Source: Candidatus Woesearchaeota archaeon (GTDB lineage: Archaea > Nanobdellota > Nanobdellia > Woesearchaeales > GW2011-AR4). From it: a stretch of 63,544 bases of DNA. Positions within the stretch are counted from its first letter, which is position 1. Each line of letters opens with the position of its first letter. Below the pieces are notes generated by a model. The model worked only from the letters and a program-made list of their open reading frames with translations, made no database searches and was not told the DNA's origin. Position numbers and translations under genes: made by a program. Below are positions 1-63,544 of this stretch, one piece after another. The stretch lies in assembly GCA_002688775.1 (NCBI GenBank), contig NZDH01000016.1:1-63544 (forward strand). The letters are read 5' to 3'.

Positions 1-1
1 A

Positions 2-109
2 ATTGCACTTGACGCTTACAGGAAAGAGGCAAATATGGCAAGTGAGACACTTAAAAGACTGGAAGTAGTTGAAAAAAGAGGAAGGTATAGGGCGAAGAAG
101 GGGAGTTAA
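2..109 (+). CDS. 3' end of a CDS truncated by the window edge, product unknown
   Basis: Frame is open from the window edge to TAA at 107-109 (...LKRLEVVEKRGRYRAKKGS*). No family recognised. Confidence 0.25.
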   Translation: MALDAYRKEANMASETLKRLEVVEKRGRYRAKKGS

Positions 110-358
110 TGAGTTTATAAATAAAGGCTTAATGTCTATACTTTATAGTGACAAAAACGAAAGGTTTAAATACTTGGACCATTTTGGAATTATCATGAAA
201 CGAGTTGGTTATCTTCATTGTGAGTAAAATTTTTTCTGATTTAAATAGTTCCAACTCCGAGAGTTATTCAATTTATAAATGCATATATAGTCGTACTTCT
301 ATTCATCATAGCTAATTTCTTGCGTTGTTTACACTAAGATCTTTTTTTATTTTTATAT

Positions 359-430
359 GGCAGCAGTATTTTAGTGGTAGAATACGAGACTGTGGCTCTT
401 GTGGCGCGAGTTCGATTCTCGCCTGCTGCC
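359..430 (+). tRNA. tRNA-His (anticodon GTG) with genomically encoded G-1
   Basis: Cloverleaf read by eye. Acceptor GCAGCAG (360-366) pairs with CTGCTGC (423-429). Anticodon stem CGAGA (385-389)/TCTTG (397-401). Loop CTGTGGC with GTG at 392-394. T arm GCGAG-TTCGATT-CTCGC (406-422). The extra G at 359 lies opposite C73 (430), the tRNA-His hallmark. Confidence 0.9.
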
Positions 431-466
431 CTTTAATATTATGGAGGAAAAACATGGAATTACCCA

Positions 467-1048
467 TTGGTTGTATTCATTGTACGTCCAAACAACAGAA
501 GTTTGGCGAATTACGTAGCTACAGCATTGAAATACCTAGGAACTAGTAAAGTTAAGAGATTTATTGACTCTAGGGGCGAAGATATACCTTACCTAGTAGA
601 TGAATTATCCCAAAATGGAACCAAAGTATATGGTCTAACTGGTAGGGATCTTTTTAAAGAATATAAGCTAACTAAATATAATTCTAAACTAAGTGTTCTT
701 AAAACCATTAATTGGGAAGATAAAAAAGCTCTTTTTGGCAAGCCTGCCTTGTGCCTCTTAGGGCCAAAAAACAAGAAATTTGAAGATTTACCAAAGAAAC
801 TAAGGGTTTGTATCAACATAAAATACAAAAATCTTGCAAAAAAATACCTAAATCAATTAGAAAGTAAAGGATATACTTTCGAAAGGAAGTATCTTGCTGG
901 ATCCACTGAAACAGCTTATTCTAACGGTCTGTCAGACCTTGTTATTGAAATTGTGTACACTGGATATTCTATCAATAAAGTAAATCTGGCAGTATATGAC
1001 AAAATCTTCGAAAGTGATTTTGTGGTTATAGGTGTTAAAAATGATTAA
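467..1048 (+). CDS. hisG: ATP phosphoribosyltransferase, short form (HisG-S)
   Basis: 193 aa. ...SRGEDIPYLVDE...VYGLTGRDLFKEY... resembles the HisG catalytic domains, and no C-terminal regulatory domain is present. TTG start, with no in-frame ATG upstream. First gene of the overlapping his operon. Confidence 0.8.
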   Translation: MVVFIVRPNNRSLANYVATALKYLGTSKVKRFIDSRGEDIPYLVDELSQNGTKVYGLTGRDLFKEYKLTKYNSKLSVLKTINWEDKKALFGKPALCLLGPKNKKFEDLPKKLRVCINIKYKNLAKKYLNQLESKGYTFERKYLAGSTETAYSNGLSDLVIEIVYTGYSINKVNLAVYDKIFESDFVVIGVKND

Positions 1049-2756
1049 GCCGAGAAAAGCAGTTTTGGAACTTGAAGAATACAAGCCACCAATTTCAGAT
1101 AGAAATGAGTACTTAAGATTAGATTTCAATGAAAATACTAGAGGCTGCTCTTCTCTAGTATCAAGGAAGATTAGATCAATCAGCAAAAGAAGTTTAGCTA
1201 CATATCCTGATTATAAAGAGCTTAGAACGAAACTATCAGAATACTGCAAAGCTAATGAAAGCGAAATAATAACGACAAATGGTGCAGATGAAGCGATAAA
1301 AACAATATTTGAAACTTACATTGAAAGAAATCAAGATGAAACTATAATTCCAGTTCCAACTTATGCACTCTTCAAATTTTATGCTCAACTAAGCGAAGCA
1401 GTTATTAAAGAAGTGGAGTACAATAATGATTTAAGTTTTCCTACAAAAAAAATTCTCAAATCGATTAATCGGGAGACTAAGATTATTGTTCTTGTTAATC
1501 CAAACAATCCAACAGGAACTTCAATTAACAGGAATGACATAATTAAAATCATTAAGAAAGCTCAAAAAAACAGCGCATTTGTGATAATTGATGAAGCTTA
1601 TTATCAATATTGCAGAATAACCTCAATACCCTTAATCAAGAAATATGATAATTTGTTTGTTCTCCAGACATTTTCAAAGGTATTTGGTCTTGCAGGATTG
1701 AGGCTAGGATATATATGCTCAAATAAGGGAAATATCAAATATCTTCAGAAGGTATTATCCCCTTATAGCGTTAATAGGGCTGCAATAGAAGGTGTAATGG
1801 CTGCGTTGCAGGATAAAGGGTTTGTTAAGAAGTATGTAAGTGAAGTAAATTGTAGCAAAAAAACTCTATACGATGCGTTGAATCTTCTAGGAATCGGGTT
1901 TTTTAAGAGCGATGCCAATTTTGTCCTGATAAGAATTGGAAATAAAGCAGATTATTTCTATCAAAAATTAAAGGATTTTTGTATATTGGTTAGAAATTTC
2001 TCCAAAGTTAAGCTTCTGCGGGGCTGCATTAGGATAACTATTGGTACAAGGAGTCAAATGAGTGAATTCATCAAAGCACTTACTTGCATAATAAAGGAAA
2101 TTAACCCCGTATTGATATTTGACATTGATGGTGTATTGGTAGATACCTCTAAATCTTATAGAATTGCAATAAAACAAACTTCTGAATATTTTACAAATGA
2201 ACAAACAGGGATGGCAGAAATTCAAAAATATAAAAACAAAGGCGGCTACAATAACGACTGGGACTTAACCGAAGCAATCATTACAAGCAAAGGGAAAAAG
2301 ATTACTAGAAAGAAAATTATTCAAAAATTTCAAAGTTATTATTCCAAACTTGCGAAATGTGAAAAATGGCTGCTTGATAAGCGCATACTAAAATTACTTT
2401 CTGCGAGATTTAATCTGGCTATAGTGACTGGGAGACCAAGAAATGAAGCATTATATGTTCTAAGAAAAAATAATGTCAAGAAATATTTTTCTGCTATAAT
2501 AGCTATGGAAGATTGTCTGCTTCAAAAACCTAGTCCTAGCGGTCTAGAAATAATTATGGAAAAATATGGAAAAAATGAAGCGTATTACTTTGGCGATGCT
2601 ATTGACGATATTAAAGCTGCAAACTTTGCTAAAATCAAAGCTGTTGGTGTTTTACCACCAGAAGACAAATCACCAAAATTAATGGAATTAATGAGGAAAA
2701 ACAGAGCAAAATGCATCATTAAGGATATTAACAGTGTCTTGGAGGCCATACAATGA
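1041..2756 (+). CDS. hisC: Histidinol-phosphate aminotransferase fused to a C-terminal HAD-superfamily phosphatase domain
   Basis: N-terminal class-II aminotransferase (LDFNENTRG..., PLP-lysine context FSKVFGLAGLRLGY). The C-terminal ~215 aa carry HAD motifs: FDIDGV (I), VTGRPR (II), QKPSP (III), GDAIDD (IV). The ATG at 1041 overlaps the hisG stop; the ORF track starts at GTG 1032. Confidence 0.85.
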   Translation: MIKPRKAVLELEEYKPPISDRNEYLRLDFNENTRGCSSLVSRKIRSISKRSLATYPDYKELRTKLSEYCKANESEIITTNGADEAIKTIFETYIERNQDETIIPVPTYALFKFYAQLSEAVIKEVEYNNDLSFPTKKILKSINRETKIIVLVNPNNPTGTSINRNDIIKIIKKAQKNSAFVIIDEAYYQYCRITSIPLIKKYDNLFVLQTFSKVFGLAGLRLGYICSNKGNIKYLQKVLSPYSVNRAAIEGVMAALQDKGFVKKYVSEVNCSKKTLYDALNLLGIGFFKSDANFVLIRIGNKADYFYQKLKDFCILVRNFSKVKLLRGCIRITIGTRSQMSEFIKALTCIIKEINPVLIFDIDGVLVDTSKSYRIAIKQTSEYFTNEQTGMAEIQKYKNKGGYNNDWDLTEAIITSKGKKITRKKIIQKFQSYYSKLAKCEKWLLDKRILKLLSARFNLAIVTGRPRNEALYVLRKNNVKKYFSAIIAMEDCLLQKPSPSGLEIIMEKYGKNEAYYFGDAIDDIKAANFAKIKAVGVLPPEDKSPKLMELMRKNRAKCIIKDINSVLEAIQ

Positions 2757-3346
2757 GAATTGCAAGAATAACCAGGATTACGAATGAAACAGAGATTAAG
2801 GCAGTCTTAAGAATAGATGGTAAAGGGAAGTTCGATATCAAAATACCTATTGGATTTCTTAAGCATATGCTCGAATCATTTGCAAAACATGGACTTTTTG
2901 ATATGAAGATTGAAGCTAAGGGTGATTTAGAAGTAGATCAGCACCATTTGGTTGAAGATTTAGGATTTGTACTTGGCCAAGCTTTCAAAAAATCCTTGGG
3001 AAACAAGAAAGGCATCAATAGGGCAGGTTATTTTATCTTTCCTATGGATGATGCGCTTGCTATTGCCGCTGTAGACGTATCTGGAAGACCTTATCTTAAG
3101 TTTATTTCAAAATTCAAGAGAAGGTTTTGCGGGGATTTAGATACAGACTTAATTGAAGATTTTTTTTACGGATTTTCAGTTGGTTTGGGGTGTAATATAG
3201 CGATCCAAGCCAAATATGGAAGGAGTGACCACCACAAAATTGAGGCAATTTTCAAAGCATTTGCAAAAGCAATGAAAATGGCATGTTCGAAAGATAAACG
3301 TGCTGCCAAGGAAATGCCGTCAACAAAAGGATTAATAGAAAAATGA
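2753..3346 (+). CDS. hisB: Imidazoleglycerol-phosphate dehydratase (monofunctional)
   Basis: 197 aa. TNETEI...DQHHLVEDLG...DHHKIEAIFKAFA are IGPD signatures. ATGA overlap with hisC. No phosphatase domain. Confidence 0.9.
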   Translation: MRIARITRITNETEIKAVLRIDGKGKFDIKIPIGFLKHMLESFAKHGLFDMKIEAKGDLEVDQHHLVEDLGFVLGQAFKKSLGNKKGINRAGYFIFPMDDALAIAAVDVSGRPYLKFISKFKRRFCGDLDTDLIEDFFYGFSVGLGCNIAIQAKYGRSDHHKIEAIFKAFAKAMKMACSKDKRAAKEMPSTKGLIEK

Positions 3347-3924
3347 TAGCGATAATAGATTATGGAGCAGGGAATTTAAGAAGTGTGAAAAACGCACTAG
3401 ATTGTCTTCAAGTAGATAGCAGAATAACAAACAAAGCTACAGATATTCTCAAGGCTGATAGACTAATATTGCCTGGAGATGGTTCTTTCGGCTTTATGAT
3501 GGATAGTTTAAGAAAGAATAAACTAGAAGCACCTATAAAGAAATCAATTCAGAATGGTAAGCCCTTTTTAGGCATATGCTTGGGTTTACAAGCATTATTT
3601 GAAGAAAGTGAAGAGAATTCAAATGTAAAAGGATTTTGCATATTCAAAGGGAAGGTTGTAAGATTTAGGAAAGGTAAAGTTCCGCAAATCGGTTGGAATA
3701 ATATTATTTCAAAGAAAAAAGGCATTTTTAGAGATGGTTATGTGTATTTTGTAAATTCTTACTATGTTGTTCCTGAAGACCGATCAATAGTAGCAACAAC
3801 TACTGATTACTATGGAAATTTTGTCAGTTCAATAAAACAAGACAACATAACAGCTATGCAATTTCACCCTGAAAAAAGTGGGGATTTTGGAATAGAACTC
3901 TTAAGGAGATGGTTAAAATGTTAG
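3343..3924 (+). CDS. hisH: Imidazole glycerol phosphate synthase, glutamine amidotransferase subunit
   Basis: 193 aa. [14 protein letters not shown]..., GICLGLQ (nucleophile Cys), FHPEKS. ATGA overlap with hisB. Confidence 0.9.
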
Positions 3925-4673
3925 CAAAAAGAATAATTCCTTGTTTGGATGTAAAAGATGGCAAAGTCATAAAGGGAAAAAACTTTGTTAATCTTGAGTA
4001 TGCTGGCGATCCAGTTGAATTAGCTAGAAGGTATAATGATGACAATGCTGATGAGCTTGTTTTTCTTGACATCACTGCTTCATATGAAAACAGAAAAATA
4101 ATGATAGAAATAGTGAAAGAAGTAGCAAAGCAGCTTTTTATCCCATTTACAGTGGGAGGTGGAATCAACAGCATAGAGGACATAAGGGAATTGTTAAATG
4201 CTGGTGCAGATAAGGTCTCAATCAATACAGCAGCTGTAAAAAATCCAGTATTAATTAAGGAAGCTTCAGAAAAATTTGGGAGCCAGTGTATTGTTGTTGC
4301 AATAGATGTTAAGAAAGAGAATAGTGGCTGGAAGGTTTACATTAAAGGTGGCAAAGAAACTGCAAGTCTTGATGCTTTGGAGTGGGCTAAAAAAGTAGAG
4401 AAATTAGGGGCTGGAGAGATTTTGTTGACATCAATAGACAGAGACGGAACAAAAAAAGGTTATGACCTTAAATTAACCAAGCTTATTTCTGAATCTGTCA
4501 GCATTCCTGTAATTGCCTCTGGCGGCGCAGGTGATTTGACAAGTTTAAGTGATGTATTTAACAAAGGCAAGGCTGATGCTGCTTTAGCAGCTTCTATCTT
4601 TCACTATAACAAATATTCAGTTAGCGAAGTAAAGAATTATCTAAAAACAAACAATGTAGAGGTAAGAAGATGA
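3918..4673 (+). CDS. hisF: Imidazole glycerol phosphate synthase, cyclase subunit
   Basis: [20 protein letters not shown]... is the canonical HisF N-terminus. The ORF track starts 9 nt earlier at 3909. Overlaps the hisH stop. Confidence 0.92.
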
Positions 4674-5893
4674 TAATTCCAAGCATAGATTTGATGGATG
4701 GAAAAGCAGTGCAGCTTAAGCAAGGAAAAGAAAAAGTGCTTGAAAGGGAGAATGTATTAGAGTTAGCTTTAGAATTTAGTAAATATGGAGAAATAGCTGT
4801 AATTGATTTAGATGCGGCCCTTGGTAAAGGTAACAATATAGGTTTAATTAAGGAAATTTGCAAGATTGCAGATTGCAAAGTTGGAGGGGGAATAAGAACA
4901 ATAGAAAAGGCAAATGGGATATTACAGGCAGGAGCTAAGAAAATAATTATTGGAACAAAAGCAACAATTGGTTTTTTGAAGCAATTGCCTAAAGAGAGAG
5001 TTATTGTCGCAATTGATACTAAAGGAGATTATGTTGTCAATAAAGGATGGACTCAAAAAACTAAGGATAAACCTGAACAATTGATAAAAAAGCTAGAATC
5101 TTATTGCTATGGCTTCTTATTTACGAATGTGGATAAAGAAGGTTTGATGAAAGGTATTGATATTGATAGAATAAAACAATTGAGAAAATTAACAAATAAT
5201 AACCTAACAGTTGCTGGAGGGATTTCATCCATTGGCAATATTAAGAAATTAGAGAATTTAGGTGTTGATTCACAATTAGGAATGGCTTTATATACTGGAA
5301 AATTGAACCTAACTAAGGCTTACATGTCTTTATTGGATTTTAATAAAAATAAAGGCTTAATCCCAACAATTGTTCAGGACGATAAAAATCAAGTATTAAT
5401 GCTTGCATATTCTTCAAGAAAATCCCTTTTAGAAACTTTCAGAACTGGAAAGGCATGCTATTATAGCAGATCTAGGAAAAAACTATGGAAAAAAGGTGAA
5501 ACTTCGGGGAATTATCAGGCTATTTTGAATGTAAAATATGATTGTGACAGAGATTCGTTATTATTTACAGTTAAACAGAAAAATTTTGCCTGTCACTCTG
5601 GAAGATATTCTTGTTTTGAAGATAGAAAATTTAGCTTCGAAGAATTGTTTGATGCAATCAATGATAGAATTAGCAACCCAAGAAAAGAGTCGTATACATC
5701 AAAAATAGCTGCAGATGAAAGTAAGATTAAGGCTAAAATCAGAGAAGAATGCTCAGAATTATTAAATTATACAAATAAAGATAACCTGATTTGGGAAATT
5801 TCAGATTTATTTTATTTTATATCCATTTTAATGGCAAAAAAAGGTATAAGTCTAGCAGACATTAAGAACGAATTGTGGAGAAGAAGAAAATGA
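4670..5893 (+). CDS. hisA: Triple fusion: ProFAR isomerase (HisA), PR-AMP cyclohydrolase (HisI) and PR-ATP pyrophosphohydrolase (HisE)
   Basis: 407 aa. The N-terminus [19 protein letters not shown] is HisA-like. The middle LIPTIVQDD...[11 protein letters not shown]...DCDRDSLLF...[10 protein letters not shown] is HisI. The C-terminus SYTSKI...[10 protein letters not shown]...EISDLFYF is HisE. ATGA overlaps at both ends. Confidence 0.85.
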
Positions 5894-7086
5894 GACTTGT
5901 TGAAAAAATAATTGAAGACGTGAAAAAGAAACAAGATGCTGCAGTTAGATTTTACACTAAAAAATTTGACAAAATTAATTTAGATGGATTTTCAGTAACA
6001 AAAAAGGAAATAAAAAGAGCTTACGACTTAGTTGATGAAGAGACAATAAAAGCTTTGAGATTCGTCAAAAGAAATATTGAATTATTTGCAAAGAGGCAAA
6101 TGCAACAATTCAAGGATTTTGAAGTAAAAAAAGACGGAATTGTGCTAGGCCAAAAAGTTATTCCTATAGAAAGAATTGGCGTTTATATTCCAGGGGGAAA
6201 CTACCCATTACCCTCTACAGCATTGATGTGTATTGTAACTGCAAGAATTTCAGGGGTTAAAGAGATTATAGCATGCTCACCTAAGATTAAACCTGAAACT
6301 ATAGTTGCAGCTGATATTGCAGGTGCAGATAAGATATTTAGAGTTGGTGGAGCTCAAGCAATTGCTGCAATGGCTTATGGTACTGAAACAATTCCCAAGG
6401 TTGACAAAATTGTAGGCCCTGGCAATATTTATGTGACTGCTGCAAAAAAAGCGGTTTATGGAGATTGTGGTATAGACTTTTTAGCAGGTCCAAGTGAAAT
6501 AATGATAATTGCGGATGAATCAGCAGATTATAGGCTAGTGGCAATTGATTTATTGGCTCAGTTAGAGCACGATGTAAACTCAAAGGCGTTTTTATTGACA
6601 AATTCAAAAAAACTGATTAAAAAAGTGAAAAATGAGATAGATAAGCAATTGAAAGGTTTAAGTACAAATCTCATTATTAAGAAGTCAATAAAAAATTTAG
6701 TAATTACTTTAGTCAAAAATATTGAAGATTCAATAGATATTGCAAATAAAAAATCTCCAGAGCACTTGGAACTGCAATTAAGAGATCCTGAGAAATATAC
6801 TGATAAATTAAAGAATTATGGATCTTTGTTTATTGGTAAATTTTCAGCAGTTGTATTTGGTGATTATTGCAGTGGTACTAATCACGTATTGCCCACTGGA
6901 GGAAGTGCCAAGTATGCGGGTGGATTAAGTGTAAAAGATTTTGTTAAGCTGCAGACTTATCAAAAAATTAATTTGAAAGGTGCTAAGAAATTAGGTCCAA
7001 CTGCATCAAAATTAAGCAGGATAGAAGGTTTATCTGCCCACAATAAGTCTGTTGAAATGAGACTAATCAATAATTATATAAACTAA
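5890..7086 (+). CDS. hisD: Histidinol dehydrogenase
   Basis: GVYIPGG.YPLPSTALM, VGPGNIYV, QLEHD, SPEHLEL and GDY.SGTNHVLPT motifs. The ATG at 5890 forms an ATGA overlap with the preceding gene; the ORF track gives GTG 5875. Confidence 0.9.
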   Translation: MRLVEKIIEDVKKKQDAAVRFYTKKFDKINLDGFSVTKKEIKRAYDLVDEETIKALRFVKRNIELFAKRQMQQFKDFEVKKDGIVLGQKVIPIERIGVYIPGGNYPLPSTALMCIVTARISGVKEIIACSPKIKPETIVAADIAGADKIFRVGGAQAIAAMAYGTETIPKVDKIVGPGNIYVTAAKKAVYGDCGIDFLAGPSEIMIIADESADYRLVAIDLLAQLEHDVNSKAFLLTNSKKLIKKVKNEIDKQLKGLSTNLIIKKSIKNLVITLVKNIEDSIDIANKKSPEHLELQLRDPEKYTDKLKNYGSLFIGKFSAVVFGDYCSGTNHVLPTGGSAKYAGGLSVKDFVKLQTYQKINLKGAKKLGPTASKLSRIEGLSAHNKSVEMRLINNYIN

Positions 7087-7105
7087 AATCCAAATAGAAC
7101 TCAAA

Positions 7106-8374
7106 ATGGACTTACAACTACCAAAAGGAACAAGGGATATTGCACCTGAAGAGAAGATTGCCAAGGATAAGATAGTTAATACTCTGAAAGAAGTGTTTGA
7201 ACTGTATGGTTATGCTCCTTTGGAAACGCCTTTGCTTGAGAAATATGATGTTTTGTCTTCGAAATATGCCGGCGGCAATGAGATTTTGAAGGAAACATTT
7301 AGGTTGAAAGATCAAGGAGATAGAGAACTTGGGTTAAGATATGATTTAACAGTTCCAATGTGCAGATTTGTTGGCATGAATCCTGCAATGAAGATGCCTT
7401 TCAAGCGTTACCAAATTGGGGAAGTTTTCAGGGATGGCCCTGTAGGTTCTTCTAGATACAGGCAGTTCACCCAATGCGATGTTGATGTTGTCGGCTCATC
7501 TTCAATGTCTGCTGATGCTGAAATAATGGCCTTGATTTATTCTGCTTTTAAAAAACTGAATCTTGATGTTGTTATCAAAGTAAACAACAGGAAATTGCTT
7601 AATGATGTTCTTGACTATTGCGGTATTGAAAAAAACAAACAAGAAGCTGTAATCCTTTCGATTGATAAATTAGAGAAAATGGGCATCGATGTTGTCAAAG
7701 GTGAATTGAAAAAACAAGATATAGACGACAAAACAATCGGCAAGATAATCGATATCCTGAACATAAAGGGGAATAATGAAGAAAAAATAGCGCAAATAAA
7801 GAATATGATAAAAGAATCTGAAGGTTTGGAGGAGATACAGCAATTATTGAAATTCCTGAAAAATATAAACTTTGAAGCTGATTTTGATGTTTCTTTAGCA
7901 AGAGGATTGTCTTATTACACAGGGACTGTTGCTGAAACGTTCATCAAAAATAGCAATGTAAAAAGTTCTGTCTGCGCCGGCGGAAGATATGACAACATGA
8001 TTGGAGCATTCTTAGGCAAAGGAAATTTTCCGGCAGTCGGTGTCAGCTTTGGTGTTGACAGGATCTACGATGCCATTAAACAAAAAAATAAGCAGAAAAC
8101 CAATACAAAAATTTATGTCATTCCGATCAAGACATTAGACGAAAGCATGAAAATAGCTCAAAAATTAAGAGATGCTGGAATAAATACAGATATTGATTCT
8201 ATGGATAGGGGTCCTAGCAAGAATCTTGAGTTTGCTAATTCTTTAGGCATTCCATACGTTGTTTTTGTCGGAAAAAAAGAACTGGAAGATAATAAACTGA
8301 AGTTAAGGGACATGAAGAGCGGGAAGGAAGAGTTAATGAGTATTGATGATGTTATAAAAAAATTAAAATCATAA
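7106..8374 (+). CDS. hisS: Histidyl-tRNA synthetase (full length, with anticodon-binding domain)
   Basis: 422 aa. PKGTRD, LRYDLTVP, FRDGPVGSSRYRQF, GGRYD, AVGVSFGVDR, plus a C-terminal anticodon-binding domain (IYVIPI...VFVGKKELE). Confidence 0.9.
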   Translation: MDLQLPKGTRDIAPEEKIAKDKIVNTLKEVFELYGYAPLETPLLEKYDVLSSKYAGGNEILKETFRLKDQGDRELGLRYDLTVPMCRFVGMNPAMKMPFKRYQIGEVFRDGPVGSSRYRQFTQCDVDVVGSSSMSADAEIMALIYSAFKKLNLDVVIKVNNRKLLNDVLDYCGIEKNKQEAVILSIDKLEKMGIDVVKGELKKQDIDDKTIGKIIDILNIKGNNEEKIAQIKNMIKESEGLEEIQQLLKFLKNINFEADFDVSLARGLSYYTGTVAETFIKNSNVKSSVCAGGRYDNMIGAFLGKGNFPAVGVSFGVDRIYDAIKQKNKQKTNTKIYVIPIKTLDESMKIAQKLRDAGINTDIDSMDRGPSKNLEFANSLGIPYVVFVGKKELEDNKLKLRDMKSGKEELMSIDDVIKKLKS

Positions 8375-9259
8375 TTTTGTTAATATTGTAACTTCCCCTT
8401 CACCATCAATCAAAACAGAATGTTCTGCCTGCGATACAATGCCATTGTTAACCTCAACTAAAGGAGGGTAATTATGGATAATTTCCAATTGGGTTAATTC
8501 TTTTATTGCAAAGTTTGTTTTTGCTCCAAATCTTTGGGTTAGCCATCTTTTTGCAAATGGCAAGTTTTCATATGTATCTATTTGCTTTAAGATTTCTCTT
8601 GTTATAGGGCTTCTGACAGGCTTCCTGTTTTTCATCATGAATACAGTTGGCAGGCCTTTTTCTCCAACAACTCCTGAGCCGGTTGTTGCGAACGGTTCAA
8701 CTGCAAAAGTCATGTCTTTTTTTAAAGTTGTCTTGTCTCCTGTGTCAAAATTCGGGATTGTCGGTTTTGTATGTATGTTATACAGATCCAGACCGTGGCC
8801 TGAAAGGTTTCTTACAGGATTAAAGCCGTAACCTGAGATTGTGTCATTGATAACTTTTCCAATTTGACCTAGTTCAGTCCCAACATCCACTATTTTTAAT
8901 GCTTCTTCAAGGGCTTTTTGCGCTGCTTTGACTAAATCAGCGTATTTTCCTGATAAATCTATTGTATATGCAGTGTCACCGATTGCTCCATTAATGTGAA
9001 CTCCTAAGTCCAAGCTTATAACTTGCTCATCAAATACTGTTTTGTCATCATCTTCAACGCAGAAATGCGCAGCAATTTGATCGCAGGAAAACTGAACAGG
9101 AAATGCAGGCTTTCCACCTAACTCAAAGATCTTCTTTTCAATCTTTTCAGTTGAATCAAGAATTGAATTGCCCTTCTTTATCAAAGATTTTCCAAATTCC
9201 AATACTTCTGCAGAGATCCTTCCTGCTTTGATGTAGTTTTGCTTGGTTTCTTCGTCCAT
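8369..9259 (-). CDS. map: Methionine aminopeptidase, type 2 (archaeal)
   Basis: 296 aa. FPVQFSCDQIAAHF, DLGVHINGAIGDTAYT, NLSGHG, FAVEPFAT and QAEHSVL metal-ligand contexts. Confidence 0.9.
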   Translation of the reverse strand: MDEETKQNYIKAGRISAEVLEFGKSLIKKGNSILDSTEKIEKKIFELGGKPAFPVQFSCDQIAAHFCVEDDDKTVFDEQVISLDLGVHINGAIGDTAYTIDLSGKYADLVKAAQKALEEALKIVDVGTELGQIGKVINDTISGYGFNPVRNLSGHGLDLYNIHTKPTIPNFDTGDKTTLKKDMTFAVEPFATTGSGVVGEKGLPTVFMMKNRKPVRSPITREILKQIDTYENLPFAKRWLTQRFGAKTNFAIKELTQLEIIHNYPPLVEVNNGIVSQAEHSVLIDGEGEVTILTKL

Positions 9260-9345
9260 AGAAAAGAGTTTACAATGGAATTATTTAAAGGTTGTGCAGA
9301 CTAAAAACGACATTTATTTAAAGTACTTATTAATTTAATATATCC

Positions 9346-9774
9346 ATGGTTTATGCAGTCCAAAGAATAATGGTAAAAAAGGTCGTGACCTGTGATGTTA
9401 AGGATACTATACAATCTGTTGCGAGAACTATGCGCAAGAAAAAGATTGGGTGCTTAATTGTCCTAAAGGGTAAAAATCCTGTTGGAATTGTCACTGAGAG
9501 AGATGTGGCCTGGGAGGGTGTGGCTAATAATTTAAATTGCTGCATAATAAATGTAAAAGAAATCATGAGTTCGCCTTTGAAATCAATCAGCCCTGACGCG
9601 GATATCTATTATGCGGATGCTGTAATGGAAAAGAACAACATCAAAAGATTGGCTGTCATGAAGGGGAAAAAGCTTGTCGGAATCATAACCCAAAGTGATA
9701 TGATTAAGTATTTTGTGAAGCAAAGACAGGCACTTGCCCTTGACAAATTCAAGAAAGGCATTAAATCTGTATAA
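9346..9774 (+). CDS. CBS-domain pair protein
   Basis: 142 aa with two CBS repeats (...GIVTERDV... and ...GIITQSDMIKY...). Confidence 0.8.
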   Translation: MVYAVQRIMVKKVVTCDVKDTIQSVARTMRKKKIGCLIVLKGKNPVGIVTERDVAWEGVANNLNCCIINVKEIMSSPLKSISPDADIYYADAVMEKNNIKRLAVMKGKKLVGIITQSDMIKYFVKQRQALALDKFKKGIKSV

Positions 9775-9796
9775 TTAATCTAAACCGGGTGAAATT

Positions 9797-10351
9797 TTGG
9801 TAAAACTAGACTTAGAGTCAATAAAAAATAATGATCTGGTATTTATTGTTGTTCCAAGCGAATTAGTGTAGCAGACAAATTTTCAAGTTTTAAAGTACAT
9901 TTCCGACACAAAAAAACCAGTATTTGTGTACACAACTTTTACCAAACCCTATATGACTGTAACCAAGATATTGGAAAGAAACAACATCAAAACTGATAAG
10001 ATGTTCTTTATTGATTGTGCAACACCTGTAGCCGGGAGGACGGAAATGCATGGAACAAGCAAAAGTCTTTTTTGCCAGCCGCAATCACTTACTAATATTT
10101 CTATCGCTATCGGACATGCTCTTGAAAGCATACCTAAAGGCAATGATAAAGTGCTTATATTAGACTCGCTAACTACACTAATGCTATACAACAGTGAGAA
10201 GAATGTAATTCAATTTATACACAGCCTTAGCGGAAAGGCCAGGGCATGGAATGTTAAATCCATCATTTATAGTGTAGTTGAAGATACGGACAAGAAAACT
10301 ATTTCAGAAATCTCTCAATTCTGCGATACTTGCATAAGGATAAAGGAGTAG
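9797..10351 (+). pseudogene. RecA/KaiC-superfamily-like (Walker-A-less) protein interrupted by an in-frame TAG at 9869-9871. The intact ORF is 9926-10351.
   Basis: The same frame reads (L)VKLDLESIKNNDLVFIVVPSELV*QTNFQVLKYISDTKKPVFVYTTFTKPY... continuously across the stop. The C-terminal part (VLILDSLTTLMLYN...) looks like KaiC/RadB-type domains. Confidence 0.5.
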
Positions 10352-10395
10352 GTTACTTATAAAGATTTAAAAACTACCTCAAATATCCAGATATT

Positions 10396-13110
10396 ATGAG
10401 AAAGAATTGGATGCTAAGATTTGGTTTGACTGTTATAATCCTGCTGATATTCTCTATAACCAGTTTAGCCAGGATATATACTAATTTCTTATGGTTTGAT
10501 GCACTTGGTTTTAAGGAGATTTTTTTAATAAGCCTGTTTTCTAAAATTAACTTGTTTGCTGCAGCATTTTTTATATTCTTTTTGTTTGCTATCATTAATC
10601 TATGGATATCATCAAAAATCACCGGGAAAGACAAGTTTCCTTTCAAATTTAAGCTGTACATCACTTTAATAATATCTGTATTGGTTGGTCTTGTTGTCTC
10701 TTCAGGATGGTTTAAGATTCTTCAGTATCTTAAGCAAACACCATTTAATTTAACTGATCCAATTTTTGCAAAAGATGTGTCGTTCTATATATTTACACTT
10801 CCTTTTTATTCATTTATCCTGGGTTTTTTGATGAGCTGTGTTGTTCTCACGATAATCCTAGTCCTGTTAGACTATCTAAAATCATATTTTGGCCAATTTG
10901 TTAAGCAGGAATTTATTAAACCAAACCCGCTGGATTCCGCAACGACTGCCAGGCCAGTATTCGATTTCAAGATATTGTTGTCAAAGACCAAAGCAATAGC
11001 ACACCTGGGGATATTATCTTCGATATTTTTTATATTGGTGGCCGGTAAACATTATCTTTCAAGATTTTCAATAATGTACTCCCAACAAGGAATTGTTGTA
11101 GGGGCTGGTTACTCTGATGTTGTTGCGTATCTGCCAATAATCAAGATCCTGATGGTGCTGGCCGTTGTTGTGGCAATAGCGCTTCTGGTCTGGGTATTTT
11201 ATTTATCAAGAAAATTAAGAAAAAGGCACATCTTGTTTTATGTTGTATTCATTTACATTTTGTTTGGATTTGTCGGGCCAACTATAATTCCTGGTATTGT
11301 GCAGTCCCTGAAAGTCTCGCCTAATGAGATAAACCTTGAAAAGCCTTATATTGAGGACAACATACGATTTACCAGGATAGCTTATGGCCTGGAAAATGTT
11401 GAGGAGAAAGATTTTTCTGCCGATGAAAAACTGACTTCTGCAATCCTGGGCACAGCTTCTGAAACCATAGATAATATAAGAATACTGGATTGGAGGCCGT
11501 TAACTAAAACATACAAGCAAACGCAGGAGATAAGGCTGTATTATGACCTGGCGGGCATAGACATTGACAGGTATGAAATTGATGGAAAATATACTCAAGT
11601 AATGTTAGCTCCAAGAGAATTGGACCAAAACCAGATAACTGAGAATGCAAAAACCTGGGTAAACCTGCACATGGTATACACTCATGGTTTTGGAGTGGTG
11701 ATGAGCCCTGTTAACAAGGTCACAAAGCAAGGCTTGCCTGACTATCTTATCCAGGACATCCCACCAAAGTATGCTACTGATGAGGTGGGTTTGAAAATTT
11801 CGAAACCACGAGTATATTATGGAGAAACAGACAATGATTTCGTGCTGGTCAACACAAAAACCAAAGAGTTTGATTTTCCCAAAGGGAATACAAATGAATA
11901 TATCAATTATGATGGAAAGGGGGGTATTTTGCTGGATACTTTCCTGAAAAAATTGTCAATGGCCATAAAGTTTGCAGACGTTAAAATCTTATTGTCTTCT
12001 GATATAACACAAGAGACTAAAATAATGTTTGACAGGGATATTATTGAGAGAATATCAAAAATCACGCCATTTATCAGTTTGGACAGCGATCCTTATGTGG
12101 TAATCTACAACGGCCGTCTGGTATGGATTGCGGATGCATACACTATTTCAGGAAACTTTCCTTATTCTGAGAAGCTTAGCAATATAAATTATATAAGGAA
12201 CTCCTTAAAAATTGTTGTTGATGCTTATGACGGCAAGGTAACTTACTATATTACTGATACTTCTGGTCCTTTAATGGATACCTATGCTAAAATATTCCCT
12301 AACAAGTTTAAGAAGATAAGCAGCATGCCGGAAGGTTTGAGAAAGCACATAAGGTATCCAGTAGACTTATTCAATATACAGACCCATATTTACAGCACAT
12401 ATCACATGGAAGATGTCAAGGTCTTTTACAATAAGGAAGATGCCTGGCAAATTCCGAGTGAAGTTTACGGTGTCGGGCGAAAAGTTAAGGTAGATCCTTA
12501 TTATATAATCATGAAACTTCCCGGTGAGAATAAGGAAGAATTTGTGCTGATGACCTCTTTCTCCCCAATAAAGAAAGACAACATGGTGGCATGGATGGCT
12601 GCACGGTCTGATGGGGACGATTATGGAAAACTTGTAGTATATAAATTTCCAAAAGACAAGCTGGTTTATGGTCCCCTCCAGATTGAAGCAAGGATCGACC
12701 AGGATTCAGAGATTTCACAGCAGCTTACTTTGTGGAGCCAGCAAGGCTCACGGGTTACAAGGGGGAATCTGCTTGTAATACCAATAATGGACAGCATTCT
12801 TTACATAGAACCACTTTACATAGAAGCAGAAACCGGCCAATTACCGGAGCTAAAACGAGTTTTGGTATCTGATGGTATCAATGTTGTGATGGAAGAGAAT
12901 TTAGGTGAAGCACTTGAAGTTTTGTTTGGAAAATCCAAGAGAATAGTTGTTGCTGAAAAAGGAGTGGAAAAATCTGCAAAAGAGCTTATCGAATCTGCGC
13001 AGGACTATTACAATGACATTGAAGAATCAATGCGTAAAGGTGATTGGGAAGGTATTGGTTCTAATTTGGATAAATTGGGCAGTGTTCTAGAGAGTTTGAA
13101 AGAATCTTAG
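10396..13110 (+). CDS. UPF0182-family large membrane protein
   Basis: 904 aa. N-terminal multi-TM region with YTNFLWFDALGF, followed by a large soluble domain. Size and architecture fit UPF0182/COG1615. Confidence 0.7.
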   Translation: MRKNWMLRFGLTVIILLIFSITSLARIYTNFLWFDALGFKEIFLISLFSKINLFAAAFFIFFLFAIINLWISSKITGKDKFPFKFKLYITLIISVLVGLVVSSGWFKILQYLKQTPFNLTDPIFAKDVSFYIFTLPFYSFILGFLMSCVVLTIILVLLDYLKSYFGQFVKQEFIKPNPLDSATTARPVFDFKILLSKTKAIAHLGILSSIFFILVAGKHYLSRFSIMYSQQGIVVGAGYSDVVAYLPIIKILMVLAVVVAIALLVWVFYLSRKLRKRHILFYVVFIYILFGFVGPTIIPGIVQSLKVSPNEINLEKPYIEDNIRFTRIAYGLENVEEKDFSADEKLTSAILGTASETIDNIRILDWRPLTKTYKQTQEIRLYYDLAGIDIDRYEIDGKYTQVMLAPRELDQNQITENAKTWVNLHMVYTHGFGVVMSPVNKVTKQGLPDYLIQDIPPKYATDEVGLKISKPRVYYGETDNDFVLVNTKTKEFDFPKGNTNEYINYDGKGGILLDTFLKKLSMAIKFADVKILLSSDITQETKIMFDRDIIERISKITPFISLDSDPYVVIYNGRLVWIADAYTISGNFPYSEKLSNINYIRNSLKIVVDAYDGKVTYYITDTSGPLMDTYAKIFPNKFKKISSMPEGLRKHIRYPVDLFNIQTHIYSTYHMEDVKVFYNKEDAWQIPSEVYGVGRKVKVDPYYIIMKLPGENKEEFVLMTSFSPIKKDNMVAWMAARSDGDDYGKLVVYKFPKDKLVYGPLQIEARIDQDSEISQQLTLWSQQGSRVTRGNLLVIPIMDSILYIEPLYIEAETGQLPELKRVLVSDGINVVMEENLGEALEVLFGKSKRIVVAEKGVEKSAKELIESAQDYYNDIEESMRKGDWEGIGSNLDKLGSVLESLKES

Positions 13111-13185
13111 AAGTTTATGGATTTTTGCATAAGGAGTAGCTTAATTCTGCTTTGAGGATTGAGTTATTTAAAAGATTGTGAGAAT

Positions 13186-13515
13186 TTAATGTTTTAGAAC
13201 TATTTCTTTCCTTTTACCGGTGTTATTCATTGCTTCGGCAATAAGGGTTTTTTCCAATTCAATTATTTTTTGCGCGACTGGATTTTTAGTGTTTAATGTG
13301 TATAGTTTTGTTTTACCAAAACTCCTTGTTACTTTTACAATTCCGTGCTTTTCTATCTCTTCCCAATAATTGAATAAAGAGGCCCTTGATATGTCTGCGC
13401 CTTTTGAAATGTCTAACTTGCTGAAATCCATGCCTTTATTGTCTAATAGAAAGTCAATTATCTTAAATAAAGGCATTTCTCCAGTTAACCTTACTAGTAA
13501 TGATTTTTCTCCCAT
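13186..13515 (-). CDS. Winged-helix transcriptional regulator (paralogue of 31501-31830)
   Basis: 109 aa. IIDFLLDNKGMDFSKLDISKGADISRASLFNYWEEIEKHGIV...KLYTLN aligns along its length with the 31501-31830 product. Confidence 0.6.
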   Translation of the reverse strand: MGEKSLLVRLTGEMPLFKIIDFLLDNKGMDFSKLDISKGADISRASLFNYWEEIEKHGIVKVTRSFGKTKLYTLNTKNPVAQKIIELEKTLIAEAMNNTGKRKEIVLKH

Positions 13516-13579
13516 AACACTTAATTAAAAGCAAAAGTATATAAATCTTGTCATTCAAAGTCTATTTTGGTGGACTTTT

Positions 13580-13846
13580 GTGTGGACAGATGAACAGATT
13601 AAAGGTAAAATACTCCATAAATTAACCCGTAAAGGCAAGTTTGAGCATAGTCATACTGCTTTAGACAACCTACCAAAAGGCTTCCCACCGGATTTGAAAG
13701 GACAAGCAAAAGAAATGTCTCACGAACTGATAAAGGAAAACATCCTGTACCTGAAAAAAACAAGTTATGGAAAACAGGTTTCTATTAATCTGGAGAAAAA
13801 AGATCAAATAATGAAGTATATTGATGAATTTTTGAAGATGGAATAA
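13580..13846 (+). CDS. 88-aa conserved hypothetical protein (paralogue of 31939-32205), divergent from the regulator
   Basis: GTG start. IKGKILHKLTRKGKFEHSHTALDNLPKGFPPDLKG... aligns with IKKRVINKLVRWRKWGGSHTENILKGLPSHLKG... Both products are 88 aa. Confidence 0.5.
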   Translation: MWTDEQIKGKILHKLTRKGKFEHSHTALDNLPKGFPPDLKGQAKEMSHELIKENILYLKKTSYGKQVSINLEKKDQIMKYIDEFLKME

Positions 13847-13883
13847 ACAAAAAGTTCGCCATAACTGTGTTAAATGAACTTTT

Positions 13884-15776
13884 CTACTTAACCCTAATAG
13901 TCTCCAGATTCCTTGGTGCTACTGTCTCGATTCTGAAACCTTTGTGCATAGAACTGGCTAAATCCAGGCATCTTGAGTTTTCGCCGTGGTTTACAATCAC
14001 TTTTTTAGGGCGAGGATCGCATTTTGCAACGAAATTCATCAATTGGTTTCTTGAAGAATGGCCTGAGAATCCTTCGACAGTGTGAACATGCATTTTGATT
14101 TGGAGCATTTCTTGCTTGCCGCCATCAGAAAATGTGAATTCTCTTTCGCCTTGCTGTATCCTTTTGCCCATTGAGCCTTCTCCTTGATAATTTACAAATC
14201 CGATTGAGTTCTTTGGGTTGTCGCAAAGACGTTTTAAGTATTCAACTGACGGGCCGCCTGTCAACATACCTGAGGTAGCCAGGATTACGCATGGCCCTGT
14301 ATCTTCAATTATTGCCATCCTTTCTTTTTGAGAGCCAACTCTTTTGAAAATTTCATGCAGGAATGGGTTTTGGTCCTTGTGAAAAATTAGTTTTCTTATT
14401 GAATTATTCAAATATTCTGGATAAGCTGTGTGAATGGCTGTAACATCCCACACCATCCCATCAATGTAAACAGGGACCGGTTCCATTCTGCCTTCCCTTA
14501 CCATTGCTTCAATTGCAAGCATAACTTCCTGGGATCTTCCAACTCCTAATGTTGGTATGAGAACTTTTCCGCCTCTTTTAATCGTGTCCCTTATTACTGT
14601 CATCAATTCTTCATCAGTTTCCTGCCTGTGGGGCATGACATTTTCTTTTCCTCCATAAGTTGCTTCCAGCATTAATGTTTCAAGCCGTGGAAATTGGGTT
14701 ACAGCCGGTTCCAGCAACAAAGTCCTGCCATATTTTTGGTCGCCACTGTACAAAATGTTATGAAGTCCGTTTCCAACATGCAGATGAACCATTGCACTGC
14801 CTAAAATATGGCCTGCATTGTACAAAGTGATCCTTACATCCGGAGTTATGTCGCTGACTTCATCGTACTCAAGAGTGATTGTATGCTTCATCATCTCCTT
14901 GATATCGTCTGTTGAGTAAACTGGCTCTTGTCCTTCTGCTCTTTGTATTTTTATGAAATCTAACATCAGCAATGCGGAAACATCCCGTGTTGGTTCAGTG
15001 CAATAAACAGGGCCCCTGTAGCCAAATTTAAACAAATAAGGAATAAATGCGCAATGATCAACGTGAGCGTGGCTTAGAACAACAGCATCCAGATCATTGA
15101 TGTTGAATTCAGGAGCTTCCAAGTGAGGATACGGTTTCTCGTCCGAAGCGACGTTTATTCCACAATCCAATAGAACTCTTGATTCTGGTGTCTGCAGAAA
15201 AATGCAGCTTCTGCCTACTTGCCTCCCGCTTCCCAGGTAAGTCATCCTGACCCATTCATTTTTCTTTTCTCTTCTCCAGCCGTCGTAAATTCTATGCCCT
15301 ACTTTATCCAGGAATTTTCTTCTGTAATCGCTGTTTTGATAAAGAACTGCCCTGATGTTTTCTATTAATTTTGACCTTATTGCCGGCTTTCTTCTGATCA
15401 GAGGCACCCATAAAGTCTGGGTTCTTATGTCTCTCAGGATCGCCCCTTGCTTTCCGATCGCCAATCCTGGTTTGTCTGCTTCAATTATTACCCTGCTTCT
15501 TTGAGGATCAAAAATGACTTGATCAACGCCTGCTTCTTCCGGAATAATCGACCTAATGATCTTTTCACCTTCTTCCAAATCCATTGTAATGCTGGGATCC
15601 GGCCTCAATTCAACCCGCTTTTTAATGTTATCAACAATTCTCTTTATCATTCCGTTGTTGTTTAAGAAAAAGTCCTTGTCTTTTGTGTACAGGACTATAT
15701 TAGCGCCTTCAAAGTTAATGTCACTAATCCTTTTCTCTGGAAGATTCTTTAGAATTTCCTTTGTAATGTCTGCCAT
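13884..15776 (-). CDS. aCPSF1: aCPSF1 (beta-CASP/metallo-beta-lactamase ribonuclease with N-terminal KH domains; archaeal termination factor family)
   Basis: 630 aa. KH-like N-terminus, HAHVDH motif, beta-CASP region, C-terminus VNHGE. Confidence 0.9.
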   Translation of the reverse strand: MADITKEILKNLPEKRISDINFEGANIVLYTKDKDFFLNNNGMIKRIVDNIKKRVELRPDPSITMDLEEGEKIIRSIIPEEAGVDQVIFDPQRSRVIIEADKPGLAIGKQGAILRDIRTQTLWVPLIRRKPAIRSKLIENIRAVLYQNSDYRRKFLDKVGHRIYDGWRREKKNEWVRMTYLGSGRQVGRSCIFLQTPESRVLLDCGINVASDEKPYPHLEAPEFNINDLDAVVLSHAHVDHCAFIPYLFKFGYRGPVYCTEPTRDVSALLMLDFIKIQRAEGQEPVYSTDDIKEMMKHTITLEYDEVSDITPDVRITLYNAGHILGSAMVHLHVGNGLHNILYSGDQKYGRTLLLEPAVTQFPRLETLMLEATYGGKENVMPHRQETDEELMTVIRDTIKRGGKVLIPTLGVGRSQEVMLAIEAMVREGRMEPVPVYIDGMVWDVTAIHTAYPEYLNNSIRKLIFHKDQNPFLHEIFKRVGSQKERMAIIEDTGPCVILATSGMLTGGPSVEYLKRLCDNPKNSIGFVNYQGEGSMGKRIQQGEREFTFSDGGKQEMLQIKMHVHTVEGFSGHSSRNQLMNFVAKCDPRPKKVIVNHGENSRCLDLASSMHKGFRIETVAPRNLETIRVK

Positions 15777-16073
15777 TTTATTTAGAATATTTTATTTTAA
15801 TTTTTGTTTAATTAATTTTGATTTATTATTGGATTATTTTTTAGTTTTTGATTGATTTTTATCTTATTGAGCTTTAGTATTGAAAATTAGCCGCAAACAC
15901 ATTAACGATTTAGTAAGTCCCCCGTAATGAATTATTTGTTACTTTTTACTTATGTAATGTACTTATTTCATTTTAACAATGAAAATATTTTTTAAAATAA
16001 AACCAACTCTTGATTACAATAAAAACTTTTTTCAAAAATAATTTTTCTTATTATTGCAGCAATTTTAGAATGC

Positions 16074-16712
16074 TTATGCTTCAAGTTTGTATGAAATCTC
16101 CTTGGATACTGCTTTTTTAACCCCATCTTTAGTTATTGTCAGAATATCCATGCCGTTTCCAGAAGCAATATCTCTCTGAACAGCTGCGTTGATCCCTTTT
16201 GCAGCCAGCTTTACGCCTTCATCAACGCTTAGTCCTTTCTTATACAAAGTTTCTAAAACCCCAAATACCATTACAGAGCCTGAACCTGAAGAAATATAAT
16301 CATCAACCTCGACAATTGAGCCGTCAGGACTTAAATCATAAAGATGAAATCCGGTTGAATCTTTGCCACCTATTATAAAATGAGATATTCCCGGCAAAAC
16401 GCTGAATTTTCTGATATTGTTGTATACAAAGTTTGCAAGCAAGTTTGCTCCTTCTTTTACGCTTGTCTCTCTGCCTGTCCTTATGTCTTTTAATTTCAGC
16501 TCTGCCTTAAGGTATTTTGTCAATAATTGAACATCAGAGACGCTGCCTGCAACCGTAACAGCTATGTTTTTTGTTATAGGCACTATCTTGTCAAACTTTT
16601 TCCATGCTATCAAGTATCCGGAAGTAGCTCGTTTATCCGCAGCTAGAACCAAGCCGTCTTTGCACACTAAACCTATTGTTGTCGTGCCTGTTTTTGTTTC
16701 ATTACTATCCAT
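16074..16712 (-). CDS. psmB: Proteasome subunit beta
   Basis: 212 aa. Propeptide followed by TTTIGLVCKDGLVLAADKRATSG. Confidence 0.9.
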   Translation of the reverse strand: MDSNETKTGTTTIGLVCKDGLVLAADKRATSGYLIAWKKFDKIVPITKNIAVTVAGSVSDVQLLTKYLKAELKLKDIRTGRETSVKEGANLLANFVYNNIRKFSVLPGISHFIIGGKDSTGFHLYDLSPDGSIVEVDDYISSGSGSVMVFGVLETLYKKGLSVDEGVKLAAKGINAAVQRDIASGNGMDILTITKDGVKKAVSKEISYKLEA

Positions 16713-16784
16713 GCTTAAAACCCTTAAGAATATCTAATATTATGAGATAATAAAGTAGTATTTAAAGTTTTTGGTTAGTTAAGA

Positions 16785-17089
16785 TTAATGAGCAGCGCGT
16801 CTATCTCTAACTGCTATCTCTACTGCTTTATCTAATGTTATTTCTTGAGCGTCAGGATGCAATTTTCTAGTGTGTTCCGGTGTTATCGTATCTCTTCTAC
16901 GATATATCCCTATATATGCATCATCTAGAATGTACCCCCTTTTCCCTCCCACATCAAAGCAGGCCCTAATCTTACACTTAAATGGGGAGACCCTTCAAGG
17001 ATTAAGTTGACTAAATCATAATGACCAGAACTATCAACCTTTCCAGTGTAAACAAAATCTCTACGTTGCTCAAGTCTGGTGCTTGCCAT
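16785..17089 (-). pseudogene. About 101-aa compositionally foreign ORF split by a -1 frame change at a G5 run (plus-strand C5 at 16935-16939)
   Basis: Hand translation. MASTRLEQRRDFVYTGKVDSSGHYDLVNLILEGSPHLSVRLGPALMWEGKGG then TAG at 16925-16927. The -1 frame continues YILDDAYIGIYRRRDTITPEHTRKLHPDAQEITLDKAVEIAVRDRRAAH*. One extra G restores a 102-codon frame. Confidence 0.45.
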
Positions 17090-17096
17090 TTTCTGT

Positions 17097-17867
17097 TCAC
17101 TTCAAACTTTCAGCAAACAAAACGTCAACTGCGCTGACAAAGAAAGGGCTGTTGATCCAGATTGAAACTTCGTAATCCGGTGCGACGCTTACGTTTGAAA
17201 TCATGAAAATCATTTCTTTTCCGTCTATTGTCAAAAAGCTCGAGTTTGGATTGTATTCAATATGCTCGATATTTTGCAATTTCTTCATGACGTCCTTGTT
17301 ATAAGGGCTGTATAATCTTACTTTCATACCTTTTTTTCCGAAGTTTGGCATGAAGTTTTTCAATAATTTTGCAATTCTGTCAAGATGCTGCTGTGTTGCA
17401 ACAATCACAATGCTTGATTTCGCTTTAGGAATTACATCCTTTATGAACCTGTTAATGTTTGTTCTTCCAACGATTGATTTTGATATTGATGAAACGTCAA
17501 CATGCTTAACTCCTGTTTTATGCAAAAGTTCAAGTTCTTTGAATTCGCTTGTTTCTTTGATGTTGTCCATCTGTTTTTCTAATTCATCAGCATCTTCCGT
17601 GATGTTTTTCTTGACCCTGTCAAGAATTATTTCTGGTTTTACTGCAAGATATTTTATTGGCTTTCCAATTTTCATTATAATGAAGCCTTTTTTCTCCAAT
17701 GATTCAAGAACATCATAACATCTTGATCTTGGCACACCAGAAATATCCGCTAACTCGCCAGCAGAAGCTATCCCCCTGCTCAGCAAAGAAGTCCAAATTT
17801 TTACTTCGTAAATATTAAGCCTGAAGTGTTTCTTCAAATCCAGCAAAAATTGTTTTTCCTGTTGCAT
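17097..17867 (-). CDS. TrmB-family transcriptional regulator
   Basis: 256 aa. N-terminal HTH YEVKIWTSLLSRGIASAGELADISGVPRSRCYDVLESLEKKGF plus a TrmB-type C-terminal domain. Confidence 0.75.
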   Translation of the reverse strand: MQQEKQFLLDLKKHFRLNIYEVKIWTSLLSRGIASAGELADISGVPRSRCYDVLESLEKKGFIIMKIGKPIKYLAVKPEIILDRVKKNITEDADELEKQMDNIKETSEFKELELLHKTGVKHVDVSSISKSIVGRTNINRFIKDVIPKAKSSIVIVATQQHLDRIAKLLKNFMPNFGKKGMKVRLYSPYNKDVMKKLQNIEHIEYNPNSSFLTIDGKEMIFMISNVSVAPDYEVSIWINSPFFVSAVDVLFAESLK

Positions 17868-17977
17868 TTTTAACTAAAAGTATCGTGCATGTATATTTAA
17901 AGCTTTCTATTGAATAACTACTTTAAAGTGGTGTATCAAATATATTGAATAAAAATAAATTTAAAAAAAGAAAGAAA

Positions 17978-19057
17978 TTAATCCCTTCTTGCAAACAAAG
18001 TCACAAGCAAGATTATTCCTGCAATCACTGCGATTATCTCTATTGCTATGATTGAGATTACAAAAGCATTTCCCTTGAAGAATCCTTCCTGTGTTACTGT
18101 TGTACCAGGAGGCAAAGGAGGCTGTATTACAATTGTTGGTACTTCAGGAGTTGTTTTTGGAGGTGGAGTAACTACAACGACACTGTTGTCACCTTTTGAA
18201 TCTGTAGTACCACCTTGTTTAGTATCTGTTGTTCCGCAAGCATTAACAGTCAAAGTAACTGTATTCTCAACTTTTCTCCTGTTATTGTCGTATAAAGCCC
18301 TTACTGTTACTGGATAACTACCTGCTTCAATAGTACTTGGAACGTTAAATGAGTATATTTTTGAAAACTTGCTTTCATCTTCGAATGGCTCAGCTGTTAT
18401 CTCCTGCAGATCTTCCCTTATATCAACAGCCAACTCTGTGTTAAAAATATGCAAGTTTACATCGTCTTCATCTTCATTTCCTATATTGAGTAAACCTACA
18501 CTTAACTGGACATTCCTTCTGCTGCAAGAAACTGTGTTAGGGCTTAGTGAACTTCTTGTTAAGCTTAGTAAATGTGATTCCTTATCAACTTCAAGTGTTA
18601 ATGTAATTTCTCTTTCATGGTCTGTGCCGTTTTCATCTTCCCCATCAACACGGATTATAACCTGGAAATCATCTTCCTCAACTTCTAAAGGAATTTCAAA
18701 TTTCAGTGTACTTCTTTTGTCTCTGCCATGCCTTAGGTCAAAGTCTTTTGACGACTCTTCAAAATCATCTCCATCATCTATTTCCTCAATTGTAACTTCA
18801 ACTTCTACATTCTCTATTTTTAGATTTTCAGCGCTTGTAAAATTATTTTTTACTTCAACTCTAAATTCAATTGTGTCCCCAGGCTCTGCATCCCTGTCAA
18901 TCCTATCTCCATCTTTTACGTTTTTGTCAGACTTGCCGCCAACTTTTACATCAATATCGCTAAAAAGTAATTTTGAGCCAACAGCGTGGGCTACGCTCAT
19001 CAAGAAAATGAATATTACAAAACTTATTAACAATGATTTTAGCTTAATTTTAACCAC
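17978..19057 (-). CDS. Secreted, C-terminally anchored acidic surface protein (CARDB-like beta-sandwich repeats)
   Basis: 359 aa. N-terminal signal/TM segment, D/E-rich repeats, a Thr/Pro linker (VVVVTPPPKTTPEVPT...) and a C-terminal TM ending ARRD. Confidence 0.6.
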   Translation of the reverse strand: MVKIKLKSLLISFVIFIFLMSVAHAVGSKLLFSDIDVKVGGKSDKNVKDGDRIDRDAEPGDTIEFRVEVKNNFTSAENLKIENVEVEVTIEEIDDGDDFEESSKDFDLRHGRDKRSTLKFEIPLEVEEDDFQVIIRVDGEDENGTDHEREITLTLEVDKESHLLSLTRSSLSPNTVSCSRRNVQLSVGLLNIGNEDEDDVNLHIFNTELAVDIREDLQEITAEPFEDESKFSKIYSFNVPSTIEAGSYPVTVRALYDNNRRKVENTVTLTVNACGTTDTKQGGTTDSKGDNSVVVVTPPPKTTPEVPTIVIQPPLPPGTTVTQEGFFKGNAFVISIIAIEIIAVIAGIILLVTLFARRD

Positions 19058-19225
19058 CTATCATAGGTGAAATAACCACTAGTATATAAATCTTTTGCTA
19101 TTGGTCAATAGTAACAAAATAGGTAATAGGTAAGTGGGTTTATAAAGGGTTATATATAGTAGGTAGAATTTGGCTGAATTAGGGGTTAAAAAAGGGAGAT
19201 TTGGTGTTTGGGTATAGGGGCTTAT

Positions 19226-19474
19226 TTATTTGTAAATATTCCTTCTGTGGCCGGCCTCAATAACAAAAATCATTAACTTATTTTCTTTTATATCTAAAAT
19301 AACCCTATAGTCGCCTACTCTTAAACCATAATATGGCCCTACTAACTTTTTAACATGAGCATGCGGTCTTATCCTGCATCTTTCAAGTGTAGAGACTATT
19401 CTAACTTGTATATCTTTATTTAGTTTTTTTATTTGTTTAAAAAATCTATCAGAATATATTAATTTGTACATCAT
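19226..19474 (-). CDS. relE: RelE/ParE-family type II toxin
   Basis: 82 aa. ...KKLVGPYYGLRVGDYRVILDIKENKLMIFVIEAGHRRNIYK. 4-nt overlap with the upstream antitoxin. Confidence 0.75.
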   Translation of the reverse strand: MMYKLIYSDRFFKQIKKLNKDIQVRIVSTLERCRIRPHAHVKKLVGPYYGLRVGDYRVILDIKENKLMIFVIEAGHRRNIYK

Positions 19475-19689
19475 AGTCCGAGCTTCTTCTTAAGTTGCTC
19501 ATGAGTAATATATTTACCTTCCTTGAATTCCTTCTCAGCTTGCTTTATATGTCTCTTTGTTTGTTCAGACAATTCAAGAGTATCTTCCAATAAATCCCAA
19601 ATAATATCTTCATAACTTTCTTTATCATACATTTTTCTGATTTTAAGTTCTTTCATCAGTTTATTAGTTACTTGAATTGTAGTTGCCAT
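19471..19689 (-). CDS. Cognate antitoxin (small helical protein)
   Basis: 72 aa, directly upstream of and overlapping the RelE-like gene. C-terminus ...KYITHEQLKKKLGL. Confidence 0.6.
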   Translation of the reverse strand: MATTIQVTNKLMKELKIRKMYDKESYEDIIWDLLEDTLELSEQTKRHIKQAEKEFKEGKYITHEQLKKKLGL

Positions 19690-19785
19690 AGCAATTATAT
19701 AGGTTGCTATAGTATATAAACCTTTCGATTTTTAGAGTTCAAATTACTGAAAAACTTTATATATCTCCTTTAAACTATTTCTTAT

Positions 19786-20361
19786 ATGGTTGGCAACATT
19801 CCGAATTACACTAAAATTGATGTTCTTCGATGTTTTTTAAGGCTTGAAAAGAACATCGGAAGGCAGGATCTGGCAGATGAGCTTGACCTTGGAGAGGGCA
19901 CTGTAAGGACAATTTTAGATGTCTTAAAGTCCAAGAAATTGATCGATTCCACAAAAAAAGGGCATTTCCTGAGCAGGAAAGGGGTTGAAATCTTAAAAAA
20001 TATTTTTGAATCTGTCAGTTTGCCTAAAGCAGTTGAAGTAAAAAATATCTATCCTGAATTTCGGAAAGTTGCTATTAATATAAGGAAAGCTCCTGCACTG
20101 AATGGATTATATAAACTTAGAGATTTGGCTGTCAAGAACGGAGCTGATGGCGCAATAATATTAAAATTTGAAAACAAGCTTTATGCTCCTGAATCTGATG
20201 TTGAACGGGATTTTGGAGAGCTAGAAAAATATTTTGAATTAAAAAATAAAGATGTTTTAGTTGTTGCTTTTGCTAACAATAAAAAAGATGCTGAGAATGG
20301 AGCTTTTGCGATTGCTGTTGAGCTGAATAGTGAATTGGGGAAGTTTGTTGAGGGGGTTTGA
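19786..20361 (+). CDS. Winged-helix domain protein with an uncharacterised C-terminal domain
   Basis: 191 aa. IGRQDLADELDLGEGTVRTILDVLKSKKLI is HTH-like. Host-like composition. Confidence 0.5.
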   Translation: MVGNIPNYTKIDVLRCFLRLEKNIGRQDLADELDLGEGTVRTILDVLKSKKLIDSTKKGHFLSRKGVEILKNIFESVSLPKAVEVKNIYPEFRKVAINIRKAPALNGLYKLRDLAVKNGADGAIILKFENKLYAPESDVERDFGELEKYFELKNKDVLVVAFANNKKDAENGAFAIAVELNSELGKFVEGV

Positions 20362-20374
20362 TGGGTTTGTTTTA

Positions 20375-21520
20375 CTACAATTCACTCAAAGGAACCAGCA
20401 TTGTTGTACTTCCAAATATTCTTTGTAAGGCAATTAGATAATGTTCTGGTATATCTAATCCTACTGCTTCTTCTTTCTTAACTTGCTGGAGGTGATGTGC
20501 TGGATCATTCGGATCAATCTCATTTCTATAATATTGGTCTCTGTCAACTAGCTGGATTTCTCTTGTAACTTCAGGATGCGACTTGGCAGTTACTTTTCCA
20601 ATAAATTTGTAACTTCTGAATCCGTTCTCTTTTGGTTCATCATAATAATCCTCCATCTTAATAATCTTTATCCCAGATCTTCTTATACTTGATGCTTGTT
20701 TTAAATCTCTAGCAAATTCATGTACTTCATCTTCTGTTGCCAACCCAACTCTATGAGCTGCTCCGTCACTTACTACGTCATCTTCATCTATAACTCTTTG
20801 GACCAATGTTCTTGTGTTTTTTCTTTTGAATGATCGTTTTAATCTGTAGCTTACAAAAGGTGGACTATGAGTTCTGTAATGTTCGAAAGAAGGCAATTCA
20901 ACTCTGTGAATGTCCACATATCCGACATTATTTCTGTCGACAGTTTCTGTTACTAATGGCAACAATTGTGTAGTATCTAATACCTCATCTTGCATAAATG
21001 GAAGTAAATCCCGGTCATTAAAGTAAAAAAACTTAGAACCCTCTATTAAGAACCCTTCAATTCCACGTCCTTGCAGACTTTCTCTTTGATGCGATAAGAA
21101 TTCCCCTGTTTTTGTTCGGGCCATATAGTCATCAATAGTTTCCCTATAGCCATCAGCCGATCCTGGAATGCTGTGAGCCCGATATAATTCGTGAGGGTTG
21201 GTTCCAAGATCAATTCCAAGTGTACTTTTATGCTCCTCATCACCTACAAATTTTCCATTAACTACTAACACAACACGTTTAGTTGGGCCTTTTCCTAGAA
21301 CTTCCTGTGCAAGATCCAAAGCAAATGAATAAGTTGAATTGTCTAATACAGCTTTAACATATTGAAATTCTTGTTCAGCATCTGATAATAATTGAGCGTC
21401 TAACTTTTGATGATTTCCTGTTCTAATTCCCCTACGTATAATGCCCATTGCTCTGTAAAGAGGATTACTTGGCCTCGAATAATTTCTCATAATGTTAGGT
21501 TCATTATATTTTGTTCCCAT
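20375..21520 (-). CDS. Foreign-composition protein with a C-terminal RelA/SpoT (RSH) synthetase-like nucleotidyltransferase domain
   Basis: 381 aa. The motif blocks occur in canonical order: YRLKRSFKRK (225-234), DGAAHRVGL (252-260), EDYYDEPKENGFRSYKF (290-306), EIQLVDRDQYY (321-331). The N-terminal ~220 aa are unassigned. Confidence 0.6.
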   Translation of the reverse strand: MGTKYNEPNIMRNYSRPSNPLYRAMGIIRRGIRTGNHQKLDAQLLSDAEQEFQYVKAVLDNSTYSFALDLAQEVLGKGPTKRVVLVVNGKFVGDEEHKSTLGIDLGTNPHELYRAHSIPGSADGYRETIDDYMARTKTGEFLSHQRESLQGRGIEGFLIEGSKFFYFNDRDLLPFMQDEVLDTTQLLPLVTETVDRNNVGYVDIHRVELPSFEHYRTHSPPFVSYRLKRSFKRKNTRTLVQRVIDEDDVVSDGAAHRVGLATEDEVHEFARDLKQASSIRRSGIKIIKMEDYYDEPKENGFRSYKFIGKVTAKSHPEVTREIQLVDRDQYYRNEIDPNDPAHHLQQVKKEEAVGLDIPEHYLIALQRIFGSTTMLVPLSEL

Positions 21521-21610
21521 TTTGAAACAATCAAATCACCATGAGTGTTATTTAAACCTTTCTGTTTGTACTACTAGAAGGTGGTGTTGATTTATTTTAG
21601 AAATAAATTA

Positions 21611-23179
21611 TCACATTAATAACGATCGTGCTATTCCTTTATATCGACTTGAGCTTAATCCACGGTTCGGTGAATTTAAATCAGCCACATGCTGCCAATA
21701 ATTTGGCATGAGGCTTCTGAGCGCTTCTACTCCTTCAAGAGTAAAAAACTTATGTTTTTCCGGATCAAGTTGATCCACATCATCTAATGGTGTTACTCTT
21801 CCGTCTGAATTGGGCGCATTAACGCCATAAGTTCTGAGAAATCCAAGAATGGCTTCCCTGAAATCTCTGGTGTGTCGATAATTTTGCTGGCGCAATTCAG
21901 GATGGTCATCAAGTGATTGGATCACTTTTCTTGGCAAGGGATCCCATACCATCCAATCTCGTGCAGGCCCATATATTGTAAGTCCTCCGTAGAAGTTGCC
22001 TCTTTGTTTGCTTCTTATTTCATCATCAACTGTATGTTTAATTCTTGCAATTTCAGGAAATTTTTCATAAAATCCAATGACTTGGTCTGATAATTCTAAT
22101 GTTGCTCGTCCCATTTCTCTTGTGCTGACAATCGCTAACCATTGTAGGGCTGCAGTTCTACTTGCTCTTAAAGTTCCCAATATATATGGGGGGAGTTCAT
22201 TAAAAGTTTCACTTGCATGGTGCAATGGCAAAATCGATTCGAAAACCATCCTAATTCTTTCAGCACCTGACATAGGTACTGCATGATCCCTAACTGTGCC
22301 ATACATTTCTCTCAAATACTGGCCTGTTTCGTCTGTGTCGTTAAACGCTTTATATATCCCTCTTTGAGTTACAGGTCTAACCAACTGCCCTGTTTCCCTC
22401 ATATTTACATTTCTGTCAGCATTCTTTATCGAAATTCTTCTAAAAGTTACATCAGGATGTTCCTTGGCGCTAGGTGCTACATCAAATCTCCTATATTGAT
22501 CTCCAACGGAAAAAGGATAAGGACTTCTATCAGGAAATCGCGTGACCCCAAAAATAAGATGGGCCGCTCCGGTTATACTTTGTTCAAGATCTTCTCTTTT
22601 AGATGCTCTAACACTAGGAGGTATGTACCCCATTAATTCTGTCCTTATTTCGTCCCTTTTTCTGGATATTGTTTCTTGTAGCTGCACAGTAAGAGCTTCT
22701 CTTTTTTCATGATTACCTTCAATTGTCGCAGATCTCCACCCCTCATTTAAAATCTGCACTTCTGCATCATCTTCTGGCCTATCATGCCCTGTGTGTCCCA
22801 GCAGAATCATGAAATCAAGCGGGACATTTGCAAGTTTGGAATTTCTCAGTGCTTCAACTACATTTCTGTCAATATGTGAGAATGCGTGCAAGCCGCTATT
22901 TCTTCTAGGCCCAAGTGATTTTGCAGCTTCTCTGGTTGAATCTTCAAATCTTTGTGCTATTTCATATTCCGCACCACTTAACCAATCTGGAAACCGGGAA
23001 AAACTTTCCTGAAAGGATTCTCTGTCAAAAATGCTGCCAATATGATAACCGTCAACTACAACAAATTTTCTGCCTTGTTGCCCATCCTGAACAGAATATC
23101 CGGAAGCGCTTGTAGGACTATACCTACCGAGAGATTGTGTTAAGAATTCTAATCCCCTTCTTACTATTGGTAAATCCAT
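21611..23179 (-). CDS. Foreign-composition 522-aa protein with degenerate metallophosphoesterase (ApaH/PPP-like) motif spacing
   Basis: FSHIDR (100-105), LLGHTGHDRP (126-135) and GNHE (155-158) have the spacing of GDxHG/GDxxDRG/GNH[ED]. The remaining ~360 aa are unassigned. Lies 90 nt upstream of the RSH-like gene on the same strand. Confidence 0.5.
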   Translation of the reverse strand: MDLPIVRRGLEFLTQSLGRYSPTSASGYSVQDGQQGRKFVVVDGYHIGSIFDRESFQESFSRFPDWLSGAEYEIAQRFEDSTREAAKSLGPRRNSGLHAFSHIDRNVVEALRNSKLANVPLDFMILLGHTGHDRPEDDAEVQILNEGWRSATIEGNHEKREALTVQLQETISRKRDEIRTELMGYIPPSVRASKREDLEQSITGAAHLIFGVTRFPDRSPYPFSVGDQYRRFDVAPSAKEHPDVTFRRISIKNADRNVNMRETGQLVRPVTQRGIYKAFNDTDETGQYLREMYGTVRDHAVPMSGAERIRMVFESILPLHHASETFNELPPYILGTLRASRTAALQWLAIVSTREMGRATLELSDQVIGFYEKFPEIARIKHTVDDEIRSKQRGNFYGGLTIYGPARDWMVWDPLPRKVIQSLDDHPELRQQNYRHTRDFREAILGFLRTYGVNAPNSDGRVTPLDDVDQLDPEKHKFFTLEGVEALRSLMPNYWQHVADLNSPNRGLSSSRYKGIARSLLM

Positions 23180-23326
23180 TGTTAAACTAATGTTTTGCTA
23201 AATTACAGCAAACAATCTATCTTTTCGTTTTCTCCTCTTATTTCAACAACCCCCAATAGCGATAAAGTGATTTCTTACTTTAAAAAGCTATGCCTTTTGG
23301 ATTATATAAATTATATAGAACCAGAT

Positions 23327-24769
23327 TTAGTAGCTCTTCCCGAAAACAGCCCATGATTTTGCTTCTTTTCCGCATTGTACGCACTTGCCTTGCGCTTGCT
23401 TTTGCTCAAAAGGGATACACCTGCATGATGCGCCTTCAGCCTTGTCTTTAATCAAGTCTTCGCAGCCCATGCTGCCGCAGAATAAGACTTTGGCCATCTT
23501 TTTGTCTTTAATCGCTTTAATAAAATCATCAAAATTCTTGACTTCAACAATACTTTTTGTCAGATATTCTTTTGCTTTCTTGAACATTGAATCCTGCATG
23601 TCATCCAAAGCCTGCTCGATTTTTTTCTCCCAGTCTTTTGTTTTTATCTCGATTTTTTCATTAGTGTCTCTTCTTACAATTACAAGCTTGTCAGCTTCCA
23701 CTTCTTTTGGGCCGATCTCTATTCTTAGCGGAATCCCTTTCAGTTCCCATTCATTGAATTTCCAGCCGGGGGTATAGCCATCCCTGTCATCAAGCAAAAC
23801 ATTATAGTTTTTTGATCTTAATTTTTTTATAATATCTTTTGCTTTTGCAACTATTGGGTCTTTGTTGCCTTTGAATACAATTGGAACAACAACAAATTGT
23901 ATAGGGGCTATTTTTGGAGGCAAGACCAGGCCTTTATCATCCCCATGGACCATGACAATCGCGCCGATTGTTCTTGTGCTTAAGCCCCATGAAGTTGTCC
24001 AGGCAAATTTTTCCTTTTCGTCCTTATCAAGAAATTTTATTCCGAATGGCTTTGAGAAGTTTTGGCCAAGAAAATGCGATGTGCCCATCTGCAGTGCCTT
24101 GCCGTCTGGCATGAACGCTTCAACTGCGGTTGTGTAATCAGCTCCTGCAAATTTTTCCTTTTCTGTTTTTTTGCCTGCAATTACTGGAATTGCCATAAAA
24201 GTTTCAATCAGATCGGTATATTCAAATAATTGCTGCATTACTTCTTTTTCAGCTTCTTCTTTTGTTGCATGCGCTGTATGGCCTTCCTGCCATAGGAATT
24301 CCCTTGTTCTTAGGAATGGCTTTGCATGCTTGAATTCCCATCTTACAACTGAATTCCATTGGTTAAGCAATAAAGGCAAGTCCCTCCATGATCTTATCCA
24401 TTTTGCATAGCTTTCGTACATCACTGTTTCTGATGTCGGCCTTATCGCCAGTTTCTCCTGCAATTCTGAATTTCCGCCTCTTGTTACCCATGCAACTTCC
24501 GGTGTAAAGCCTTCAAAATGGTCTGCCTCTTTTTTCAGCAAACTTTCCGGTATAAACATCGGGAAATAACAGTTCTTGTGGCCTGATCTTTTTATCTTGT
24601 CATCAAAAATTCTTTGAATTTTTTCCCAAATAGAATAAGAGTTTGGCTTGAAGACAATGCAGCCAGAGACAGAGCTGTAATCAATCATATCTGCCTTTAG
24701 AACAACCTGATTGTACCACTCATTAAAATCTTCAGATTTTTTTACATTAAGACCTAGTTTTTCTTCCAT
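23327..24769 (-). CDS. proS: Prolyl-tRNA synthetase (archaeal/eukaryotic type with C-terminal Zn-binding domain)
   Basis: 480 aa. FNEWYNQVVLKADMIDY..., class II motifs, C-terminal Cys cluster and ...FGKSY end. Confidence 0.92.
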   Translation of the reverse strand: MEEKLGLNVKKSEDFNEWYNQVVLKADMIDYSSVSGCIVFKPNSYSIWEKIQRIFDDKIKRSGHKNCYFPMFIPESLLKKEADHFEGFTPEVAWVTRGGNSELQEKLAIRPTSETVMYESYAKWIRSWRDLPLLLNQWNSVVRWEFKHAKPFLRTREFLWQEGHTAHATKEEAEKEVMQQLFEYTDLIETFMAIPVIAGKKTEKEKFAGADYTTAVEAFMPDGKALQMGTSHFLGQNFSKPFGIKFLDKDEKEKFAWTTSWGLSTRTIGAIVMVHGDDKGLVLPPKIAPIQFVVVPIVFKGNKDPIVAKAKDIIKKLRSKNYNVLLDDRDGYTPGWKFNEWELKGIPLRIEIGPKEVEADKLVIVRRDTNEKIEIKTKDWEKKIEQALDDMQDSMFKKAKEYLTKSIVEVKNFDDFIKAIKDKKMAKVLFCGSMGCEDLIKDKAEGASCRCIPFEQKQAQGKCVQCGKEAKSWAVFGKSY

Positions 24770-24814
24770 TAAAAGTTAAACTAGCCAATTGATATATAAA
24801 GATTATCAAAAAAT

Positions 24815-25000
24815 TTACTGTTTGAACCAGACTGTTGCCAGGTAAATCGCACCTACAACAAATATTATCCACAGAACGGTGGTCCAGCTGCTGAATATCG
24901 CCGGCCAAGTAGTTCCGACTGCGACACCGAAAGCCATCATGGTAAGCTTAAAGATGCTTCCCTGCCACCATTTCAATGTTATGTCCTTAAAAATGTTCAT
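24815..25000 (-). CDS. Small membrane protein
   Basis: 61 aa with two hydrophobic helices. Confidence 0.4.
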   Translation of the reverse strand: MNIFKDITLKWWQGSIFKLTMMAFGVAVGTTWPAIFSSWTTVLWIIFVVGAIYLATVWFKQ

Positions 25001-25045
25001 TTTGTCTCACCTCGTGTTGATTTTCTTAATATTATCTATTAATAT

Positions 25046-25623
25046 TTATCTATTATGGGATCTTCTTATGATAAGCACTAGAACAATTAAAGAATTTGTA
25101 ACTATCAAAGATGCTGGGTAAAGCCAAGTAACGACTACATAAGTGTTAAGGGCAAAAATACCAGCAATCCATTTGATAGAACTTAAGGCGAAATATGTTG
25201 CGCTTTCTTCAAGGGGCTTGTAATAGCTCTTGTATGAAGTTAATAAACTAGCCAATGCGTCTGTTATTGTTACCAAAATTACAGAAAGTAGAGGTTCTTT
25301 CGTGATCCACCAAAGTAATATTGCTAGTAAGGCTGAAGCGAAAAACCCCCAATCAAGTTTACTAAACTTCTTTTCTCCTTTAAACAAAGCCAAAACAGAA
25401 ATTATAAAACTAGCAAGAGCGGTAATTCCCATCGCCCATGCACCAGCACCTGCGCCTTTTACTATTTGTGCTACAAAGGCTGTACTCTGTAAAACCCCCA
25501 GATAAACCATGAAAAAGCATGGGGTTTTATTTTCCCTGCAGATATCTGTCTAAAATAAATAATATAACTTACAAAAGCTATAAGAACAGATAAATATCCC
25601 AATAAAATTTTAAATTCGATCAT
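25046..25623 (-). pseudogene. Multi-TM membrane protein gene split by a -1 frame change at a G5 run (plus-strand C5 at 25495-25499). The ORF track shows only 25046-25510.
   Basis: The upstream frame from ATG 25623 reads MIEFKILLGYLSVLIAFVSYIIYFRQISAGKIKPHAFSWFIWG. The downstream frame continues VLQSTAFVAQIVKGAGAGAW... One extra G gives a 193-codon frame (192 aa plus stop). Confidence 0.55.
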
Positions 25624-25649
25624 GCTAATTTCTCTTTCACCATTTTTTA

Positions 25650-26234
25650 TTATAGCAATGATCCGATTGTATTCAAGATACCTTCAAACATCAATTCAAC
25701 TGCATAAGCAGCTATTATTAACCCCATGACTCTGGAAATAATAGTTGTCCAGTGTTTTCCTAAAACTTTGTACAATCTTATGGAGTTCAATAAAACAATC
25801 CATGTTACAAATAAAGTCAGGAATGCTGCTATGGAAGTAACAAGAATGCCAAATTGATTAACAAGTAAAATAGTTGCTGTAATGACTCCTGGGCCTGTAA
25901 GCAACGGAGTTGCAATTGGGACACTTAAGTCTTCATCATGGTGACCGAAATATTTGCTAGAGATTCCCAAAATATAAGTTATTCCGATTATTAATAGTAA
26001 AATACCTCCTGCTATTTGAAAACTGTTTATACTAATTCCAATAAAATTAAAAATACTGATCCCAAAAAGGAGAAAAACAAAAAGTATAATGCCTGCAACA
26101 AAAATACATCTTTTATAGATTTTCCGGATCTCTATAGAAGGCGTGCCTTTTGTCAAACTTATGAATAATGGGAGACTTGCAAAAGGATTCATAATTACTA
26201 ACAAAGTAATAAAAGACTCGAGTAGGCCTTCCAT
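25650..26234 (-). CDS. MarC-family (UPF0056) integral membrane protein
   Basis: 194 aa. LLVIMNPFASLPLFISLT... and about 6 TM segments. Confidence 0.8.
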   Translation of the reverse strand: MEGLLESFITLLVIMNPFASLPLFISLTKGTPSIEIRKIYKRCIFVAGIILFVFLLFGISIFNFIGISINSFQIAGGILLLIIGITYILGISSKYFGHHDEDLSVPIATPLLTGPGVITATILLVNQFGILVTSIAAFLTLFVTWIVLLNSIRLYKVLGKHWTTIISRVMGLIIAAYAVELMFEGILNTIGSLL

Positions 26235-26274
26235 TGTATTTTAGAAGATATTTTTTATTTTATTGTTTGGTGGA

Positions 26275-26697
26275 TTATTTCTTAGGCGGTGCTTTTGAAG
26301 CAGTTTTCTTGATATTGAATTTTTTCTTTGGCAATAGAATAAACAGTGAAATGCCTACGACAATTATCGTGTATATGATTGAAAATCTCACTATAGATGT
26401 GGCATCTACTGCATTATAGGCATAAAAGATAAGGCTTACCATGCCTGCAAAGAACAGAATGGGTGCCAAAGTATGATATCCCATCTTTTCTGTCTGAAAA
26501 TAAACCCAGGAAATCAAGAAAAATGAAATTGTTGTAATAAATAAAAACACAACGACAATGTTCATGTACCTTATGCTTTCAAAATGTATTGTTGAGTAGA
26601 TTGAGATGTATAACGTGAAAAAATAAGCTGCCAGGATAGAAATATAATAAAACCATTTAGGGGGCTGATTCTTTGGAACCTCTTTTTTACTAGCCAT
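26275..26697 (-). CDS. Hypothetical 4-TM membrane protein
   Basis: 140 aa, hydrophobic, host-like composition. Confidence 0.5.
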   Translation of the reverse strand: MASKKEVPKNQPPKWFYYISILAAYFFTLYISIYSTIHFESIRYMNIVVVFLFITTISFFLISWVYFQTEKMGYHTLAPILFFAGMVSLIFYAYNAVDATSIVRFSIIYTIIVVGISLFILLPKKKFNIKKTASKAPPKK

Positions 26698-26729
26698 CTT
26701 ATATTTTATTAGATGTTAAATATTTAAAT

Positions 26730-27668
26730 CTATTGATTCTGCTGGGCTTCATAATCAGATATTATTTTGTTGACAACACTTTCTACTTCATTTGAGGAAA
26801 TTGCAAAGCCAAGGCTTTCAAAACCTCCGACCTTGAAGTTATTTATGCCGATGATTTGGCCCTTGTTGTTTAACAAAGGTCCGCCTGAATTTCCTGGATT
26901 GATTGGAACATCAACTTGAAGATAGTTAATTCCATTAAAATCCCTGAAAGCGCTTACAATCCCTTCTGTTACTGTAAATGACAAGCCAGCTGGATTGCCT
27001 GCTGCAATTACTTTTTGGCCAACGCTGACATCATCAGAATCTCCAAATTCCAAGGCTTTTAAGTCAGGAGCATCTACTTTTAATACAGCAATATCGGCAG
27101 CTGAATCAAAGCCAACTAGTGTATTGACATCGTATGTGTCTTCAGAGTAGGTTGTTACTCTTACCCTAGATGCTCCGCTTATGACATGTACGTTTGTTAC
27201 AACATAACCTTTTGAATCTATAATGACGCCACTCCCCTGGCCGACATTGGTCCCGACACTAACAACAGACTGCAAAACATCATCAACAATAGCAGAGAAA
27301 TCATCGCTTTTTATCCTTATATTCTTGACTTCATTTTTTAATTCGCTCAACTGAATGTTGCTTTGTTCTTCTATCTGATCTATCAAGTCTGACAATGTGA
27401 TTATGTCCTGTTGGTTCTGTTTCTTGAAATTTTTAAGGCTTGTATCGACAAGTCCTATCTGTGATGATAGGTTAAGCCCGAGCTCTTCAATTAATGTTGT
27501 TAATACCAGCAAATTTGCATCCGTTTGTCTGCTTAATTCCAGTATTCTTGTTTCATAATCCTGCCTTACTAAATCCATATGATAATTTACATAATAAATT
27601 ATCCCTGATGTCAGGAGTAAGACCAGTATGACAACAACAATGATATTTTTTATTTTTTTAGTTACCAT
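26730..27668 (-). CDS. Membrane-anchored trypsin-like serine protease (S1C/HtrA-like, no PDZ domain)
   Basis: 312 aa. N-terminal TM and coiled coil. Catalytic triad contexts TNVHV, DIAVLKV, GNSGGPL. Confidence 0.8.
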   Translation of the reverse strand: MVTKKIKNIIVVVILVLLLTSGIIYYVNYHMDLVRQDYETRILELSRQTDANLLVLTTLIEELGLNLSSQIGLVDTSLKNFKKQNQQDIITLSDLIDQIEEQSNIQLSELKNEVKNIRIKSDDFSAIVDDVLQSVVSVGTNVGQGSGVIIDSKGYVVTNVHVISGASRVRVTTYSEDTYDVNTLVGFDSAADIAVLKVDAPDLKALEFGDSDDVSVGQKVIAAGNPAGLSFTVTEGIVSAFRDFNGINYLQVDVPINPGNSGGPLLNNKGQIIGINNFKVGGFESLGFAISSNEVESVVNKIISDYEAQQNQ

Positions 27669-27669
27669 T

Positions 27670-27966
27670 TCAATCTTTTACCTTGTATTCTACATCTACA
27701 TATTCTTTTTGGCTTTTTTTATGCTTTTTGTTTAATGATCTAAGTTTTAATGCCCCTATCAAAAACATCAGCAATGAAAACAGGATTACCAACAGGATGA
27801 TTCCAACAGACAATGCTATTATTCCCCCCACAATGATCAAGTACCATTTTGAAATAAATGTCAATACTGCCCACCCCTTGTCTCGTGAATAGAGGAATAT
27901 AAAATAGATTATGATAAGGCTGAATATTGTTCCAAATCCGAAATTCCACTGTTTTCTTACCTGCAT
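27670..27966 (-). CDS. Small membrane protein
   Basis: 98 aa, 2-3 TM segments, abuts both neighbours. Confidence 0.45.
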   Translation of the reverse strand: MQVRKQWNFGFGTIFSLIIIYFIFLYSRDKGWAVLTFISKWYLIIVGGIIALSVGIILLVILFSLLMFLIGALKLRSLNKKHKKSQKEYVDVEYKVKD

Positions 27967-28349
27967 TATTTTACAAAATTTTTCTGCAAAAATAACGACA
28001 TTTGCTTGTTGTCCGCTGCTTCATACGCTTTTGCAGCCAGATCATATTTGTTTAACTTGATGCACATTAACGCTGCTTCGTTTAGCTTTTGCTTATCCTT
28101 TGTCGGTATAAAACAAAGTGTTGCAAGTTCTGTTTTTCTTTCCTGCAAAAATAAATCCCCTAGTTTTATCAGTCTTTCTGTGTCTCCGCTTTTTGTTATG
28201 ATTTCAATCGCTTCCAAAAGCTTGCCCTGCTTGAAAAGCTTGTTCCCGACATCGGTGAGAATGTTCTTTCTTGACTTTTCATCAAGCATTGAAAGGCTTA
28301 CTGAGTTAATTCCCTCTTTTAGGATCTTTTCCACAATGGGGTTTTCCAT
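27966..28349 (-). CDS. Hypothetical helical-repeat (TPR-like) protein
   Basis: 127 aa, helical, host-like composition. Confidence 0.5.
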   Translation of the reverse strand: MENPIVEKILKEGINSVSLSMLDEKSRKNILTDVGNKLFKQGKLLEAIEIITKSGDTERLIKLGDLFLQERKTELATLCFIPTKDKQKLNEAALMCIKLNKYDLAAKAYEAADNKQMSLFLQKNFVK

Positions 28350-28429
28350 AGTGTGTCAATTGTAGTTTCATATTAAATATTTTGCTATAATCTCCATTAT
28401 AACCTGTACATTTTATAGAAAACAAGTAT

Positions 28430-28852
28430 TTATGCTTGTGGCCGCCTTGCTGTATTGGTAAAATTAATTTGTCCGATAAGATTATCTGTCTTCAATTCAT
28501 AATCAGGGTAAGCTGCCTGGACAAGCTTCAAGAGATTTTGATAGATTCCACTACGGTATGAATATCCAGAAAAAAGCAAGGCTCGCCTCAATTGATTTGG
28601 TTCATCTTCAGATATAAGATAAAAATTTAATTCGGTTTTTCCGAACAGATCATACTTAGCCTGGCTAACCCCCCTTTCCATCTGGCCTCTCAGTATTGTC
28701 AATACAGTTCTAACCTCTTGGTGTGTTATGGCATCTAAAGTCTCTCTTGCTTCTTGGACTGTTGGAGTCACTTCCCCTATAAGAAAATCGATAAATCTGG
28801 GTTTTAATTTATGTCCGAAAAGTAATTCCCCAACATCAAGTTTTACCGCCAT
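28430..28852 (-). CDS. Foreign-composition hypothetical protein (140 aa)
   Basis: The ORF has a TTTATAAAA box about 30 nt upstream of the ATG. No family recognised. Confidence 0.55.
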   Translation of the reverse strand: MAVKLDVGELLFGHKLKPRFIDFLIGEVTPTVQEARETLDAITHQEVRTVLTILRGQMERGVSQAKYDLFGKTELNFYLISEDEPNQLRRALLFSGYSYRSGIYQNLLKLVQAAYPDYELKTDNLIGQINFTNTARRPQA

Positions 28853-28924
28853 TTAACCAACGGAGTATGGAGTTTATGGGGTTTTATAAAGATAGGGGGT
28901 GGTTTGTTTGAAGGGGTTTTAGAA

Positions 28925-29416
28925 TTAGAATCTGGTGTCGGCAACTAAATCGTCTATACTTTCGTAAGACCACCCAAACAATTCGGATAATCGTTGAAAA
29001 TTGGCAGATGATGGTAAACTTATACCTTGTAAGTATTTGTAAATCATTTTTTCGCTTAAGTCCATTATTTTGGCAAGCCAATAGTCCGATTTGCCTTTTT
29101 TTCCCAAACTATCCCTTAATAATGTACTAAAGGCAATATTTTCTGGTCTGGACTGTCTCTCAAGTGCTAAAGCTTCTTCATAATGGGCATCGGAGTTATA
29201 CCCTTTTCGTCTAGCCAGAGCGTCCCTATATTGGCTTCTGGTGGCAAAATTACTTCGCTTGAGCTGTCGTGGCCTTTCAACATACCTTCTTGCTGTACTG
29301 TATGATACCTTCAATTCATCTGCTGTCCCAACTAGAGTGCTACCTCCATCGTATATTCTCTGCATGCCCCGGATAGTTTTATAAGGGGTTTTATTATGGG
29401 GTTGCATAGTTACCAT
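28925..29416 (-). CDS. Foreign-composition protein with two HTH motifs (N-terminal resolvase/sigma-r4-like, C-terminal XRE-like)
   Basis: 163 aa. LVGTADELKVSYSTARRYV and YWLAKIMDLSEKMIYKYLQGISLPSSANFQRLSELFG. Confidence 0.6.
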   Translation of the reverse strand: MVTMQPHNKTPYKTIRGMQRIYDGGSTLVGTADELKVSYSTARRYVERPRQLKRSNFATRSQYRDALARRKGYNSDAHYEEALALERQSRPENIAFSTLLRDSLGKKGKSDYWLAKIMDLSEKMIYKYLQGISLPSSANFQRLSELFGWSYESIDDLVADTRF

Positions 29417-29490
29417 AATTTTTCGTAATGTGTATCATTTAATAAATATTACTGAAAAATAGAATTAGTTCATGTCTTTATAATCAACAG

Positions 29491-29688
29491 CTACTTTACC
29501 ACAATCTTGATCTTTTTTTTATCTCCTTCTTTTCTCAGGTTTCTTAACGTGTAATTCTTTATGTTGTTCGCCTTGGCCCACTTGTTTGCAGATTCTTCTG
29601 ACTTGAAGGCTTTGGGTCTTGATTTTCCCGGTACTATCCTGTCTACTCTCAACCTGTTTGAAAATAATCTGCATGCCATTTTGATCAA
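29491..29688 (-). CDS. Small basic hypothetical protein
   Basis: 65 aa, K/R-rich, immediately 3' of tRNA-Arg on the same strand. Confidence 0.35.
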   Translation of the reverse strand: MIKMACRLFSNRLRVDRIVPGKSRPKAFKSEESANKWAKANNIKNYTLRNLRKEGDKKKIKIVVK

Positions 29689-29721
29689 TATTTCTCTTTT
29701 GTTTTTAAAGGTTTGTTAAAA

Positions 29722-29807
29722 TGAGCCTGGAGGGATTCGAACCCCCACTGCCAGGTTTCATCTAAATAACCGAAGCCTAGTTTGCTATCCAGTTACAATA
29801 CAGGCCC
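29722..29807 (-). tRNA. tRNA-Arg (anticodon TCG) with a 13-nt intron at or next to position 37/38
   Basis: Minus-strand fold read by eye. Acceptor GGGCCTG/CAGGCTC. D stem TTGT/GCAA. Anticodon stem CTAGG/CCTGG enclosing 20 nt (CTTCGG + TTATTTAGATGAA + A). T arm GGGGG-TTCGAAT-CCCTC. 86 nt = 73 + 13. Confidence 0.8.
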
Positions 29808-29866
29808 ATGAAAATAACCCTAAATAGTTTAATATTTAAAACTATTTAAAATAAGAAAGAATTAGT

Positions 29867-30148
29867 TTACTGATTCCGGCCTAAAGTAATCTCGATTGAA
29901 GAAACTCTAACATCTTTTCCTTCGCTGTTTTGGAAACCTTCTGAGTCGATCTTTATGTTCTTGACTCCAACAGAATTCTCAAGAAATCTTTTTGATGAGA
30001 CTTCTGCAACATCAACAGCTCTGCTGATGAATTTTCCTCTTGCCTTAACAATAACTTCTTCAGCATTCTTTGTTGTGAACTGCATCACAACGCCTGTAAC
30101 ATAGTTCATGAAAGGCTTGCCGCCTATAAAAACACTGTTGTCGTTCAT
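29867..30148 (-). CDS. albA: Alba DNA/RNA-binding protein
   Basis: MNDNSVFIGGKPFMNYVTGVVMQF...VIVKARGKFISRAVDVAE... The ORF track extends to GTG 30193. Confidence 0.85.
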   Translation of the reverse strand: MNDNSVFIGGKPFMNYVTGVVMQFTTKNAEEVIVKARGKFISRAVDVAEVSSKRFLENSVGVKNIKIDSEGFQNSEGKDVRVSSIEITLGRNQ

Positions 30149-30253
30149 CTTTACTACCCCCGTTTCTTCGTTTATAGTTGACAATAAAACCACTAATCCC
30201 CAATAATCAAATAGTAGTGCAATAAATGTATATAAAGCTTTTGGAAACTTCCC

Positions 30254-31489
30254 CTATTCCTTGACAATCCTGGCCTTTAACACTTTTCTGCCCTGAACGT
30301 CTTCCATTACCACCTTGAAATTATCATGAGATATTTCTTCTCCAACTTGAGGGGCCCTTTTCAGTGATTTCAGGATAAAACTGTCCAGATTATCATAGTC
30401 TTTTGCTTTGATTGGAATGCCTGTTTTTTTATTTAACTCGTCAATTTCAGTTATGCCTTTTACAACCCACTGATTTTTCTCAATCTGGAACACATTCGGG
30501 TTGATTCTGTCGCTTTCGTCAATTATCTCGCCAACAATCTCTTCCAAAATGTTTTCTATAGTGACTAAACCGACAATAAATCCTTTTTCATCAGCCACAA
30601 TTGCCATATGCTCTTTTCTTTTTTGAAACATGTGGAGCATTGAGTCAATTTTTTTATTTTTGAATACAAAAAATGGCTCTCGCATAATATCCCCCACCTT
30701 AACATCCAGTTTTTTGCTTTTCAAATATTTTAAAGTATCTTTTAGGTTTAAAATTCCAACAATGTTTTCCCTGCGCTTGGTGTAAACCGGCAATCTTGAA
30801 TACATTTTAGCCATTGGAAGTTTCAAAACATCCTTAATTGCCAATTCTGAGTTCACTAAAACCATTCTTTTTTTGTCGGTCATGACATCCCCTACAGTAG
30901 TATTGTCGAAATCGAAAATTTTTTCAATCATTTTTTTCTCTATCTCTTTTATTGATCCTTCCTCTTCGCTTGTCTTGACTATTGTTTTAAGCTCTTCCTC
31001 TGATAAAATATGTGTTTTTTTACTTCCTATCAGCTTATTGAGCGCTTTAAGAAAAAAATCAAGCAGCTTAATCACAGGGTAAAGAACAATGCTCATATAC
31101 CAGATTATGCGTGCTGCAAACAGGGAAAATGCCTCATTGTTTCTTGTTGCAAGCGTCTTTGGAGTGATCTCTCCAAATATAAGCAGCAAAAATGTCATTA
31201 CACCTGTTGCAATCCCGACAGCATTATTCTGTAAAATAGTTATTGCTATTGAAGTTGCCATTGCTGCGGCAGCAACATTGACAACATTGTTCCCGATTAA
31301 TATTGTCGACAAGAGTGTTTCAGGATTATCCTTTAGTTTCTTGATATAAATAGCTCCAAACCTTTTCTTTTCCACCATGTAACGGACTCTAAACCTGCTT
31401 AATGACAAAAGAGCTGCCTCAGATCCTGCAAAGAAAGCTGACAATACCAAAAGAACAATTATGATGATTATCTGGGTTTCTAGAGGCAT
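30254..31489 (-). CDS. CNNM/CorB-family transporter (DUF21 TM domain, CBS pair, CorC_HlyC domain)
   Basis: 411 aa. N-terminal 4 TM, CBS pair, C-terminal transporter-associated domain. Confidence 0.85.
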   Translation of the reverse strand: MPLETQIIIIIVLLVLSAFFAGSEAALLSLSRFRVRYMVEKKRFGAIYIKKLKDNPETLLSTILIGNNVVNVAAAAMATSIAITILQNNAVGIATGVMTFLLLIFGEITPKTLATRNNEAFSLFAARIIWYMSIVLYPVIKLLDFFLKALNKLIGSKKTHILSEEELKTIVKTSEEEGSIKEIEKKMIEKIFDFDNTTVGDVMTDKKRMVLVNSELAIKDVLKLPMAKMYSRLPVYTKRRENIVGILNLKDTLKYLKSKKLDVKVGDIMREPFFVFKNKKIDSMLHMFQKRKEHMAIVADEKGFIVGLVTIENILEEIVGEIIDESDRINPNVFQIEKNQWVVKGITEIDELNKKTGIPIKAKDYDNLDSFILKSLKRAPQVGEEISHDNFKVVMEDVQGRKVLKARIVKE

Positions 31490-31500
31490 TTTAGTTACAT

Positions 31501-31830
31501 TTATGCAGTAACTTTTATTTTTTGTTTTTCAGATCGCTTTTTTAAGTCTTCTAAAATTAGTGCATCATCTATCTCAATTAATTTTTTAATTTTGATATTA
31601 TTTTTGTTTAGCTTGTATAATTTTGCTCTCCCAATAACCCTTGTTGGGGTTATAATCTTATTTTTTACTAAATCATCCCAAACCCTGTATAAGGTAGATC
31701 TGCCAATTCCTGCATTTTTTGCCATGTCTGTTATTGAGAAATCCAGATCCCGTTCTGTTAATAAGTAGTCTAAGACCCTTATAGTGGGTGACTCTCCCAT
31801 GAATTCTATAAATAATGATTTTGTTTCCAT
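31501..31830 (-). CDS. Winged-helix transcriptional regulator (paralogue of 13186-13515)
   Basis: From the internal ATG the product is 109 aa (METKSLFIEFMGESPTIRVLDYLLTERDLDFSITDMAKNAGIGRSTLYRVWDDL...KLYKLN), the same length as the paralogue. The ORF track extends to 31902. Confidence 0.6.
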   Translation of the reverse strand: METKSLFIEFMGESPTIRVLDYLLTERDLDFSITDMAKNAGIGRSTLYRVWDDLVKNKIITPTRVIGRAKLYKLNKNNIKIKKLIEIDDALILEDLKKRSEKQKIKVTA

Positions 31831-31845
31831 TTTTATTAGCTTATA

Positions 31846-31871
31846 TAGTAACTTATATTTAAATGTTACTA
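31846..31871. promoter_or_regulatory. Inverted repeat TAGTAAC-ttatatttaaat-GTTACTA across a TATA-like core in the divergent promoter of gene-pair copy 2
   Basis: Read directly from the sequence. Copy 1 has a different palindrome (AAAGTC-n10-GACTTT, 13557-13578) at the equivalent place. Confidence 0.4.
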
Positions 31872-31938
31872 TTTTGGGACAATATTGTATCAAAAGAAGC
31901 ACAATAACTTATATACTTATTGCCATTATAATCTATAT

Positions 31939-32205
31939 ATGAAATTTACAAAAGACGAAATCAAGAAAAGAGTAATCAATAAGCTTGTAAGATGGAGAAA
32001 GTGGGGCGGATCGCATACAGAGAATATCCTAAAAGGCTTGCCTTCTCATTTAAAAGGTGATAAAAATACAAAACAAGCATTGAAAGAATTAGAAAGAGAT
32101 AAATGGCTGATTCCTGCAAAGAAAACAGGAGAAATTCATTATTCACTTAATCCTGAAAAAACAAATGAAATTTTGCAATTCTATGAAAAATGTTGTAAAA
32201 AATAA
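31939..32205 (+). CDS. 88-aa conserved hypothetical protein (paralogue of 13580-13846)
   Basis: The ATG at 31939 gives 88 aa: MKFTKDEIKKRVINKLVRWRKWGGSHTENILKGLPSHLKG... Divergent from the regulator, as in copy 1. Confidence 0.5.
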   Translation: MKFTKDEIKKRVINKLVRWRKWGGSHTENILKGLPSHLKGDKNTKQALKELERDKWLIPAKKTGEIHYSLNPEKTNEILQFYEKCCKK

Positions 32206-32209
32206 TATT

Positions 32210-33868
32210 TCACATCTTCTCCAAAACACCAATCCCTAACAAATTCAATCCATTCTTTAAAACTTGCCTTACTGCAGATATCAATAATAATCTTGCGTCT
32301 TTTACTTTTTCTTCAGCCTTCAATATCTGGTGGATATGGTAGTATTCATTGAACTTATGCGCTAAAGCGTAAAGGTAAGATGCAATCAGATGCGGCCTTA
32401 ATTCTTTTGTTGCTTTTGTCACTGTTTCTGGAAAATTAGATAACAGCTTGATTAATTCAGTTTCTTCTTTTTCTGTTAAAAGTTTTATATTGGCTTTTAA
32501 ATTAATTTTATCCTTTTTTAATATGCTGCTTATCCTTGCATAAGCGTATTGTATGTAAGGGGATGTTTCGCCTTCGAATGATAAAGCTTGTTCCCAGTCA
32601 AAAATAACGTTTTTTTCAGGGCTTACCTTCAAAATGCCGTATTTTACAGCTCCGTAAGCAATTTTTTTTGCTACGCTTTCATCTGCTTTATCATATCGCT
32701 TCTTTAACTCTTCGCTGGCTTTATTAACTGCTTCTTTCATGAAATCTTCCAATAAGACAAGATTGCCTTTTCTTGTTGACATCTTGCCGTCCTGCAACAA
32801 GATAAAAGAATAATGAACAACTCTTGGCCACTTTAATTCAAGCTCTTTTAAAGCAGCAACTATCTGCTCTTCATAGAGTTTTTGATCTTCGCCAAGAACA
32901 ACAATATTCTCTCCTTTTTTTAATTTTTCAATGTTATAAGTTATATCTCTCAATGGATAAAGTGAAGTTCCATCTGCTCTTGTCATCACAAATACAGGAA
33001 CTTTCATTCCTAATCCATAGCCTTTCTGATCTAGAACCCATCTTTTGTATCCATCAATAAACAATTTTCCTGTTTTTTCAAGTCTTTTTAATGTTTTTTC
33101 AGTCTCTTTGCTCCACAAGTACTTTGATTCATAATCAAAAACATCATAATTGATATCGAGCTCTGAAAAGATTTTATTTTGCCCTTCTATGCATATATCA
33201 ACAACCCTTTCGAATTTCTTTTTTACTTCTTTATCCTGCTTTTCGAGCTTGTTCAGCAATTCAAATGCCTTTTTTTCTATTTCTGGATTTTTTTCAAGCT
33301 TTTTGTTTATTTCAACGTAAATGTCAAGTAAATTGTTGAAATTAATATTTTTCTTTCCTTCGGCGCCCAGAACAAGCAATGCAATTTGCTTCCCTACATT
33401 GTTAACAAAGTAATGTGATTCAACTTTATAACCCTGAAATCTAAGAATTCTTACAAGAGAATCACCAATAAAGGCATTTCTGGCCCTGCCGACATGAGGT
33501 GAAGCATTCGGATTTATGCTTGTATGCTCTAAAAGCAGTTTTTTGTTTTTTCCTAAATTACTTGAACCAAACTTATCTTCATGCTTCAGGATATCCTTTA
33601 TTGTTTCTTGTGATATTTTTTCCTTATTGATGAAGAAATTAAGATATGGTCCTAGAACTTTGACTGAACTGATCAGATGGCTTGATTTGAATTTGATGCT
33701 TAACTCTTGGGATATTTCATTTGGTGATTTCTTCCATTCTTTTGATAAGGAAAAGCAAGGAAAAGCATAATCACCCATTTCAGGCTTCGGTGGAATCTCT
33801 AGCTGAATATCATCTAATTTTGTCTCTTTTTTAAGAAAATTAATAATTGCAGCCTTAAATTTGTCCAT
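32210..33868 (-). CDS. argS: Arginyl-tRNA synthetase
   Basis: 552 aa. NPNASPHVGRARNAFIGD (HIGH-like), KMSTRKG (KMSKS-like), DALR-type anticodon-binding C-terminus. Confidence 0.92.
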   Translation of the reverse strand: MDKFKAAIINFLKKETKLDDIQLEIPPKPEMGDYAFPCFSLSKEWKKSPNEISQELSIKFKSSHLISSVKVLGPYLNFFINKEKISQETIKDILKHEDKFGSSNLGKNKKLLLEHTSINPNASPHVGRARNAFIGDSLVRILRFQGYKVESHYFVNNVGKQIALLVLGAEGKKNINFNNLLDIYVEINKKLEKNPEIEKKAFELLNKLEKQDKEVKKKFERVVDICIEGQNKIFSELDINYDVFDYESKYLWSKETEKTLKRLEKTGKLFIDGYKRWVLDQKGYGLGMKVPVFVMTRADGTSLYPLRDITYNIEKLKKGENIVVLGEDQKLYEEQIVAALKELELKWPRVVHYSFILLQDGKMSTRKGNLVLLEDFMKEAVNKASEELKKRYDKADESVAKKIAYGAVKYGILKVSPEKNVIFDWEQALSFEGETSPYIQYAYARISSILKKDKINLKANIKLLTEKEETELIKLLSNFPETVTKATKELRPHLIASYLYALAHKFNEYYHIHQILKAEEKVKDARLLLISAVRQVLKNGLNLLGIGVLEKM

Positions 33869-33901
33869 AAGAAATTAATAAGAAAGGTGGGATTTAAAGG
33901 T

Positions 33902-33956
33902 TTCGGAAAATAAAATTTTCCGAAGCCCAGCAAATTCATTGAATTTGCGTGGTTTT
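33902..33956 (-). repeat. Bipartite two-hairpin element, copy 1, immediately 3' of ribB
   Basis: Plus strand: TTCGGAAAA-taaa-TTTTCCGAA, GCCCAGC, AAATTCA-t-TGAATTT, GCGTGGTTTT. Same architecture and shared linkers (AAGCCCAGCAAA, TTTGCG(C)TGGTTTT) as 42242-42295. Confidence 0.6.
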
Positions 33957-33958
33957 GG

Positions 33959-34555
33959 TTATATATACTCAATTAAATCTTTCACACTAATTATTCTCAA
34001 ATTATATTTCTTAGCAAACTTTCTTAATTCCGCAATCTTCATCATCTTCCCATTCTCGCCGATTATTTCACAGATGACGGCAGCTGGATAAAGTTTTGCC
34101 AATCTACACAGTTCAATTGTCGCTTCTGTGTGTCCTGGTCGTTTGGTTAAGCCTTTTGAATCACATCTTAATGGAAAAATATGGCCAGGCCGTGCTAAAT
34201 CGTTTGGTTTTGTTTTTTTATCTATTAAGCCTTTGATTGTTTTTGCCCTGTCGTAAGCGGAAATTCCTGTTGTGCCTTTTTTTGAATCGACAGAAACTGT
34301 GAAAGCGCATTTTGTGAATTCTGTGTTTATTTTTGTCATCAAAGGCAGTTTTAACTCATCCAGCCTTTTCTTTAGCATTGGAACGCAGACTAAACCACGG
34401 GCATTCTTGATCATAAAGTTTATTTTTTCAGGAGTGGCTTTTTCTGCTACAAGAACTAGATCAGCTTCATTTTCACGATGTTTGTCATCGATAACAATAA
34501 CAAACTTGCCTTTCCGGAAGTCATTTACTGCAGATTCAATATTTGAGAATGTCAT
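33959..34555 (-). CDS. ribB: 3,4-dihydroxy-2-butanone 4-phosphate synthase
   Basis: FVIVIDDKHRENEADLV..., GHTEATIEL. Probable ATG at 34555; the ORF track extends to 34576. Confidence 0.9.
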   Translation of the reverse strand: MTFSNIESAVNDFRKGKFVIVIDDKHRENEADLVLVAEKATPEKINFMIKNARGLVCVPMLKKRLDELKLPLMTKINTEFTKCAFTVSVDSKKGTTGISAYDRAKTIKGLIDKKTKPNDLARPGHIFPLRCDSKGLTKRPGHTEATIELCRLAKLYPAAVICEIIGENGKMMKIAELRKFAKKYNLRIISVKDLIEYI

Positions 34556-34579
34556 TTTTAATAAAAAATATATCAAAAA

Positions 34580-35650
34580 TTAGATATGGGCTTCGATCAA
34601 CAAATCCTTACCTACCTTCCTTGTCTCAGGATGCTTTAGATTGATTGCCCTATTCACTTTCCTAATTCCAAGATTTCCGATTGCGCCAAGGCCGTTACCG
34701 ATTAATTTAGGAGCTGCAAATAAGTAAACTTTGTCAACTAAACCTGATAAAATTGCTGAGCTGTTTATTTCAGAGCCTCCTTCGATCATGACGCTCATTA
34801 TCTCCATCCTGCCGAGCTGTTTCATCAGATCTTCCAGATCAACCATACCTTTTCTTGATCTTGTTACAATAACCCTTACTCCTTTTTGCTGGAGTTTAGT
34901 TATACTTTTTTTTGAAGCGTGATTTGTGGTTGCAACTATAAGCTGAGTTGGCTCCTTCATCAGATTACAGTTCTTAGGAATTTTTAATTTGCTGTCAGCA
35001 ACAACTTTAAGAGGATCTTTGCCCTTGAATAATCTTGGAGTTAATCTTGGATTGTCTTTTAGCACGGTGTTTATGCCAACCATGATTGCGTCAACGCTGC
35101 TTCTTAATTTGTGGACATACATCCTTGCATCCCTGCTCGTTATATATTTTGAGTTGCCTGTTTTTGTTGCAATTTTTCCATCAACACTCATTGCAACTTT
35201 CATTATTACAAACGGTTTTTTTGTTCGAACGTATTTTATGTAAGCTTCGTTCAGTTTTTTTGCCTGTTTCTCAAGAATTCCTATCTTTGTCTTTAAACCG
35301 CGAAATTTTAGCTCTAGATGGCCATCAACATGTGAATTTGGATCCCTCATTCCGATTATTACTTCCCTAACTCCTGCTTCAACAATTTTCTCAGTGCAAG
35401 GCGGAGTTCTTCCCCAATGAGAGCACGGCTCCAGATTAACATACATTGTAGAATTAATGGCTTTCTTGCCAGCGTCATTCATTGCAAGAATTTCTGCGTG
35501 TTCTGTACCTGCTTTTTTATGATATCCTTTTCCGACAATCCTGCCCCTTTTCACTATTATGCAGCCGACCATTGGATTCGGACTTGTCAAGCCCCTGCCT
35601 TTTTCAGCAAGCTTTATAGTCATGTCCATGTATTTCTTGTGTGATATCAA
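34580..35650 (-). CDS. ribD: Bifunctional riboflavin deaminase/reductase (bacterial type)
   Basis: 356 aa. PNPMVGCIIV, HAEILA, PCSHWGRTPPC deaminase motifs plus a C-terminal reductase domain. Confidence 0.9.
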   Translation of the reverse strand: MISHKKYMDMTIKLAEKGRGLTSPNPMVGCIIVKRGRIVGKGYHKKAGTEHAEILAMNDAGKKAINSTMYVNLEPCSHWGRTPPCTEKIVEAGVREVIIGMRDPNSHVDGHLELKFRGLKTKIGILEKQAKKLNEAYIKYVRTKKPFVIMKVAMSVDGKIATKTGNSKYITSRDARMYVHKLRSSVDAIMVGINTVLKDNPRLTPRLFKGKDPLKVVADSKLKIPKNCNLMKEPTQLIVATTNHASKKSITKLQQKGVRVIVTRSRKGMVDLEDLMKQLGRMEIMSVMIEGGSEINSSAILSGLVDKVYLFAAPKLIGNGLGAIGNLGIRKVNRAINLKHPETRKVGKDLLIEAHI

Positions 35651-35745
35651 TTAAACCCCCTGATAAATCCGGGTAATTAGTATTTAATATTTAAATCTAA
35701 TCATTCTTTTAACACGATTGCAAGGTGGTGAAAACTTGGATTAAT

Positions 35746-38700
35746 TTAATACCCATCCCAACTCTTAATTTCCAGATCTTCCATCTTTTTCTTGGAAATT
35801 GAATCTATAAACAATTTAGCCACTTGGGCATTAGTTAATAATGGAATATTAAAATCAACTGCTTTTCTCCGTATCAGATAATCATTTGTTAACTCTTCTT
35901 CTTCATAGCTTTTAGGAATGTTAATTACTAAATCTATTTTTCTTTCTTTAAGATAAGTAAGGGCATTTGGTTCTTTTTTGTCCAAAGGCCACTGTAGAAC
36001 TTCATTTTTGACTTTATTATTGTCAAGGAATTTTGCAGTGCCTTCTGTTGCATATATTTTAAATCCCATCTCAACTAACTTTTTTATGCTTTCAAGCAGA
36101 TATGCCTTGCTTTTTATCGGTCCTGCTGACAATAAAACATTTGCTTTAGGCATTTTGAATCCAACTGAAAGCAATGATTTCAAAAAGGCTTCATTCAGAT
36201 CATTTCCCAGACAAGCGACTTCTCCAGTAGAGGCCATCTCAACGCTTGAGATCGGATCTGCTCCATGCAATCTTGAGAATGAAAATTGCGGTGCTTTTAC
36301 ACCTACATAATCCAAATCAAGAGTATTATAGTTTCCACTAATATCAACATCAAGCATAGACTTAGTTGCCATATCAATAAAATTATACTTTGTGACTTTT
36401 GAAACAAACGGAAAGCTTCTTGATGCCCTTAAATTGCACTCTATTACTTTGATTTGATTTTGTTTTGCAATAAACTGAATATTGAATGGCCCGGTTATTT
36501 TCAGTTCCTTAGCTATTTCTTTGGCTATTTCCTTAATTCTCCTCATTGTCTCCAAATAAGTGAATTGAGGCGGCAAGGCCATTGTTGCATCGCCAGAATG
36601 AACGCCTGCATTTTCAATGTGCTCTGAAATCGCATATATCTTAACTTCCCCATTTTGTGCAACTGCATCAATCTCAATTTCTTTTGCGTTTGTAATGAAT
36701 TTGCTTATCACAACAGGGTGTTCTTTTGAAACATCTGCTGCTTTCTTAAGATATTGTTCAAGCTCTTTTTTGTTGCTTGCAATGCTCATTGCAGCACCGC
36801 TTAAAACATAGGATGGTCTTATCAAAATCGGATATTCAACTTTTTCAGCAAATTTATCAGCTTCTTCAATTGATTTTGCTTCAATCCATTCTGGCTGGTC
36901 AACATTTAATTTATCCAGCAATGCAGAGAATTTATGCCTGTTTTCAGCATTGTCTATGCTTGAAGGCGATGTTCCAAGGATTTTTACATTCTGCTTATGC
37001 AGTTTTGTTGCAAGATTATTAGGAATTTGCCCCCCCATCGAGATTATAACGCCAAGAGGCGATTCTTTTTCGTAAATGTCAAGAACCCTTTCGAAGCTTA
37101 ATTCATCAAAGTAAAGCCGGTCGCAGACATCATAATCAGTGCTGACAGTTTCAGGATTATAGTTTAGCATTATTGTGGAGTAGCCTAATTTTTTAAGAGT
37201 GAAAACAGCATTTACGCAGCACCAGTCGAATTCGACAGAACTTCCGATTCTGTAAGCTCCTGAGCCAAGAACAACAACGCTTTTTTTGTTTTTAAAATCA
37301 ATATCATCTTCATCGCCATTATAAGTCAGATAAAGGTAGTTTGTTTTTGCAGGAAATTCGGCAGCTAGAGTGTCTATTTGGTTTACAACAGGGATAATAT
37401 TATGTTTTTTTCTTAATTCTCTAACTTTTAGCATTTTTTCAGTCATATTTGCTGCTTTTTCCTTAAACAAGCATCTTGCAACCTGAAAATCAGAAAATCC
37501 CTGCTGTTTTGCCAGTTTCAATGTCTCTTTCGGAGCATTTTCTAAACCATATTTTTTTAATTCATTTTCTGTATCAACAACATTCTTTATTTTGTACAAG
37601 AACCATTTGTCGATCTTTGTTAAATTATGAATTTCATCGATAGAAATTCCCTTTTTTATTGCTTCAACAATCACAAAAAGCCTTTTATCAGTTGGATTTT
37701 TCAATTCATTTTCGATATTGTTAAAATTTATTCTGTTTCCTACAAGACCATGAAGATTGATAGTCAGCATTCTTATTGCTTTTTGAACAGCTTCTTCGAA
37801 TTTCCTTCCAATTGCCATTACTTCTCCGACAGATTTCATCTCACTTCCTATCTCAAAGCTTATGTGCTTGAATTTCTCCAAATCCCATCTTGGAATCTTG
37901 ATGACAACATAATCTAAAGCTGGTTCAAAACAGCTCTTTGTGACTTTTGTTATCATATTTTCCAATTCTATCAAAGAAAAACCCAGGGCAAGTTTTGCAG
38001 CTACAAATGCCAAAGGATAACCTGTTGCTTTTGATGCTAATGCAGAACTTCTTGAAAGCCTTGCATTGACTTCAATAATTCTGTAATCTTCAGAATTTGT
38101 ATCAAGGGCATATTGAATGTTGCATTCTCCAACAATTCCAAGATGCCTTATGACTTTTATCGCAATATCCCTTAATTTATGATACTCTTTGTTTGTCAAA
38201 GTCTGAGAAGGCGCTACAACAATGCTTTCTCCTGTATGAATTCCCATTGGATCGAAGTTTTCCATGTTGCAGACTGTGATGCAGTTATCATAAGAATCCC
38301 TCACTACCTCATATTCAACTTCCTTCCATCCTCCAAGATATTCTTCAATTAATGCTTGATCAGAATAAGCAAATGCTCTTTTAGCATTTTCCCTTAATTC
38401 TTTTTCATTTATTGCAACACCGGAACCTTGTCCGCCCAAAGCATATGCAACCCTGAGCATTACCGGGTATTTCAATTTGTCTGCAACTTTTATTGCCTGT
38501 TCAACATTGTAAACGGCTTGGCTTTCAGGAGTTTTAAGATTAATTTCATTTAATTTTTTTATGAATAATTTTCTGTCTTCTGTATTTTTTATTGTTTCGA
38601 TCTGGGTTCCAAGAACTTTTACATTATGTTTTTCTAAAATTCCCTTATCTGATAATTCAACACCGCAATTAAGAGCAGTTTGCCCTCCAAAAGAAAGCAT

Positions 38701-38949
38701 AATTCCGTTTGGTTTTTCTTTTTCAATGACTTTTTCCACAAAATAAGGAGTTACAGGAAGGAAATAGATTTTGTCTGCCATTCCCTCGCTTGTCTGGATC
38801 GTTGCGATGTTTGGATTAACCAGAACAGTCTTGATTCCTTCTTCTTTCAAAGCTTTGAGACATTGGGAGCCTGAATAGTCGAATTCTCCTGCTTCGCCTA
38901 TCTTTAAGCTTCCAGATCCTAAAACTAATATTTTTTTTGATTTGTTCAT
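35746..38949 (-). CDS. carB: Carbamoyl-phosphate synthase large subunit
   Basis: 1067 aa with duplicated ATP-grasp halves and an MGS-like C-terminus. Confidence 0.95.
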   Translation of the reverse strand: MNKSKKILVLGSGSLKIGEAGEFDYSGSQCLKALKEEGIKTVLVNPNIATIQTSEGMADKIYFLPVTPYFVEKVIEKEKPNGIMLSFGGQTALNCGVELSDKGILEKHNVKVLGTQIETIKNTEDRKLFIKKLNEINLKTPESQAVYNVEQAIKVADKLKYPVMLRVAYALGGQGSGVAINEKELRENAKRAFAYSDQALIEEYLGGWKEVEYEVVRDSYDNCITVCNMENFDPMGIHTGESIVVAPSQTLTNKEYHKLRDIAIKVIRHLGIVGECNIQYALDTNSEDYRIIEVNARLSRSSALASKATGYPLAFVAAKLALGFSLIELENMITKVTKSCFEPALDYVVIKIPRWDLEKFKHISFEIGSEMKSVGEVMAIGRKFEEAVQKAIRMLTINLHGLVGNRINFNNIENELKNPTDKRLFVIVEAIKKGISIDEIHNLTKIDKWFLYKIKNVVDTENELKKYGLENAPKETLKLAKQQGFSDFQVARCLFKEKAANMTEKMLKVRELRKKHNIIPVVNQIDTLAAEFPAKTNYLYLTYNGDEDDIDFKNKKSVVVLGSGAYRIGSSVEFDWCCVNAVFTLKKLGYSTIMLNYNPETVSTDYDVCDRLYFDELSFERVLDIYEKESPLGVIISMGGQIPNNLATKLHKQNVKILGTSPSSIDNAENRHKFSALLDKLNVDQPEWIEAKSIEEADKFAEKVEYPILIRPSYVLSGAAMSIASNKKELEQYLKKAADVSKEHPVVISKFITNAKEIEIDAVAQNGEVKIYAISEHIENAGVHSGDATMALPPQFTYLETMRRIKEIAKEIAKELKITGPFNIQFIAKQNQIKVIECNLRASRSFPFVSKVTKYNFIDMATKSMLDVDISGNYNTLDLDYVGVKAPQFSFSRLHGADPISSVEMASTGEVACLGNDLNEAFLKSLLSVGFKMPKANVLLSAGPIKSKAYLLESIKKLVEMGFKIYATEGTAKFLDNNKVKNEVLQWPLDKKEPNALTYLKERKIDLVINIPKSYEEEELTNDYLIRRKAVDFNIPLLTNAQVAKLFIDSISKKKMEDLEIKSWDGY

Positions 38950-40022
38950 TTTAGCATTTTTATAAACTCCTCAAACAAAAACTCTGTATCATAAGGACCT
39001 GGAGTGCTTTCAGGATGGAATTGAATGCTCATGAATGGCTTTGTCTTGTGCTTTATGCCTTCGTTTGTGCCGTCATTGGCATTTATGAAGAATTCTTCCC
39101 ATTCTTCGCCCAGTGTTTTTCCGTCAACTGCAAAGCCGTGATTTTGTGTTGTTATAAAGCATCTTTTTGTGTTAACTAAAGTGCATGGTTGGTTTTGGCT
39201 TCTATGACCATACTTTAGTTTGTAAGTATCGCATCCTGCTGCAAGAGCCAGGAGCTGGTTTCCTAAACAGATTCCAAAAGTAGGGATATTGTGTTTCATA
39301 GCTCTGCCAACATTGTAGATAGTTTGCGCGCATATTTTTGGATCGCCAGGGCCGTTAGAAATCAAAAGTCCGTCAAAAGGCTGCGTCAAGAAATCATAAT
39401 TGTAAGGGACCCTTATTACAGTCAAATCCCTTTTAATTAGATTTCTTATGATGTTGTTTTTAGCACCGCAATCAACCAAAACAACTTTTTTTTGATTTGG
39501 TTTTTCGTTATATATGGTGGGTTCTTTCACCGTAACTTGTTTTACAAGATCAACAACGTTTGGATCATAAAATTTTACATCCTCATTATTAAAAATAATC
39601 TTGCCAAGCATTGCCCCTTTTTCTCTCAATAATTTGGTAAGTTTTCTTGTATCAATTCCATAAATCGCAGGAATATTCTCTTCCTTTAGCCATTCAGCAA
39701 GGCTTTTCTTGGCATTCCAGTGTGAATGCTGAAAAGAATAATCAGAAATAATCAATGCCTGAACTTGTATTTTATCTGATTCAAAGTTCTTTAGTAGATT
39801 ATTTTCAGTTTCTTTTCCTGGGACACCATAATTACCGATTAATGGATAAGTTAGAACTAGAATCTGGCCTTTGTAGCTGGGGTCTGTTAACGATTCAGGA
39901 TAGCCAACCATGCCTGTGCTGAACACAACTTCGCCTGAAATAGAGCGCTCTGCTCCAAAAGAAAAGCCTTTAAACTCATGACCATCTTCAAGAACAAGTT
40001 TAATTTCTTTATTACCGTACAT
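38946..40022 (-). CDS. carA: Carbamoyl-phosphate synthase small (glutaminase) subunit
   Basis: 358 aa. GICLGNQLL nucleophile, FHPES. 4-nt overlap with carB. Confidence 0.93.
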   Translation of the reverse strand: MYGNKEIKLVLEDGHEFKGFSFGAERSISGEVVFSTGMVGYPESLTDPSYKGQILVLTYPLIGNYGVPGKETENNLLKNFESDKIQVQALIISDYSFQHSHWNAKKSLAEWLKEENIPAIYGIDTRKLTKLLREKGAMLGKIIFNNEDVKFYDPNVVDLVKQVTVKEPTIYNEKPNQKKVVLVDCGAKNNIIRNLIKRDLTVIRVPYNYDFLTQPFDGLLISNGPGDPKICAQTIYNVGRAMKHNIPTFGICLGNQLLALAAGCDTYKLKYGHRSQNQPCTLVNTKRCFITTQNHGFAVDGKTLGEEWEEFFINANDGTNEGIKHKTKPFMSIQFHPESTPGPYDTEFLFEEFIKMLK

Positions 40023-40063
40023 TAAAAAAAGAAATAATGGTTGCTTATTAATAAAGCTTACGG

Positions 40064-40762
40064 TTAGGGATTTTTTGAATTCAAATAATCTACAACCACA
40101 TCCGGCTTGTTGCTGCCAACACCATCAACACCTAATTTTAACATTTTTTCTAAATTTTCAATATCATCAATGTTCCAGACATAAACTTTGAGATTATTTT
40201 CATGGGCGTTATCAACTAAATCTTTATCAGTATACTTGAAATTTGTAAATAGAAAAATAGCATCAGCTTCTTTTGCCAAGCTTGAAACATTAACCGGGTT
40301 GCCGACAAAAAGAAGTCCAGTATCAATATTTTTATTTATTTTTTTAATATTTTTTATTATTTGGTGGAAAAAAGAGATTATTATTGAATCATTTTGAAGA
40401 TTGTGCTTTTCTACCAAAATAAGAACGTCTTTTTCCAGGTCTTTTTCCTTTAATTCAATGATTAATTTTATTTTTTTATTATTAATGTAATTTATTACTT
40501 CTTCCAACGTCGGTATTTTCTCTCCTTTGCCTGCATCAAGTTTTTGTAATTTATCTAAGGTAAAATCTTTAACATAACCTTGGCCATTTGTTGTCCTATC
40601 TACTGTATCATTGTTTATGACAATTAATTCTCCGCTTTTGCATCTTCTTACATCGATTTCAACGCCATCGGAGCCCAGTTCAATTGCTTTTTTAATAGAA
40701 AGAATGGTATTTTCTGGTTCATAAGCCATTGCTCCTCTGTGGCCGATAATGAATGGTTTCAT
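40064..40762 (-). CDS. Glycerophosphodiester phosphodiesterase
   Basis: 232 aa. IIGHRGA...ENT...GVEIDV...ND.TVDRTTNG GDPD signatures. Confidence 0.85.
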   Translation of the reverse strand: MKPFIIGHRGAMAYEPENTILSIKKAIELGSDGVEIDVRRCKSGELIVINNDTVDRTTNGQGYVKDFTLDKLQKLDAGKGEKIPTLEEVINYINNKKIKLIIELKEKDLEKDVLILVEKHNLQNDSIIISFFHQIIKNIKKINKNIDTGLLFVGNPVNVSSLAKEADAIFLFTNFKYTDKDLVDNAHENNLKVYVWNIDDIENLEKMLKLGVDGVGSNKPDVVVDYLNSKNP

Positions 40763-40801
40763 AGAAAAAAGAATGAATTTGAATTATAAAAATGTGTTTG
40801 T

Positions 40802-41461
40802 TTAATTAGAAGAATAAGGTTTTACAATATATCCTTGTCTGAGTGCAAAAGGATGTAGTAAAAGGGATCTTGCCCTGTCAGATCCAATTGAGTGTACTGT
40901 ACTTGGTTTTGCTGCTATATAAGGGGCAATTTTATCAAGGAAAGCACTTCTTGCCCCTTCAAATCTTTCTTTGCCAGTGCCCCTCTCAAGAAATCCAAAG
41001 CCATGAATGTAATAACCGTCTCTTTCTGTTCTGATATCATCTATTTCTGCATAATGCCCTTGACTGATTTCTTTAACACTGGTCCTTACTACAACAGGGA
41101 TATTGGGGTTCATTGCTTGAGCATAGGCAATTACTTCATCCATCATATCAACAAGCAAACCATTCCCATTATGAGGTGGTGCAACGCTTGCCTTGTTCAC
41201 ATACTTAAATCTTATTCCATCAACTATGTAGTCTTCAACCATAGAATTGCTTGCCATTTCTCCATTAGCTGCCCCCCCTATTACAAGAGCTTCAAGACGA
41301 GTTGGAGAAAGTGGGTTGTTTCTTTGGAAAAATTCTCGATCAACTAAACTGTTTCTTTGATGTAAAAAGGCCCTTTGAGTAGATTCCTGCACAGCTCCAA
41401 AAAGTTCTGGTGGAAACCAGTTATCTGGAGTTGGGTGCACATGCAAAGCTATGTCGCTCAT
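40802..41461 (-). CDS. Foreign-composition hypothetical protein (219 aa) with a weak GNAT motif-A-like segment
   Basis: VAPPHNGNGLLVDMMDEVIAYAQ loosely resembles the acetyl-CoA-binding motif A. Nothing else assigned. Confidence 0.45.
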   Translation of the reverse strand: MSDIALHVHPTPDNWFPPELFGAVQESTQRAFLHQRNSLVDREFFQRNNPLSPTRLEALVIGGAANGEMASNSMVEDYIVDGIRFKYVNKASVAPPHNGNGLLVDMMDEVIAYAQAMNPNIPVVVRTSVKEISQGHYAEIDDIRTERDGYYIHGFGFLERGTGKERFEGARSAFLDKIAPYIAAKPSTVHSIGSDRARSLLLHPFALRQGYIVKPYSSN

Positions 41462-41608
41462 TTTCTTTGAAAATTAATAGATTGAAGGATGTTTTTAAAG
41501 CTGATGCCCTAATTTAAACATTTATGAACAAAAATGTCCAAAACAAAACATTTAAAAGAAAAGAAGGATTATTTTTTGAAAATTGGGGTTTTTGATTGAA
41601 AAATTAAA

Positions 41609-42244
41609 ATGCCGAACATAACAAAATTAACTGAAAACTATATCCAGGAGCATCCCTCTGTAAAAGACTGCCTGAGAAATGGCTTAGTCAACTACTCATC
41701 TCTATCAAGGAAAATTGCTTCTGAATCAAAGCTTAATGTAAAAAAAGATTTTGATGCAATATTAATTGCCTGCAGGAGATTCAAGAGAAAATTAAAGAAA
41801 GAGGAAATCTTTGAAAGAAGAATTTTAAAGATTTTGAAAGCAAGCAAGATAGAGATCAAGAATAAAGTGATTGCTATTGTGCTGGAAAAGGATGTTTTTT
41901 ACGGAACTTTGCTGAATCTTGAAAAAGAAATCAAGAAAAGAAACGAGATATTTAGGATTATTGAGGGTGCTTCTGCAATAACAATAATTACCTCAGAAGA
42001 ATTTCTTGATTTGATCAAAAAGAATTTCAAGAATAAGATAATACTTGAAAACAAAAATCTTGCTGAAATCACCATCAAAAGCCCAAAGGAGATTGAGACA
42101 ACACCTGGAGCTTATTCCTATCTGTGCTCTTTGTTTGCCGAAAATAAGATCAACATTGTAGAAACCTTAAGCTGCTGGACAGACACGATATTTCTTGTTG
42201 ATGAGAAAGATACCGGGAAGGTTATGGGTTTGTTGAGGTTTTGA
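41609..42244 (+). CDS. ACT-domain-containing putative amino-acid-metabolism regulator
   Basis: 211 aa. HTH-like N-terminus and ACT-like C-terminus (PGAYSYLCSLFAENKINIVETLS). Confidence 0.5.
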   Translation: MPNITKLTENYIQEHPSVKDCLRNGLVNYSSLSRKIASESKLNVKKDFDAILIACRRFKRKLKKEEIFERRILKILKASKIEIKNKVIAIVLEKDVFYGTLLNLEKEIKKRNEIFRIIEGASAITIITSEEFLDLIKKNFKNKIILENKNLAEITIKSPKEIETTPGAYSYLCSLFAENKINIVETLSCWTDTIFLVDEKDTGKVMGLLRF

Positions 42245-42295
42245 AATCCTACGGATTTCAAAGCCCAGCAAAAACAAAGTTTTTGCGCTGGTTTT
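42242..42295 (-). repeat. Bipartite two-hairpin element, copy 2, immediately 3' of ribA (between convergent genes)
   Basis: Plus strand: TGAAATCC-tac-GGATTTCA, AAGCCCAGC, AAAAAC-aaa-GTTTTT, GCGCTGGTTTT. The stems differ from copy 1 but stay complementary. Confidence 0.6.
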
Positions 42296-42297
42296 AA

Positions 42298-42903
42298 TCA
42301 CTTCACAACCCCTTTCTTCTCTAATAAATGACCTAGTTTTTCCTTTTTTGTACTGAGGTATTTTTTGTTTACTTTATTTGGTTTTGTTATGATGGGGACT
42401 CTTGCAACTATTTTTAGGCCATACTTTCCAATACCTTCAATTTTTCTTGGATTGTTTGTCAATAATCTTATTGTTGATAATCCCAAGTCTGCCAAGATCT
42501 GCGATCCAATTGTATAATCTCTTGCATCGGGCCTTAATCCCAGCTTTAAGTTTGCCTCTACTGTGTCCATTCCATGATCCTGGTAATTATAGGCCTTGAT
42601 TTTGTTGAACAAGCCTATGCCCCTGCCTTCCTGCTGCATATAGAGAAAAACCCCTCCTTTTTTTCCGATCATCTTAAGAGCTTTTTCAAGCTGTTCGCCG
42701 CAATCACATCTCAATGAGCCGAGAATATCGCCTGTTGTGCATTGTGAATGGACTCTGACAAGAACATTTTTTTTGTCTTTGATTTCACCTTTAATCAAGG
42801 CAAGATGGTGCATTTTATTGGCATCTTCATAAGCAATAACCTTGAAATTGCCAAATTTTGTTGGCAGATTTGCTTCTGCTGTTTTTTTTACTAATAATTT
42901 CAT
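42298..42903 (-). CDS. ribA: GTP cyclohydrolase II (bacterial type)
   Basis: 201 aa. VRVHSQCTTGD..GSLRCDCG.QL, EGRGIGL.NK..AY. Confidence 0.9.
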   Translation of the reverse strand: MKLLVKKTAEANLPTKFGNFKVIAYEDANKMHHLALIKGEIKDKKNVLVRVHSQCTTGDILGSLRCDCGEQLEKALKMIGKKGGVFLYMQQEGRGIGLFNKIKAYNYQDHGMDTVEANLKLGLRPDARDYTIGSQILADLGLSTIRLLTNNPRKIEGIGKYGLKIVARVPIITKPNKVNKKYLSTKKEKLGHLLEKKGVVK

Positions 42904-43002
42904 GGAAAAAGTGGTTTTCTGCGGTTATTTAAAGGTTTTCTTGAATTGAAATATGATAATAAAAACCAAAATTTTATATATGGTGGGTGTAATACATCAA
43001 TT

Positions 43003-43176
43003 ATGGAAATAAACCGAACAATCCTGATTGGAATTTATGTTTTGATTGGGCTGTACATTCTTTATAAGTTATTATTTAGGAAAAACCCTTACCGGGAAGA
43101 TTATGAAAAGGTATACAATCATGTATTGAATTCTAAAAAATACAAAGTTAAAGGTCAATTTGATAAAGAAGAATAG
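43003..43176 (+). CDS. Small single-TM protein
   Basis: MEINRTILIGIYVLIGLYILYKLLF... The ORF track starts at TTG 42946. Confidence 0.3.
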   Translation: MEINRTILIGIYVLIGLYILYKLLFRKNPYREDYEKVYNHVLNSKKYKVKGQFDKEE

Positions 43177-43317
43177 GTTTAAGCTTCCCTAATTCTTAGA
43201 TTGAAAAATAACCATACTAAAAATAAATAATTCGCCTATGCGTTCTGTTTTCATGTTAATGTAGTATTTAAATTGTTTACTTCTATTTTTAGGCTACTTG
43301 AATTAGACATATATTCT

Positions 43318-43463
43318 CCAGTATATATCAAAATCGAAAGGTATATAAATGAGCAATATACAGAAACGTATACTGGTATATTGATACAGAATAAAGGTAT
43401 ACTAGTTCATTAAAAAGAGGTATATATCGCAGCCGCTATAAAGGAACAATCGACTGATACCTC
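43318..43463. repeat. Array of six direct (A/G)GTATA(T/C) repeats plus one inverted copy, upstream of 43487
   Basis: GTATA cores start at 43321, 43341, 43368, 43376, 43397 and 43420 (spacings 20, 27, 8, 21, 23). AAAGGTATA occurs twice. The inverted GATACC lies at about 43456-43461. Confidence 0.6.
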
Positions 43464-43486
43464 CTTTTTTAAGCAAAGAGGTCAAG

Positions 43487-43747
43487 ATGGAAGCTGAAAT
43501 TCAAACATTCAGGGACAATGTGGATTCGTGGATAAAGCAGATCAGAAGGGAGTTTTCTGATTTCTCAGAACTGCCTGAAGTAGTAGTTGAAAACAGCGAT
43601 AATATACAGCACAATTACGAGTTAATTTACGAGCTTAGAGACCAGGTAGAAGAGCTAAAGCAGGAGATTAACGCATTAAAGCTAATCCAGATAATCAGCT
43701 TAAAGCAAAAGGTTAACCAGAAGGCAGAACAAAAGCCACAGGCTTAA
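43487..43747 (+). CDS. Small coiled-coil protein
   Basis: 86 aa with heptad-like E/K/Q-rich sequence. 4-nt overlap with the convergent gene. Confidence 0.45.
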   Translation: MEAEIQTFRDNVDSWIKQIRREFSDFSELPEVVVENSDNIQHNYELIYELRDQVEELKQEINALKLIQIISLKQKVNQKAEQKPQA

Positions 43748-44052
43748 TCCATTTCATTAGTTATTTTCTTTAGAACATTATCAACGGCAACAAATAGATT
43801 TCTGTCTGTTACATCGCTTGCGAATACCTTTCCATCATCAACAATCTTGGCGTGTATTTCGTATTTCTCGCTTTTTTCTCTTTCATGGACTTGTTTCAGG
43901 GTAAGGTGCAATAATTCAAGCTTATCAGCCAATTCTTCAATTCGTTTGGCATGATTACCTACAATCTTCTTCAAAACAACCATAGTGGCGCCATCCAAGT
44001 CCCTAAAACCCGCCAGTTCTATGTTTCCACCAAGCTTTTTATTGTCGTCCAT
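43744..44052 (-). CDS. Possible HPF/RaiA (S30AE)-like ribosome-associated protein
   Basis: 102 aa. The pattern NIELAGF.DLD....VLKKIV.....L..........H....YEIHAKIVDDGKVFASDVTDRNLFVAVDNVLKKI resembles the HPF beta-alpha-beta-beta-beta-alpha layout. Motif-level only. Confidence 0.35.
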   Translation of the reverse strand: MDDNKKLGGNIELAGFRDLDGATMVVLKKIVGNHAKRIEELADKLELLHLTLKQVHEREKSEKYEIHAKIVDDGKVFASDVTDRNLFVAVDNVLKKITNEMD

Positions 44053-44158
44053 ATTGGTTTTTAGAAAGACTAAGATATAAAAAGATTTTGATTTGTTATT
44101 AATCCCTATATTGAAATGAGGATAAAATTATAAATACCCCACCTAAACAATAATCAAT

Positions 44159-45544
44159 ATGGCCTTAGTAGAATCATTTTCAGGTGTAAGGGGAATATAT
44201 GACAAAGATCTGACAGAGAGTATTGCTGTCAGGTACGCTCATGCTTATTTCACCTTCTTAAAGAAAAAAACAAAGAAAAACAGCATTACTTTGGTTGTCG
44301 GCATGGACACAAGGCCTTCAGGATTAAAGTTAAGTGAAACAATTCTTGGATTGATTGACTGCAGTTTCATTGATGTCGGCATTCTGCCTACGCCGGCAAT
44401 AGAATTTGCAGTAAGGCATTTTGATGCAGACGGTGGCATCATAATCACAGCTTCCCACAATGAGCCATTCTGGAACGGATTTAAGTTTTTAGGTCCAGAT
44501 GGGGCTATTTTGAACGAAAAGGAAATGAACCGGGTTATTAGTTATTCTAAAAGGCTTAAGGATTTTCACAAAATAGAGTTTAGGAAAGTCAGCGAGAAAA
44601 ACACGGAAGCTGTAAAAAAATACGAGGATTTTATTTTAGATATAGTTGGTGGTGAAAATATTGAGAATATAAAAGAATCAAAGCAAAAGATTGTTCTTGA
44701 TCCAAATGGCGGAACAGGCGCAATTGCAAAAAAGATTCTGGAACGCATTGGAGTTGAAGTTGTTGGTATCAATATGAAGTATGGTGAATTCAACAGGACA
44801 ATTGAGCCGACAGAAGACTCGATGATCTATCTCACTAGTGCAATAGATGAGAATAAAGCTGATTTTGCAGCTGGCTTTGACTGCGATGCTGACAGAGTTG
44901 AGATCCTGATGAAAAATGGGGGATTATTATCTGGACAAAATATACTTGCTTTGGTTGTAAATGAATTTTTATCAACAAGTGATAATCCTAAAAACGAAGT
45001 TGTTGTTGTCAATAGTGCAACATCAAATGTTGTAAGGGATGTTGTAGTCAAGCATGGAGCAAAGATAAAAGAAGTTGAAGTTGGTGAAACAAATGTAATC
45101 GAAGAGATGAAAAAAGTCAATTCAACCATTGGCGGTGAAGGTTCTAGCGGAGGAGCAATAATATTCCCTTCCAAATGCAGGGATGGAATATTAACATTGT
45201 TGATGATTTTGTCCATAATAGCTAAAAAACAAAAAAAATTGGAAGAAATTATCAAGGAATTCCCTAAATATTACACTTTAAGGAAAAAATTAGAGTTTGA
45301 TTCTAAAAAACACGATAAGATAAAAAAATCCCTTAAAGAGCATTATTCAAAAAAAGGTTTCGAGATCAAAGAAACTGGCGGAATAAATGGAGGTTTAAAA
45401 ATAATAACAGGCAAAAACTCGTTTGTCTGGTTCAGGGCTTCAAAAACAGAGTCAGATGTGTTCAGGATAATAAGCGATTCTGACAGCAAGGAAGAAGCTA
45501 AGAAGTTGATTGAAGAAGGCGTAAGGACTTTCAATGAACAATAA
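44159..45544 (+). CDS. Phosphohexomutase-superfamily enzyme (phosphoglucosamine/phosphomannomutase-like)
   Basis: 461 aa. Active-site loop TASHNEPFWNGFKF and metal loop FDCDADR. Confidence 0.8.
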   Translation: MALVESFSGVRGIYDKDLTESIAVRYAHAYFTFLKKKTKKNSITLVVGMDTRPSGLKLSETILGLIDCSFIDVGILPTPAIEFAVRHFDADGGIIITASHNEPFWNGFKFLGPDGAILNEKEMNRVISYSKRLKDFHKIEFRKVSEKNTEAVKKYEDFILDIVGGENIENIKESKQKIVLDPNGGTGAIAKKILERIGVEVVGINMKYGEFNRTIEPTEDSMIYLTSAIDENKADFAAGFDCDADRVEILMKNGGLLSGQNILALVVNEFLSTSDNPKNEVVVVNSATSNVVRDVVVKHGAKIKEVEVGETNVIEEMKKVNSTIGGEGSSGGAIIFPSKCRDGILTLLMILSIIAKKQKKLEEIIKEFPKYYTLRKKLEFDSKKHDKIKKSLKEHYSKKGFEIKETGGINGGLKIITGKNSFVWFRASKTESDVFRIISDSDSKEEAKKLIEEGVRTFNEQ

Positions 45545-46310
45545 AAAAACAATTCTCAATAGGATAGAATCAGAATTATTGTTTGCTTTGAGTAAATATG
45601 TAATTCCATTTGTATCTAAAAAAATAAAAACAAAAAAACCAAGTAATCTTGAGAATATTGTCAACAAACCGAAAATTAATTTTAAAGATATCAGAGAACT
45701 TGAATCATTATTATTGAAGAATTTGAATGAAAATGTAAAAGTAAGGAAAAGAGCCAGAGTTATTTCAAATGATTCATTTTATTCATTAAGATTTAGAAGG
45801 GAAAAGAAAGATAATGAAAAAAACAATGAAAATTATTCAATAACTGTCAGATATGAGGAGAACCAAATTGAAGATAAATTAAAAGTTTCAGTTAAAAAAG
45901 ATGGAAAAGAAGTTTATTCTTCTGAAATAAACAATAAAAAAGGCATTAGGGATAAAGTTGCCCCTTACAGCATCAGAATAACTTATGAAGATAATTATTT
46001 CGAGGAAAGGCTTTCTATAACTTACAGGCAGCAACTAGGGAAATATAGGCAGCAGCATATTGCCAGCAAAGAGGATATGACTGAAAGAGTTCCGTTAAAA
46101 TGGGTCAATATCCATCCTGAAAGCACAATGGGCGGCGTATTAGGATTTACATATCTCGGTGACCATTCAATGGGCAGAAGGGCAGATCTGACAGGCAGCA
46201 CAGCAAGAATGGTGGATATCCATGAAAGCATCCATACTCCGGATGAATATGAGACAAGAGTTTTGACTTCTTGGATAATGGAGAAAGCAAGAGGGAAGTA
46301 TATCAAATAA
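45534..46310 (+). CDS. Hypothetical protein with a C-terminal HExxH motif (putative Zn-metallopeptidase)
   Basis: 258 aa. K/N-rich N-terminal half. C-terminus ...MVDIHESIHTPDEYETR. Overlaps the upstream mutase gene by 11 nt. Confidence 0.45.
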   Translation: MNNKKTILNRIESELLFALSKYVIPFVSKKIKTKKPSNLENIVNKPKINFKDIRELESLLLKNLNENVKVRKRARVISNDSFYSLRFRREKKDNEKNNENYSITVRYEENQIEDKLKVSVKKDGKEVYSSEINNKKGIRDKVAPYSIRITYEDNYFEERLSITYRQQLGKYRQQHIASKEDMTERVPLKWVNIHPESTMGGVLGFTYLGDHSMGRRADLTGSTARMVDIHESIHTPDEYETRVLTSWIMEKARGKYIK

Positions 46311-46313
46311 AAA

Positions 46314-47159
46314 ATGTCAACTACAATCGGTATAATCTCAGCTGCTGTTGCGGCAATCGGATGGGGATCTTACTTTGTGCCGATGAAAAAGATTAAAAAG
46401 TTCGATCCTTTCTATTTTCAATTATTGATTTGTATTGGAGTGTTAATATCCAGTTCTATCATTGTCTTTTTGTATGGCTCATTTTCTCTTTCATATTACG
46501 GCATCTTGTCTGGTGTTTTATGGACTATAGGCAATGTTTTAGTCATATTTGCTGTGAATAGTCTTGGATTGGCAAGGACCGGTCCGATCAGCGGCGGTAT
46601 TGTAAGCTCAATGTCATTTTTATGGGGGCTGTTATACTTTAAAGAGATCATTTCATCTCTGCTTTTTGGTATTGTTGGCATATTTCTCCTGATAATGGGG
46701 ATTGTTTTGATATCTGCAACCACCAAAAATAGCGGATCGTATAATTTCAAAGGCTTGATTTTTGCTGTATCTGCTGCAGTTTTATTTGGAATGTACATCG
46801 TACCATTAAAAGTGTCTGGACTTGAGCCAATGCAGTTTTTGTTTTCTATGTCGCTTGGAATTTTTGCCTCCGGCCTGGTATTTTATCTGATTAAATTTTC
46901 GAAGTTTGATAAGGAAATTATAATAAGCGGGCTTTCATCAGGAGTGTTATGGAACATAGCAAACATTGCCAGTTTTTTCGCTGTAGCAAATTTGGGCTTG
47001 GCAATCGGTTTTCCATTAACGCAGATCGCTTTGTTCGTCAATGTGCTGTGGGGATTGGTTTACTTTCATGAAATAACTGAGAGAAAGAAGATAATCAAGT
47101 TGGGAATAGGTGCTGTTGTGTTGTTCACTGGCGCTGTTTTGCTGGGGATTTCTGTTTGA
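46314..47159 (+). CDS. 10-TM DMT-superfamily transporter (GRP/glucose-uptake-like)
   Basis: 281 aa. AAIGWGSYFVPMKK start and two homologous 5-TM halves. Confidence 0.55.
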   Translation: MSTTIGIISAAVAAIGWGSYFVPMKKIKKFDPFYFQLLICIGVLISSSIIVFLYGSFSLSYYGILSGVLWTIGNVLVIFAVNSLGLARTGPISGGIVSSMSFLWGLLYFKEIISSLLFGIVGIFLLIMGIVLISATTKNSGSYNFKGLIFAVSAAVLFGMYIVPLKVSGLEPMQFLFSMSLGIFASGLVFYLIKFSKFDKEIIISGLSSGVLWNIANIASFFAVANLGLAIGFPLTQIALFVNVLWGLVYFHEITERKKIIKLGIGAVVLFTGAVLLGISV

Positions 47160-47205
47160 GATAAATTTATATACTGATATTGGATATTCTGAATTGGAAT
47201 AACAA

Positions 47206-47517
47206 ATGAGAGAAACAAATCATGGTGTAGTTTTAAAGGAGCAAGATGGACTTCATAGGGGGGAGTTATTAGTCAGGCCCCTATACACTGATATTGTGGT
47301 ACCGGTTCAATTTAGAGATGTTGTTTGGTTTCCACGTGGAACTGATGGGAGGGAAACACCCATGGAGTTTAGGTTAGCTCATGATGGCCATGATCCATCG
47401 ACAGGTATGTTGAATGTTACTGTACAATCACCAACATTAAGGCCTGTAAGTATAGACGTGCATGTAAGTCAAATTGGAGTAGATTTTGGCTATAAAGTAG
47501 TTGAATATCATCACTAA
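47206..47517 (+). CDS. Foreign-composition hypothetical protein (103 aa, beta-rich)
   Basis: R/H/V/P-rich. No family recognised. Confidence 0.5.
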   Translation: MRETNHGVVLKEQDGLHRGELLVRPLYTDIVVPVQFRDVVWFPRGTDGRETPMEFRLAHDGHDPSTGMLNVTVQSPTLRPVSIDVHVSQIGVDFGYKVVEYHH

Positions 47518-47580
47518 AGATAATCATTAAAATTTAGCCTGTTTTTTTGTTGATGTTAAAATGTTTTATTTGGGGGGAGA

Positions 47581-47862
47581 ATGGCATCTAGCTTAGGTGG
47601 ATTGGGTTCAGAAACTATAAGTTATTCGGATTTGTCTGTTGACCTAGTCACACTTAGATCGACAGTTTCTCAACTGGAAAAGGCTGTTGAAGTTGGAATA
47701 GTGACTAAGGCAAATCTACTGTATATTATAAGGAGTTTAATTCAAGCAGGTAGATTCAGTCCGGATTCAAGGGAAATGGCGGTTATTGAGAATTTTTATT
47801 TAGACACTTATCGTCAGCACTTGCCAGAAGATATAAAGTATGCTGGCGCTAGAGAACCTTAG
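47581..47862 (+). CDS. Foreign-composition hypothetical protein (93 aa, helical)
   Basis: Follows 47206-47517 on the same strand. No family recognised. Confidence 0.5.
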   Translation: MASSLGGLGSETISYSDLSVDLVTLRSTVSQLEKAVEVGIVTKANLLYIIRSLIQAGRFSPDSREMAVIENFYLDTYRQHLPEDIKYAGAREP

Positions 47863-47910
47863 TTAAAGTCAAAACTTCAGATATACTTTACAAATCTTGA
47901 AATTTGGGAC

Positions 47911-49026
47911 TTACAATAATTCTCCCAAATCCTTAAACATATCCATCATCCCTAAATCTTCAGCCACTGGCTTGTATGTTATAAATCCTTTATGTGTATT
48001 AACGCCTTTTGCAAAACCAGGATTTTCTTTAACTAAATTGTCAAATCCTTTATTTGCCAATTTTAATAGATATGGAAAAGTTGCATTTGTCAATGCCATT
48101 GTTGATGTTCTTGGATAAGCTCCTGGCATGTTGGTTACGCAATAGTGAGTTACTCCATGCTTTACAAAAATTGGATTGCTGTGGCTTGTTGGTTTTGAAG
48201 TCTCGATGCAGCCGCCTTGGTCAATGCTGACATCAACGATAACTGATCCAGGCTGCATTGTCTTGACCATCTCTTCTGTTACAACAAAAGGCGCTTTAGC
48301 TCCTTTAAGCAATACAGCTCCAACAACTAAGTCAGCATCTATTATGTGTTTTGAAATATTCTCTTGGTTTGAAAGCATAACGTGGGCTTGTTTTCCGATG
48401 ATATCTCTCAGATGATCCATCCTTTCTTCGTGTCTTCCAAACAAAAACACATTTGCACCCAATCCATATGCTGTTTTTGCTGCATGCCTGCCAACAATCC
48501 CATCACCGATAATGACAACTTTCCCATATAATTTTCCAAGAATTTTGCCAAGCATCATGCCTCTTCCGCCGTTAAACTTTGCAAGATAATATGCAGCTAC
48601 CTGCACAGACATGTTTCCTGCAATTGCACTCATTGGGGCCAGTAAAGGCAATCGATAGTAGCCATCTTCAACTGTTTCGTAAGCAATAGAAGTTGTTTTA
48701 TTTTTTATCAATGATTCTGTTAGTAATTTTGGAGCTGCAGCTAAATGCAAAAAAGTGAATATAATCTGATTTTCTTTAATAAATTTATATTCTGGCTCTA
48801 ATGGCTCTTTGACTTTTACTACAATGTCTGTGTTCCAAGCCTGTTCTACTGAAACAATTTCAGCTCCGGCTTGTTTGTAATCATCATCTGTGAAACCGCT
48901 GCCTAAACTGCCATTTTTTTCAACAAGAACCTTATGTCCATCAGAAACCAGCTGCTTAGCGCCTTCCGGAGTCAGAGCTATTCTGTTTTCTTTGTCTTTT
49001 GTTTCTTTTGGTACGCCTATTAAAAT
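47911..49026 (-). CDS. ald: Alanine dehydrogenase, full length (371 aa) only if initiated at ATT 49026
   Basis: The ORF track gives 47911-48750 (first TTG). The same frame is open upstream and encodes ILIGVPKETKDKENRIALTPEGAKQLVSDGHKVLVE...KVKEPL..., the canonical Ald N-terminus. GGTG lies 7 nt upstream of the ATT. Confidence 0.88.
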   Translation of the reverse strand: MLIGVPKETKDKENRIALTPEGAKQLVSDGHKVLVEKNGSLGSGFTDDDYKQAGAEIVSVEQAWNTDIVVKVKEPLEPEYKFIKENQIIFTFLHLAAAPKLLTESLIKNKTTSIAYETVEDGYYRLPLLAPMSAIAGNMSVQVAAYYLAKFNGGRGMMLGKILGKLYGKVVIIGDGIVGRHAAKTAYGLGANVFLFGRHEERMDHLRDIIGKQAHVMLSNQENISKHIIDADLVVGAVLLKGAKAPFVVTEEMVKTMQPGSVIVDVSIDQGGCIETSKPTSHSNPIFVKHGVTHYCVTNMPGAYPRTSTMALTNATFPYLLKLANKGFDNLVKENPGFAKGVNTHKGFITYKPVAEDLGMMDMFKDLGELL

Positions 49027-49041
49027 CTTAGAACACCTTTT

Positions 49042-50052
49042 TTATTTTATCCCAAAACTTTTATTTGTCATTTCTATTGACTTTTGACCATCCTTAAATC
49101 CAGTCATTGCCCTTATGCAGTCAATGTTTTCCGGTACTACATCTGATTCCTGATGGACTGCCTGCATGTAAAGCAATTTATTGTAGCCATTTGATACTGC
49201 GCCTATCGCTTCTTTCCAGACGCAAATCTCCGGCATATCTCCTCTTTGCCTGCCTAAATCCCTGGCAAATTCTATTATTTCGGCAGTTGATCTTAAATGC
49301 TCTGCATTTCTTACTATCCTAATCCTTGTTGCACTGCTTAAAGCATCAATAACATCATCAACGTTCACCTTTTTCTTGACATCAGCTATTACAGTATGAA
49401 CGTGCATCAAAGTCGAAGGAACGCTCAGGGCAGTTGTAAATATCTGGCATTTTGGCAAAACGCTTCGAACATCAGGACCATGATGAGATGGCATCTCTAA
49501 AACTGGAACAACTGCGTTTATTGGGCCATGACGTATATCTCCTGGATCAGCTCCCCGCCTAATCAATGTTGCATGGACGCTTGTTATATCAAACTTGTTC
49601 AATGCATGCAAAGTCCTGCAAAGGCCAGTTGTATTACAACTTACAATCCTAACAAAATCTTTATTCAATGCTTCATCGTAGTTACACTGCGCTACAAAAG
49701 AAGTTCCGGTTGTTTCGTGTTTTTCACCGCCTTGAATTATTGCCTTGACTTTTTTTGGCTTATAATATTTCTCAATGTTTTCTTTTCCTACTTTTTTAGG
49801 AGTTGCGTCTACAATGATATCCACTTCTTCAAGGAGATTATTTATGTCACCAGCTGGTTTTATGCCATTTAATTTTAAATCTCCATCATCACCTACAGTA
49901 AATATCTTGTAGCCCTTTTCATTTGCAACTTCAGTGTTAAAACTATAAGAGTGTGCAGTAACACCTGTAAGTTTCATGTCTTTCTGCATTGCAACTGCAT
50001 CAGCGACTCTTTTGCCTATTGTTCCGTATCCAACAATCCCGACTTTTATCAT
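49042..50052 (-). CDS. gap: Glyceraldehyde-3-phosphate dehydrogenase, archaeal type
   Basis: 336 aa. MIKVGIVGYGTIGKRVADAV and active site SCNTTGLCR. Confidence 0.92.
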   Translation of the reverse strand: MIKVGIVGYGTIGKRVADAVAMQKDMKLTGVTAHSYSFNTEVANEKGYKIFTVGDDGDLKLNGIKPAGDINNLLEEVDIIVDATPKKVGKENIEKYYKPKKVKAIIQGGEKHETTGTSFVAQCNYDEALNKDFVRIVSCNTTGLCRTLHALNKFDITSVHATLIRRGADPGDIRHGPINAVVPVLEMPSHHGPDVRSVLPKCQIFTTALSVPSTLMHVHTVIADVKKKVNVDDVIDALSSATRIRIVRNAEHLRSTAEIIEFARDLGRQRGDMPEICVWKEAIGAVSNGYNKLLYMQAVHQESDVVPENIDCIRAMTGFKDGQKSIEMTNKSFGIK

Positions 50053-50055
50053 AAC

Positions 50056-51069
50056 TTATTTCTCCATGTCCTCAGTATACTTTCCCTGTGTTGCCAGGCT
50101 GTTGAGTTTAGCTCGCTTCAAGAATTCTCTTTGACCAGCTTCAATATTTTCATCTTTTCCCTGCCATGCTTTTAATGCAGGTCCCTGCAAAGCTCTGGCA
50201 TAAGAAAAGCTAACATACCAAGGTAATTCTTCTCCTAAAGTGTGGATTCTGTTCAGATGGGCAGTTGATTCTTCAGGAGTCTGGCCGCCAGACAAAAAAT
50301 TTATGCTCGGCAATTCAGCTGGTACATTTTCTTTTAAAATCTTGATTGTTTGTTTTGCAACCTCATCAACATTAGCTCTGTTGTCAGCCTCTTTACCAGA
50401 AATAACCATACTTGGCTTCAAGATTGTACAATCAAGCGCTACATTTTCTTTTTTTAAAGCTTCAAAAACAGCCTTCAAGACTTTGTCAGTAACTTTGTTA
50501 CAAGTTTCAATAGAATGGGTGCCATCAATCAAAACTTCTGGTTCAACTATAGGAACAAAACCGTGCTCTTGGCAAATTTTAGCGTATTTTGCAAGGTCTT
50601 CTGCATTTTTCTTTATTGATTCGTCACTAGGTGTATTTTCGGAAATGTTATACACAGCTCTCCACTTCGTAAATCTCGCACCTGTTTTCTTGTATACTTC
50701 AAGCCTGTCGCCTAAACCGTCTAAGCCTTTGGTATATTTTTCTCCTGAATCATTTAAGTCTGCAAGACCTTGGTCAACCTTGATACCCGGAACAATGCCT
50801 TTTTTAGCCAACAGTTCAGGAAATAAAACGCCATCATTTGATTTTTGATACAAAGTTTCTTCAAATAAAATAACTCCAACAATATAATTTTCAAGTTGAG
50901 GTGCTGATAATATCAAATTTCGGTATTGCCTCCTAGTTTCTTCTGTAGATTCAACATTTATAGCTGCCAAGCGTTTTGCAGCGCTTTTGAGACCCTCATC
51001 AGCTGCTAAAATCCCTTTGCCTACAATAACCATGTCTTTTATTGTTTGTTTAAGTTCTTGATTGGTCAT
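50056..51069 (-). CDS. fba: Fructose-bisphosphate aldolase, class I
   Basis: 337 aa. GILAADE and the Schiff-base lysine context ILKPSMV. Confidence 0.9.
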   Translation of the reverse strand: MTNQELKQTIKDMVIVGKGILAADEGLKSAAKRLAAINVESTEETRRQYRNLILSAPQLENYIVGVILFEETLYQKSNDGVLFPELLAKKGIVPGIKVDQGLADLNDSGEKYTKGLDGLGDRLEVYKKTGARFTKWRAVYNISENTPSDESIKKNAEDLAKYAKICQEHGFVPIVEPEVLIDGTHSIETCNKVTDKVLKAVFEALKKENVALDCTILKPSMVISGKEADNRANVDEVAKQTIKILKENVPAELPSINFLSGGQTPEESTAHLNRIHTLGEELPWYVSFSYARALQGPALKAWQGKDENIEAGQREFLKRAKLNSLATQGKYTEDMEK

Positions 51070-51080
51070 ATTATCACCTT

Positions 51081-52037
51081 TTAATATTCTGGAACATGCT
51101 CAAATTTATGCTCTGATTCAATAAATCTCACTGTTTTAGTTTTTGCTCGCATCACAATTGAATGTGTTTTTGCACCATCGCTTAAAAATTGAACTCCTTT
51201 TAGGATTGTGCCGTCTGTAACACCAGTTGCTGCAAACATGGATTCATTGCTAGAAACTAAATCGTTCATCAATAATTTTTTATCGGGATCTTTCATGCCC
51301 ATTTTTTTTGCTCTGGCTTTTTCTTCATCATTCCTGAACTTTAACCTGCCTTGAATTTCACCGCCAAGGCATTTTAATCCAACGGCTGCAATAACTCCTT
51401 CTGGTGCAGCGCCTATGCCTAGCAAAAGATCGATGCCGGAATCTTCAATTGCAGGCGCCATGGCCCCAGCAATATCTCCGTCCCTTATGAGTTTGATCCT
51501 GGCACCGCATTTTCTAACTTTTTCTATCAGTTCTTTGTGCCTGTCTCTGTCGAGAATTATGACCGTGACTTCTTCAACATCTTTATTTAAGATTTTAGCT
51601 ACTGCATGGATGTTTTCTTCAACAGACTTGTCCAGATCAACAGCACCAACACATTTTGGACCAACAGCAATTTTGTTCATGTAGGTATCAGGGGCATTCA
51701 ATAAACATCCTGTCGGAGCTGCTGCAAAAACAGACATTGCATTTGAATCGCCTCTTGCTGTTATTGTAGTGCCTTCTAATGGATCAATTGCAATATCAAG
51801 CTTCAAACCTTTTCCAGAACCAACTTTTTCACCAATGTAAAGCATTGGCGCTTCGTCTCTTTCGCCTTCCCCAATAACAACAGTGCCGTCCATATCGATG
51901 ATGCTGAAGGCTTTTCGCATTGCTTCAACAGCTGCATGGTCTGCTGATTTTTCACTTCCTTTTCCAACCCATAAAGCAGAACTTATTGCAGCTGCTTCTG
52001 TTGCCCTTACAAATTCCAAAGCTAGATTTCTATCCAT
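51081..52037 (-). CDS. glpX: Fructose-1,6-bisphosphatase class II (GlpX)
   Basis: MDRNLALEFVRATEAAAISSA..., GEGERDEAPML, DPLEGTT. The ORF track extends to 52070. Confidence 0.9.
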   Translation of the reverse strand: MDRNLALEFVRATEAAAISSALWVGKGSEKSADHAAVEAMRKAFSIIDMDGTVVIGEGERDEAPMLYIGEKVGSGKGLKLDIAIDPLEGTTITARGDSNAMSVFAAAPTGCLLNAPDTYMNKIAVGPKCVGAVDLDKSVEENIHAVAKILNKDVEEVTVIILDRDRHKELIEKVRKCGARIKLIRDGDIAGAMAPAIEDSGIDLLLGIGAAPEGVIAAVGLKCLGGEIQGRLKFRNDEEKARAKKMGMKDPDKKLLMNDLVSSNESMFAATGVTDGTILKGVQFLSDGAKTHSIVMRAKTKTVRFIESEHKFEHVPEY

Positions 52038-52256
52038 AAAACCCCACAAAAAATTGTTTATCGTGCCCATATTTATAGTTTTCTATTTTATCATACTTTA
52101 TCATACGAAAATGGAAAGATTTATAAAGCTAATATATAACCATTAAAATCGGATTTGAGAGGTTAAACTATTTGTCAAAAACCAACAGACAATTTTGTCC
52201 CGGTTTTTGAGCATGCTCGAAAATATACTTCAATTAGAACAACATTGGATTTACGT

Positions 52257-52278
52257 CCATCAGTCCAAGGACTGATGG
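52257..52278. promoter_or_regulatory. Perfect 10-bp inverted repeat CCATCAGTCC-aa-GGACTGATGG, 14 nt upstream of the RHH-fusion gene
   Basis: Read directly from the sequence. Candidate operator for the ribbon-helix-helix domain encoded immediately downstream. Confidence 0.45.
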
Positions 52279-52292
52279 TATATTTTAGACAT

Positions 52293-53144
52293 ATGAAAGA
52301 AAGAATTACTATAACTCTAGACAAGAATTTAATAAGCCAGATCGACAAGAGAATAGACGGCATTGATATTAAAAATAGGTCGCAGGAGATAGAGCTGATG
52401 CTGGCAGAATCTTTGGGTACAAATATTCCAAGCAAAGCTGTTCTTTTAATTGGAGGAAAAGGAACCAGGCTTAGGCCTTTGACTTACAAAATTCCAAAAG
52501 CACTTCTTGAAGTTCAGGGCAAGGCTTTGACCGAACATCTATTTGATCTGTTCAAGAAATACAGTATCAGGGATGTTGTTTTGTGTGTCGGTTATCTTAA
52601 AGATAAAATAAAAGAACATTTTGGAGATGGAAGCAAGTTTGGCGTGAATATAACTTATGTTGAGGAAAATGAGCCGCTTGGAACTGCCGGTCCATTGAAG
52701 TTAGGGAAAAACTATCTCAATGAGAGTTTTATTGCCTCAAATGGTGATGAACTAAAGAATATAAACATCGCAAGGATGTTTAGACTGCACAAAAGAAAGG
52801 ATGCTTTGGCAACAATAGCCCTTACAACAGTTGATGATCCTACACAATATGGTGTTGCACGGCTTGATGGTTCCAGAATAATCAAATTTGTTGAAAAACC
52901 AAGCAATCCGCCTTCTAATCTTATCAATGCCGGCTTTTACATTATTGAGCCAGAAGTTTTAGACATGATCCCTAAAGGATTTTCAATGCTGGAAAAAGAT
53001 GTATTTCCAAAACTTGCTAAAATGGGAAGACTAAGGGGATTTCCTTTTGCAGGCCAGTGGTTTGATGTCGGCAATATGGAACGATACAAACTGGCAGAGA
53101 AGAAGTGGAAAGGTGTTGTTTCTATAGAAGAGGATGAAAGTTGA
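52293..53144 (+). CDS. Sugar-1-phosphate nucleotidyltransferase with an N-terminal ribbon-helix-helix (CopG-like) domain
   Basis: MKERITITLDKNLISQIDKRIDG..NRSQEIELMLAESL (RHH) followed by LLIGGKGTRLRPLTYKIPKALL (NTP_transferase signature). Confidence 0.8.
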   Translation: MKERITITLDKNLISQIDKRIDGIDIKNRSQEIELMLAESLGTNIPSKAVLLIGGKGTRLRPLTYKIPKALLEVQGKALTEHLFDLFKKYSIRDVVLCVGYLKDKIKEHFGDGSKFGVNITYVEENEPLGTAGPLKLGKNYLNESFIASNGDELKNINIARMFRLHKRKDALATIALTTVDDPTQYGVARLDGSRIIKFVEKPSNPPSNLINAGFYIIEPEVLDMIPKGFSMLEKDVFPKLAKMGRLRGFPFAGQWFDVGNMERYKLAEKKWKGVVSIEEDES

Positions 53145-53160
53145 GATAGGATAATAAAAA

Positions 53161-53340
53161 ATGGCTACAATATCACCTGAATTTGCAGGTAACACGATAA
53201 TTGTCATGCTTGTAGTCTATGTCATCATGCTGATCTACAGCATGTTCATGGCCTATCTTGGCTGGAAACAGGCAAGGGTAAATGAGCAAATGAAAGAAGT
53301 CATTAAGATACTGAAGCAGATAAGGGATAAGAAGAAATAA
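53161..53340 (+). CDS. Small single-TM protein (59 aa, below the ORF-track cut-off)
   Basis: MATISPEFAGNTIIVMLVVYVIMLIYSMFMAYLGWKQARVNEQMKEVIKILKQIRDKKK*, from hand translation. Confidence 0.35.
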   Translation: MATISPEFAGNTIIVMLVVYVIMLIYSMFMAYLGWKQARVNEQMKEVIKILKQIRDKKK

Positions 53341-53392
53341 TCATTATAAACACATTTAAATATTAATGAATTAAAAATTATTCTGGTAAACT

Positions 53393-54733
53393 ATGTTAAA
53401 TGAAATCTTCAAAGCCTATGACGTAAGGGGAATTTACGGTGAGAATCTGACAGAACAGATTGCCTATGATATCGGCAAGGCTTTTGTTACTTTTTTACGA
53501 TGCAAGAAAGTGGTTGTCGGCACTGATATGCGCCTTTCTTCTCCAAAATTAAGTAAAGCTTTGATGAAAGGGATTACAGACCAAGGGGCTGATGCAATCT
53601 TGATTGGAGAAGTCTGCACTGACGCTGTTTATTTTGCTTCTGGACATTTGAATCAACCCGGAGTTATGTTTACTGCTTCCCACAATCCCCCACAGTATAA
53701 TGGATTGAAATTCTGCAAAAAAAATGCTGTCCCTATTAATAAAAATACAGGATTGCAAAAAATAAAATCAATAATTGAGAAAAAACAGTATGGTAAGGCA
53801 AGAAAACCCGGGAAAATAATCAAGAAAGATGTCTTGAAGGATTATGTCAGGCATGTTCATAAATTTATTGATGTTAGAAAATTAAGAAAACTAAAAATTG
53901 CAGTTGATGCCGGCAATGGGATGGCTGGGAAAATTATTCCTTTAGTTTTTAAAAGATTGACAGTCAAGATTGTCCCCCTTTATTTCAAGCTCGACGGCAG
54001 CTTTCCAAACCATCCTGCTGACCCTTCCAAATATGAAAACTTGGTTGAGCTGCAAAAGGCAGTAAGAGAAAAACATTGTGATTTCGGCATGGCTTTTGAC
54101 GGTGATGCTGACAGGATTTTTTTTGTTGATGAAAATGGAAACGTGATAAACAGCTCTTTGATATCATCGATGATAATTAAGAGCATATTACTAAAAAATA
54201 AGAAACAAAAAGTGATCCATAATATTGTCTGCAGCCATATTGTTCCTGACACTATCAAAAAGTATGGCGGCAAAGTCATTGTTGAGAGGGTCGGGCATTC
54301 TTTTATCAAGGACACAATGCGGAAAACAAAAGCAATTTTCGCTTGTGAGCATTCTGCGCATTATTATTACAAGGAAAACTATAGGGCAGACTCTGGAATG
54401 ATAACAAGCCTTATTGTAGCAGAAATAATATCTAAAGAGAATAAATTGTTATCAGAATTACTAAATGAATTCAGGAGATATAGTACAATTGAAGAAACTA
54501 ATGCTGAAGTCCAAGATAAAAGTGCAAAATTAAAGGAGATTGAATCAATCTATAAAAAACAAGATCCAAATAAAATATCAAAACTTGATGGAGTTACAGT
54601 TGAATTTGATAATTGGTGGTTTAATGTTCGTCCTTCCAATACAGAGCCGTTGCTTAGATTAAATTTAGAGGCTAATTCTAAAGATTTGATGGAAGAGAAG
54701 AAGGAAGAAGTGTTAAATATTATGAGAAGATAA
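53393..54733 (+). CDS. Phosphomannomutase/phosphoglucomutase
   Basis: 446 aa. TASHNPPQYNGLKF, FDGDADR, C-terminus RPSNTEPLLRL. Confidence 0.88.
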   Translation: MLNEIFKAYDVRGIYGENLTEQIAYDIGKAFVTFLRCKKVVVGTDMRLSSPKLSKALMKGITDQGADAILIGEVCTDAVYFASGHLNQPGVMFTASHNPPQYNGLKFCKKNAVPINKNTGLQKIKSIIEKKQYGKARKPGKIIKKDVLKDYVRHVHKFIDVRKLRKLKIAVDAGNGMAGKIIPLVFKRLTVKIVPLYFKLDGSFPNHPADPSKYENLVELQKAVREKHCDFGMAFDGDADRIFFVDENGNVINSSLISSMIIKSILLKNKKQKVIHNIVCSHIVPDTIKKYGGKVIVERVGHSFIKDTMRKTKAIFACEHSAHYYYKENYRADSGMITSLIVAEIISKENKLLSELLNEFRRYSTIEETNAEVQDKSAKLKEIESIYKKQDPNKISKLDGVTVEFDNWWFNVRPSNTEPLLRLNLEANSKDLMEEKKEEVLNIMRR

Positions 54734-54735
54734 AA

Positions 54736-55638
54736 TTAGTTTGATAGGTAAATATTTTTTCCAGATTTTAAATTTGAAAAATCAGTTGCAGGGAAAGTGC
54801 TAAATCTGCCATTATTTATTCTGGATGTCAATAATTGACCATTGTTCATATTAATATCACTTGACCAAGTTTGCGCTTTATATGGTTGAAAAACCTGATC
54901 CGAATATTTTTCAAGTATGAATTGTTTAATAATCTTGCCATGATCAAAAGCGTAATGACTGCCATTAATAGACATCAATTCTTTTGGTGTTGCAGTCCTT
55001 GCAGTTCCTGCATCGTGAGTTAGATTTGAGTGTGCTAATGTTTCAAAATCTGCTCTGGATTTTAGTTTGATTATATACACATAATTCGTATAAAGTACAC
55101 CATCAATTTCTTGAGTAGAAGTTCTATAAAGTTGTGGATTTTTAGTTAACTCCTTAATTAAAACAGATTGTGCCTTTTCAGGAACTTCTTCTGTTATCTC
55201 CCTTACCAAAGCATCCAGATGACTTTCATCAGTCTGGTCAATTGCTCCGCCAAGAAGACCTAATGTTCCCTTGTATTCTTCAAAACTGTAGTCTGGGCTT
55301 TTTTGCTCGAGAAAAAATTCAACTCTGCCTGTTTCAGGATCTTCATGATAGATTATTGCAATCGCACCATCAGTTGTAATTTCTTTTGATGGCTTAGTTG
55401 ACTTGGATCTAGCTTTGTGGCTTGAGTATGCTCTTTTTAACGGGATGTATTCTCTGCTGTTTGGCGTTGCTTCGCCATCTGTTAGTCTGGCTTCTAAACC
55501 ATCCTTAGGTTCGCTAGTACTTAATTCTCCGTCTGATTCGGTCATATCACTAGCTGCAGCGTAGGATTCTCCGTCTAGACTAGACTGTTCAATAGGTGAA
55601 TCATCTACAGGCCCTTCACCCCCACTGGATTCTTCCAT
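54736..55638 (-). CDS. Foreign-composition Nudix-hydrolase-like protein with an acidic, Ser-rich, low-complexity N-terminus
   Basis: 300 aa. Nudix-box-like GGAIDQTDESHLDALVREITEEV (about residues 130-152, with one extra residue before the first Glu). The first ~90 aa are D/E/S/G-rich. Confidence 0.6.
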   Translation of the reverse strand: MEESSGGEGPVDDSPIEQSSLDGESYAAASDMTESDGELSTSEPKDGLEARLTDGEATPNSREYIPLKRAYSSHKARSKSTKPSKEITTDGAIAIIYHEDPETGRVEFFLEQKSPDYSFEEYKGTLGLLGGAIDQTDESHLDALVREITEEVPEKAQSVLIKELTKNPQLYRTSTQEIDGVLYTNYVYIIKLKSRADFETLAHSNLTHDAGTARTATPKELMSINGSHYAFDHGKIIKQFILEKYSDQVFQPYKAQTWSSDINMNNGQLLTSRINNGRFSTFPATDFSNLKSGKNIYLSN

Positions 55639-55736
55639 TTTATTTATTATATAGTAGTTAATATCAGATTAGCTATTTAAAAATCTTTTTGTTATTGGAT
55701 TTGTAATCCAAATACAATACTCAATTCAGAAACTAC

Positions 55737-55994
55737 CTACTCATAAACTCTAGGTCTTTTATCAATCTTAGCTACAAGGATTACTCCATTTTCTTTCAAT
55801 TTGTATAAAGCCCTATAATCTCCAATCCTAATTCTAAAATTCTTACCTTTATCATCTCTAGAAATAAATTTAGCGTCACTTGGGACCGGAGTATGGGGTA
55901 ATGATTTGAGTTTTTCTTTAATACGGTCACTAAGATGTTTATCGAGTTTGTCTAAGAATTTAGCTGATTTCTGCGATAATTCTACTGAAAACAA
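55737..55994 (-). CDS. relE: RelE/ParE-family type II toxin
   Basis: 85 aa. ...FRIRIGDYRALYKLKENGVILVAKIDKRPRVYE. Confidence 0.75.
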   Translation of the reverse strand: MFSVELSQKSAKFLDKLDKHLSDRIKEKLKSLPHTPVPSDAKFISRDDKGKNFRIRIGDYRALYKLKENGVILVAKIDKRPRVYE

Positions 55995-56165
55995 TTATAA
56001 CTTCACCGTTTTACCTTTTTTCAGGTCATCTTCAGCTTCGCTCAATGCTTCGACGTCATCTTTAGTCAGGATAGTGTCTGCATCAACCATGTGGTTCTTA
56101 ATGTAATCCAGTTCGGATTTAATTTCATTCAATTTGTCCATTATCATTTTTGTTTCAGATGCCAT
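55995..56165 (-). CDS. Putative antitoxin (56 aa, below the ORF-track cut-off)
   Basis: Hand translation: MASETKMIMDKLNEIKSELDYIKNHMVDADTILTKDDVEALSEAEDDLKKGKTVKL*. Its stop abuts the toxin start. Confidence 0.5.
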   Translation of the reverse strand: MASETKMIMDKLNEIKSELDYIKNHMVDADTILTKDDVEALSEAEDDLKKGKTVKL

Positions 56166-56311
56166 AATAGAATATATCTATTACTCCTTTATAAATTTAG
56201 CGGCGATGGGACTATAAATAAAATCATAACCTTTAAATAGTTTTAAACAATCCTGCATAGTAACAGAGAGAGAAGAAGCGAGTTACTAATTTTCTTCTCA
56301 TATAATTTGAG

Positions 56312-56680
56312 ATGATAAAGACGAAATTAAAGCCTATTTTGCCAAGCTTAAGGGAAAAAAAGCGTTACCTAGTCTTTGAAGTAATATCAAAGGACAAGAT
56401 TACAGATATTAATGCAGTCTCAGATTCTATCCGGCATTACTCAATGCAGTTTTTGGGCCAGTTAGGAACTGCGAAAGCAGGAATAATGGTGCTTAATAAC
56501 AAATGGGATGCTGAACTTCAGAGAGGAATCATAAAAGTAAGCCACAAGCACGTCGATGGATTGAAAGCATCATTGATGTTTATCGATAAAATCAATGATA
56601 AGGAAGTTATTTTCAGAAGTTTAGGAGTATCAGGAATATTAAACAAAGCAGAAAGAAATTATTTAAAGATAGCAGCGTAG
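56312..56680 (+). CDS. rnp2: RNase P protein component 2 (Pop5 family)
   Basis: 122 aa. PSLREKKRYLVFEV... In the conserved position upstream of psmA. Confidence 0.75.
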   Translation: MIKTKLKPILPSLREKKRYLVFEVISKDKITDINAVSDSIRHYSMQFLGQLGTAKAGIMVLNNKWDAELQRGIIKVSHKHVDGLKASLMFIDKINDKEVIFRSLGVSGILNKAERNYLKIAA

Positions 56681-56713
56681 AAAATTTTAAAAAATTTGGA
56701 GGTAAAGATTAAA

Positions 56714-57463
56714 ATGCAACCAATGCCGCATCAATTGATGGGATATGACAGGGCAATAACTATGTTCAGCCCTGATGGAAGGCTATTACAAGTAGAATAT
56801 GCTAAAAAGACAGTAAGGCAAGGATCAACTGCCATAGGGATGGTATGTTCAGATGGTGTTTTGCTTGTAGCAGACAAGCGAGTTGTTGATTCTTTAGTTG
56901 TGCCGGAAAGTATTGAGAAAATATGGCAAATAGACGACAATATAGGGGCTTCTGCATCAGGAATTTTAAGCGATGCTCGTGTTCTAATAGATAGGGCCCA
57001 GTTAAAAGCACAACAAAACAGGGTTACTTATGATTCTGACATTGATACTTTAACAATTGTAAAGGATATATGTGATCTAAAGCAGATCTGCACTCAAAGC
57101 GGCGGATTAAGGCCTTTTGGAGTATCAGTTTTAGTTGCCGGCATTGATAACAATACGCCTAAGTTGTTTGAAACAGATCCAATCGGAATTTATTTCCAGT
57201 ACATGGCAACAGCGATTGGAGAAGGTGAAATTGAAGTAGAGGAAATTTTGCATAAAGAATACAAGCCAACAATAACAATTGAAGGCGGGTTAAAATTATC
57301 ATTAAAAGCCTTGAAAAAAATTTTAGGGGAAAACTTTAACGTGGAGAGAATTGATGCAGCTTATATCAGCACAGCACAGAAAAAATTTATCAGGATGACC
57401 AAGGCGAGAGTGGAGAAATTGGCAGCTGATATAAAAGACGAGAAAAAATCATCGAAGAAATAA
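56714..57463 (+). CDS. psmA: Proteasome subunit alpha
   Basis: MQPMPHQLMGYDRAITMFSPDGRLLQVEYA... GGAGG lies upstream. The ORF track starts at TTG 56696. Confidence 0.92.
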   Translation: MQPMPHQLMGYDRAITMFSPDGRLLQVEYAKKTVRQGSTAIGMVCSDGVLLVADKRVVDSLVVPESIEKIWQIDDNIGASASGILSDARVLIDRAQLKAQQNRVTYDSDIDTLTIVKDICDLKQICTQSGGLRPFGVSVLVAGIDNNTPKLFETDPIGIYFQYMATAIGEGEIEVEEILHKEYKPTITIEGGLKLSLKALKKILGENFNVERIDAAYISTAQKKFIRMTKARVEKLAADIKDEKKSSKK

Positions 57464-57464
57464 T

Positions 57465-58166
57465 ATGGTTACAGTTGATCAGGCAATTATCGCAAGATTG
57501 AAGACTCATGGCCAAAACTTTGAGATTCTTGTTGATTGCAGCAATGCGCTTGCCTTAAAGGAAGGAAGAAATTTAGATATGCACGATGTTCTGGCAGCTA
57601 TGAAAGTTTTTTCAGATGCAAAAAAAGGCCTGGATGCGTCTGAAACTTCAATGAAGCAGATTTTTGGGACAAGCGACGCTGATGAAGTCGCAAAACAGAT
57701 AATACAAAAAGGAGAAATCCAGTTAACACAAGAGTATAGGGAACAGCTTAGAGAAGACAAAAGAAAACAGATCATGGCAGTAATACACAGAAACGGTGTT
57801 GATCCAAAAACGCATCTGCCGCATCCGCCTCAAAGAATTGAGAATGCTTTTCTTGAAGCAAAAATACATATTGATGAATTCAAACCAGTTCAAGAACAAG
57901 TGCAGGATGCTTTAAAAAAATTAAGGCCTATTCTGCCGATTAGGTTTGAAGTCAAAGAGATCGCAATCAAGATCTCCCCTGATTATGCGCCAAAATGCTA
58001 CGCAACTGTAAAGCAATTTGGCACAATTTTACGAGAGGAATGGCAGACCAGCGGCTATTGGGTTGCTGTTGTCGAGATGCCAGGCGGCATGGAAAATGAT
58101 TTTTACGATAAATTGAACAAGATATGCCATGGAAACGTTGAAAGCAAAGTTTTGAAGATAAAGTGA
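57465..58166 (+). CDS. sdo1: SBDS/Sdo1-family ribosome maturation protein
   Basis: 233 aa. IARLKTHGQNFEILVD..., in the conserved exosome-superoperon position. Confidence 0.88.
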   Translation: MVTVDQAIIARLKTHGQNFEILVDCSNALALKEGRNLDMHDVLAAMKVFSDAKKGLDASETSMKQIFGTSDADEVAKQIIQKGEIQLTQEYREQLREDKRKQIMAVIHRNGVDPKTHLPHPPQRIENAFLEAKIHIDEFKPVQEQVQDALKKLRPILPIRFEVKEIAIKISPDYAPKCYATVKQFGTILREEWQTSGYWVAVVEMPGGMENDFYDKLNKICHGNVESKVLKIK

Positions 58167-58172
58167 GGGTTT

Positions 58173-58448
58173 ATGAGGTATACACAATTATTACGAAAAG
58201 TAAATGAAGCTCAGAAAGCGCCCAGGCCATATGATTATGGAAATTTTGATGAAAGTTGGGATCGAGTCTTTAGAAATGCCAGAAGGATTTTAGAAAATCC
58301 TTCCTCTAGCATCGACGATAAAACACGTGTAGTTGATATTATGGGAAATTTAATTGTGGATTTATCTAAGCATAGACCTTATGGAGAGGTGCTGAAATAT
58401 TTAAGAATTTTCCAACAATCAGTTCAAGAATACTATACTGTGAATTAA
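58173..58448 (+). CDS. Foreign-composition orphan (91 aa) between sdo1 and rrp4
   Basis: MRYTQLLRKVNEAQKAPRPYDYGNFDESWDRVFRNARRILENP... No family recognised. Same strand as the operon. Confidence 0.5.
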   Translation: MRYTQLLRKVNEAQKAPRPYDYGNFDESWDRVFRNARRILENPSSSIDDKTRVVDIMGNLIVDLSKHRPYGEVLKYLRIFQQSVQEYYTVN

Positions 58449-58486
58449 CAATCTAATAATATAATTTAATAAGGTGAAAAACAAAA

Positions 58487-59176
58487 ATGACAAAAATACA
58501 AATTAAGGATAAGGAAATTTCAGTTCCAGGTGAAACATTAGCAATAGGAATGGATGTTTTGCCAGGCCGGGGAACTTATAGAGACGGTGAAAAGATTGTT
58601 GCAAACAGACTAGGGCTTGCAATGGTTGACGGCAGAACAATAAAGCTGATTCAATTGTCCGGAAGATATGCTCCAAAGACTGGAGACACAATTATATGCA
58701 AAGTCATTGATGTCGGCTTTAATGGGTGGAGGCTCGAGACTAATTCTGCATATTCTGCAATGATGTCTATGAAGGATGCGACTTCTCAATTTATTCAAAG
58801 AGGCGCAAACCTGACTCAATTTTATGATTTAGGCGACCATGTAGTATGCAAGATTGTCAATGTGACAAGCCAGAAACTGATTGATGTGACAATGAAAGGG
58901 CCTGGGTTGAGAAAATTAAGAGGCGGGAGAATAATTGAAGTTGACCCTAACAAAGTTCCAAGAATAATAGGGAAACAAGGCTCAATGGTCATGATGATCA
59001 AAGATGCTACAAAATCGAATATCTCGGTCGGCCAGAACGGGTTGATATGGATTGATGCAGAGCCAAAGAATGAATTGCTTGCAATCAACACAATAAGGAA
59101 AATAGAGAATGAAAGCCACACGGCTGGATTGACTGACAAGATAAAGGGATATTTGGAGAAGAAGGTGCAAAAATGA
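58487..59176 (+). CDS. rrp4: Exosome RNA-binding subunit Rrp4 (S1 and KH domains)
   Basis: 229 aa. S1 (GDTIICKVIDV...) and KH (PRIIGKQGSMV). Confidence 0.9.
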   Translation: MTKIQIKDKEISVPGETLAIGMDVLPGRGTYRDGEKIVANRLGLAMVDGRTIKLIQLSGRYAPKTGDTIICKVIDVGFNGWRLETNSAYSAMMSMKDATSQFIQRGANLTQFYDLGDHVVCKIVNVTSQKLIDVTMKGPGLRKLRGGRIIEVDPNKVPRIIGKQGSMVMMIKDATKSNISVGQNGLIWIDAEPKNELLAINTIRKIENESHTAGLTDKIKGYLEKKVQK

Positions 59177-59880
59177 CTTACAAAGAAAGAATTGACGGAA
59201 GAAAATTTGATGAAACAAGGCCGATTGAGGCAAAAGTCGGTGTTATAAAAAGAGCAGACGGGTCTGCTATGTTCAAGATAGGAAATACATGGGCTTATGC
59301 TGCGGTGTATGGCCCTAGAAATCTGCATCCAAAGTTTTTGCAGAATCCCGAAAAGGGGCTCTTGAGATGCAGCTACAACATGATGCCTTTTTCCAGCACT
59401 GGAGACAGAGTCAGGCCGGGAGGTTCAAGAAGATCAAAGGAGATTTCATTAGTTACACAGAAATCCTTGAACCCGGTTTTAAATCTGGAGGAATACCCTA
59501 ATTCTGTTGTTGATGTCTTTATAGAATTGCCACAGACAGAAGCTGGATCAAGATGTGCTGGCATTTGCGCAGCGTCAATGGCATTGGCAGATGCAGGTCT
59601 TGACATGAAAGATTTGGTATGCGCTGTTTCTGTCGGCAGGGTTGATGACAAGCTGTTAGTTGACCTGGATTATTCAGAAGAAAGTTATGAAGACGGGCCT
59701 GTTGCAGACGTTCCGATTGCTTTTATGCCTAACATTAACAAGATAAGTTTGCTCCAGATGGACGGCGAAGTTAAAAAAGAAGAATTGATGAAATTGATTG
59801 AAATGGGCAAAAAAGCCTGCATGAAAATCTATGAAATTCAGAAAAAAGCGTTGAAAGACAAATATAAGGTCGAGGTTTAA
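59173..59880 (+). CDS. rrp41: Exosome catalytic subunit Rrp41 (RNase PH-like)
   Basis: 235 aa. RIDGRKFDETRPIEAKVGV..ADGSA. 4-nt overlap with rrp4. Confidence 0.92.
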   Translation: MTYKERIDGRKFDETRPIEAKVGVIKRADGSAMFKIGNTWAYAAVYGPRNLHPKFLQNPEKGLLRCSYNMMPFSSTGDRVRPGGSRRSKEISLVTQKSLNPVLNLEEYPNSVVDVFIELPQTEAGSRCAGICAASMALADAGLDMKDLVCAVSVGRVDDKLLVDLDYSEESYEDGPVADVPIAFMPNINKISLLQMDGEVKKEELMKLIEMGKKACMKIYEIQKKALKDKYKVEV

Positions 59881-59881
59881 A

Positions 59882-60655
59882 ATGGAAAGAGAACTAAGAA
59901 GCCACATCATAAAACTGTTGAATGCTGACACAAGACTTGATGGAAGAAAATTAACTGATTACAGAAAGCCAATTGAGTTGGAGTACGGTGTTACAAAAAC
60001 TGCAGAAGGTTCTGCACGGGTAAAGATCGGCGAAACAGAAGTCATGGTTGGCGTTAAATTAACCACAGGCGAACCATATCCTGATACTCCGGATCAAGGC
60101 ACAATAATTGTCGGTGCAGAGTTGTTGCCGATGTCCAATCCTGAATTTGAGCCAGGACCGCCAGGAATACAAGCGATTGAGTTAGCAAGAGTTGTTGACA
60201 GGGGAATAAGGGAAAGCAAGGCTCTTGATTTCAAGAAGTTGTGCATCAAACCAGAAGAAAAAATATGGATGGTCATAATTGACATTTGCCCTATAAATGA
60301 TGCAGGCAATCTGTTCGATGCTTCTTCACTGGCTGCCTTGGCAGCGCTTAAGGATGCAAAATATCCTGGGTTTGACGGTGAAAAGGTCGACTATAAGAAA
60401 AAAACCGACAAAAAACTTGAGCTGGAAAAATTGCCAATTGCTGTTACTGTGATAAAAATTGGAGATAAATTCATCGTTGATCCTGACACTGAAGAAGAAG
60501 AAGCAATTGACGGAAGGCTTACAGTTTCTTCAATGGAAGACGGATCTTTATGCGCTTTGCAAAAAGGAGGAGATACACCGTTGACAGAAGAAGAGATCAG
60601 CAAAATGCTTGATATCGGAATTGAGAAAGGAAAAGAATTGAGGAAGAAATTGTGA
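59882..60655 (+). CDS. rrp42: Exosome subunit Rrp42 (RNase PH-like)
   Basis: 257 aa. RLDGRKLTDYRKPIELEYGV..AEGSA. Confidence 0.9.
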   Translation: MERELRSHIIKLLNADTRLDGRKLTDYRKPIELEYGVTKTAEGSARVKIGETEVMVGVKLTTGEPYPDTPDQGTIIVGAELLPMSNPEFEPGPPGIQAIELARVVDRGIRESKALDFKKLCIKPEEKIWMVIIDICPINDAGNLFDASSLAALAALKDAKYPGFDGEKVDYKKKTDKKLELEKLPIAVTVIKIGDKFIVDPDTEEEEAIDGRLTVSSMEDGSLCALQKGGDTPLTEEEISKMLDIGIEKGKELRKKL

Positions 60656-60714
60656 TTTGATTATTGCTAAAATTCACGAAAAATATTTATATACCTTATT
60701 AATATACTAATAAA

Positions 60715-61029
60715 ATGTTTGAAAAACATGCAGTTATTGGAAGATTCAAGGATGATGTTGCACAACATCTTGAAGTAATTGAAAGCGAGATTGAAAAAGG
60801 GAACAGGGAAGAAGCAACACTTTGGCTTAATGAACTTCTTATAATGAAAAAAACTTGGGAAACTTCTTTAAATACACCAAATTTTGCAATCACTGCACAT
60901 TCATGGGTGAATCCCTCAACTTTGGATACTGGATCTACAAAACATCTTGCTGCAGAAAGAATTCGAATAGTGGATGGAGCAATTGCACTTGTTCACGAAA
61001 AATTTCAGGCTAAAGGTTGGAGTACCTGA
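60715..61029 (+). CDS. Foreign-composition hypothetical protein (104 aa)
   Basis: ORF only. Its 3' end overlaps the convergent 61005-61844 gene by 25 nt. Confidence 0.45.
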   Translation: MFEKHAVIGRFKDDVAQHLEVIESEIEKGNREEATLWLNELLIMKKTWETSLNTPNFAITAHSWVNPSTLDTGSTKHLAAERIRIVDGAIALVHEKFQAKGWST

Positions 61030-61844
61030 TTAACAATAATTCTAGAAACATTTTGACCTCTTACTCTATCTCCACTCTCAACCAAAGTATGATGTAATTC
61101 ATAATGGATTGGATCAACACCCTGTTGCACCAAAAACTTTCTGGCTCCTTCTTCACTTGCTAACTCACGTTCTAATCCTTGAAAATCTTTTCCCGATCTA
61201 AGATTTTGAACTTCAGCAATTTCATGGGCAAGTATTATACCTCTAACAGCGTGTTCAAAATCTTTCATCGTGGATTTATATCTTTCAAATCTTGGATCAT
61301 GTTTTAATGTGTACATTAAAGCTGTTATAAATGTTACAAAATTTTCTCTAACGTACATTTCTTGAAGATCAGAAGAAGTGCAACCAGCAAATAATATTGA
61401 CAAATTAGCTGTTTGTTCATTATGTAAACTTGAATATGATACATTTCTTCCGGAAGGATAAGTATGTGTTCGCTTTACTGGATCTGCAACTAATAACCAA
61501 TTATCATGACCCATTGCAAATTTGCCAGTTCTGGCAGCAATAGTTGCAGCGATATCACTTGTAGGCATATCATAACTTATACCATCATAGAGGACTGGTA
61601 ATTCACTTTCCGGAATGGGTTTTGGGATATGATGTGTAATTCTTCCTTCTAAAGTTTTAAGCCTTCCAAGCAAAGTTGATAGCTGTTGTCTAGTAGGTTT
61701 TTCGTCAGCAACTAAGTAGCTCATCAAGATATCATTAGGATATTTTTTTGTATCTGCCAGTCTGTGCAGTTCTGTAGGTCTGACCGGTTGCCTATAGTGT
61801 CTTGCAATCGTTTCTAGATCTTTAGCTGAATACATATAAACCAT
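61005..61844 (-). CDS. Foreign-composition hypothetical protein (279 aa)
   Basis: R/H/T/P-rich. Contains AHEIAE, which is not a canonical HExxH. No family recognised. Confidence 0.55.
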   Translation of the reverse strand: MVYMYSAKDLETIARHYRQPVRPTELHRLADTKKYPNDILMSYLVADEKPTRQQLSTLLGRLKTLEGRITHHIPKPIPESELPVLYDGISYDMPTSDIAATIAARTGKFAMGHDNWLLVADPVKRTHTYPSGRNVSYSSLHNEQTANLSILFAGCTSSDLQEMYVRENFVTFITALMYTLKHDPRFERYKSTMKDFEHAVRGIILAHEIAEVQNLRSGKDFQGLERELASEEGARKFLVQQGVDPIHYELHHTLVESGDRVRGQNVSRIIVNQVLQPLA

Positions 61845-61845
61845 T

Positions 61846-61875
61846 AATTTAACTTAGTTTATAAATTTAACTTAG
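61846..61875. promoter_or_regulatory. 12-nt direct repeat AATTTAACTTAG (61846-61857 and 61864-61875) in a divergent promoter region
   Basis: Read directly from the sequence. Lies between the starts of 61005-61844 (-) and 61951-> (+). Confidence 0.4.
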
Positions 61876-61950
61876 ATTACTACTTCTTAGTAATTAAAAT
61901 AGAAAGATTTATAAAGAGGAAAATTGTTGCAAGAGTATTTATAAACTAAA

Positions 61951-63544
61951 ATGCCTAAAAAGAAAACTGATCTTAATGCTCTGGTCAGAAAGACAGATAT
62001 TGAGGGTTTAGTACGTTGGAAACCAGAACCAACCGATATAGCAAGAGTTGATGAAGTTAGGCAGGGTTTTATTGGACTAGAAGAAGACCTTACTTATTCT
62101 GAAGTTCATGGCAAATATCCAACTGAAATTAAAGTAGATGATGATGACTCAGTTATGGCACTAGTAAGATCAAGGGCCGAAATAGTTGCTAGACATGATG
62201 TTGACAGTCTTGAAGGATTGAGAAGAGAAAGTGGATTGGATATACACAGAGAAGAATTAATAGAGGGCATCCGTAAAGACATTTCATTTGATGAAGGTCT
62301 TAAAAAACTACTCGTGTACATCAATAAATATGGCACAGATAGATTAGGAGAATTAGGTATGAGTAGGGCAAGAACTTTACGTGATGTAGCTAAAGTGATG
62401 CCAGAGATTTCTTCTGCAGAGATAGCGTGGTTATCAACCTTAAGATCAGTTCCAGATGTTTATCTTCAACAAAATAGAGGTGTGCCAACCATTCTTGATT
62501 TTAACGTTGAGGGTATAGAATTTGGATTTGATGGATTAGATAATTTTGAATTGGAAAGAATAGCATCATTTGATGCATACGCAGCTGCAGGATTTACAGG
62601 AGTAGCTGAAGGAGTAACTTTTAAACCATATGAAGCCAAATTTGCAAAAGCTTTCAAGGCATTAGCATTACTAACATTATCAGACTCGTTAGTTTATACT
62701 AAATTGTATGACCAACAAAGCGCTAACTCTTTAGTAAAAGGGGAAGGTAACTTAAAAAGAAAGCTTATAGAAAATAATATCGAACATTATTCTTTTACAG
62801 CGGAAGAACTTGAGAAACATAAATTAAGAGATTTAGATTTGAGTTCTGATGAACATAGTGAATTGGAAGATAGAATTCGAGACACTCTTGCTAATAAACA
62901 ATTATTTGATCTTGGCAGGGATGCGATGTGTTCTACATCAGATTTAGTAACAACTGTTGGTTTATTAGAAAGAGTTCCTGAAGTTTTAGTAGGGGGTGAT
63001 AAATTTGCCGGATATGTCTTACCATTTGGTAAAGGTTTGAAGTTTTTAGATCAAGATGGAAACGAAGTTGAATATGTAGCATACGATCCCTATTTACGGC
63101 TGGAGGCGCAACAACATATCCATCATGCATCGGTAGACATTTCTAGAAATAATCAACTGGTTCACTGGTTTTTTGATGCATATGCCCAAGATATAGAAGC
63201 GAGAATTAGTGGAGATGAAACATTACCTATTGATAGGTTAAGGGAAAGATTTAGAGTTAATTATGGAACTGTAGTTCCTACAAGAGCTGTCAAATCCATC
63301 ACAGCTATAGGAAATTTCATGGAAGTTGGCAACTTAAAAACAAGTGGCTTAGGGATTGGTTATACATTAAAAATAGGAACAGATGAGCTTCAAGTTCTTT
63401 TAGATGTTCTTGACAAACTTCCAAGAGATTTAGTTCCTGAAATTACAGCTGTACACCGTAGAAGGACAATGTCAGACTCATTAGCTATGTTTATAGGTGG
63501 ATTTGAAAAATTGGGATCATATTCTAGAGATAATAGAGATATTA
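61951..63544 (+). CDS. Large foreign-composition hypothetical protein, 5' part (more than 531 aa, runs off the window)
   Basis: Not in the ORF track because there is no stop in the window. Hand translation from ATG 61951 (MPKKKTDLNALVRKTDIEGLVRWKPEPTD...) stays open to 63544. Confidence 0.6.
   Translation, partial: MPKKKTDLNALVRKTDIEGLVRWKPEPTDIARVDEVRQGFIGLEEDLTYSEVHGKYPTEIKVDDDDSVMALVRSRAEIVARHDVDSLEGLRRESGLDIHREELIEGIRKDISFDEGLKKLLVYINKYGTDRLGELGMSRARTLRDVAKVMPEISSAEIAWLSTLRSVPDVYLQQNRGVPTILDFNVEGIEFGFDGLDNFELERIASFDAYAAAGFTGVAEGVTFKPYEAKFAKAFKALALLTLSDSLVYTKLYDQQSANSLVKGEGNLKRKLIENNIEHYSFTAEELEKHKLRDLDLSSDEHSELEDRIRDTLANKQLFDLGRDAMCSTSDLVTTVGLLERVPEVLVGGDKFAGYVLPFGKGLKFLDQDGNEVEYVAYDPYLRLEAQQHIHHASVDISRNNQLVHWFFDAYAQDIEARISGDETLPIDRLRERFRVNYGTVVPTRAVKSITAIGNFMEVGNLKTSGLGIGYTLKIGTDELQVLLDVLDKLPRDLVPEITAVHRRRTMSDSLAMFIGGFEKLGSYSRDNRDI

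Follow-up and report, generated by a model that had tools for sequence, protein, structure and literature searches.

A HAD phosphatase domain fused to HisC is the probable histidinol-phosphate phosphatase of a Woesearchaeota archaeon

The window analysed here, a stretch of 63,544 nucleotides from a Candidatus Woesearchaeota archaeon (contig NZDH01000016.1), carries a his operon that raises the question of which gene supplies histidinol-phosphate phosphatase (HolPase). This is the step most frequently "missing" from automated reconstructions of amino-acid biosynthesis. The genes are ordered hisG, hisC-HAD, hisB, hisH, hisF, hisA-IE, hisD and hisS, overlapping around hisC-HAD (Table 1), and a complete histidine pathway is uncommon for a DPANN archaeon. 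An earlier note on this DNA had described hisB as encoding a dehydratase only. This was borne out: the IGPD domain alone was found in the product, which passes NF002111 (249 bits, cut-off 231). Domain annotation also agreed with the note that the operon holds no PHP-type or HisN-type phosphatase, showing neither a PHP nor an IMPase gene there. Its remark that many archaea have no assigned HolPase stands in part and is partly outdated, as an archaeal enzyme, nmHisN, was characterised in 2024 and related euryarchaeal proteins were predicted as HolPases (PMC10804674).

Table 1. Features of the his operon and of the fused hisC-HAD gene, in window coordinates.
Feature	Position	Strand	Remark
tRNA-His (GUG)	360..431	+	directly upstream of the operon
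hisG, short form, 193 aa	467..1048	+	
Fused hisC-HAD gene	1032..2756	+	574 aa from GTG 1032; overlaps hisG at its 5' end and hisB at its 3' end
HisC domain, histidinol-phosphate aminotransferase, residues 1-355	1032..2096	+	TIGR01141
PLP lysine K216 in SKVFG	1677..1679	+	S215 and K216 invariant in 65 fusions
Junction EINPV	2097..2111	+	in the model, last HisC helix (340-357) leads almost directly into HAD strand beta-1 (360-363)
HAD-IA phosphatase domain, short helical C1 cap, residues 356-574	2097..2753	+	proposed histidinol-phosphate phosphatase
HAD motif I FDIDGV, residues 363-368	2118..2135	+	D364 and D366 invariant in 65 fusions
Cap residues Y376-R377	2157..2162	+	equivalents of nmHisN Y24-D25
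Cap motif K401-x2-GG-Y-N-N-D409	2232..2258	+	K401 = nmHisN K56; D409 = nmHisN E64
HAD motif II TGRPR, residues 466-470	2427..2441	+	T466
HAD motif III QKPSP, residues 498-502	2523..2537	+	K499
HAD motif IV GDAIDD, residues 521-526	2592..2609	+	D522 and D526
hisB, imidazoleglycerol-phosphate dehydratase only, 197 aa	2753..3346	+	IGPD (Pfam) 33-174; no phosphatase domain
hisH, hisF, hisA-hisI-hisE fusion, hisD (remaining pathway)	3343..7086	+	
hisS, full-length histidyl-tRNA synthetase	7106..8374	+	after hisD

Comparison with its relatives indicates that the gene between hisG and hisB very probably encodes a bifunctional enzyme that catalyses both step 7 and step 8 of the histidine pathway, with a HAD domain as the predicted HolPase. 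The 574-aa product was seen to run on past the aminotransferase into a HAD domain with all four motifs first quoted for it; the probable start is the ATG at 1041, giving a 571-aa form (protein P0122). HisC (residues 1-355) is followed by a complete HAD-IA phosphatase (356-574), with a linker of 2-5 residues. In three genomes of the same order (G239, G337 and the unpublished G366) hisC and HAD are separate but adjacent genes, the arrangement from which a sequencing or assembly error could have merged them here. The fusion is no such assembly or frameshift artefact, because a search limited to proteins of 315-1005 aa recovered 268 with this HAD domain, most of them ~571 aa with an aminotransferase domain, including close relatives whose HAD domains are 59-66% identical to this one. 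In addition, three other genomes of the order (G254, G245 and G222) match the fused protein over its full length, and the junction is modelled as unbroken secondary structure with high confidence; we give a merging error practically no credence. Among 250 sampled genomes of the phylum, the fused protein was matched in only 13.

The N-terminal domain scores above the cut-off of the HisC model TIGR01141 (300.4 bits, cut-off 276.55), and Aminotran_1_2 (Pfam) spans its residues 29-350. In the C-terminal domain HAD_2 (Pfam) spans residues 361-540 (E 2e-24), and the catalytic residues D364/D366, T466, K499 and D522/D526 are invariant or nearly so across 65 fusions, as in the HAD superfamily. The best NCBIfam model for this domain is TIGR01548 (HAD-SF-IA-hyp1), ahead of other HAD models by ~50 bits; all 65 fusions match it at E <= 1e-20, and no second HAD-type family appears among the matches listed. 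The TIGR01548-type placement raised in the earlier note thus holds as the best match and falls short as a curated assignment, with 113.9 bits for the whole protein and 117.7 for the domain alone against a curated cut-off of 140.2. Within the genome this domain is the sole TIGR01548-like sequence (114.1 bits, against 27 for the runner-up), and standalone relatives at 43-47% identity carry the NCBI name "TIGR01548 family HAD-type hydrolase". The domain is not of the HisB-N type, TIGR01656 giving 23.5 bits (cut-off 84.15) and TIGR01261 being unlisted. Seven retrieved loci (L056, L062, L069, L071, L080, L081 and L093) were placed outside the family as ordinary HAD_2 proteins that do not carry the SY(R/D) and GG-x-NND motifs.

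The Nitrosopumilus maritimus protein Nmar_1556 (nmHisN), whose HAD gene is flanked by hisC and hisB in Nitrosopumilus, is a biochemically specific HolPase with a kcat/KM of ~1e4 per M per s (Kinateder 2024, Protein Sci, PMC10804674). As a stand-in for Nmar_1556 itself we used thaumarchaeal orthologs from Nitrosopumilus-like genomes, picked by hisC-HAD-hisB synteny and by motif spacing, which reproduces the residue numbering of PMC10804674. These orthologs (L120-L124) were recovered, L123 showing the arrangement hisD-hisC-HAD-hisB-hisH-hisA. An hhalign comparison of a profile of 66 relatives with the orthologs gave a full-length alignment (probability 99.9%, E 7e-33, 226 aligned columns). Because HisC is joined to a relative of a proven archaeal HolPase, the "missing" step almost certainly lies in this gene. 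The fused domain and nmHisN have in common the HAD-IA core, the four catalytic motifs, the position between hisC and hisB and the cap motifs SY-x2-I, K-x2-GG-x-N and F-x3-Y, with Y24, K56, I28 and I52 conserved. They differ in overall sequence (26-30% identity), in the Asp that replaces Glu64 and in gene organisation, nmHisN being a separate gene whereas the domain here is covalently fused to HisC.

The specificity residues of nmHisN, I20/Y24/D25/I28/I52/K56/E64, correspond to T372/Y376/R377/I380/I397/K401/D409 in the fused protein. The tyrosine at the Y24 site is kept in 62 of the 65 fusions; the K56 site holds Lys in 61 and Arg, as in toHisN, in the other 4; and D409, again a toHisN state, is present in all of them. 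At the D25 site the protein has Arg, as do 53/65 fusions, with Asp in only 3/65. This substitution speaks against a HolPase, as do the short cap and the TIGR01548 score below cut-off. In nmHisN the D25A change lowered efficiency ~220-fold, and the authors of the fingerprint wrote of their cluster II that Arg at this position "puts the HolPase function into question", judging HolPase function of cluster II and of the delta-proteobacterial clusters likely but less certain (PMC10804674). The modelled cap is a single insertion of four helices (domain residues 21-33, 39-48, 54-64 and 71-88), compared with nine helices in nmHisN and seven in toHisN (PMC10804674); it is ~100 residues shorter than that of nmHisN, and therefore substrate binding may differ. 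GapMind 2020 also counts against the assignment, reporting a histidinol-phosphatase candidate of Synechococcus elongatus, of unspecified family, that is dispensable.

The Y-R-K-D fingerprint state of the fused domain is that of cluster II (Euryarchaeota) and of the delta-proteobacterial clusters, whose HolPase role is itself predicted; PMC10804674 makes no mention of a HisC fusion. The proven Thermococcus onnurineus enzyme toHisN, as described in PMC10804674 after Lee et al. 2008, resembles the fused domain in its Asp at the E64 position and its relatively short cap and differs from it in having Asp25 and Arg56. When the family profile is compared with PDB sequences, the top match is 6IAH (E 5e-27), titled "Hydrolase", which carries SYDEA, R-x2-G and GDD, the Y-D-R-D state reported for toHisN; 6IAH was absent from the top structural matches listed. 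The HAD HolPase of E. coli-type bifunctional HisB (HisB-N) is likewise joined to an adjacent pathway enzyme and therefore offers a precedent for such a fusion. It belongs to a different subfamily, the capless type III HADs (HAD-IIIA), and occupies the N-terminal position, with the step 6 enzyme IGPD as its partner.

We considered gene order at the 80 genome loci retrieved with this HAD domain. The order hisC-HAD-hisB was found at 28 of them, in records titled as Acidobacteriota, Myxococcota, Gemmatimonadota, Planctomycetota, Aminicenantes, Gastranaerophilales and Microgenomates among bacteria and as Micrarchaeota and Iainarchaeum among archaea. Larger chains were also seen: HisC-HAD-IGPD (HisB) in P0302 and P0355, HisC-HAD-HisD in P0382 (1046 aa) and HisG-HisC-HAD in P0174, P0229, P0245 and P0366. 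Together with the homology to a proven family and the conserved specificity residues, this gene order and these fusions uphold the proposal first made in the earlier note, that the HAD domain is the likely HolPase. Among 153 representatives of 50%-identity clusters with a near-complete HAD domain, 75 are extended at the N-terminus by 280 aa or more and 62 are standalone. On the HAD tree the fused and standalone forms are thoroughly intermixed: well-supported branches demand at least 13 changes and parsimony 35, which indicates that the fusion is easily gained or lost and is dispensable.

The genome is 73% complete, and therefore a PHP or other HolPase may lie on the missing DNA; in the assembled part no PHP domain was found. 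Alternative candidates in this partial genome are weak. We rejected a HisB-N-like HAD-IIIA domain (C17), which resembles GmhB and is joined to a heptose adenylyltransferase, and further HADs, namely a beta-PGM-like pair (C2/C18), one on C17, a TIGR02253-type protein (C9) and a PSP-like protein (C3). The sole IMPase-family gene (G000:C7:32515-33267) lends some support to a different reading, in which the substrate of the fused HAD domain is a different phosphoester, the domain serving for example in PLP handling or as a general phosphatase for sugar phosphates or phosphoglycolate, and the HolPase is this IMPase-family protein or a gene in the missing 27%. Its best NCBIfam model is TIGR02067 (HisN), at 196.7 bits. 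The Arg that replaces Asp25, a residue important in nmHisN, fits that reading as well, and generic HAD-IA models (phosphoglycolate phosphatase, beta-PGM and similar) do match the HAD domain, weakly. In structure searches with Foldseek and VIA-align the domain, modelled with pLDDT 96.9, scores much alike against HAD-IA C1-cap enzymes that act on many different substrates (Z 21-24, 14-23% identity), and these neighbours are no help on substrate specificity.

Several observations weigh against that reading and against the IMPase-family protein as HisN. Its TIGR02067 score is far under the cut-off of 275.15, and its motifs 5 and 6, mapped by eye as RNLGSAIYG and WDIAAG, are of the SuhB/IMPase type with Gly, not of the HisN type, for which motif 5 is of the GD[CF]Y-x-Y type and motif 6 has no Gly at position 219 (Kulis-Horn 2017). 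The gene has no his genes beside it, its neighbours encoding a PfkB-like kinase and a metallo-beta-lactamase-fold protein. Across phyla the HAD domain keeps its place between hisC and hisB, and it also occurs fused to HisB, HisD and HisG. Finally, nmHisN left nine other phosphoesters unhydrolysed, with PLP, phosphoserine and the tested sugar phosphates among the inactive substrates (PMC10804674). We regard a different substrate for the HAD domain as a slim chance.

We infer histidinol phosphate as the substrate of the HAD domain, and any kinetic gain from the fusion stands on the same footing. In the proposed mechanism the HisC domain, PLP-dependent through Lys216, would convert imidazole-acetol phosphate and glutamate to L-histidinol phosphate. 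The HAD-IA domain would then cleave the phosphate from histidinol phosphate, leaving L-histidinol, in the usual Mg-dependent phospho-aspartyl mechanism, with Asp364 as the putative nucleophile and Asp366 as the putative acid/base. Thr466 and Lys499 are predicted to hold the phosphate, and Asp522 and Asp526 the metal; the cap residues Tyr376, Arg377, Lys401 and Asp409 may recognise the substrate. HisD, encoded downstream, would subsequently oxidise the histidinol.

The full-length AlphaFold model (pLDDT 95.4, pTM 0.88) suggests that HisC-HAD forms a rigid two-domain unit. With the HAD domain as HolPase, the fusion might in addition hand histidinol phosphate over between the two active sites, from HisC to HAD. 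The very short linker and the confidently fixed arrangement of the two domains are in line with such a transfer, as are the retention of the fusion in about half of the family's nearby clusters and the existence of longer chains with HisD or HisB. The intermixing of fused and standalone forms on the HAD tree argues against it, since the fusion is evidently not required. We consider channelling of this kind rather unlikely, and we are equally doubtful that the fusion brings any kinetic benefit over and above co-expression and 1:1 stoichiometry.

The HolPase family itself is already known and the novelty here is modest, residing in the HisC-HAD fusion, which appears to be undescribed. The literature that we searched on TIGR01548, on hisC/HAD fusions and on nmHisN yielded no account of a HisC-HolPase fusion, and databases name these fusions "histidinol-phosphate transaminase" only. 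According to GapMind 2026, hisN is absent in 20% of prototrophs; the 2024 archaeal enzyme is not cited there. Genetics in a related lineage also speaks for the assignment, in that a transposon insertion in HVO_0431, a gene for a HAD hydrolase, makes Haloferax volcanii auxotrophic for histidine (PMC4300041, PMC8305020). That species has one TIGR01548 match above the cut-off, possibly HVO_0431 itself.

The fusions and the conserved gene order provide sequence-independent support for the Arg25-type subgroup as HolPase. This is the subgroup that PMC10804674 left in doubt, and its assignment would then reach many bacterial and archaeal phyla. Taken as a Rosetta stone, the fusions may, we propose tentatively, identify the whole Arg25-type short-cap TIGR01548 clade as the HolPase in many lineages in which hisN is still called missing, and the fused enzyme as a fixed two-site unit that hands histidinol phosphate directly from transaminase to phosphatase. 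The clade would cover DPANN and other archaea, probably haloarchaea, together with Acidobacteriota, Myxococcota, Gemmatimonadota, Planctomycetota and some CPR bacteria and Melainabacteria. The fused protein offers a convenient single construct for both activities and for possible channelling, and hundreds of database entries that are now named as a transaminase alone are probably bifunctional.

A compact histidine operon lies at the start of the window, on the + strand (see table). The 574-aa ORF contains a class I/II aminotransferase domain (residues 29-350), with K216 as the PLP lysine of HisC, followed by a HAD_2 domain (residues 361-540), and passes the curated HisC model TIGR01141 (300.4 bits vs a cut-off of 276.55). 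We found the four HAD motifs quoted in the earlier note at their positions in this ORF, and domain and model matches bore out its description of hisB as encoding a dehydratase only. The true start of hisC-HAD is likely the ATG at 1041, giving the 571-aa form present in the protein collection.

Features of the histidine operon in the window
Feature	Position	Strand
tRNA-His	360-431	+
hisG, short form, 193 aa	467-1048	+
574-aa ORF (hisC-HAD)	1032-2756	+
hisB	2753-3346	+
hisH	3343-3924	+
hisF	3909-4673	+
hisA-hisI-hisE fusion	4670-5893	+
hisD	5875-7086	+
hisS	7106-8374	+

HisA, HisI (PRA-CH) and HisE (PRA-PH) are joined in a single 407-aa protein, the parts of which are adjacent in the retrieved locus L018, and no hisZ was seen alongside the short HisG. 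The full-length hisS beside the operon is the sole HisRS-like sequence of the genome, its two copies stemming solely from the duplication between contigs C7 and C11; his operons adjoin hisS in further archaeal loci (L018, L033, L050).

The operon resembles a strain-variable insert when window 110-7077 is compared with contig C7 of the same genome (G000:C7:7437-8435; L125:1418-2436). The flanks correspond at 99.96% identity (window 7078-12000) and 97% identity (1-109), and between them C7 has one GT2 glycosyltransferase gene (309 aa) replacing tRNA-His and hisG to hisD. The difference could stem from the binning of two strains into one genome or from the assembly. Identical beta-phosphoglucomutase-family HAD genes at G000:C2:50982-51641 and C18:19484-20143 are a second sign of assembly redundancy.

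The best NCBIfam model for the HAD domain is TIGR01548, the subfamily the earlier note had named for comparison, but the score of 114-118 bits is under the cut-off of 140.2. The domain is the genome's sole TIGR01548-like sequence. There is one match over the cut-off in Haloferax volcanii and one in Synechococcus elongatus; the Haloferax match is possibly HVO_0431, a HAD hydrolase gene in which transposon insertion results in histidine auxotrophy (PMC4300041; PMC8305020). The same note had treated the archaeal histidinol-phosphate phosphatase (HolPase) as missing, a framing that is partly outdated, since the family and its function have been known since 2024: Nmar_1556, the HAD gene between hisC and hisB of Nitrosopumilus maritimus, encodes a specific Mg-dependent HolPase, nmHisN (Kinateder et al. 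2024, PMC10804674). We recovered thaumarchaeal orthologs in the order hisD-hisC-HAD-hisB-hisH-hisA (L123; L120-L124; L082), and the motif spacing of L122 exactly matches the residue numbering of that study. When 66 relatives of the window's domain were built into a profile and compared with these orthologs by hhalign, the alignment was full-length (probability 99.9%, E 7e-33); the orthologs have ~100 cap residues more.

Alanine scanning defined the nmHisN fingerprint as Y24, D25, K56 and E64, with accessory I28 and I52, and position 25 is Arg in euryarchaeal and delta-proteobacterial homologs (PMC10804674). The corresponding residues of the window domain are Y376, R377, K401 and D409, with accessory I380 and I397, and the domain is therefore in the Y-R-K-D state, the type of that study's "cluster II" as well as its clusters from delta-proteobacteria; Asp at position 64 is shared with the proven Thermococcus enzyme. 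Among 65 aligned fusions, conservation was 62/65 for Y376, 53/65 for R377, 61/65 for K401 (Arg in the other 4) and 65/65 for D409.

Long-cap members of ~350 aa were also seen in Spirochaetes (L045), an uncultured bacterium (L048), Thermodesulfobacteriota (L051) and Bathyarchaeia (L055). They have the core motifs SY+R/K/P and GG-x-NNDW in common with the short-cap clade, and so are intermediate between nmHisN and the window type. In L055 the gene closes a his cluster, after hisIE. No his genes adjoin those of L045, L048 and L051, and the ORF of L045 has a long extension at its C-terminus (691 aa). In L082/L094 (JACDCB010000184.1), titled Nitrosopumilus sp., the HAD gene has 84-91% protein identity to Nitrosocosmicus / Nitrososphaeraceae genomes and just 32-39% to Nitrosopumilus-like single-contig genomes.

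The HisC-HAD fusion is genuine and common. Among proteins of 315-1005 aa, the HAD domain was detected in 268, most of them ~571 aa long and with an aminotransferase domain preceding it; the fused proteins bear the name "histidinol-phosphate transaminase" and are attributed to Woesearchaeota, Nanoarchaeota, Aenigmarchaeota or KSB1 bacteria. When 1.84 billion cluster representatives were searched exhaustively, 128 matched at E <= 1e-30. Among 153 representatives with a near-complete HAD domain, 75 are extended N-terminally by 280 residues or more, 62 are standalone and 16 are probably truncated; both TIGR01141 and TIGR01548 were matched by all 65 aligned fusions. Fused and standalone forms are intermixed in a maximum-likelihood tree built quickly from the HAD domains: parsimony gives 35 changes, and well-supported branches force at least 13. 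Fusion and fission therefore occurred many times; part of the "standalone" class could be gene-calling artefacts. The nearest relatives are named Woesearchaeota or Nanoarchaeota, and the fused protein was matched in only 13 of 250 sampled genomes of the phylum. Three of these carry the fused form (G254, G245, G222), and three have hisC and HAD separate but adjacent (G239, G337, G366), the unpublished genome G366 being the only source for its arrangement.

Retrieval with this HAD domain gave 80 genome loci, and in 28 of them its coding region is directly between hisC and hisB, usually inside a complete his operon; record titles include Acidobacteriota, Myxococcota, Gemmatimonadota, Planctomycetota, Aminicenantes, Gastranaerophilales and Microgenomates among Bacteria, and Micrarchaeota and Iainarchaeum among Archaea. 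Metagenome proteins provide further natural fusions, namely HisC-HAD-IGPD (dehydratase domain of HisB; P0302, P0355; about 755 aa), HisG-HisC-HAD (P0174, P0229, P0245, P0366; about 765 aa) and HisC-HAD-HisD (P0382; 1046 aa), the last covering three consecutive steps. A role other than the HisC-to-HisD step would be hard to reconcile with this gene order and these fusions. Together with homology to the nmHisN family and the fingerprint, they support the earlier proposal that the HAD domain is the probable HolPase.

We searched the genome (1.04 Mb, 19 contigs, 73% complete) for rival HolPases. No PHP domain was found in this 73%-complete genome. The IMPase family is represented by one gene, on contig C7, surrounded by genes with no relation to histidine; its best model is the HisN model TIGR02067, yet it scores 196.7 bits vs a cut-off of 275, and judged by the criteria that Kulis-Horn et al. 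set out in 2017, its motifs RNLGSAIYG and WDIAAG belong to the SuhB/IMPase type and not to the HisN type. On contig C17, a GmhB-like HAD-IIIA domain resembling HisB-N is joined to a heptose-1-phosphate adenylyltransferase; the remaining HAD genes resemble beta-PGM or PSP, or are of the TIGR02253 type. No better HolPase candidate was found elsewhere in the 73%-complete genome. The C17 gene (G000:C17:17181-18227; L009:922-1968) encodes a 349-aa fusion with an RfaE-domain-II-type adenylyltransferase, a sign that this DPANN archaeon may activate sugars by an ADP-heptose-type route.

The HAD domain was modelled with a Rossmann-like core and a four-helix cap (pLDDT 96.9). In the full-length model (pLDDT 95.4, pTM 0.88) there is almost no gap between the last helix of HisC (340-357) and the HAD domain's first strand (360-363), and the model suggests that HisC-HAD is a fixed two-domain unit. 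Fold searches gave a plateau of HAD-IA enzymes and nothing more. In sequence, the PDB entry that matches the family profile best, by a wide margin, is 6IAH chain A, titled "Hydrolase" (E 5e-27); its fingerprint is Y-D-R-D, as has been reported for the Thermococcus HolPase, and the structure may therefore be that of a HolPase not recognised as such.

In the mechanism we propose, HisC would produce histidinol phosphate, the attached HAD domain would remove the phosphate via an Asp364 phospho-enzyme intermediate, and HisD would complete the pathway. Being fused, the two domains are necessarily expressed 1:1 and close together, and true channelling is possible; that the fusion is frequently lost speaks against channelling being essential. 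No description of the HisC-HAD fusion or the related fusions was found in the literature searched. For the Arg25-type subgroup of this family, the HisC fusions and their relatives are a useful and independent line of support.

Follow-up and report, generated by a model that had tools for sequence, protein, structure and literature searches.

Arginine-rich, cysteine-poor accessory genes at variable operon junctions of a marine Woesearchaeota archaeon

Twelve intact open reading frames (ORFs) and one decaying relic of the window, i.e. the whole 63,544-nt stretch of DNA analyzed here, belong to a single class sharply defined by amino-acid make-up, and the ORFs are accessory genes at variable junctions between conserved operons. 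The source is an uncultured marine Woesearchaeota (DPANN) archaeon with a GC content of 35.7%. In our view, the class probably represents a flexible gene pool of one species, specific to its lineage and of a conflict or regulation type, that evolves fast and is not recent foreign DNA. The relevant features are listed below; the class comprises the relic and all ORFs except the two toxin-antitoxin pairs and the 65-aa ORF.

16785–17089, minus strand: frameshifted decaying relic of a ~100-aa ORF at the TrmB–proteasome-beta junction, in two frames (16925–17089 and 16785–16952)
19226–19689, minus: RelE/ParE toxin and antitoxin pair, host-like and K-rich (Pfam ParE_toxin on the called gene)
20375–21520, minus: 381-aa protein with a predicted, divergent small-alarmone-synthetase (SAS; RelA/SpoT nucleotidyltransferase)-like domain at residues ~212–326 (profile matches)
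21611–23179, minus: 522-aa protein with a predicted RelA/SpoT-type HD hydrolase N-terminal domain and an all-alpha C-terminal half of ~260 aa (homologue motifs, hhalign, AF2)
28430–28852, minus: 140-aa ORF, part of a ~1.3-kb insertion immediately 3' of tRNA-Pro; R/(R+K) 0.59, 0 Cys
28925–29416, minus: 163-aa double-HTH protein, resolvase/HTH_7-like at the N-terminus and XRE/HTH_3 at the C-terminus (Pfam, PHROG)
29491–29688, minus: 65-aa K-rich ORF within the same tRNA-adjacent insertion, candidate gene (ORF call)
29721–29808, minus: tRNA-Pro(CGG), 88 nt, with an intron, at the edge of the 28430–29688 insertion (ARAGORN and Rfam)
40802–41461, minus: 219-aa ORF; R/(R+K) 0.68, 0 Cys, GC3 0.26
47206–47517, plus: 103-aa ORF, present on 20 contigs; R/(R+K) 0.80, K 1.9%, 0 Cys
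47581–47862, plus: 93-aa ORF, no family match; R/(R+K) 0.67, 0 Cys
54736–55638, minus: 300-aa protein with an acidic low-complexity N-terminus of ~90 aa and a Nudix-hydrolase-like domain (Pfam, PHROG, PDB)
55737–56165, minus: second ParE/RelE toxin with a 56-aa antitoxin, within the PGM–Pop5 junction beside the Nudix ORF (gene calls, Pfam ParE_toxin)
58173–58448, plus: 91-aa ORF between SBDS and Rrp4, inside the exosome superoperon; identical in all assemblies
60715–61029, plus: 104-aa ORF immediately after Rrp42, its 3' end overlapping the next ORF by 25 nt
61005–61844, minus: 279-aa ORF; GC3 0.20
61951–63544, plus: 833-aa ORF, the first 531 codons in the window and the rest past its end (full length from L049:3090-5591)

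The twelve intact ORFs were compared with the other (host or core) genes of the window. Their products have an R/(R+K) ratio of 0.60 versus 0.27 (p = 4e-7), with lysine at 4.9% versus 10.7–11.2% in host proteins and arginine at 7.6% versus 4.0%, while histidine (2.1-fold), glutamine (1.5-fold) and proline (1.4-fold) are raised and isoleucine is reduced (0.6-fold). The original prediction, which was half right in what it observed, had described R/H/P/Q/G/D-rich proteins unlike the K/N/I/E-rich host ones; the excess of R, H, P and Q and the paucity of K, N and I hold, but aspartate is just 1.2-fold higher, glycine is unchanged (1.0-fold) and glutamate is no lower than in the host. The median pI is neutral (6.2) in the class and basic (9.2) in host proteins. 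Cysteine is nearly absent, with 2 of 2926 residues versus 157 of 16128 (1.0%), a 14-fold depletion (Fisher p = 2.7e-9) that had escaped the first reading of the sequence.

Total GC does not differ significantly (mean 0.378 versus 0.358, p = 0.06). GC1 and GC2 are higher than in host genes and GC3 is lower (0.258 versus 0.328, p = 4e-4); the excess GC, confined to codon positions 1 and 2, thus reflects amino-acid choice. Five ORFs (54736, 58173, 60715, 61005 and 61951; GC 0.337–0.371) lie at most 0.02 above the window mean of 0.357, or below it, and the GC-richest stretches of the window are core genes (CPSF and the exosome genes). The claim that all these loci are GC-richer is therefore not borne out, nor is a concentration of antisense shadow ORFs, which are equally dense in class and core genes (1.25 versus 1.38 per kb); a spot count of 23 G+C in 60 nt at 22381–22440 was exact. 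AGA and AGG make up 82% of the arginine codons in the class and 88% in the host, and the RSCU distance to low-GC3 host genes (0.417 versus a null of 0.397 ± 0.076, p = 0.35) means that synonymous codon usage cannot be told apart from that of the host's own low-GC3 genes. Codon-boundary dinucleotide bias differs from that of core genes (0.134 versus a null of 0.064 ± 0.015), AAN codons are half as frequent, and there are 38 versus 66 AAA trinucleotides per kb. Searches with Pfam, PHROG and for repeats agreed with the earlier reading that integrases, transposases and flanking repeats are absent from these loci, and phage or viral collections yielded no relatives. Repeated recent acquisition of foreign DNA, the first of the interpretations put forward, finds no support in view of the low GC3, the AGA/AGG arginine, the host-like codons and the lack of donor, mobility gene or repeat.

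A chimeric or contaminated assembly, in which the assembler fused pieces of another organism to the archaeal contig, had been offered as the alternative and would account for the distinct amino-acid make-up, the sole point in its favor. It is scarcely conceivable, since the ORFs show host-like codon usage, lie a few bases from host genes within the same operon and have junctions that, where examined, are identical in at least 14 independent assemblies. The assemblies differ in sample and pipeline: Tara (ERR599062, ERR594345, ERR594290, ERR599037 and SAMEA2620097), JGI (3300020423, 3300035205 and 3300020364), ERZ840571, ERZ841001, ERZ27286381/4, GCA_001370095 and one Logan SRR run. They cover 8–25 kb and 50–63.5 kb of the window, for which the alternative is refuted. 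Across at least 14 ocean assemblies the window is near-clonal, with gene order kept and nucleotide identity of at least 99.9%, and the closest loci belong throughout to Woesearchaeota/Nanoarchaeota MAGs (Rrp41 identity 62–88%).

Relatives' DNA (core identity ~85%; three relatives around ProRS and as many as 48 around the exosome operon) covers nine of the twelve loci, 40802, 47206 and 47581 being outside any relative's locus. None of the nine has a detectable syntenic counterpart, an outcome that agrees with the second interpretation put forward, a lineage-specific accessory gene pool among core operons; the interpretation as a whole is thus supported in part. The exosome operon genes are kept in up to 48 relatives, where the ORFs around that operon have no detectable counterpart. 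The same junctions are instead filled by other small ORFs and vary across the clade, with sizes of −4 to 1097 nt and, at the PGM–Pop5 junction that holds the Nudix ORF in the window, 61 to 3726 nt. The position of the HD and SAS pair is occupied in relatives by prs.

Evolutionary rates were measured on comparable R-rich ORFs at relatives' junctions; the collection has no sister species at 90% protein identity or more. Between L002 and L045, such an ORF is 52% identical (dN 0.37, dN/dS 0.43) and its neighbors 89–97% identical (dN 0.02–0.05, dN/dS 0.03–0.13); between L003 and L008, another is 45% identical, with a dN/dS of 0.26 versus 0.065. These ORFs thus diverge ~10 times faster than their neighbors at a dN/dS of 0.26–0.43, which suggests a similarly fast rate for the ORFs of the window, where the population carries 6 SNPs in 6.6 kb of class sequence versus 3 in 19.9 kb of core. 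At such a rate, absent BLAST matches in relatives are no proof of insertion and the label of orphan largely reflects a detection limit. The label does not literally hold for the 522-aa ORF, the one searched exhaustively, which has at least 50 homologue clusters; the other eleven may be true orphans.

Under the favored reading, operon junctions would act across the clade as hot spots of small-gene gain, replacement and loss. The genes of the class would be residents rather than new imports, with synonymous sites resembling those of the host's weakly expressed genes. Their nonsynonymous rate would be ~10 times that of flanking genes with dN/dS below 1, as judged from the relatives, and homologues would no longer be detectable by BLAST even in the nearest sequenced relatives, giving the genes the appearance of orphans. 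The HD hydrolase with its SAS-like neighbor, the Nudix and double-HTH proteins, a zincin-like motif and the RelE/ParE pairs would point to nucleotide-signaling, toxin-antitoxin or defence-type and regulatory modules, whose genes are typically fast in turnover and divergence; a conflict or regulatory function of the pool is suggested on these grounds. Several observations sit poorly with this reading: the K/N/I-poor make-up, the codon-boundary dinucleotide bias, a rate measured in relatives and an unconserved HD and SAS pairing. AT-biased mutation and fast evolution predict K/N/I-rich proteins, the opposite of what is found, so that selection or origin must maintain the make-up.

The 381-aa protein matches Pfam RelA_SpoT (E = 1e-4, 23 bits; cut-off 27), PADLOC PDC-S33 (E = 3.4e-6), NCBIfam YjbM (E = 4e-4) and, over the same region as RelA_SpoT, PDB RelP/RelQ chains (E = 0.02–0.4). 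It carries a DYxxxPKxNG motif, compared against SpoT, and no cysteine; its single-sequence AF2 model has a pLDDT of 31. The 522-aa protein has at least 50 full-length homologue clusters at 22–44% identity, with R92, S95, G96, H102, H132, E136, K252, D255 and N259 invariant or nearly so. Alignment with the E. coli SpoT N-terminus (hhalign E = 4e-5, probability 69%) and weak PDB matches collinear in three motifs are consistent with an HD hydrolase. The AF2 model has a pLDDT of 87 and a pTM of 0.87; Foldseek returned nothing significant for it (top match PDE10), and Pfam matched 0 of 34 family members. The protein belongs to a family so far undescribed. Neighboring SAS and SAH can form a type IV toxin-antitoxin pair (PMC7229694), and archaeal RSH proteins are rare and sporadic (PMC3153485). 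The genes downstream of HD-gene homologues are unrelated partners, so the HD and SAS pairing is not conserved.

At the tRNA-Pro gene, the ORFs at 28430, 28925 and 29491 have no counterpart in the collinear relative L063, where the syntenic tRNA-Pro, identified by alignment, is directly followed by a homologue of 27966–28349; no duplicated tRNA fragment was found at the insertion's far edge. The 140-aa ORF matched no family in Pfam, PADLOC, PHROG or NCBIfam. The 163-aa protein, which matches Pfam HTH_3 (E = 2e-4) and several weak HTH families as well as the PHROG DNA-invertase C-terminal HTH (E = 2.9e-5) and transcriptional regulator (E = 1.2e-4), contains no recombinase catalytic domain and is likely a DNA-binding regulator.

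Old lateral acquisitions from GC-richer donors, such as GC-richer Woesearchaeota or other DPANN, with synonymous sites ameliorated to the AT bias of the host and proteins keeping the Arg-rich, Lys-poor make-up of the donor, could accommodate several observations: the insertion beside the 3' end of the tRNA gene, genes truly present or absent at several junctions, the replacement of prs and the presence of the HD family at a different locus in other Woesearchaeota. GC3 equilibrates first under the established amelioration model, and the make-up is close to what mid-GC proteomes show (Woesearchaeota of 48–51% GC have K 8.5% and R 6.4% in their conserved proteins). We consider this account unlikely, though credible. 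Proteins of GC-rich Woesearchaeota have a normal cysteine content of 1.2%, which leaves the lack of cysteine unexplained by donor composition. R>K and low Cys are retained across 34 HD-family members; in L064 and L059 (37% and 34% GC), the family gene still combines low GC3 with an elevated R/K ratio and 0 Cys. Positions 1 and 2 of fast-evolving proteins should have ameliorated too, GC3 and codon choice are fully host-like, and neither a donor nor, in the searches above, integrases, transposases, repeats or phage and viral relatives were found.

The make-up could also be a functional signal, lysine and cysteine scarcity being kept by selection. One possibility is a site of action beyond the archaeon's own cytoplasm, with the proteins delivered to a host cell or displayed on it; a second is evasion of modification or degradation directed at Lys or Cys; and a third is that the mRNAs have to evade interferases of the RelE/HigB type, which are specific for A-rich codons and encoded nearby. 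Lysine-poor toxin A chains are known, as is the exclusion of cysteine from exported proteins in some bacteria. The strength of the cysteine depletion, the shortage of AAN and AAA, the two RelE/ParE toxins of the window and the persistence of the trait both within the HD family at 22–44% identity and at another locus of a second genome all fit. We nevertheless find it quite unlikely: neither signal peptides nor secretion signals can be seen, the window contains no secretion apparatus, the domains that can be recognized (HD hydrolase, SAS, Nudix, HTH) are of common cytoplasmic kinds, the relatives' R-rich junction ORFs, crudely selected, are not Cys-poor (1.3%) and the three mechanisms are without experimental support in Woesearchaeota.

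The ORFs are coding: they show strong codon periodicity and reach 833 aa, and the AF2 pLDDT of 87 for the 522-aa protein agrees with this. That some of the small ones (91–104 aa) are chance ORFs or non-coding sequence is very unlikely: each has GC1>GC2>GC3 periodicity and the class make-up of the long ORFs, lies on the same strand in a tight fit between operon genes and is of a size (~100 codons) uncommon by chance at 36% GC, and similar ORFs in relatives evolve at a dN/dS below 1. Pointing the other way, 47206, 47581, 58173 and 60715 have neither homologues nor domains (47206–47517 matched no family in Pfam, PADLOC, PHROG or NCBIfam; 60715–61029 has a homologue in 0 of 48 relatives' loci), both population SNPs of 60715–61029, at intermediate frequency, are nonsynonymous, and 16785–17089 is broken. 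The last had been given as one ORF and is two in different frames, with no intact gene; all other predicted loci do hold an ORF. Its frameshift at GGGAGGGAAAAGGGGG occurs in 8 of the 8 assemblies examined, a 1-nt indel segregates at ~16857 in 3 of the 8 and Rfam gave no match. In relatives, this junction is empty or holds a 76-aa ORF or five genes.

The SBDS–Rrp4 junction measures at most 30 nt in most Woesearchaeota and 305–1097 nt in the closest relatives, where it is filled with same-strand, mostly R-rich ORFs. The 58173–58448 ORF is probably the window's version of a small helical protein that diverges rapidly and is retained there in the closest clade; hhalign between occupant groups is weak (0.004–0.09 versus 0.3–0.7 for controls), and rapid divergence of a vertically inherited gene is as likely here as insertion. 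The remaining domain hints of the original prediction are, like RelA_SpoT and HTH, real and below curated cut-offs. The 300-aa protein has a nearly intact Nudix box and matches Pfam Nudt16-like (E = 9.5e-5; 22.8 bits, cut-off 27), NUDIX (E = 0.017), PHROG MutT/NUDIX (E = 5.6e-7) and, in the PDB, 2pqv and NUDT16; the sole hint for 40802–41461 is a faint GNAT match (Pfam Acetyltransf_9, E = 0.09). The 61005–61844 ORF matches no family; its 90% cluster contains eight near-identical variants and it carries three population SNPs. The 833-aa protein (1 Cys, R/(R+K) 0.58, GC3 0.22) gave no match in Pfam, PDB, PHROG or PADLOC and bears, beyond the window end, a zincin-like HETGH...EEDFAEHF motif spotted by eye only. 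The toxin-antitoxin pair at 19226–19689, which the original prediction did not flag, is absent from the corresponding place in L061–L063 and represents a different kind of junction cargo.

The window carries a histidine operon, the beta-CASP/KH nuclease CPSF, both proteasome subunits, TrmB, ProRS, carbamoyl-phosphate synthase and riboflavin genes, together with an intron-bearing tRNA-Pro and the archaeal exosome superoperon (Pop5, PsmA, SBDS, Rrp4, Rrp41 and Rrp42). In Tara Oceans and other marine datasets, each of its exact proteins was encountered on 9-20 contigs, and no second species appeared in its 90%-identity protein clusters; the window is therefore assigned to a single marine DPANN species of 35.7% GC. 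A scan with Rrp41, limited to one genome per species, recovered 48 loci at 62-88% identity to the window, and the named relatives found through ProRS (83-85% identity) are labelled Woesearchaeota or Nanoarchaeota. The collection contains no sister species within 90% protein identity from which a direct rate estimate could be made.

Between the core operons, the original prediction had singled out about 14 orphan ORFs, here called flagged ORFs, and had described them as compositionally foreign. Their coordinates proved right for the listed loci, except that 16785-17089 consists of two ORFs in different frames:

16785-17089: relic of a frameshifted ORF
20375-21520 (-): 381-aa ORF with a domain resembling small alarmone synthetases (SAS-like)
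21611-23179 (-): 522-aa ORF, HD family
28430-28852: one of three ORFs that follow tRNA-Pro
28925-29416: ORF with two HTH domains
40802-41461, 47206-47517, 47581-47862 and 58173-58448: four further ORFs
54736-55638: 300-aa ORF with an acidic N-terminus and a Nudix-like domain
60715-61844: two overlapping ORFs, 60715-61029 and 61005-61844
from 61951: 833-aa ORF

A chimeric or contaminated assembly had been proposed as the alternative origin of this arrangement. It is refuted for 16.7-23.2 kb and 54.7-63.5 kb, where the gene order, including every flagged ORF, is the same in at least 14 independent assemblies sharing at least 99.9% nucleotide identity. The population of this marine DPANN is spread worldwide and nearly clonal.

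Per-gene statistics were computed for the 12 intact flagged ORFs and the 57 other ORFs of at least 80 aa.

Base composition and protein make-up of flagged and other ORFs
Feature; flagged; other; test
Total GC; 0.378; 0.358; p=0.06
GC1; 0.496; 0.432; p=5e-4
GC2; 0.381; 0.315; p=4e-5
GC3; 0.258 (inside the range of host low-expression genes); 0.328; p=4e-4
Lys; 4.9%; 10.7%
Arg; 7.6%; 4.0%
R/(R+K); 0.60; 0.27; p=4e-7
Cys; 2/2926 residues; 157/16128 residues; Fisher p=2.7e-9
Median pI; 6.2; 9.2

The claim that all flagged loci share GC-richer DNA did not survive these figures: the difference in total GC is not significant, GC3 is lower, and five loci lie below the window mean or at most 0.02 from it (0.337-0.371 vs 0.357). 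The highest GC of the window belongs to core genes, namely CPSF (0.42) and the exosome genes (0.40-0.41). A spot count of 23/60 at 22381-22440 was exact. Since the excess lies in GC1 and GC2 and GC3 is lower, the GC-rich look is a product of amino-acid choice; at the codon positions that report the background, the flagged ORFs are AT-richer than the others. Antisense shadow ORFs, supposedly enriched at these loci, are equally frequent there and in the core (1.25 vs 1.38 per kb).

AGA and AGG make up 82% of Arg codons in the flagged ORFs and 88% in the host, with no move to CGN. The synonymous-codon distance of the flagged ORFs to all core genes is 0.623 against a null of 0.348+/-0.063 (p=0.002); to 25 low-GC3 host genes it is 0.417 (null 0.397+/-0.076, p=0.35). 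Because the latter value falls within its null, the flagged ORFs look like weakly expressed native genes at synonymous sites. A difference does show in the codon-boundary dinucleotide odds ratios (0.134 vs 0.064+/-0.015), which in the flagged ORFs are mostly nearer 1. Neither base composition nor synonymous codon usage thus marks the flagged ORFs as foreign DNA. Domain searches detected no integrase or transposase among them and no repeats flank them, as had been noted; a search for a shared inverted or direct repeat beside the ORFs, of the attC type seen in integron cassettes, was also negative, as was that for an integrase domain. With host-like GC3 and codon usage and with neither repeats nor mobility genes, their description as compositionally foreign, recent lateral acquisitions is unsupported. 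Old, ameliorated transfers within the phylum may nevertheless lie behind them.

The proteins themselves are distinctive. The expected richness in R, H, P, Q, G and D was recovered for Arg, His (2.1x the other ORFs), Gln (1.5x) and Pro (1.4x), Lys and Ile (0.6x) being lowered. Cys depletion had gone unremarked; this residue is wholly absent from 10 of the 12 intact flagged ORFs. Clade-wide, the depletion was not recovered among R-rich ORFs of relatives, a roughly chosen set that probably includes spurious ones. AAN codons are avoided by the flagged proteins. AT pressure combined with fast evolution should enrich proteins in Lys, Asn and Ile. The make-up is a puzzle because, against this expectation, AAN codons and Cys are avoided and one family keeps the trait deeply; selection on a Lys- and Cys-poor make-up is a live possibility. 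The flagged make-up is not exclusive to variable genes, since a 359-aa acidic protein encoded at 17978-19057 (-) (pI 4.6, K 5.8%, GC3 0.26, hydrophobic segments at the N- and C-terminus) resembles it and is yet kept in place in relatives (54-58% identity). Inter-operon junctions also harbor two RelE/ParE-type toxin-antitoxin pairs, at 19226-19689 (-) and 55737-56165 (-), which are host-like, K-rich and basic; the flagged ORFs being R-rich, junction cargo falls into two compositional classes. Beyond the 3' end of the window, after the 833-aa gene, the DNA of L055 carries more ORFs of the flagged make-up (L055:107-1153, 1552-1962 and 4733-5146): those of 137 and 136 aa have an R/(R+K) of 0.62-0.71 and a GC3 of 0.21-0.23, and a Metallophos protein has values of 0.64 and 0.23 but 9 Cys.

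Comparison with relatives shows variable junctions where flagged ORFs lie between conserved operons. Pop5, PsmA, SBDS, Rrp4, Rrp41 and Rrp42 are retained in 38-48 relatives, in which no homologue of the ORFs at 54736, 58173, 60715, 61005 and 61951 was detectable around the exosome operon. Across the loci of 48 + 3 relatives, the nine flagged loci that relatives' DNA covers (those at 20375, 21611, 28430, 28925, 54736, 58173, 60715, 61005 and 61951) have no detectable counterpart at syntenic positions. Presence among close relatives is patchy for these nine, as would be expected of foreign DNA, and at the SBDS|Rrp4 junction rapid divergence could produce the same picture. Most Woesearchaeota have no more than 30 nt at this junction; the window has 320 nt and the closest relatives have 305-1097 nt, occupied in these relatives by small same-strand ORFs, mostly R-rich, K-poor and of low GC3. 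PGM|Pop5 extends from 61 to 3726 nt across relatives. Profile-profile scores between groups of SBDS|Rrp4 occupants are weak and non-significant (0.004-0.09 vs 0.3-0.7 for controls) and would be compatible with one diverging family. Treating these occupants as one homologous family was rejected, since phmmer linked two pairs only and hhalign was suggestive and non-significant. No paralogy was found among the flagged ORFs.

The ProRS backbone (CPSF, PsmB, TrmB, the 359-aa gene, DUF4443 and ProRS) is common to the window and three relatives at 83-84% identity. Between DUF4443 and ProRS, the relatives L061-L063 carry prs (PRPP synthetase), whose place in the window is taken by the 381-aa/522-aa pair (19786-23326); prs was found nowhere in the 63.5-kb window, despite its PRPP-dependent histidine operon. 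The lost and the gained enzymes both transfer pyrophosphate from ATP, which may be a coincidence. One relative, L063, is collinear with the window from ArgRS to MarC, tRNA-Pro(CGG) included, and is devoid of the three ORFs at 28430-29688 that follow tRNA-Pro in the window. The latter gene, at 29721-29808 (-), spans 88 nt with its intron; the syntenic one (L063:3138-3310) seemingly contains two larger insertions and was missed by ARAGORN. At TrmB|PsmB, the three relatives present an empty junction, a 76-aa ORF and five genes, and the window presents the broken 16785-17089, whose frameshift occurs in 8/8 assemblies, with an extra 1-nt indel in 3/8. A non-coding RNA was considered for 16785-17089 and rejected, as no Rfam match was obtained even at E<=10; a frameshifted ORF relic accounts for it. 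Gain, replacement and decay can thus all be seen at these junctions.

Missing homologues may also result from divergence. Rates were compared between two relatives, L002 and L045, whose core proteins are 91-97% identical, with a dS of about 0.4-0.6.

Divergence between L002 and L045 around SBDS|Rrp4
Gene; aa identity; dN; dN/dS
R-rich ORF at SBDS|Rrp4; 52%; 0.37; 0.43
K-rich ORF beside the R-rich ORF; 89%; about 0.05; 0.13
Five conserved flanking genes; 91-97%; 0.02-0.05; 0.03-0.12

A second pair, L003/L008, in which dS is saturated, gives 45% identity and a dN/dS of 0.26 for its R-rich ORF, against 0.065 for the neighbours. A vertically inherited ORF evolving at 10x the core rate would be beyond BLAST recognition at the distance separating the window from its nearest relatives, and the missing matches at SBDS|Rrp4 therefore do not show insertion. 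More generally, absence at the BLAST level at ~85% core identity is no proof of insertion. Within the population, the 29 kb covered contained 10 SNPs, 9 of them in its 26.5 kb of coding DNA, a level too clonal for strain-level dN/dS; six of the nine coding SNPs fall, at intermediate frequency, in the flagged 25% of the covered coding sequence (binomial p about 0.01). The two overlapping ORFs at 60715-61844 carry 5/10 population SNPs of ~29 kb, present in 3-8 of 10 assemblies; elsewhere in the segment, samples from different oceans agree to at least 99.9%.

The best-supported reading is that the flagged ORFs form a lineage-specific flexible gene complement located at junction hot spots, native at the DNA level and fast-evolving, with the kinds of domain usually seen in modules for nucleotide signalling, toxin-antitoxin function, defence and regulation. 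The suggestion of a lineage-specific accessory gene pool between core operons is thereby borne out, through the variable junctions and the lack of a syntenic counterpart for any of the nine loci. As in the flexible-genome hot spots of prokaryotic pangenomes and their ORFans, conserved flanks enclose cargo that varies at the same junctions across related genomes; this cargo is short, unannotated and fast-diverging, includes toxin-antitoxin pairs, and shows gain, replacement and decay. Unlike those hot spots, the window displays single genes or pairs rather than islands, junctions free of mobility genes or repeats, one slot within the tightly packed exosome superoperon, and cargo that stands out by R over K and the lack of Cys instead of its base composition. 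A+T-richness characterises classical ORFans, whereas only GC3 is lower in the window. The ~1.3 kb of extra genes directly 3' of tRNA-Pro, HTH regulator included and absent from a collinear relative, are reminiscent of integrative elements targeting tRNA genes, but no integrase, duplicated tRNA end or att-type repeat was found at tRNA-Pro. The variable slot inside an otherwise rigid archaeal exosome superoperon constitutes a concrete lead. For AT-rich small-genome archaea, these results are a warning that a GC-rich-looking orphan ORF can be native and fast-evolving: excess GC in codon positions 1 and 2 reflects amino-acid choice, and the foreignness of DNA is decided by GC3 and codon usage, not by total GC.

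Among the flagged ORFs, the 522-aa one has lost its orphan status. An exhaustive HMMER scan against 1.84 billion representatives returned 50 proteins, most of them full length, with identities of 22-44%; 46 had E<=1e-10. A word-index search had given no match for this ORF, not even its own cluster or a 100% identical fragment; because it missed relatives found by the exhaustive scan, that fragment included, its negatives on the flagged ORFs carry no weight, and GGS linkers in the concatenated query may have swamped the index. Three RSH hydrolase motifs occur in order, RxSGxxxxxH (R93-H102), HDxxED (H132-D137) and KxADRxxN (K252-N259), and R92, S95, G96, H102, H132(D133), E136(D137), K252, D255 and N259 are invariant or nearly so in 34 sequences. 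These motifs align to those of GTP pyrophosphokinase chains, with weak PDB profile matches (E=0.27-0.31), and to E. coli SpoT residues 13-81 (hhalign E=4.3e-5, probability 69%); none of the 34 members has a Pfam match. AlphaFold, supplied with the family alignment, produced a confident all-alpha model (pLDDT 87, pTM 0.87) without significant match in PDB or BFVD, the best Foldseek match being the HD-superfamily enzyme PDE10 (probability 0.6, E=0.28). On its motifs, the 522-aa ORF is a member of an undescribed family of ~520 aa with RelA/SpoT-type hydrolase motifs, and a putative hydrolase. Archaeal RSH proteins are rare and sporadic (PMC3153485), and a family with a confident predicted fold in this domain of life is a lead.

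On average, R exceeds K in the HD family (mean 0.58), with 0.9 Cys per 525 residues. Elsewhere in Woesearchaeota, the family resides at another locus, in the order DUF371, HD family, variable partner and PUA methyltransferase; in one such genome, the HD gene and its partner have lower GC3, higher R/K and 0-1 Cys compared to their neighbours. The ORFs downstream of HD homologues (354, 269 and 174 aa) are unrelated to each other and to the 381-aa ORF of the window. For a metagenome locus scan, one HD-family alignment was too diverse and a second led to two short contigs only.

The 381-aa ORF matches the SAS domain over residues 212-326 in four libraries, below the curated threshold in all of them: Pfam RelA_SpoT (23 bits for a cut-off of 27, E=1e-4), NCBIfam YjbM (E=4e-4), PADLOC PDC-S33 (E=3e-6) and PDB RelP/RelQ (E=0.02-0.4). 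The PDC-S33 match, a weak one, is the only hit of the defence-system models. The SAS motif DYxxxPKxNGYxS is present as DYYDEPKENGFRS; the second motif, ExQIRT, reads EIQLVD in the sequence, with E and Q kept and R and T replaced. An AF2 model made without alignment was unusable (pLDDT 31).

Both genes are on the (-) strand, 90 nt apart, and the pair is found in all assemblies examined. Adjacent SAS and SAH genes can make a type IV toxin-antitoxin pair, and the window pair recalls the toxSAS-SAH couple FaRel-ATfaRel in that a SAS-like gene adjoins an RSH-type HD hydrolase gene on the same strand (PMC7229694). It differs in its archaeal host, in the deviation of EIQLVD from ExQIRT and in the unrelated partners of its hydrolase's homologues, among which the HD+SAS pairing is not conserved. 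SAHs are small single-domain proteins, whereas the window hydrolase, at 522 aa, has a sizeable additional C-terminal domain. Long RSH (Rel/SpoT) enzymes likewise have hydrolase before synthetase in their N-terminal half, and their HD motifs are the three kept in the 522-aa ORF, but the window version is split over two genes, is devoid of TGS or ACT, and has neither half at Pfam thresholds nor a significant PDB structural match. The pairing of the 522-aa family with a synthetase-like gene, at the place of the relatives' PRPP synthetase, is a further lead.

In the 300-aa ORF, the Nudix box GGAIDQTDESHLDALVREITEEV is nearly intact: E-x7-RE-I-x-EE is preserved, the G-x5-E spacing deviates by one residue and the last G is lacking. 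It scores 15.6 bits with Pfam NUDIX (cut-off 21.1), 22.8 bits with Nudt16-like (cut-off 27) and E=5.6e-7 with PHROG MutT/NUDIX. The 833-aa ORF, for which no database match was obtained, contains a HETGH...EEDFAEHF motif, seen by eye. Beyond the 522-aa, 381-aa, Nudix and HTH proteins, no flagged ORF matched a family in the domain libraries. A viral or phage origin was rejected: IMG/VR held no relatives of the three ORFs searched, tblastn of 11 concatenated ORFs against 50,697 phage records gave no match, BFVD gave no structural match, and PHROG matches were limited to the Nudix and HTH domains.

The strong avoidance of Lys and Cys in accessory proteins of a near-clonal marine DPANN population is a lead of its own. 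If selected, this make-up could stem from action in or on the host cell or outside cells, from escape from Lys- or Cys-directed attack, or from mRNAs that would survive interferases specific for A-rich codons. A broader proposal, which we regard as improbable, is that DPANN (Woesearchaeota) possess a fast-evolving protein class in which selection maintains the avoidance of Lys, Cys and A-rich AAN codons against mutation bias; junction ORFs, the one inside the exosome superoperon included, would form a symbiosis or conflict toolkit with the 522-aa HD family as its first tractable member. Should the make-up prove selected, it could provide a sequence-only marker for proteins that uncultured DPANN archaea use in symbiosis or conflict.

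Other features of the window were recorded along the way. The alanine dehydrogenase ORF at 47911-49026 (-) has no in-frame ATG, GTG or TTG over its first ~90 codons, and the mechanical call starts at 48750 (279 aa); since NCBI records give 367-371 aa, the start would have to be ATH (Ile) or another non-canonical codon. Antisense to this gene, a 65-aa shadow ORF lies at 48890-49087 (+). Similar G+C-rich hairpins (CCCAGCAAA...TTTGCG) at 33918-33956 and 42256-42294 lie just downstream of riboflavin genes, ribB-like (33959-34576) and ribA-like (42298-42903), and may represent terminators common to both or a regulatory element. In the histidine operon, two fusions were seen by eye: a 574-aa protein joining HisC to a HAD-like C-terminal domain (1032-2756, +) and HisA-HisI-HisE in one 407-aa protein (4670-5893, +).

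Follow-up and report, generated by a model that had tools for sequence, protein, structure and literature searches.

A divergent RSH synthetase-like gene beside a candidate HD-type hydrolase gene in a Woesearchaeota-like archaeon: a possible accessory growth-control module

Within the analysed stretch of 63,544 nucleotides from Candidatus Woesearchaeota archaeon (GCA_002688775.1, NZDH01000016.1; hereafter the window), two neighbouring minus-strand genes look like a hydrolase-upstream-of-synthetase module comparable to FaRel/ATfaRel or to a split Rel. The downstream gene (20375-21520) encodes a 381-aa protein that is very probably an RSH synthetase-domain enzyme, and the upstream gene (21611-23179) encodes a 522-aa protein that is probably an RSH-type HD hydrolase. 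We consider it reasonably likely that the two proteins work as an opposing pair. The complete reading, in which a pyrophosphokinase and an HD pyrophosphohydrolase form an accessory growth-control module of the toxSAS/SAH type that was inserted at this place, is proposed tentatively, at slightly less than even confidence. The host is an archaeon, Woesearchaeota/Nanoarchaeota-like (DPANN) and marine, and its archaeal nature had been recognised in the preliminary description of this DNA. Both ORFs were checked; they are co-directional and separated by a 90-nt gap, their coordinates agree with those described earlier, and all residue strings quoted in that description were found where it had placed them.

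The C-terminal half of the 381-aa protein is, on sequence and model comparison, a very divergent RSH synthetase (SYNTH) domain (residues about 205-345, 20486-20908, minus strand). The Pfam model RelA_SpoT (PF04607), proposed earlier as a check, matched the window protein alone below the cut-off of 27 (23 bits, E 1e-4) and its homologue L010 above this gathering score (29.2 bits). The profile of the nine-member RSH-like family (A6) matched RelQ 2be3 with E 1.9e-10, YwaC with 1.3e-9 and RelP with 2.6e-9. The alignment to RelQ/RelP spans all four synthetase motifs (S-x-R226-x-K228, D252-x4-R257, D291-Y-Y-x-x-P-K-x-N-G and E321-I-Q), which places the four blocks previously noted by eye above chance. 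S224, R226, K228, D252 and R257 are present in 9/9 family members and K234, E321 and Q323 in 8/9, and the protein from the window has the full set needed for catalysis and ATP binding, namely R-x-K, the Mg-binding Asp in D-x-x-G-x-R and the Glu in E-x-Q. The AF2 model (pLDDT 79.5, pTM 0.82) was compared with the PDB using Foldseek, and the top 24 matches were RelP/RelQ/SAS structures (E 4.5e-6 to 1.9e-4, prob 1.0, target TM about 0.5), with CapRel and long Rel ranking lower. Profile, fold and conservation thus agree on the RSH synthetase fold with both catalytic acidic residues (Asp and Glu) present, as had been suspected. Moreover, PADLOC matched the protein to the defence candidate PDC-S33 (E 3e-6).

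The rest of the 381-aa protein (residues 1-204, 20909-21520, minus strand) forms an N-terminal alpha/beta domain particular to this family and conserved in 9/9 of its members, with D60, G89, G102, G106, D130, S162, P188, T193 and P210 invariant in this region; Pfam and PDB searches gave no relative of it. The search of billions of proteins yielded no more than about 10 RSH-like sequences, which include the homologues P0002-P0005, L010, L012, L013 and L019.

The 522-aa protein belongs to an unannotated family, for which an exhaustive search among billions of proteins retrieved 50 homologues (about 50 clusters). The protein had no match at E<=1 in Pfam and NCBIfam, and none of 36 family members matched the Pfam HD models at E<=0.1. 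The family consensus, GPRxYSGLxxYSHI / GHDxIED / KxxDRxxN, is collinear with the motifs R-x-x-S-G-x-x-x-x-H, H-D-x-x-E-D and K-x-x-D-R-x-x-N of the SpoT/Rel HD domain and the SAHs (Mesh1, PbcSpo, PaSpo). The predicted HD core (residues 65-322, 22214-22987, minus strand) carries R92, S95-G96, H102, H132-D133, E136-D137, K252, D255 and N259, whose roles we take to be those of the corresponding residues in Rel/SpoT. R92, H102 and E136 occur in 36/36 members, D255 in 35/36, H132, K252 and N259 in 34/36 each, D133 in 32/36 (Glu in 4 more) and D137 in 25/36 (Glu in 6 more). Judged by these positions, the conserved residues form the HD constellation of RSH (p)ppGpp hydrolases.

The hhalign comparison of the 36-member family with 13 SpoT/Rel/SAH hydrolase domains gave a Prob of 79%, P = E = 1.6e-5 and a score of 45.7 over SpoT residues 12-196, and among the 31 controls the reversed profile reached E 0.34 and the best of 30 column shuffles E 0.19. 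In a profile search of the PDB (177,635 sequences) the top two matches were SpoT 7qps and Rel 9s6k, with E about 0.2, aligned on the HD motifs. The AF2 model of the 522-aa protein is all-helical (pLDDT 87), which is what an HD domain would show; at full length it retrieved no RSH hydrolase and nothing at E<0.1 with Foldseek, and the most probable match was PDE10, a member of the HD superfamily (prob 0.5, TM 0.33-0.36). The partner is therefore a candidate HD hydrolase, an assignment based on the motifs and one profile-profile comparison. Compared with SpoT/Rel and the SAHs, it has about 50 aa inserted behind the ED motif and is extended at the C-terminus by about 200 aa (residues 323-522, 21614-22213, minus strand). 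The extension is modelled as confident helices and is conserved in the family, as shown by the L013 fragment, which scores 149 bits; structural and sequence searches gave no neighbour for it.

The preliminary description had read the 522-aa protein as a degenerate calcineurin/ApaH-type metallophosphoesterase. This class was rejected because the protein gave no match to Metallophos (PF00149), the model is nearly wholly helical and the GNHE string is not conserved. Among the residues on which that reading relied, H102 and H132-D133 are indeed conserved, but D104 (10/36), R105 (14/36), G155 (20/36), N156 (10/36), H157 (11/36) and E158 (9/36) are not. The more general proposal, that the upstream neighbour is a candidate phosphoesterase able to remove the product of the synthetase, stands with the divergent RSH-type HD domain in the place of the calcineurin fold.

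The module lies within an inserted segment (20362-23326) flanked by the ProRS gene (23327-24769) and a PH0730-like wHTH gene (19786-20361). Relatives with 65-81% identical ProRS retain the flanking synteny, and the same slot holds a PRPP-synthetase-like gene (L035, L037) or is empty (L038); neither module gene was present at any of 80 ProRS loci. Because close relatives have other content or none in this slot, the module is an insertion by comparison with them, in line with the earlier view that it was acquired. A ParE-type pair is inserted adjacent to the module.

An HD-like gene followed by an RSH-like gene, adjacent and in the same order, was found in the window, in L013 and in L019/L020, that is in two genomic contexts and with 25-40% identity between members. 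A second type of partner (type B), an upstream gene of 466-479 aa that overlaps the RSH-like gene by 4-17 nt or adjoins it, occurs in L010, L007 and the P0002 contig, while the RSH-like gene P0005/L009 has DUF371 directly upstream and no partner. The RSH-like genes have at least three kinds of upstream neighbour. Several HD-like genes precede proteins without detectable RSH similarity: at least four other, unrelated-looking ORFs (174, 269, 352-354 and 409 aa) were found downstream of them, and another ORF of 380 aa shows a weak hhalign match to the RSH-like family (E 0.009). The two genes thus co-occur in other genomes, as the preliminary description would lead one to expect, but their pairing is not obligate, and some genomes have a different partner or none. 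The pair of groundwater Woesearchaeota occupies a different, fixed locus among the DRG GTPase, DUF371, PUA protein and aIF5B genes, where the flanking genes are 54-66% identical and the pair is 25-40% identical or replaced; it evolves much faster than its neighbours. These data suggest that modules combining a hydrolase with a synthetase can change their locus in ultra-small archaea. A pattern-limited search of viral contigs found no relatives.

A BRE/TATA-like element (AGG-TTTAAATA; 21549-21559, minus strand) is located in the gap between the two genes, and its TATA box starts 36 nt upstream of the start codon of the 381-aa protein. The same 22-nt element is also present upstream of two other minus-strand genes (families D2/D3), and promoters in the window commonly have TTTAWATA at -29 to -45. 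The synthetase gene therefore appears to have its own canonical promoter, as inferred from these matches.

Among known systems, the arrangement most resembles FaRel/ATfaRel of Cellulomonas marina (a toxSAS with an SAH type IV antitoxin), with an HD-type RSH hydrolase gene immediately upstream of the synthetase gene on the same strand, a hydrolase that could undo the product of the synthetase (predicted here) and an accessory, patchy occurrence. SAHs are roughly 200 aa and SASs roughly 200-250 aa long, whereas the proteins described here (522 and 381 aa) are about twice that length and carry extra domains. Furthermore, the host here is archaeal, sequence resemblance to bacterial RSHs of any kind is barely detectable, and the 90-nt gap between the genes contains a promoter-like element. 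The RelQ and RelP proteins of Firmicutes (SAS1/SAS2) are the best profile (E 2e-10) and fold matches of the 381-aa protein and share the blocks R-x-K, D-x-x-G/A-x-R, D-Y-[IY]-x-x-P-K-x-N-G-Y and E-I-Q with it; however, it has Q-L-V-D where they have Q-I-R-T, S-L-H lacks a conserved His, the conserved N-terminal domain of about 200 aa is additional, and nothing points to a counterpart of their tetramer or allosteric pppGpp site. The fused defence protein CapRel likewise combines a SYNTH domain with a second, non-catalytic domain in one polypeptide, but its weak match is confined to the SYNTH core (profile E 0.025, Foldseek 2e-3; PADLOC PDC-S33) and the domain order is reversed, with the extra domain N-terminal here and a C-terminal antitoxin/sensor domain in CapRel. 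The extra domain shows no similarity to that antitoxin/sensor domain, and a separate hydrolase partner is present here. A CapRel-type fused toxSAS was rejected on the C-terminal SYNTH and the N-terminal domain without detectable relative, and a long RSH (Rel/RelA/SpoT) on the two separate genes, neither of which has a TGS or ACT domain in Pfam or NCBIfam.

As predicted, the 381-aa protein would be a pyrophosphokinase built of a lineage-specific N-terminal domain and the C-terminal SYNTH domain, moving the beta,gamma-pyrophosphate from ATP onto the 3'-OH group of purine nucleotides and thereby making an alarmone of the (p)ppGpp or (pp)pApp type; alternatively, the acceptor may be an RNA 3' end, e.g., the CCA end of tRNA. 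The 522-aa protein, enlarged by its long helical extension, would act as a metal-dependent pyrophosphohydrolase of the HD type and remove the same 3'-pyrophosphate. The module would then serve accessory growth control of the toxSAS/SAH kind (type IV toxin-antidote) and not a core housekeeping function, with substrates, product, toxicity and neutralisation all inferred. Such activities have precedents: in C. marina the gene for the SAH ATfaRel directly precedes that for the toxSAS FaRel, which ATfaRel neutralises through its hydrolase activity (bioRxiv 10.1101/575399), and SAHs also take off the 3'-pyrophosphate of tRNA (bioRxiv 10.1101/2021.04.30.441581). For the toxin-antidote-like role specifically, our confidence is even at best. 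The absence from the slot in relatives, the ParE-type pair next door and the rapid evolution or replacement of the pair speak for an accessory nature. Against the toxin-antidote role count the best PDB matches, which are housekeeping SASs (RelQ/RelP) and not toxSASs, as well as the 90-nt gap with a separate putative promoter, which is atypical of a tight toxin-antitoxin operon; that the pattern-limited search of viral contigs gave no relatives counts in the same direction. That diverged Woesearchaeota keep the pair in one place, between DUF371 and PUA/aIF5B, would also agree with a physiological regulator inherited vertically over a long time.

Such a regulator would be a housekeeping alarmone system resembling a split Rel, in which the two proteins, possibly complexed, adjust the amount of a (p)ppGpp-like second messenger by which these reduced-genome archaea tune translation and growth, with the extra N- and C-terminal domains being regulatory. 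The HD-then-SYNTH gene order matches that of long RSHs, both active sites appear intact, the nearest solved relatives are housekeeping enzymes, the groundwater pair is fixed among translation genes and RelA/SpoT annotations are reported to be common in DPANN (PMC8407392). We nevertheless regard this explanation as rather unlikely, given the rarity of the families, the absence of the module from the same slot in close relatives of the window organism, the partners swapped or absent in some genomes and the divergence of the pair, much faster than that of its neighbours; moreover, (p)ppGpp has never been detected in any archaeon (PMC8646023). Less probable still is an RNA 3'-end cycle without a free alarmone, in which the SYNTH domain pyrophosphorylates the tRNA 3' CCA end like FaRel2, PhRel and CapRel and the HD-like enzyme restores it, which would be compatible with either a toxin-type or a regulatory role. 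RSH toxins are known to pyrophosphorylate tRNA and SAHs to reverse this (bioRxiv 10.1101/2021.04.30.441581), CapRel and FaRel2 are among the profile matches (E 0.025-0.12) and 8/9 RSH-like family members are basic (pI 8.8-9.7), but the 381-aa protein of the window is acidic (pI 6.1; SYNTH half 6.5) and its D-Y-Y-x-x-P-K-x-N-G-Y block is nearest to the nucleotide-acceptor loop of RelP/RelQ. The RNA- and translation-related neighbours (ProRS in the window, the PUA protein and aIF5B elsewhere) would also fit, although this argument is weak in small genomes rich in translation genes.

It is very unlikely that the genes form no functional pair, with the HD-like protein acting on another phosphoester (e.g., NADPH, as MESH1 does) or another nucleotide and the adjacency reflecting a variable insertion hotspot. 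The varied ORFs downstream of HD-like genes, including the 380-aa weak match, the diverse upstream neighbours of RSH-like genes and the separate promoter-like element point in this direction; on the other side, at least three diverged lineages, with two genomic contexts between them, have members of the two families side by side in an unchanged order, both families fall in the single superfamily known for pairing its two activities, and the type B partners overlap the RSH-like gene. A more speculative reading, which we regard as improbable, casts the HD-like family as a 'universal antidote' hub of archaea that occupies a conserved hotspot (DUF371 / PUA-aIF5B) in Woesearchaeota and is paired there with rapidly diversifying effectors of which the RSH-like pyrophosphokinase is merely the recognisable one. 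The window would then hold a transposed copy of an undescribed DPANN conflict or growth-arrest system acting through 3'-pyrophosphorylation of nucleotides or tRNA, and if true, this would be the first enzymatic entry to alarmone-type chemistry in Archaea.

In bacteria, signalling of the (p)ppGpp type has a central place in physiology, persistence and phage defence, whereas to our knowledge no archaeon has been shown to use it. Haloferax and Sulfolobus gave no detectable (p)ppGpp (PMC8646023). Li et al. 2021 found RelA/SpoT annotated in 19-69% of genomes in several DPANN phyla, with RSH-superfamily genes in Woesearchaeota, Pacearchaeota and Nanoarchaeota, based on routine eggNOG annotation, and proposed lateral acquisition (PMC8407392); the earlier remark that RSH homologues are rare in archaea therefore needs qualifying. 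Those annotations are presumably canonical, whereas the families described here fall under the Pfam/NCBIfam thresholds and have their own architecture and gene pairing. The pair resembles a self-contained make-and-break nucleotide switch, and two co-located, intact-looking candidate enzymes of the RSH superfamily from DPANN would allow alarmone-type chemistry to be tested in archaea. The RSH catalogue gains an unannotated candidate HD-hydrolase family and a new SAS architecture. If the product is a modified tRNA and not an alarmone, RNA-pyrophosphorylating RSH chemistry would reach a second domain of life.

The fraction K+N+I is 0.150 and 0.119 in the module proteins versus a window mean of 0.235 (sd 0.055), and R/(R+K) is 0.59 and 0.77 versus 0.32 (sd 0.16), which agrees with the earlier description of R/H/P/Q/D-rich, K/N/I-poor proteins. 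The spot counts of GC given there (27/60 at 21901-21960 and 17/60 at 1081-1140) were right; however, the DNA is clearly GC-richer only in the 522-aa gene (40.6%), as the 381-aa gene (36.6%) is close to the window (35.7%), and the whole module is at the 90th percentile among equal-sized windows. The use of GC as an argument for foreignness fails because GC3 (0.24 and 0.28) is not raised in either gene and is under the window mean of 0.317. The GC excess of the module is confined to codon positions 1 and 2 and is due to amino-acid composition.

The window contains two co-directional ORFs on the minus strand, one of 522 aa (21611-23179) and one of 381 aa (20375-21520), separated by a gap of 90 nt. 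The preliminary description had proposed this arrangement, and the residue strings quoted there were all recovered in place. As judged from conserved residues, the comparisons show that a predicted RelA/SpoT superfamily (RSH) synthetase domain whose active site is intact, carried by the 381-aa RSH-like protein, adjoins a predicted RSH-type HD hydrolase with an intact metal/catalytic constellation, carried by the 522-aa HD-like protein.

The search of the 381-aa protein against Pfam gave a RelA_SpoT match (E 1e-4) whose 23 bits fall short of the gathering score, 27, and NCBIfam returned a weak YjbM/RelQ match and nothing else. The word-index search found four homologues of ~385 aa with 31-41% identity. 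Homologues at the loci L010, L012, L013 and L019 were added by DNA-level searches and neighbour look-ups, and the one from L010, a Nanoarchaeota MAG, clears the Pfam RelA_SpoT threshold with 29.2 bits. The family profile built from nine sequences matched RelQ of S. pneumoniae (2be3, E 1.9e-10), YwaC of B. subtilis (1.3e-9) and RelP of S. aureus (2.6e-9) and, more weakly, CapRel (0.025), FaRel2 (0.12) and long Rel (0.45), the alignments covering the motifs S-x-R-x-K, D-x-x-A/G-x-R, D-Y-Y-x-x-P-K-x-N-G-Y and E-I-Q. The top 24 PDB neighbours of the AlphaFold2 model (pLDDT 79.5, pTM 0.82) were all small alarmone synthetases (SAS), with E 4.5e-6 to 2e-4 and prob 1.0. Moreover, S224, R226, K228, D252 and R257 are present in 9/9 family members, and E321 and Q323 in 8/9. 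The family-profile matches, the SAS neighbours of the model and the invariant residues therefore confirm the RSH-synthetase assignment made earlier for this protein.

A conserved alpha/beta domain makes up the N-terminal ~200 aa of the RSH-like protein; every family member has it, and the family-profile search detected no relative of it. A PPX/GppA-like identity of this domain was rejected, as the exopolyphosphatase match obtained with the single sequence (E 0.057) disappeared when family profiles were used. The RSH-like protein of the window is acidic (pI 6.1), whereas all eight homologues are basic (8.8-9.7), and the acidic shift is present in both domains.

Pfam and NCBIfam gave no match to the 522-aa protein. 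The word-index search, run with this protein and with a 36-member alignment up to its ceiling of 8000 candidates, gave zero matches and missed even the query itself, while the exhaustive phmmer search of 1.84 billion representatives yielded 50 homologues, mostly of 470-580 aa with some shorter fragments; a report of no homologues based on the word index would thus mislead. One scan of GTDB genomes for the family had no match, and another recovered two Woesearchaeota MAGs. The 522-aa protein belongs to a real but unannotated family. The family consensus includes GPRxYSGLxxYSHI, GHDxIED and KxxDRxxN, which are the three signature motifs of the HD domain of RSH (p)ppGpp hydrolases (Rel/SpoT). When the 36-member profile was compared with the 177,635 PDB sequences, SpoT (7qps) ranked first and Rel (9s6k) second, with E ~0.2 each, and both align exactly at the family motifs in collinear order. 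The hhalign comparison with genuine RSH hydrolase domains, 13 in number and taken from E. coli SpoT and 12 plasmid-borne Rel/SAH genes (SAH, small alarmone hydrolase), gave Prob 79%, P = E = 1.6e-5 and a score of 45.7, as against E 0.34 for the reversed template and E 0.19 with a score of 17 for the best of 30 column-shuffled templates. At a relaxed alignment threshold, residues 65-322 match SpoT 12-196.

Among the 36 members of the HD-like profile, R92, H102 and E136 are invariant, and H132 (34/36), D133 (32/36, E in four), D137 (25/36, E in six), K252 (34/36), D255 (35/36) and N259 (34/36) are largely kept. The preliminary description had read this protein as one with degenerate calcineurin/ApaH phosphoesterase motifs. 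H102, H132 and D133 of those motifs are indeed conserved, but D104 (10/36), R105 (14/36) and the GNHE string (G155, N156, H157 and E158 in 20, 10, 11 and 9 of 36) are not. The AlphaFold2 model (pLDDT 87) is almost all helix, and such a predicted structure is compatible with an HD domain but not with the calcineurin sandwich. With no profile match, no conservation of the motifs and an all-helical model, the calcineurin/ApaH reading was rejected. The Foldseek search with the full-length model found no significant neighbour in the PDB and BFVD, the matches of highest probability being PDE10, a member of the HD superfamily (prob 0.5, TM 0.33-0.36). We conclude that the 522-aa protein is probably a divergent HD hydrolase of the RSH type that carries an insertion of ~50 aa and, at its C-terminus, a helical extension of ~200 aa, the Foldseek result being the remaining weakness of this assignment.

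The two genes lie in the interval between the ProRS gene and a PH0730-like winged-helix gene (window 20362-23326). The nearest ProRS relatives are from Woesearchaeota MAGs (76-85% identity), which places the window in a marine member of this group, and their flanking synteny is trypsin-like, MarC and ProRS on one side and PH0730-like wHTH, a 359-aa protein, TrmB, proteasome and aCPSF1 on the other. The interval between these flanks holds a PRPP-synthetase-like gene on the minus strand in the related loci L035 (6698-7567) and L037 (~1500-2358), and is reduced to an empty gap of 38 nt in L038. In L035 it also holds a 271-aa ORF. No PRPP-synthetase homologue was found in the 63.5-kb window and neither module gene among 80 ProRS loci. 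As the relatives keep the flanks and fill the slot otherwise or leave it empty, and as 0/80 ProRS loci have either module gene, the module is an insertion into a variable slot. The proposal of lateral acquisition thus finds support in synteny, on better grounds than GC content. No convincing att-like repeats or tRNA integration site flank the module, a search for an adjacent tRNA found none, and the pattern-limited search for module relatives on viral contigs found none. The PH0730-like_N/DUF4443 winged-helix gene (19786-20361, plus strand, convergent to the RSH-like gene) is syntenic and conserved in the relatives (42-64% identity) and lies outside the insertion; PADLOC gave weak CasR/Csa3-type matches to its product (E 3e-4). 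Beside it, a ParE-type pair (19226-19689, minus strand) consists of an 82-aa ParE/RelE-type toxin (Pfam ParE_toxin, E 1e-7) and an upstream 72-aa gene with a 4-nt overlap. The matching interval of L035 and L037 lacks this pair, which makes it a second accessory insertion, directly next to the RSH module.

The sole repeat of note near the module is a promoter-like element of ~22 nt upstream of the RSH-like gene, which is repeated before two other minus-strand genes (19080-19102, 19710-19732 and 21549-21570, ~30-40 nt upstream of the three genes). It reads TA(T/G)T(A/T)TAAA(C/T)CTTT on the plus strand and AAAGG-TTTAWATA on the coding strand. A TTTAWATA box starts 29-45 nt upstream of the start codon in ~17 of the 61 window ORFs examined, which suggests short-leader or leaderless transcripts. 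The putative promoter of the RSH-like gene is AGG-TTTAAATA, its TATA box beginning at -36, and upstream of the HD-like gene there is no TTTAWATA-type box nearer than -131; in the window, then, the synthetase gene may be transcribed independently. The two genes overlap in other genomes.

The adjacency of an HD-like gene followed by an RSH-like gene is kept three times: in the window; in L013, whose fragment upstream of the RSH-like gene reaches 149 bits against the HD-like profile; and in L019/L020, where the homologue P0010 precedes a 429-aa RSH-like protein (141 bits). Genes of a second sequence type (type B, 460-479 aa) lie upstream of the RSH-like genes in L010 (overlap of 17 nt), in the contig of the homologue P0002 (overlap of 4 nt) and in L007 (94 nt apart), and the proteins of L010 and L007 gave weak hhalign signals to the HD-like family (E 0.027) and to RSH hydrolases (0.013). 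The pairing is not obligate: a DUF371 gene is directly upstream of the RSH-like gene of P0005/L009, and proteins of 174, 269, 352-354, 380 or 409 aa follow other HD-like genes, with RSH similarity demonstrable for none of them. At the DUF371 | PUA-aIF5B locus of groundwater Woesearchaeota, such ORFs were seen in L014, L114, L117, L119, L017 and the P0007 contig; those of L014 and L114 share 39% identity, and that of L117 (380 aa) reaches E 0.009 to the RSH-like family in hhalign. Either extreme divergence from RSH-like proteins or an unrelated cassette could explain them. For those of 350-410 aa the former was not sustained, with HMM/hhalign E-values of 0.009-0.6 and PDB searches without an RSH match. 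In groundwater Woesearchaeota the pair occupies another, recurrent locus (DRG, AsnS-like, DUF371, [HD-like][X], PUA, aIF5B), whose flank genes are 54-66% identical between genomes, while the pair is 25-40% identical or replaced, as one would expect if a fast-evolving accessory cassette occupied a hotspot. That the two genes are simply unlinked neighbours has to be weighed against the order kept in three settings and alongside the loose pairing elsewhere, and we regard it as quite improbable.

The gene order of the module equals the domain order of bifunctional Rel (HD, then SYNTH) and the order in which C. marina carries ATfaRel and FaRel (bioRxiv 10.1101/575399). The 381-aa enzyme would carry out ATP-dependent pyrophosphorylation of the 3'-OH of a purine nucleotide or tRNA, the 522-aa enzyme would undo it, and the extra domains of both proteins would regulate or target the two activities. 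By analogy with toxSAS (toxic SAS)/SAH systems, the module may well be an accessory growth-arrest system, a reading that we hold tentatively and that sits with the insertion into a variable slot. A housekeeping alarmone system, in effect a split Rel, shares the likeness to bifunctional Rel and is to be set beside the absence of the module from the other ProRS loci; we consider it possible and rather doubtful. SAHs hydrolyse alarmones and pyrophosphorylated tRNA alike (bioRxiv 10.1101/2021.04.30.441581), and tRNA as the acceptor, compatible with an accessory or a housekeeping role, appears unlikely next to the SAS relatives RelQ, YwaC and RelP that lead the profile matches.

Archaeal RSH genes were first reported as rare cases of horizontal transfer (PMC3153485), and a later study reported RSH annotations in 19-69% of the genomes of several DPANN phyla (PMC8407392), so an RSH gene in a DPANN genome has precedents. 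The novelty lies in the unannotated family of predicted HD hydrolases of ~500 aa, the putative SAS family carrying a conserved N-terminal domain, the pairing and relocation of the two families, and the way in which a variable cassette behaves at a locus that is itself fixed.

The module had also been described as clearly GC-richer than its surroundings. This is true in part: the 522-aa gene has 40.6% GC, and among windows of equal size the whole module falls at the 90th percentile, but the 381-aa gene (36.6%) hardly differs from the window (35.7%). GC3 of the two genes is 0.24 and 0.28, under the mean of 0.317 for 64 ORFs, and the GC surplus is confined to codon positions 1 and 2; it therefore reflects unusual protein composition, with R/(R+K) of 0.59 and 0.77 (mean 0.32) and K+N+I of 0.15 and 0.12 (against 0.235). 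Recent foreign DNA, as judged by GC, was accordingly rejected. Across the genes compared, six contigs drawn from different samples do not differ in a single nucleotide, and population variants therefore give a selection analysis no information.

Seven more ORFs of the window are R-rich and K-poor, with R/(R+K) of 0.59-0.80 against the mean of 0.32 (28430-28852, 28925-29416, 40802-41461, 47206-47517, 47581-47862, 58173-58448 and 61005-61844). None has a Pfam family, bar a weak HTH_3 match in one, and they may represent further genes of an accessory or lineage-specific kind. The tRNA-Pro(CGG) called at 29721-29808 on the minus strand is unusually long (88 nt, anticodon at position 37), which may indicate an intron.
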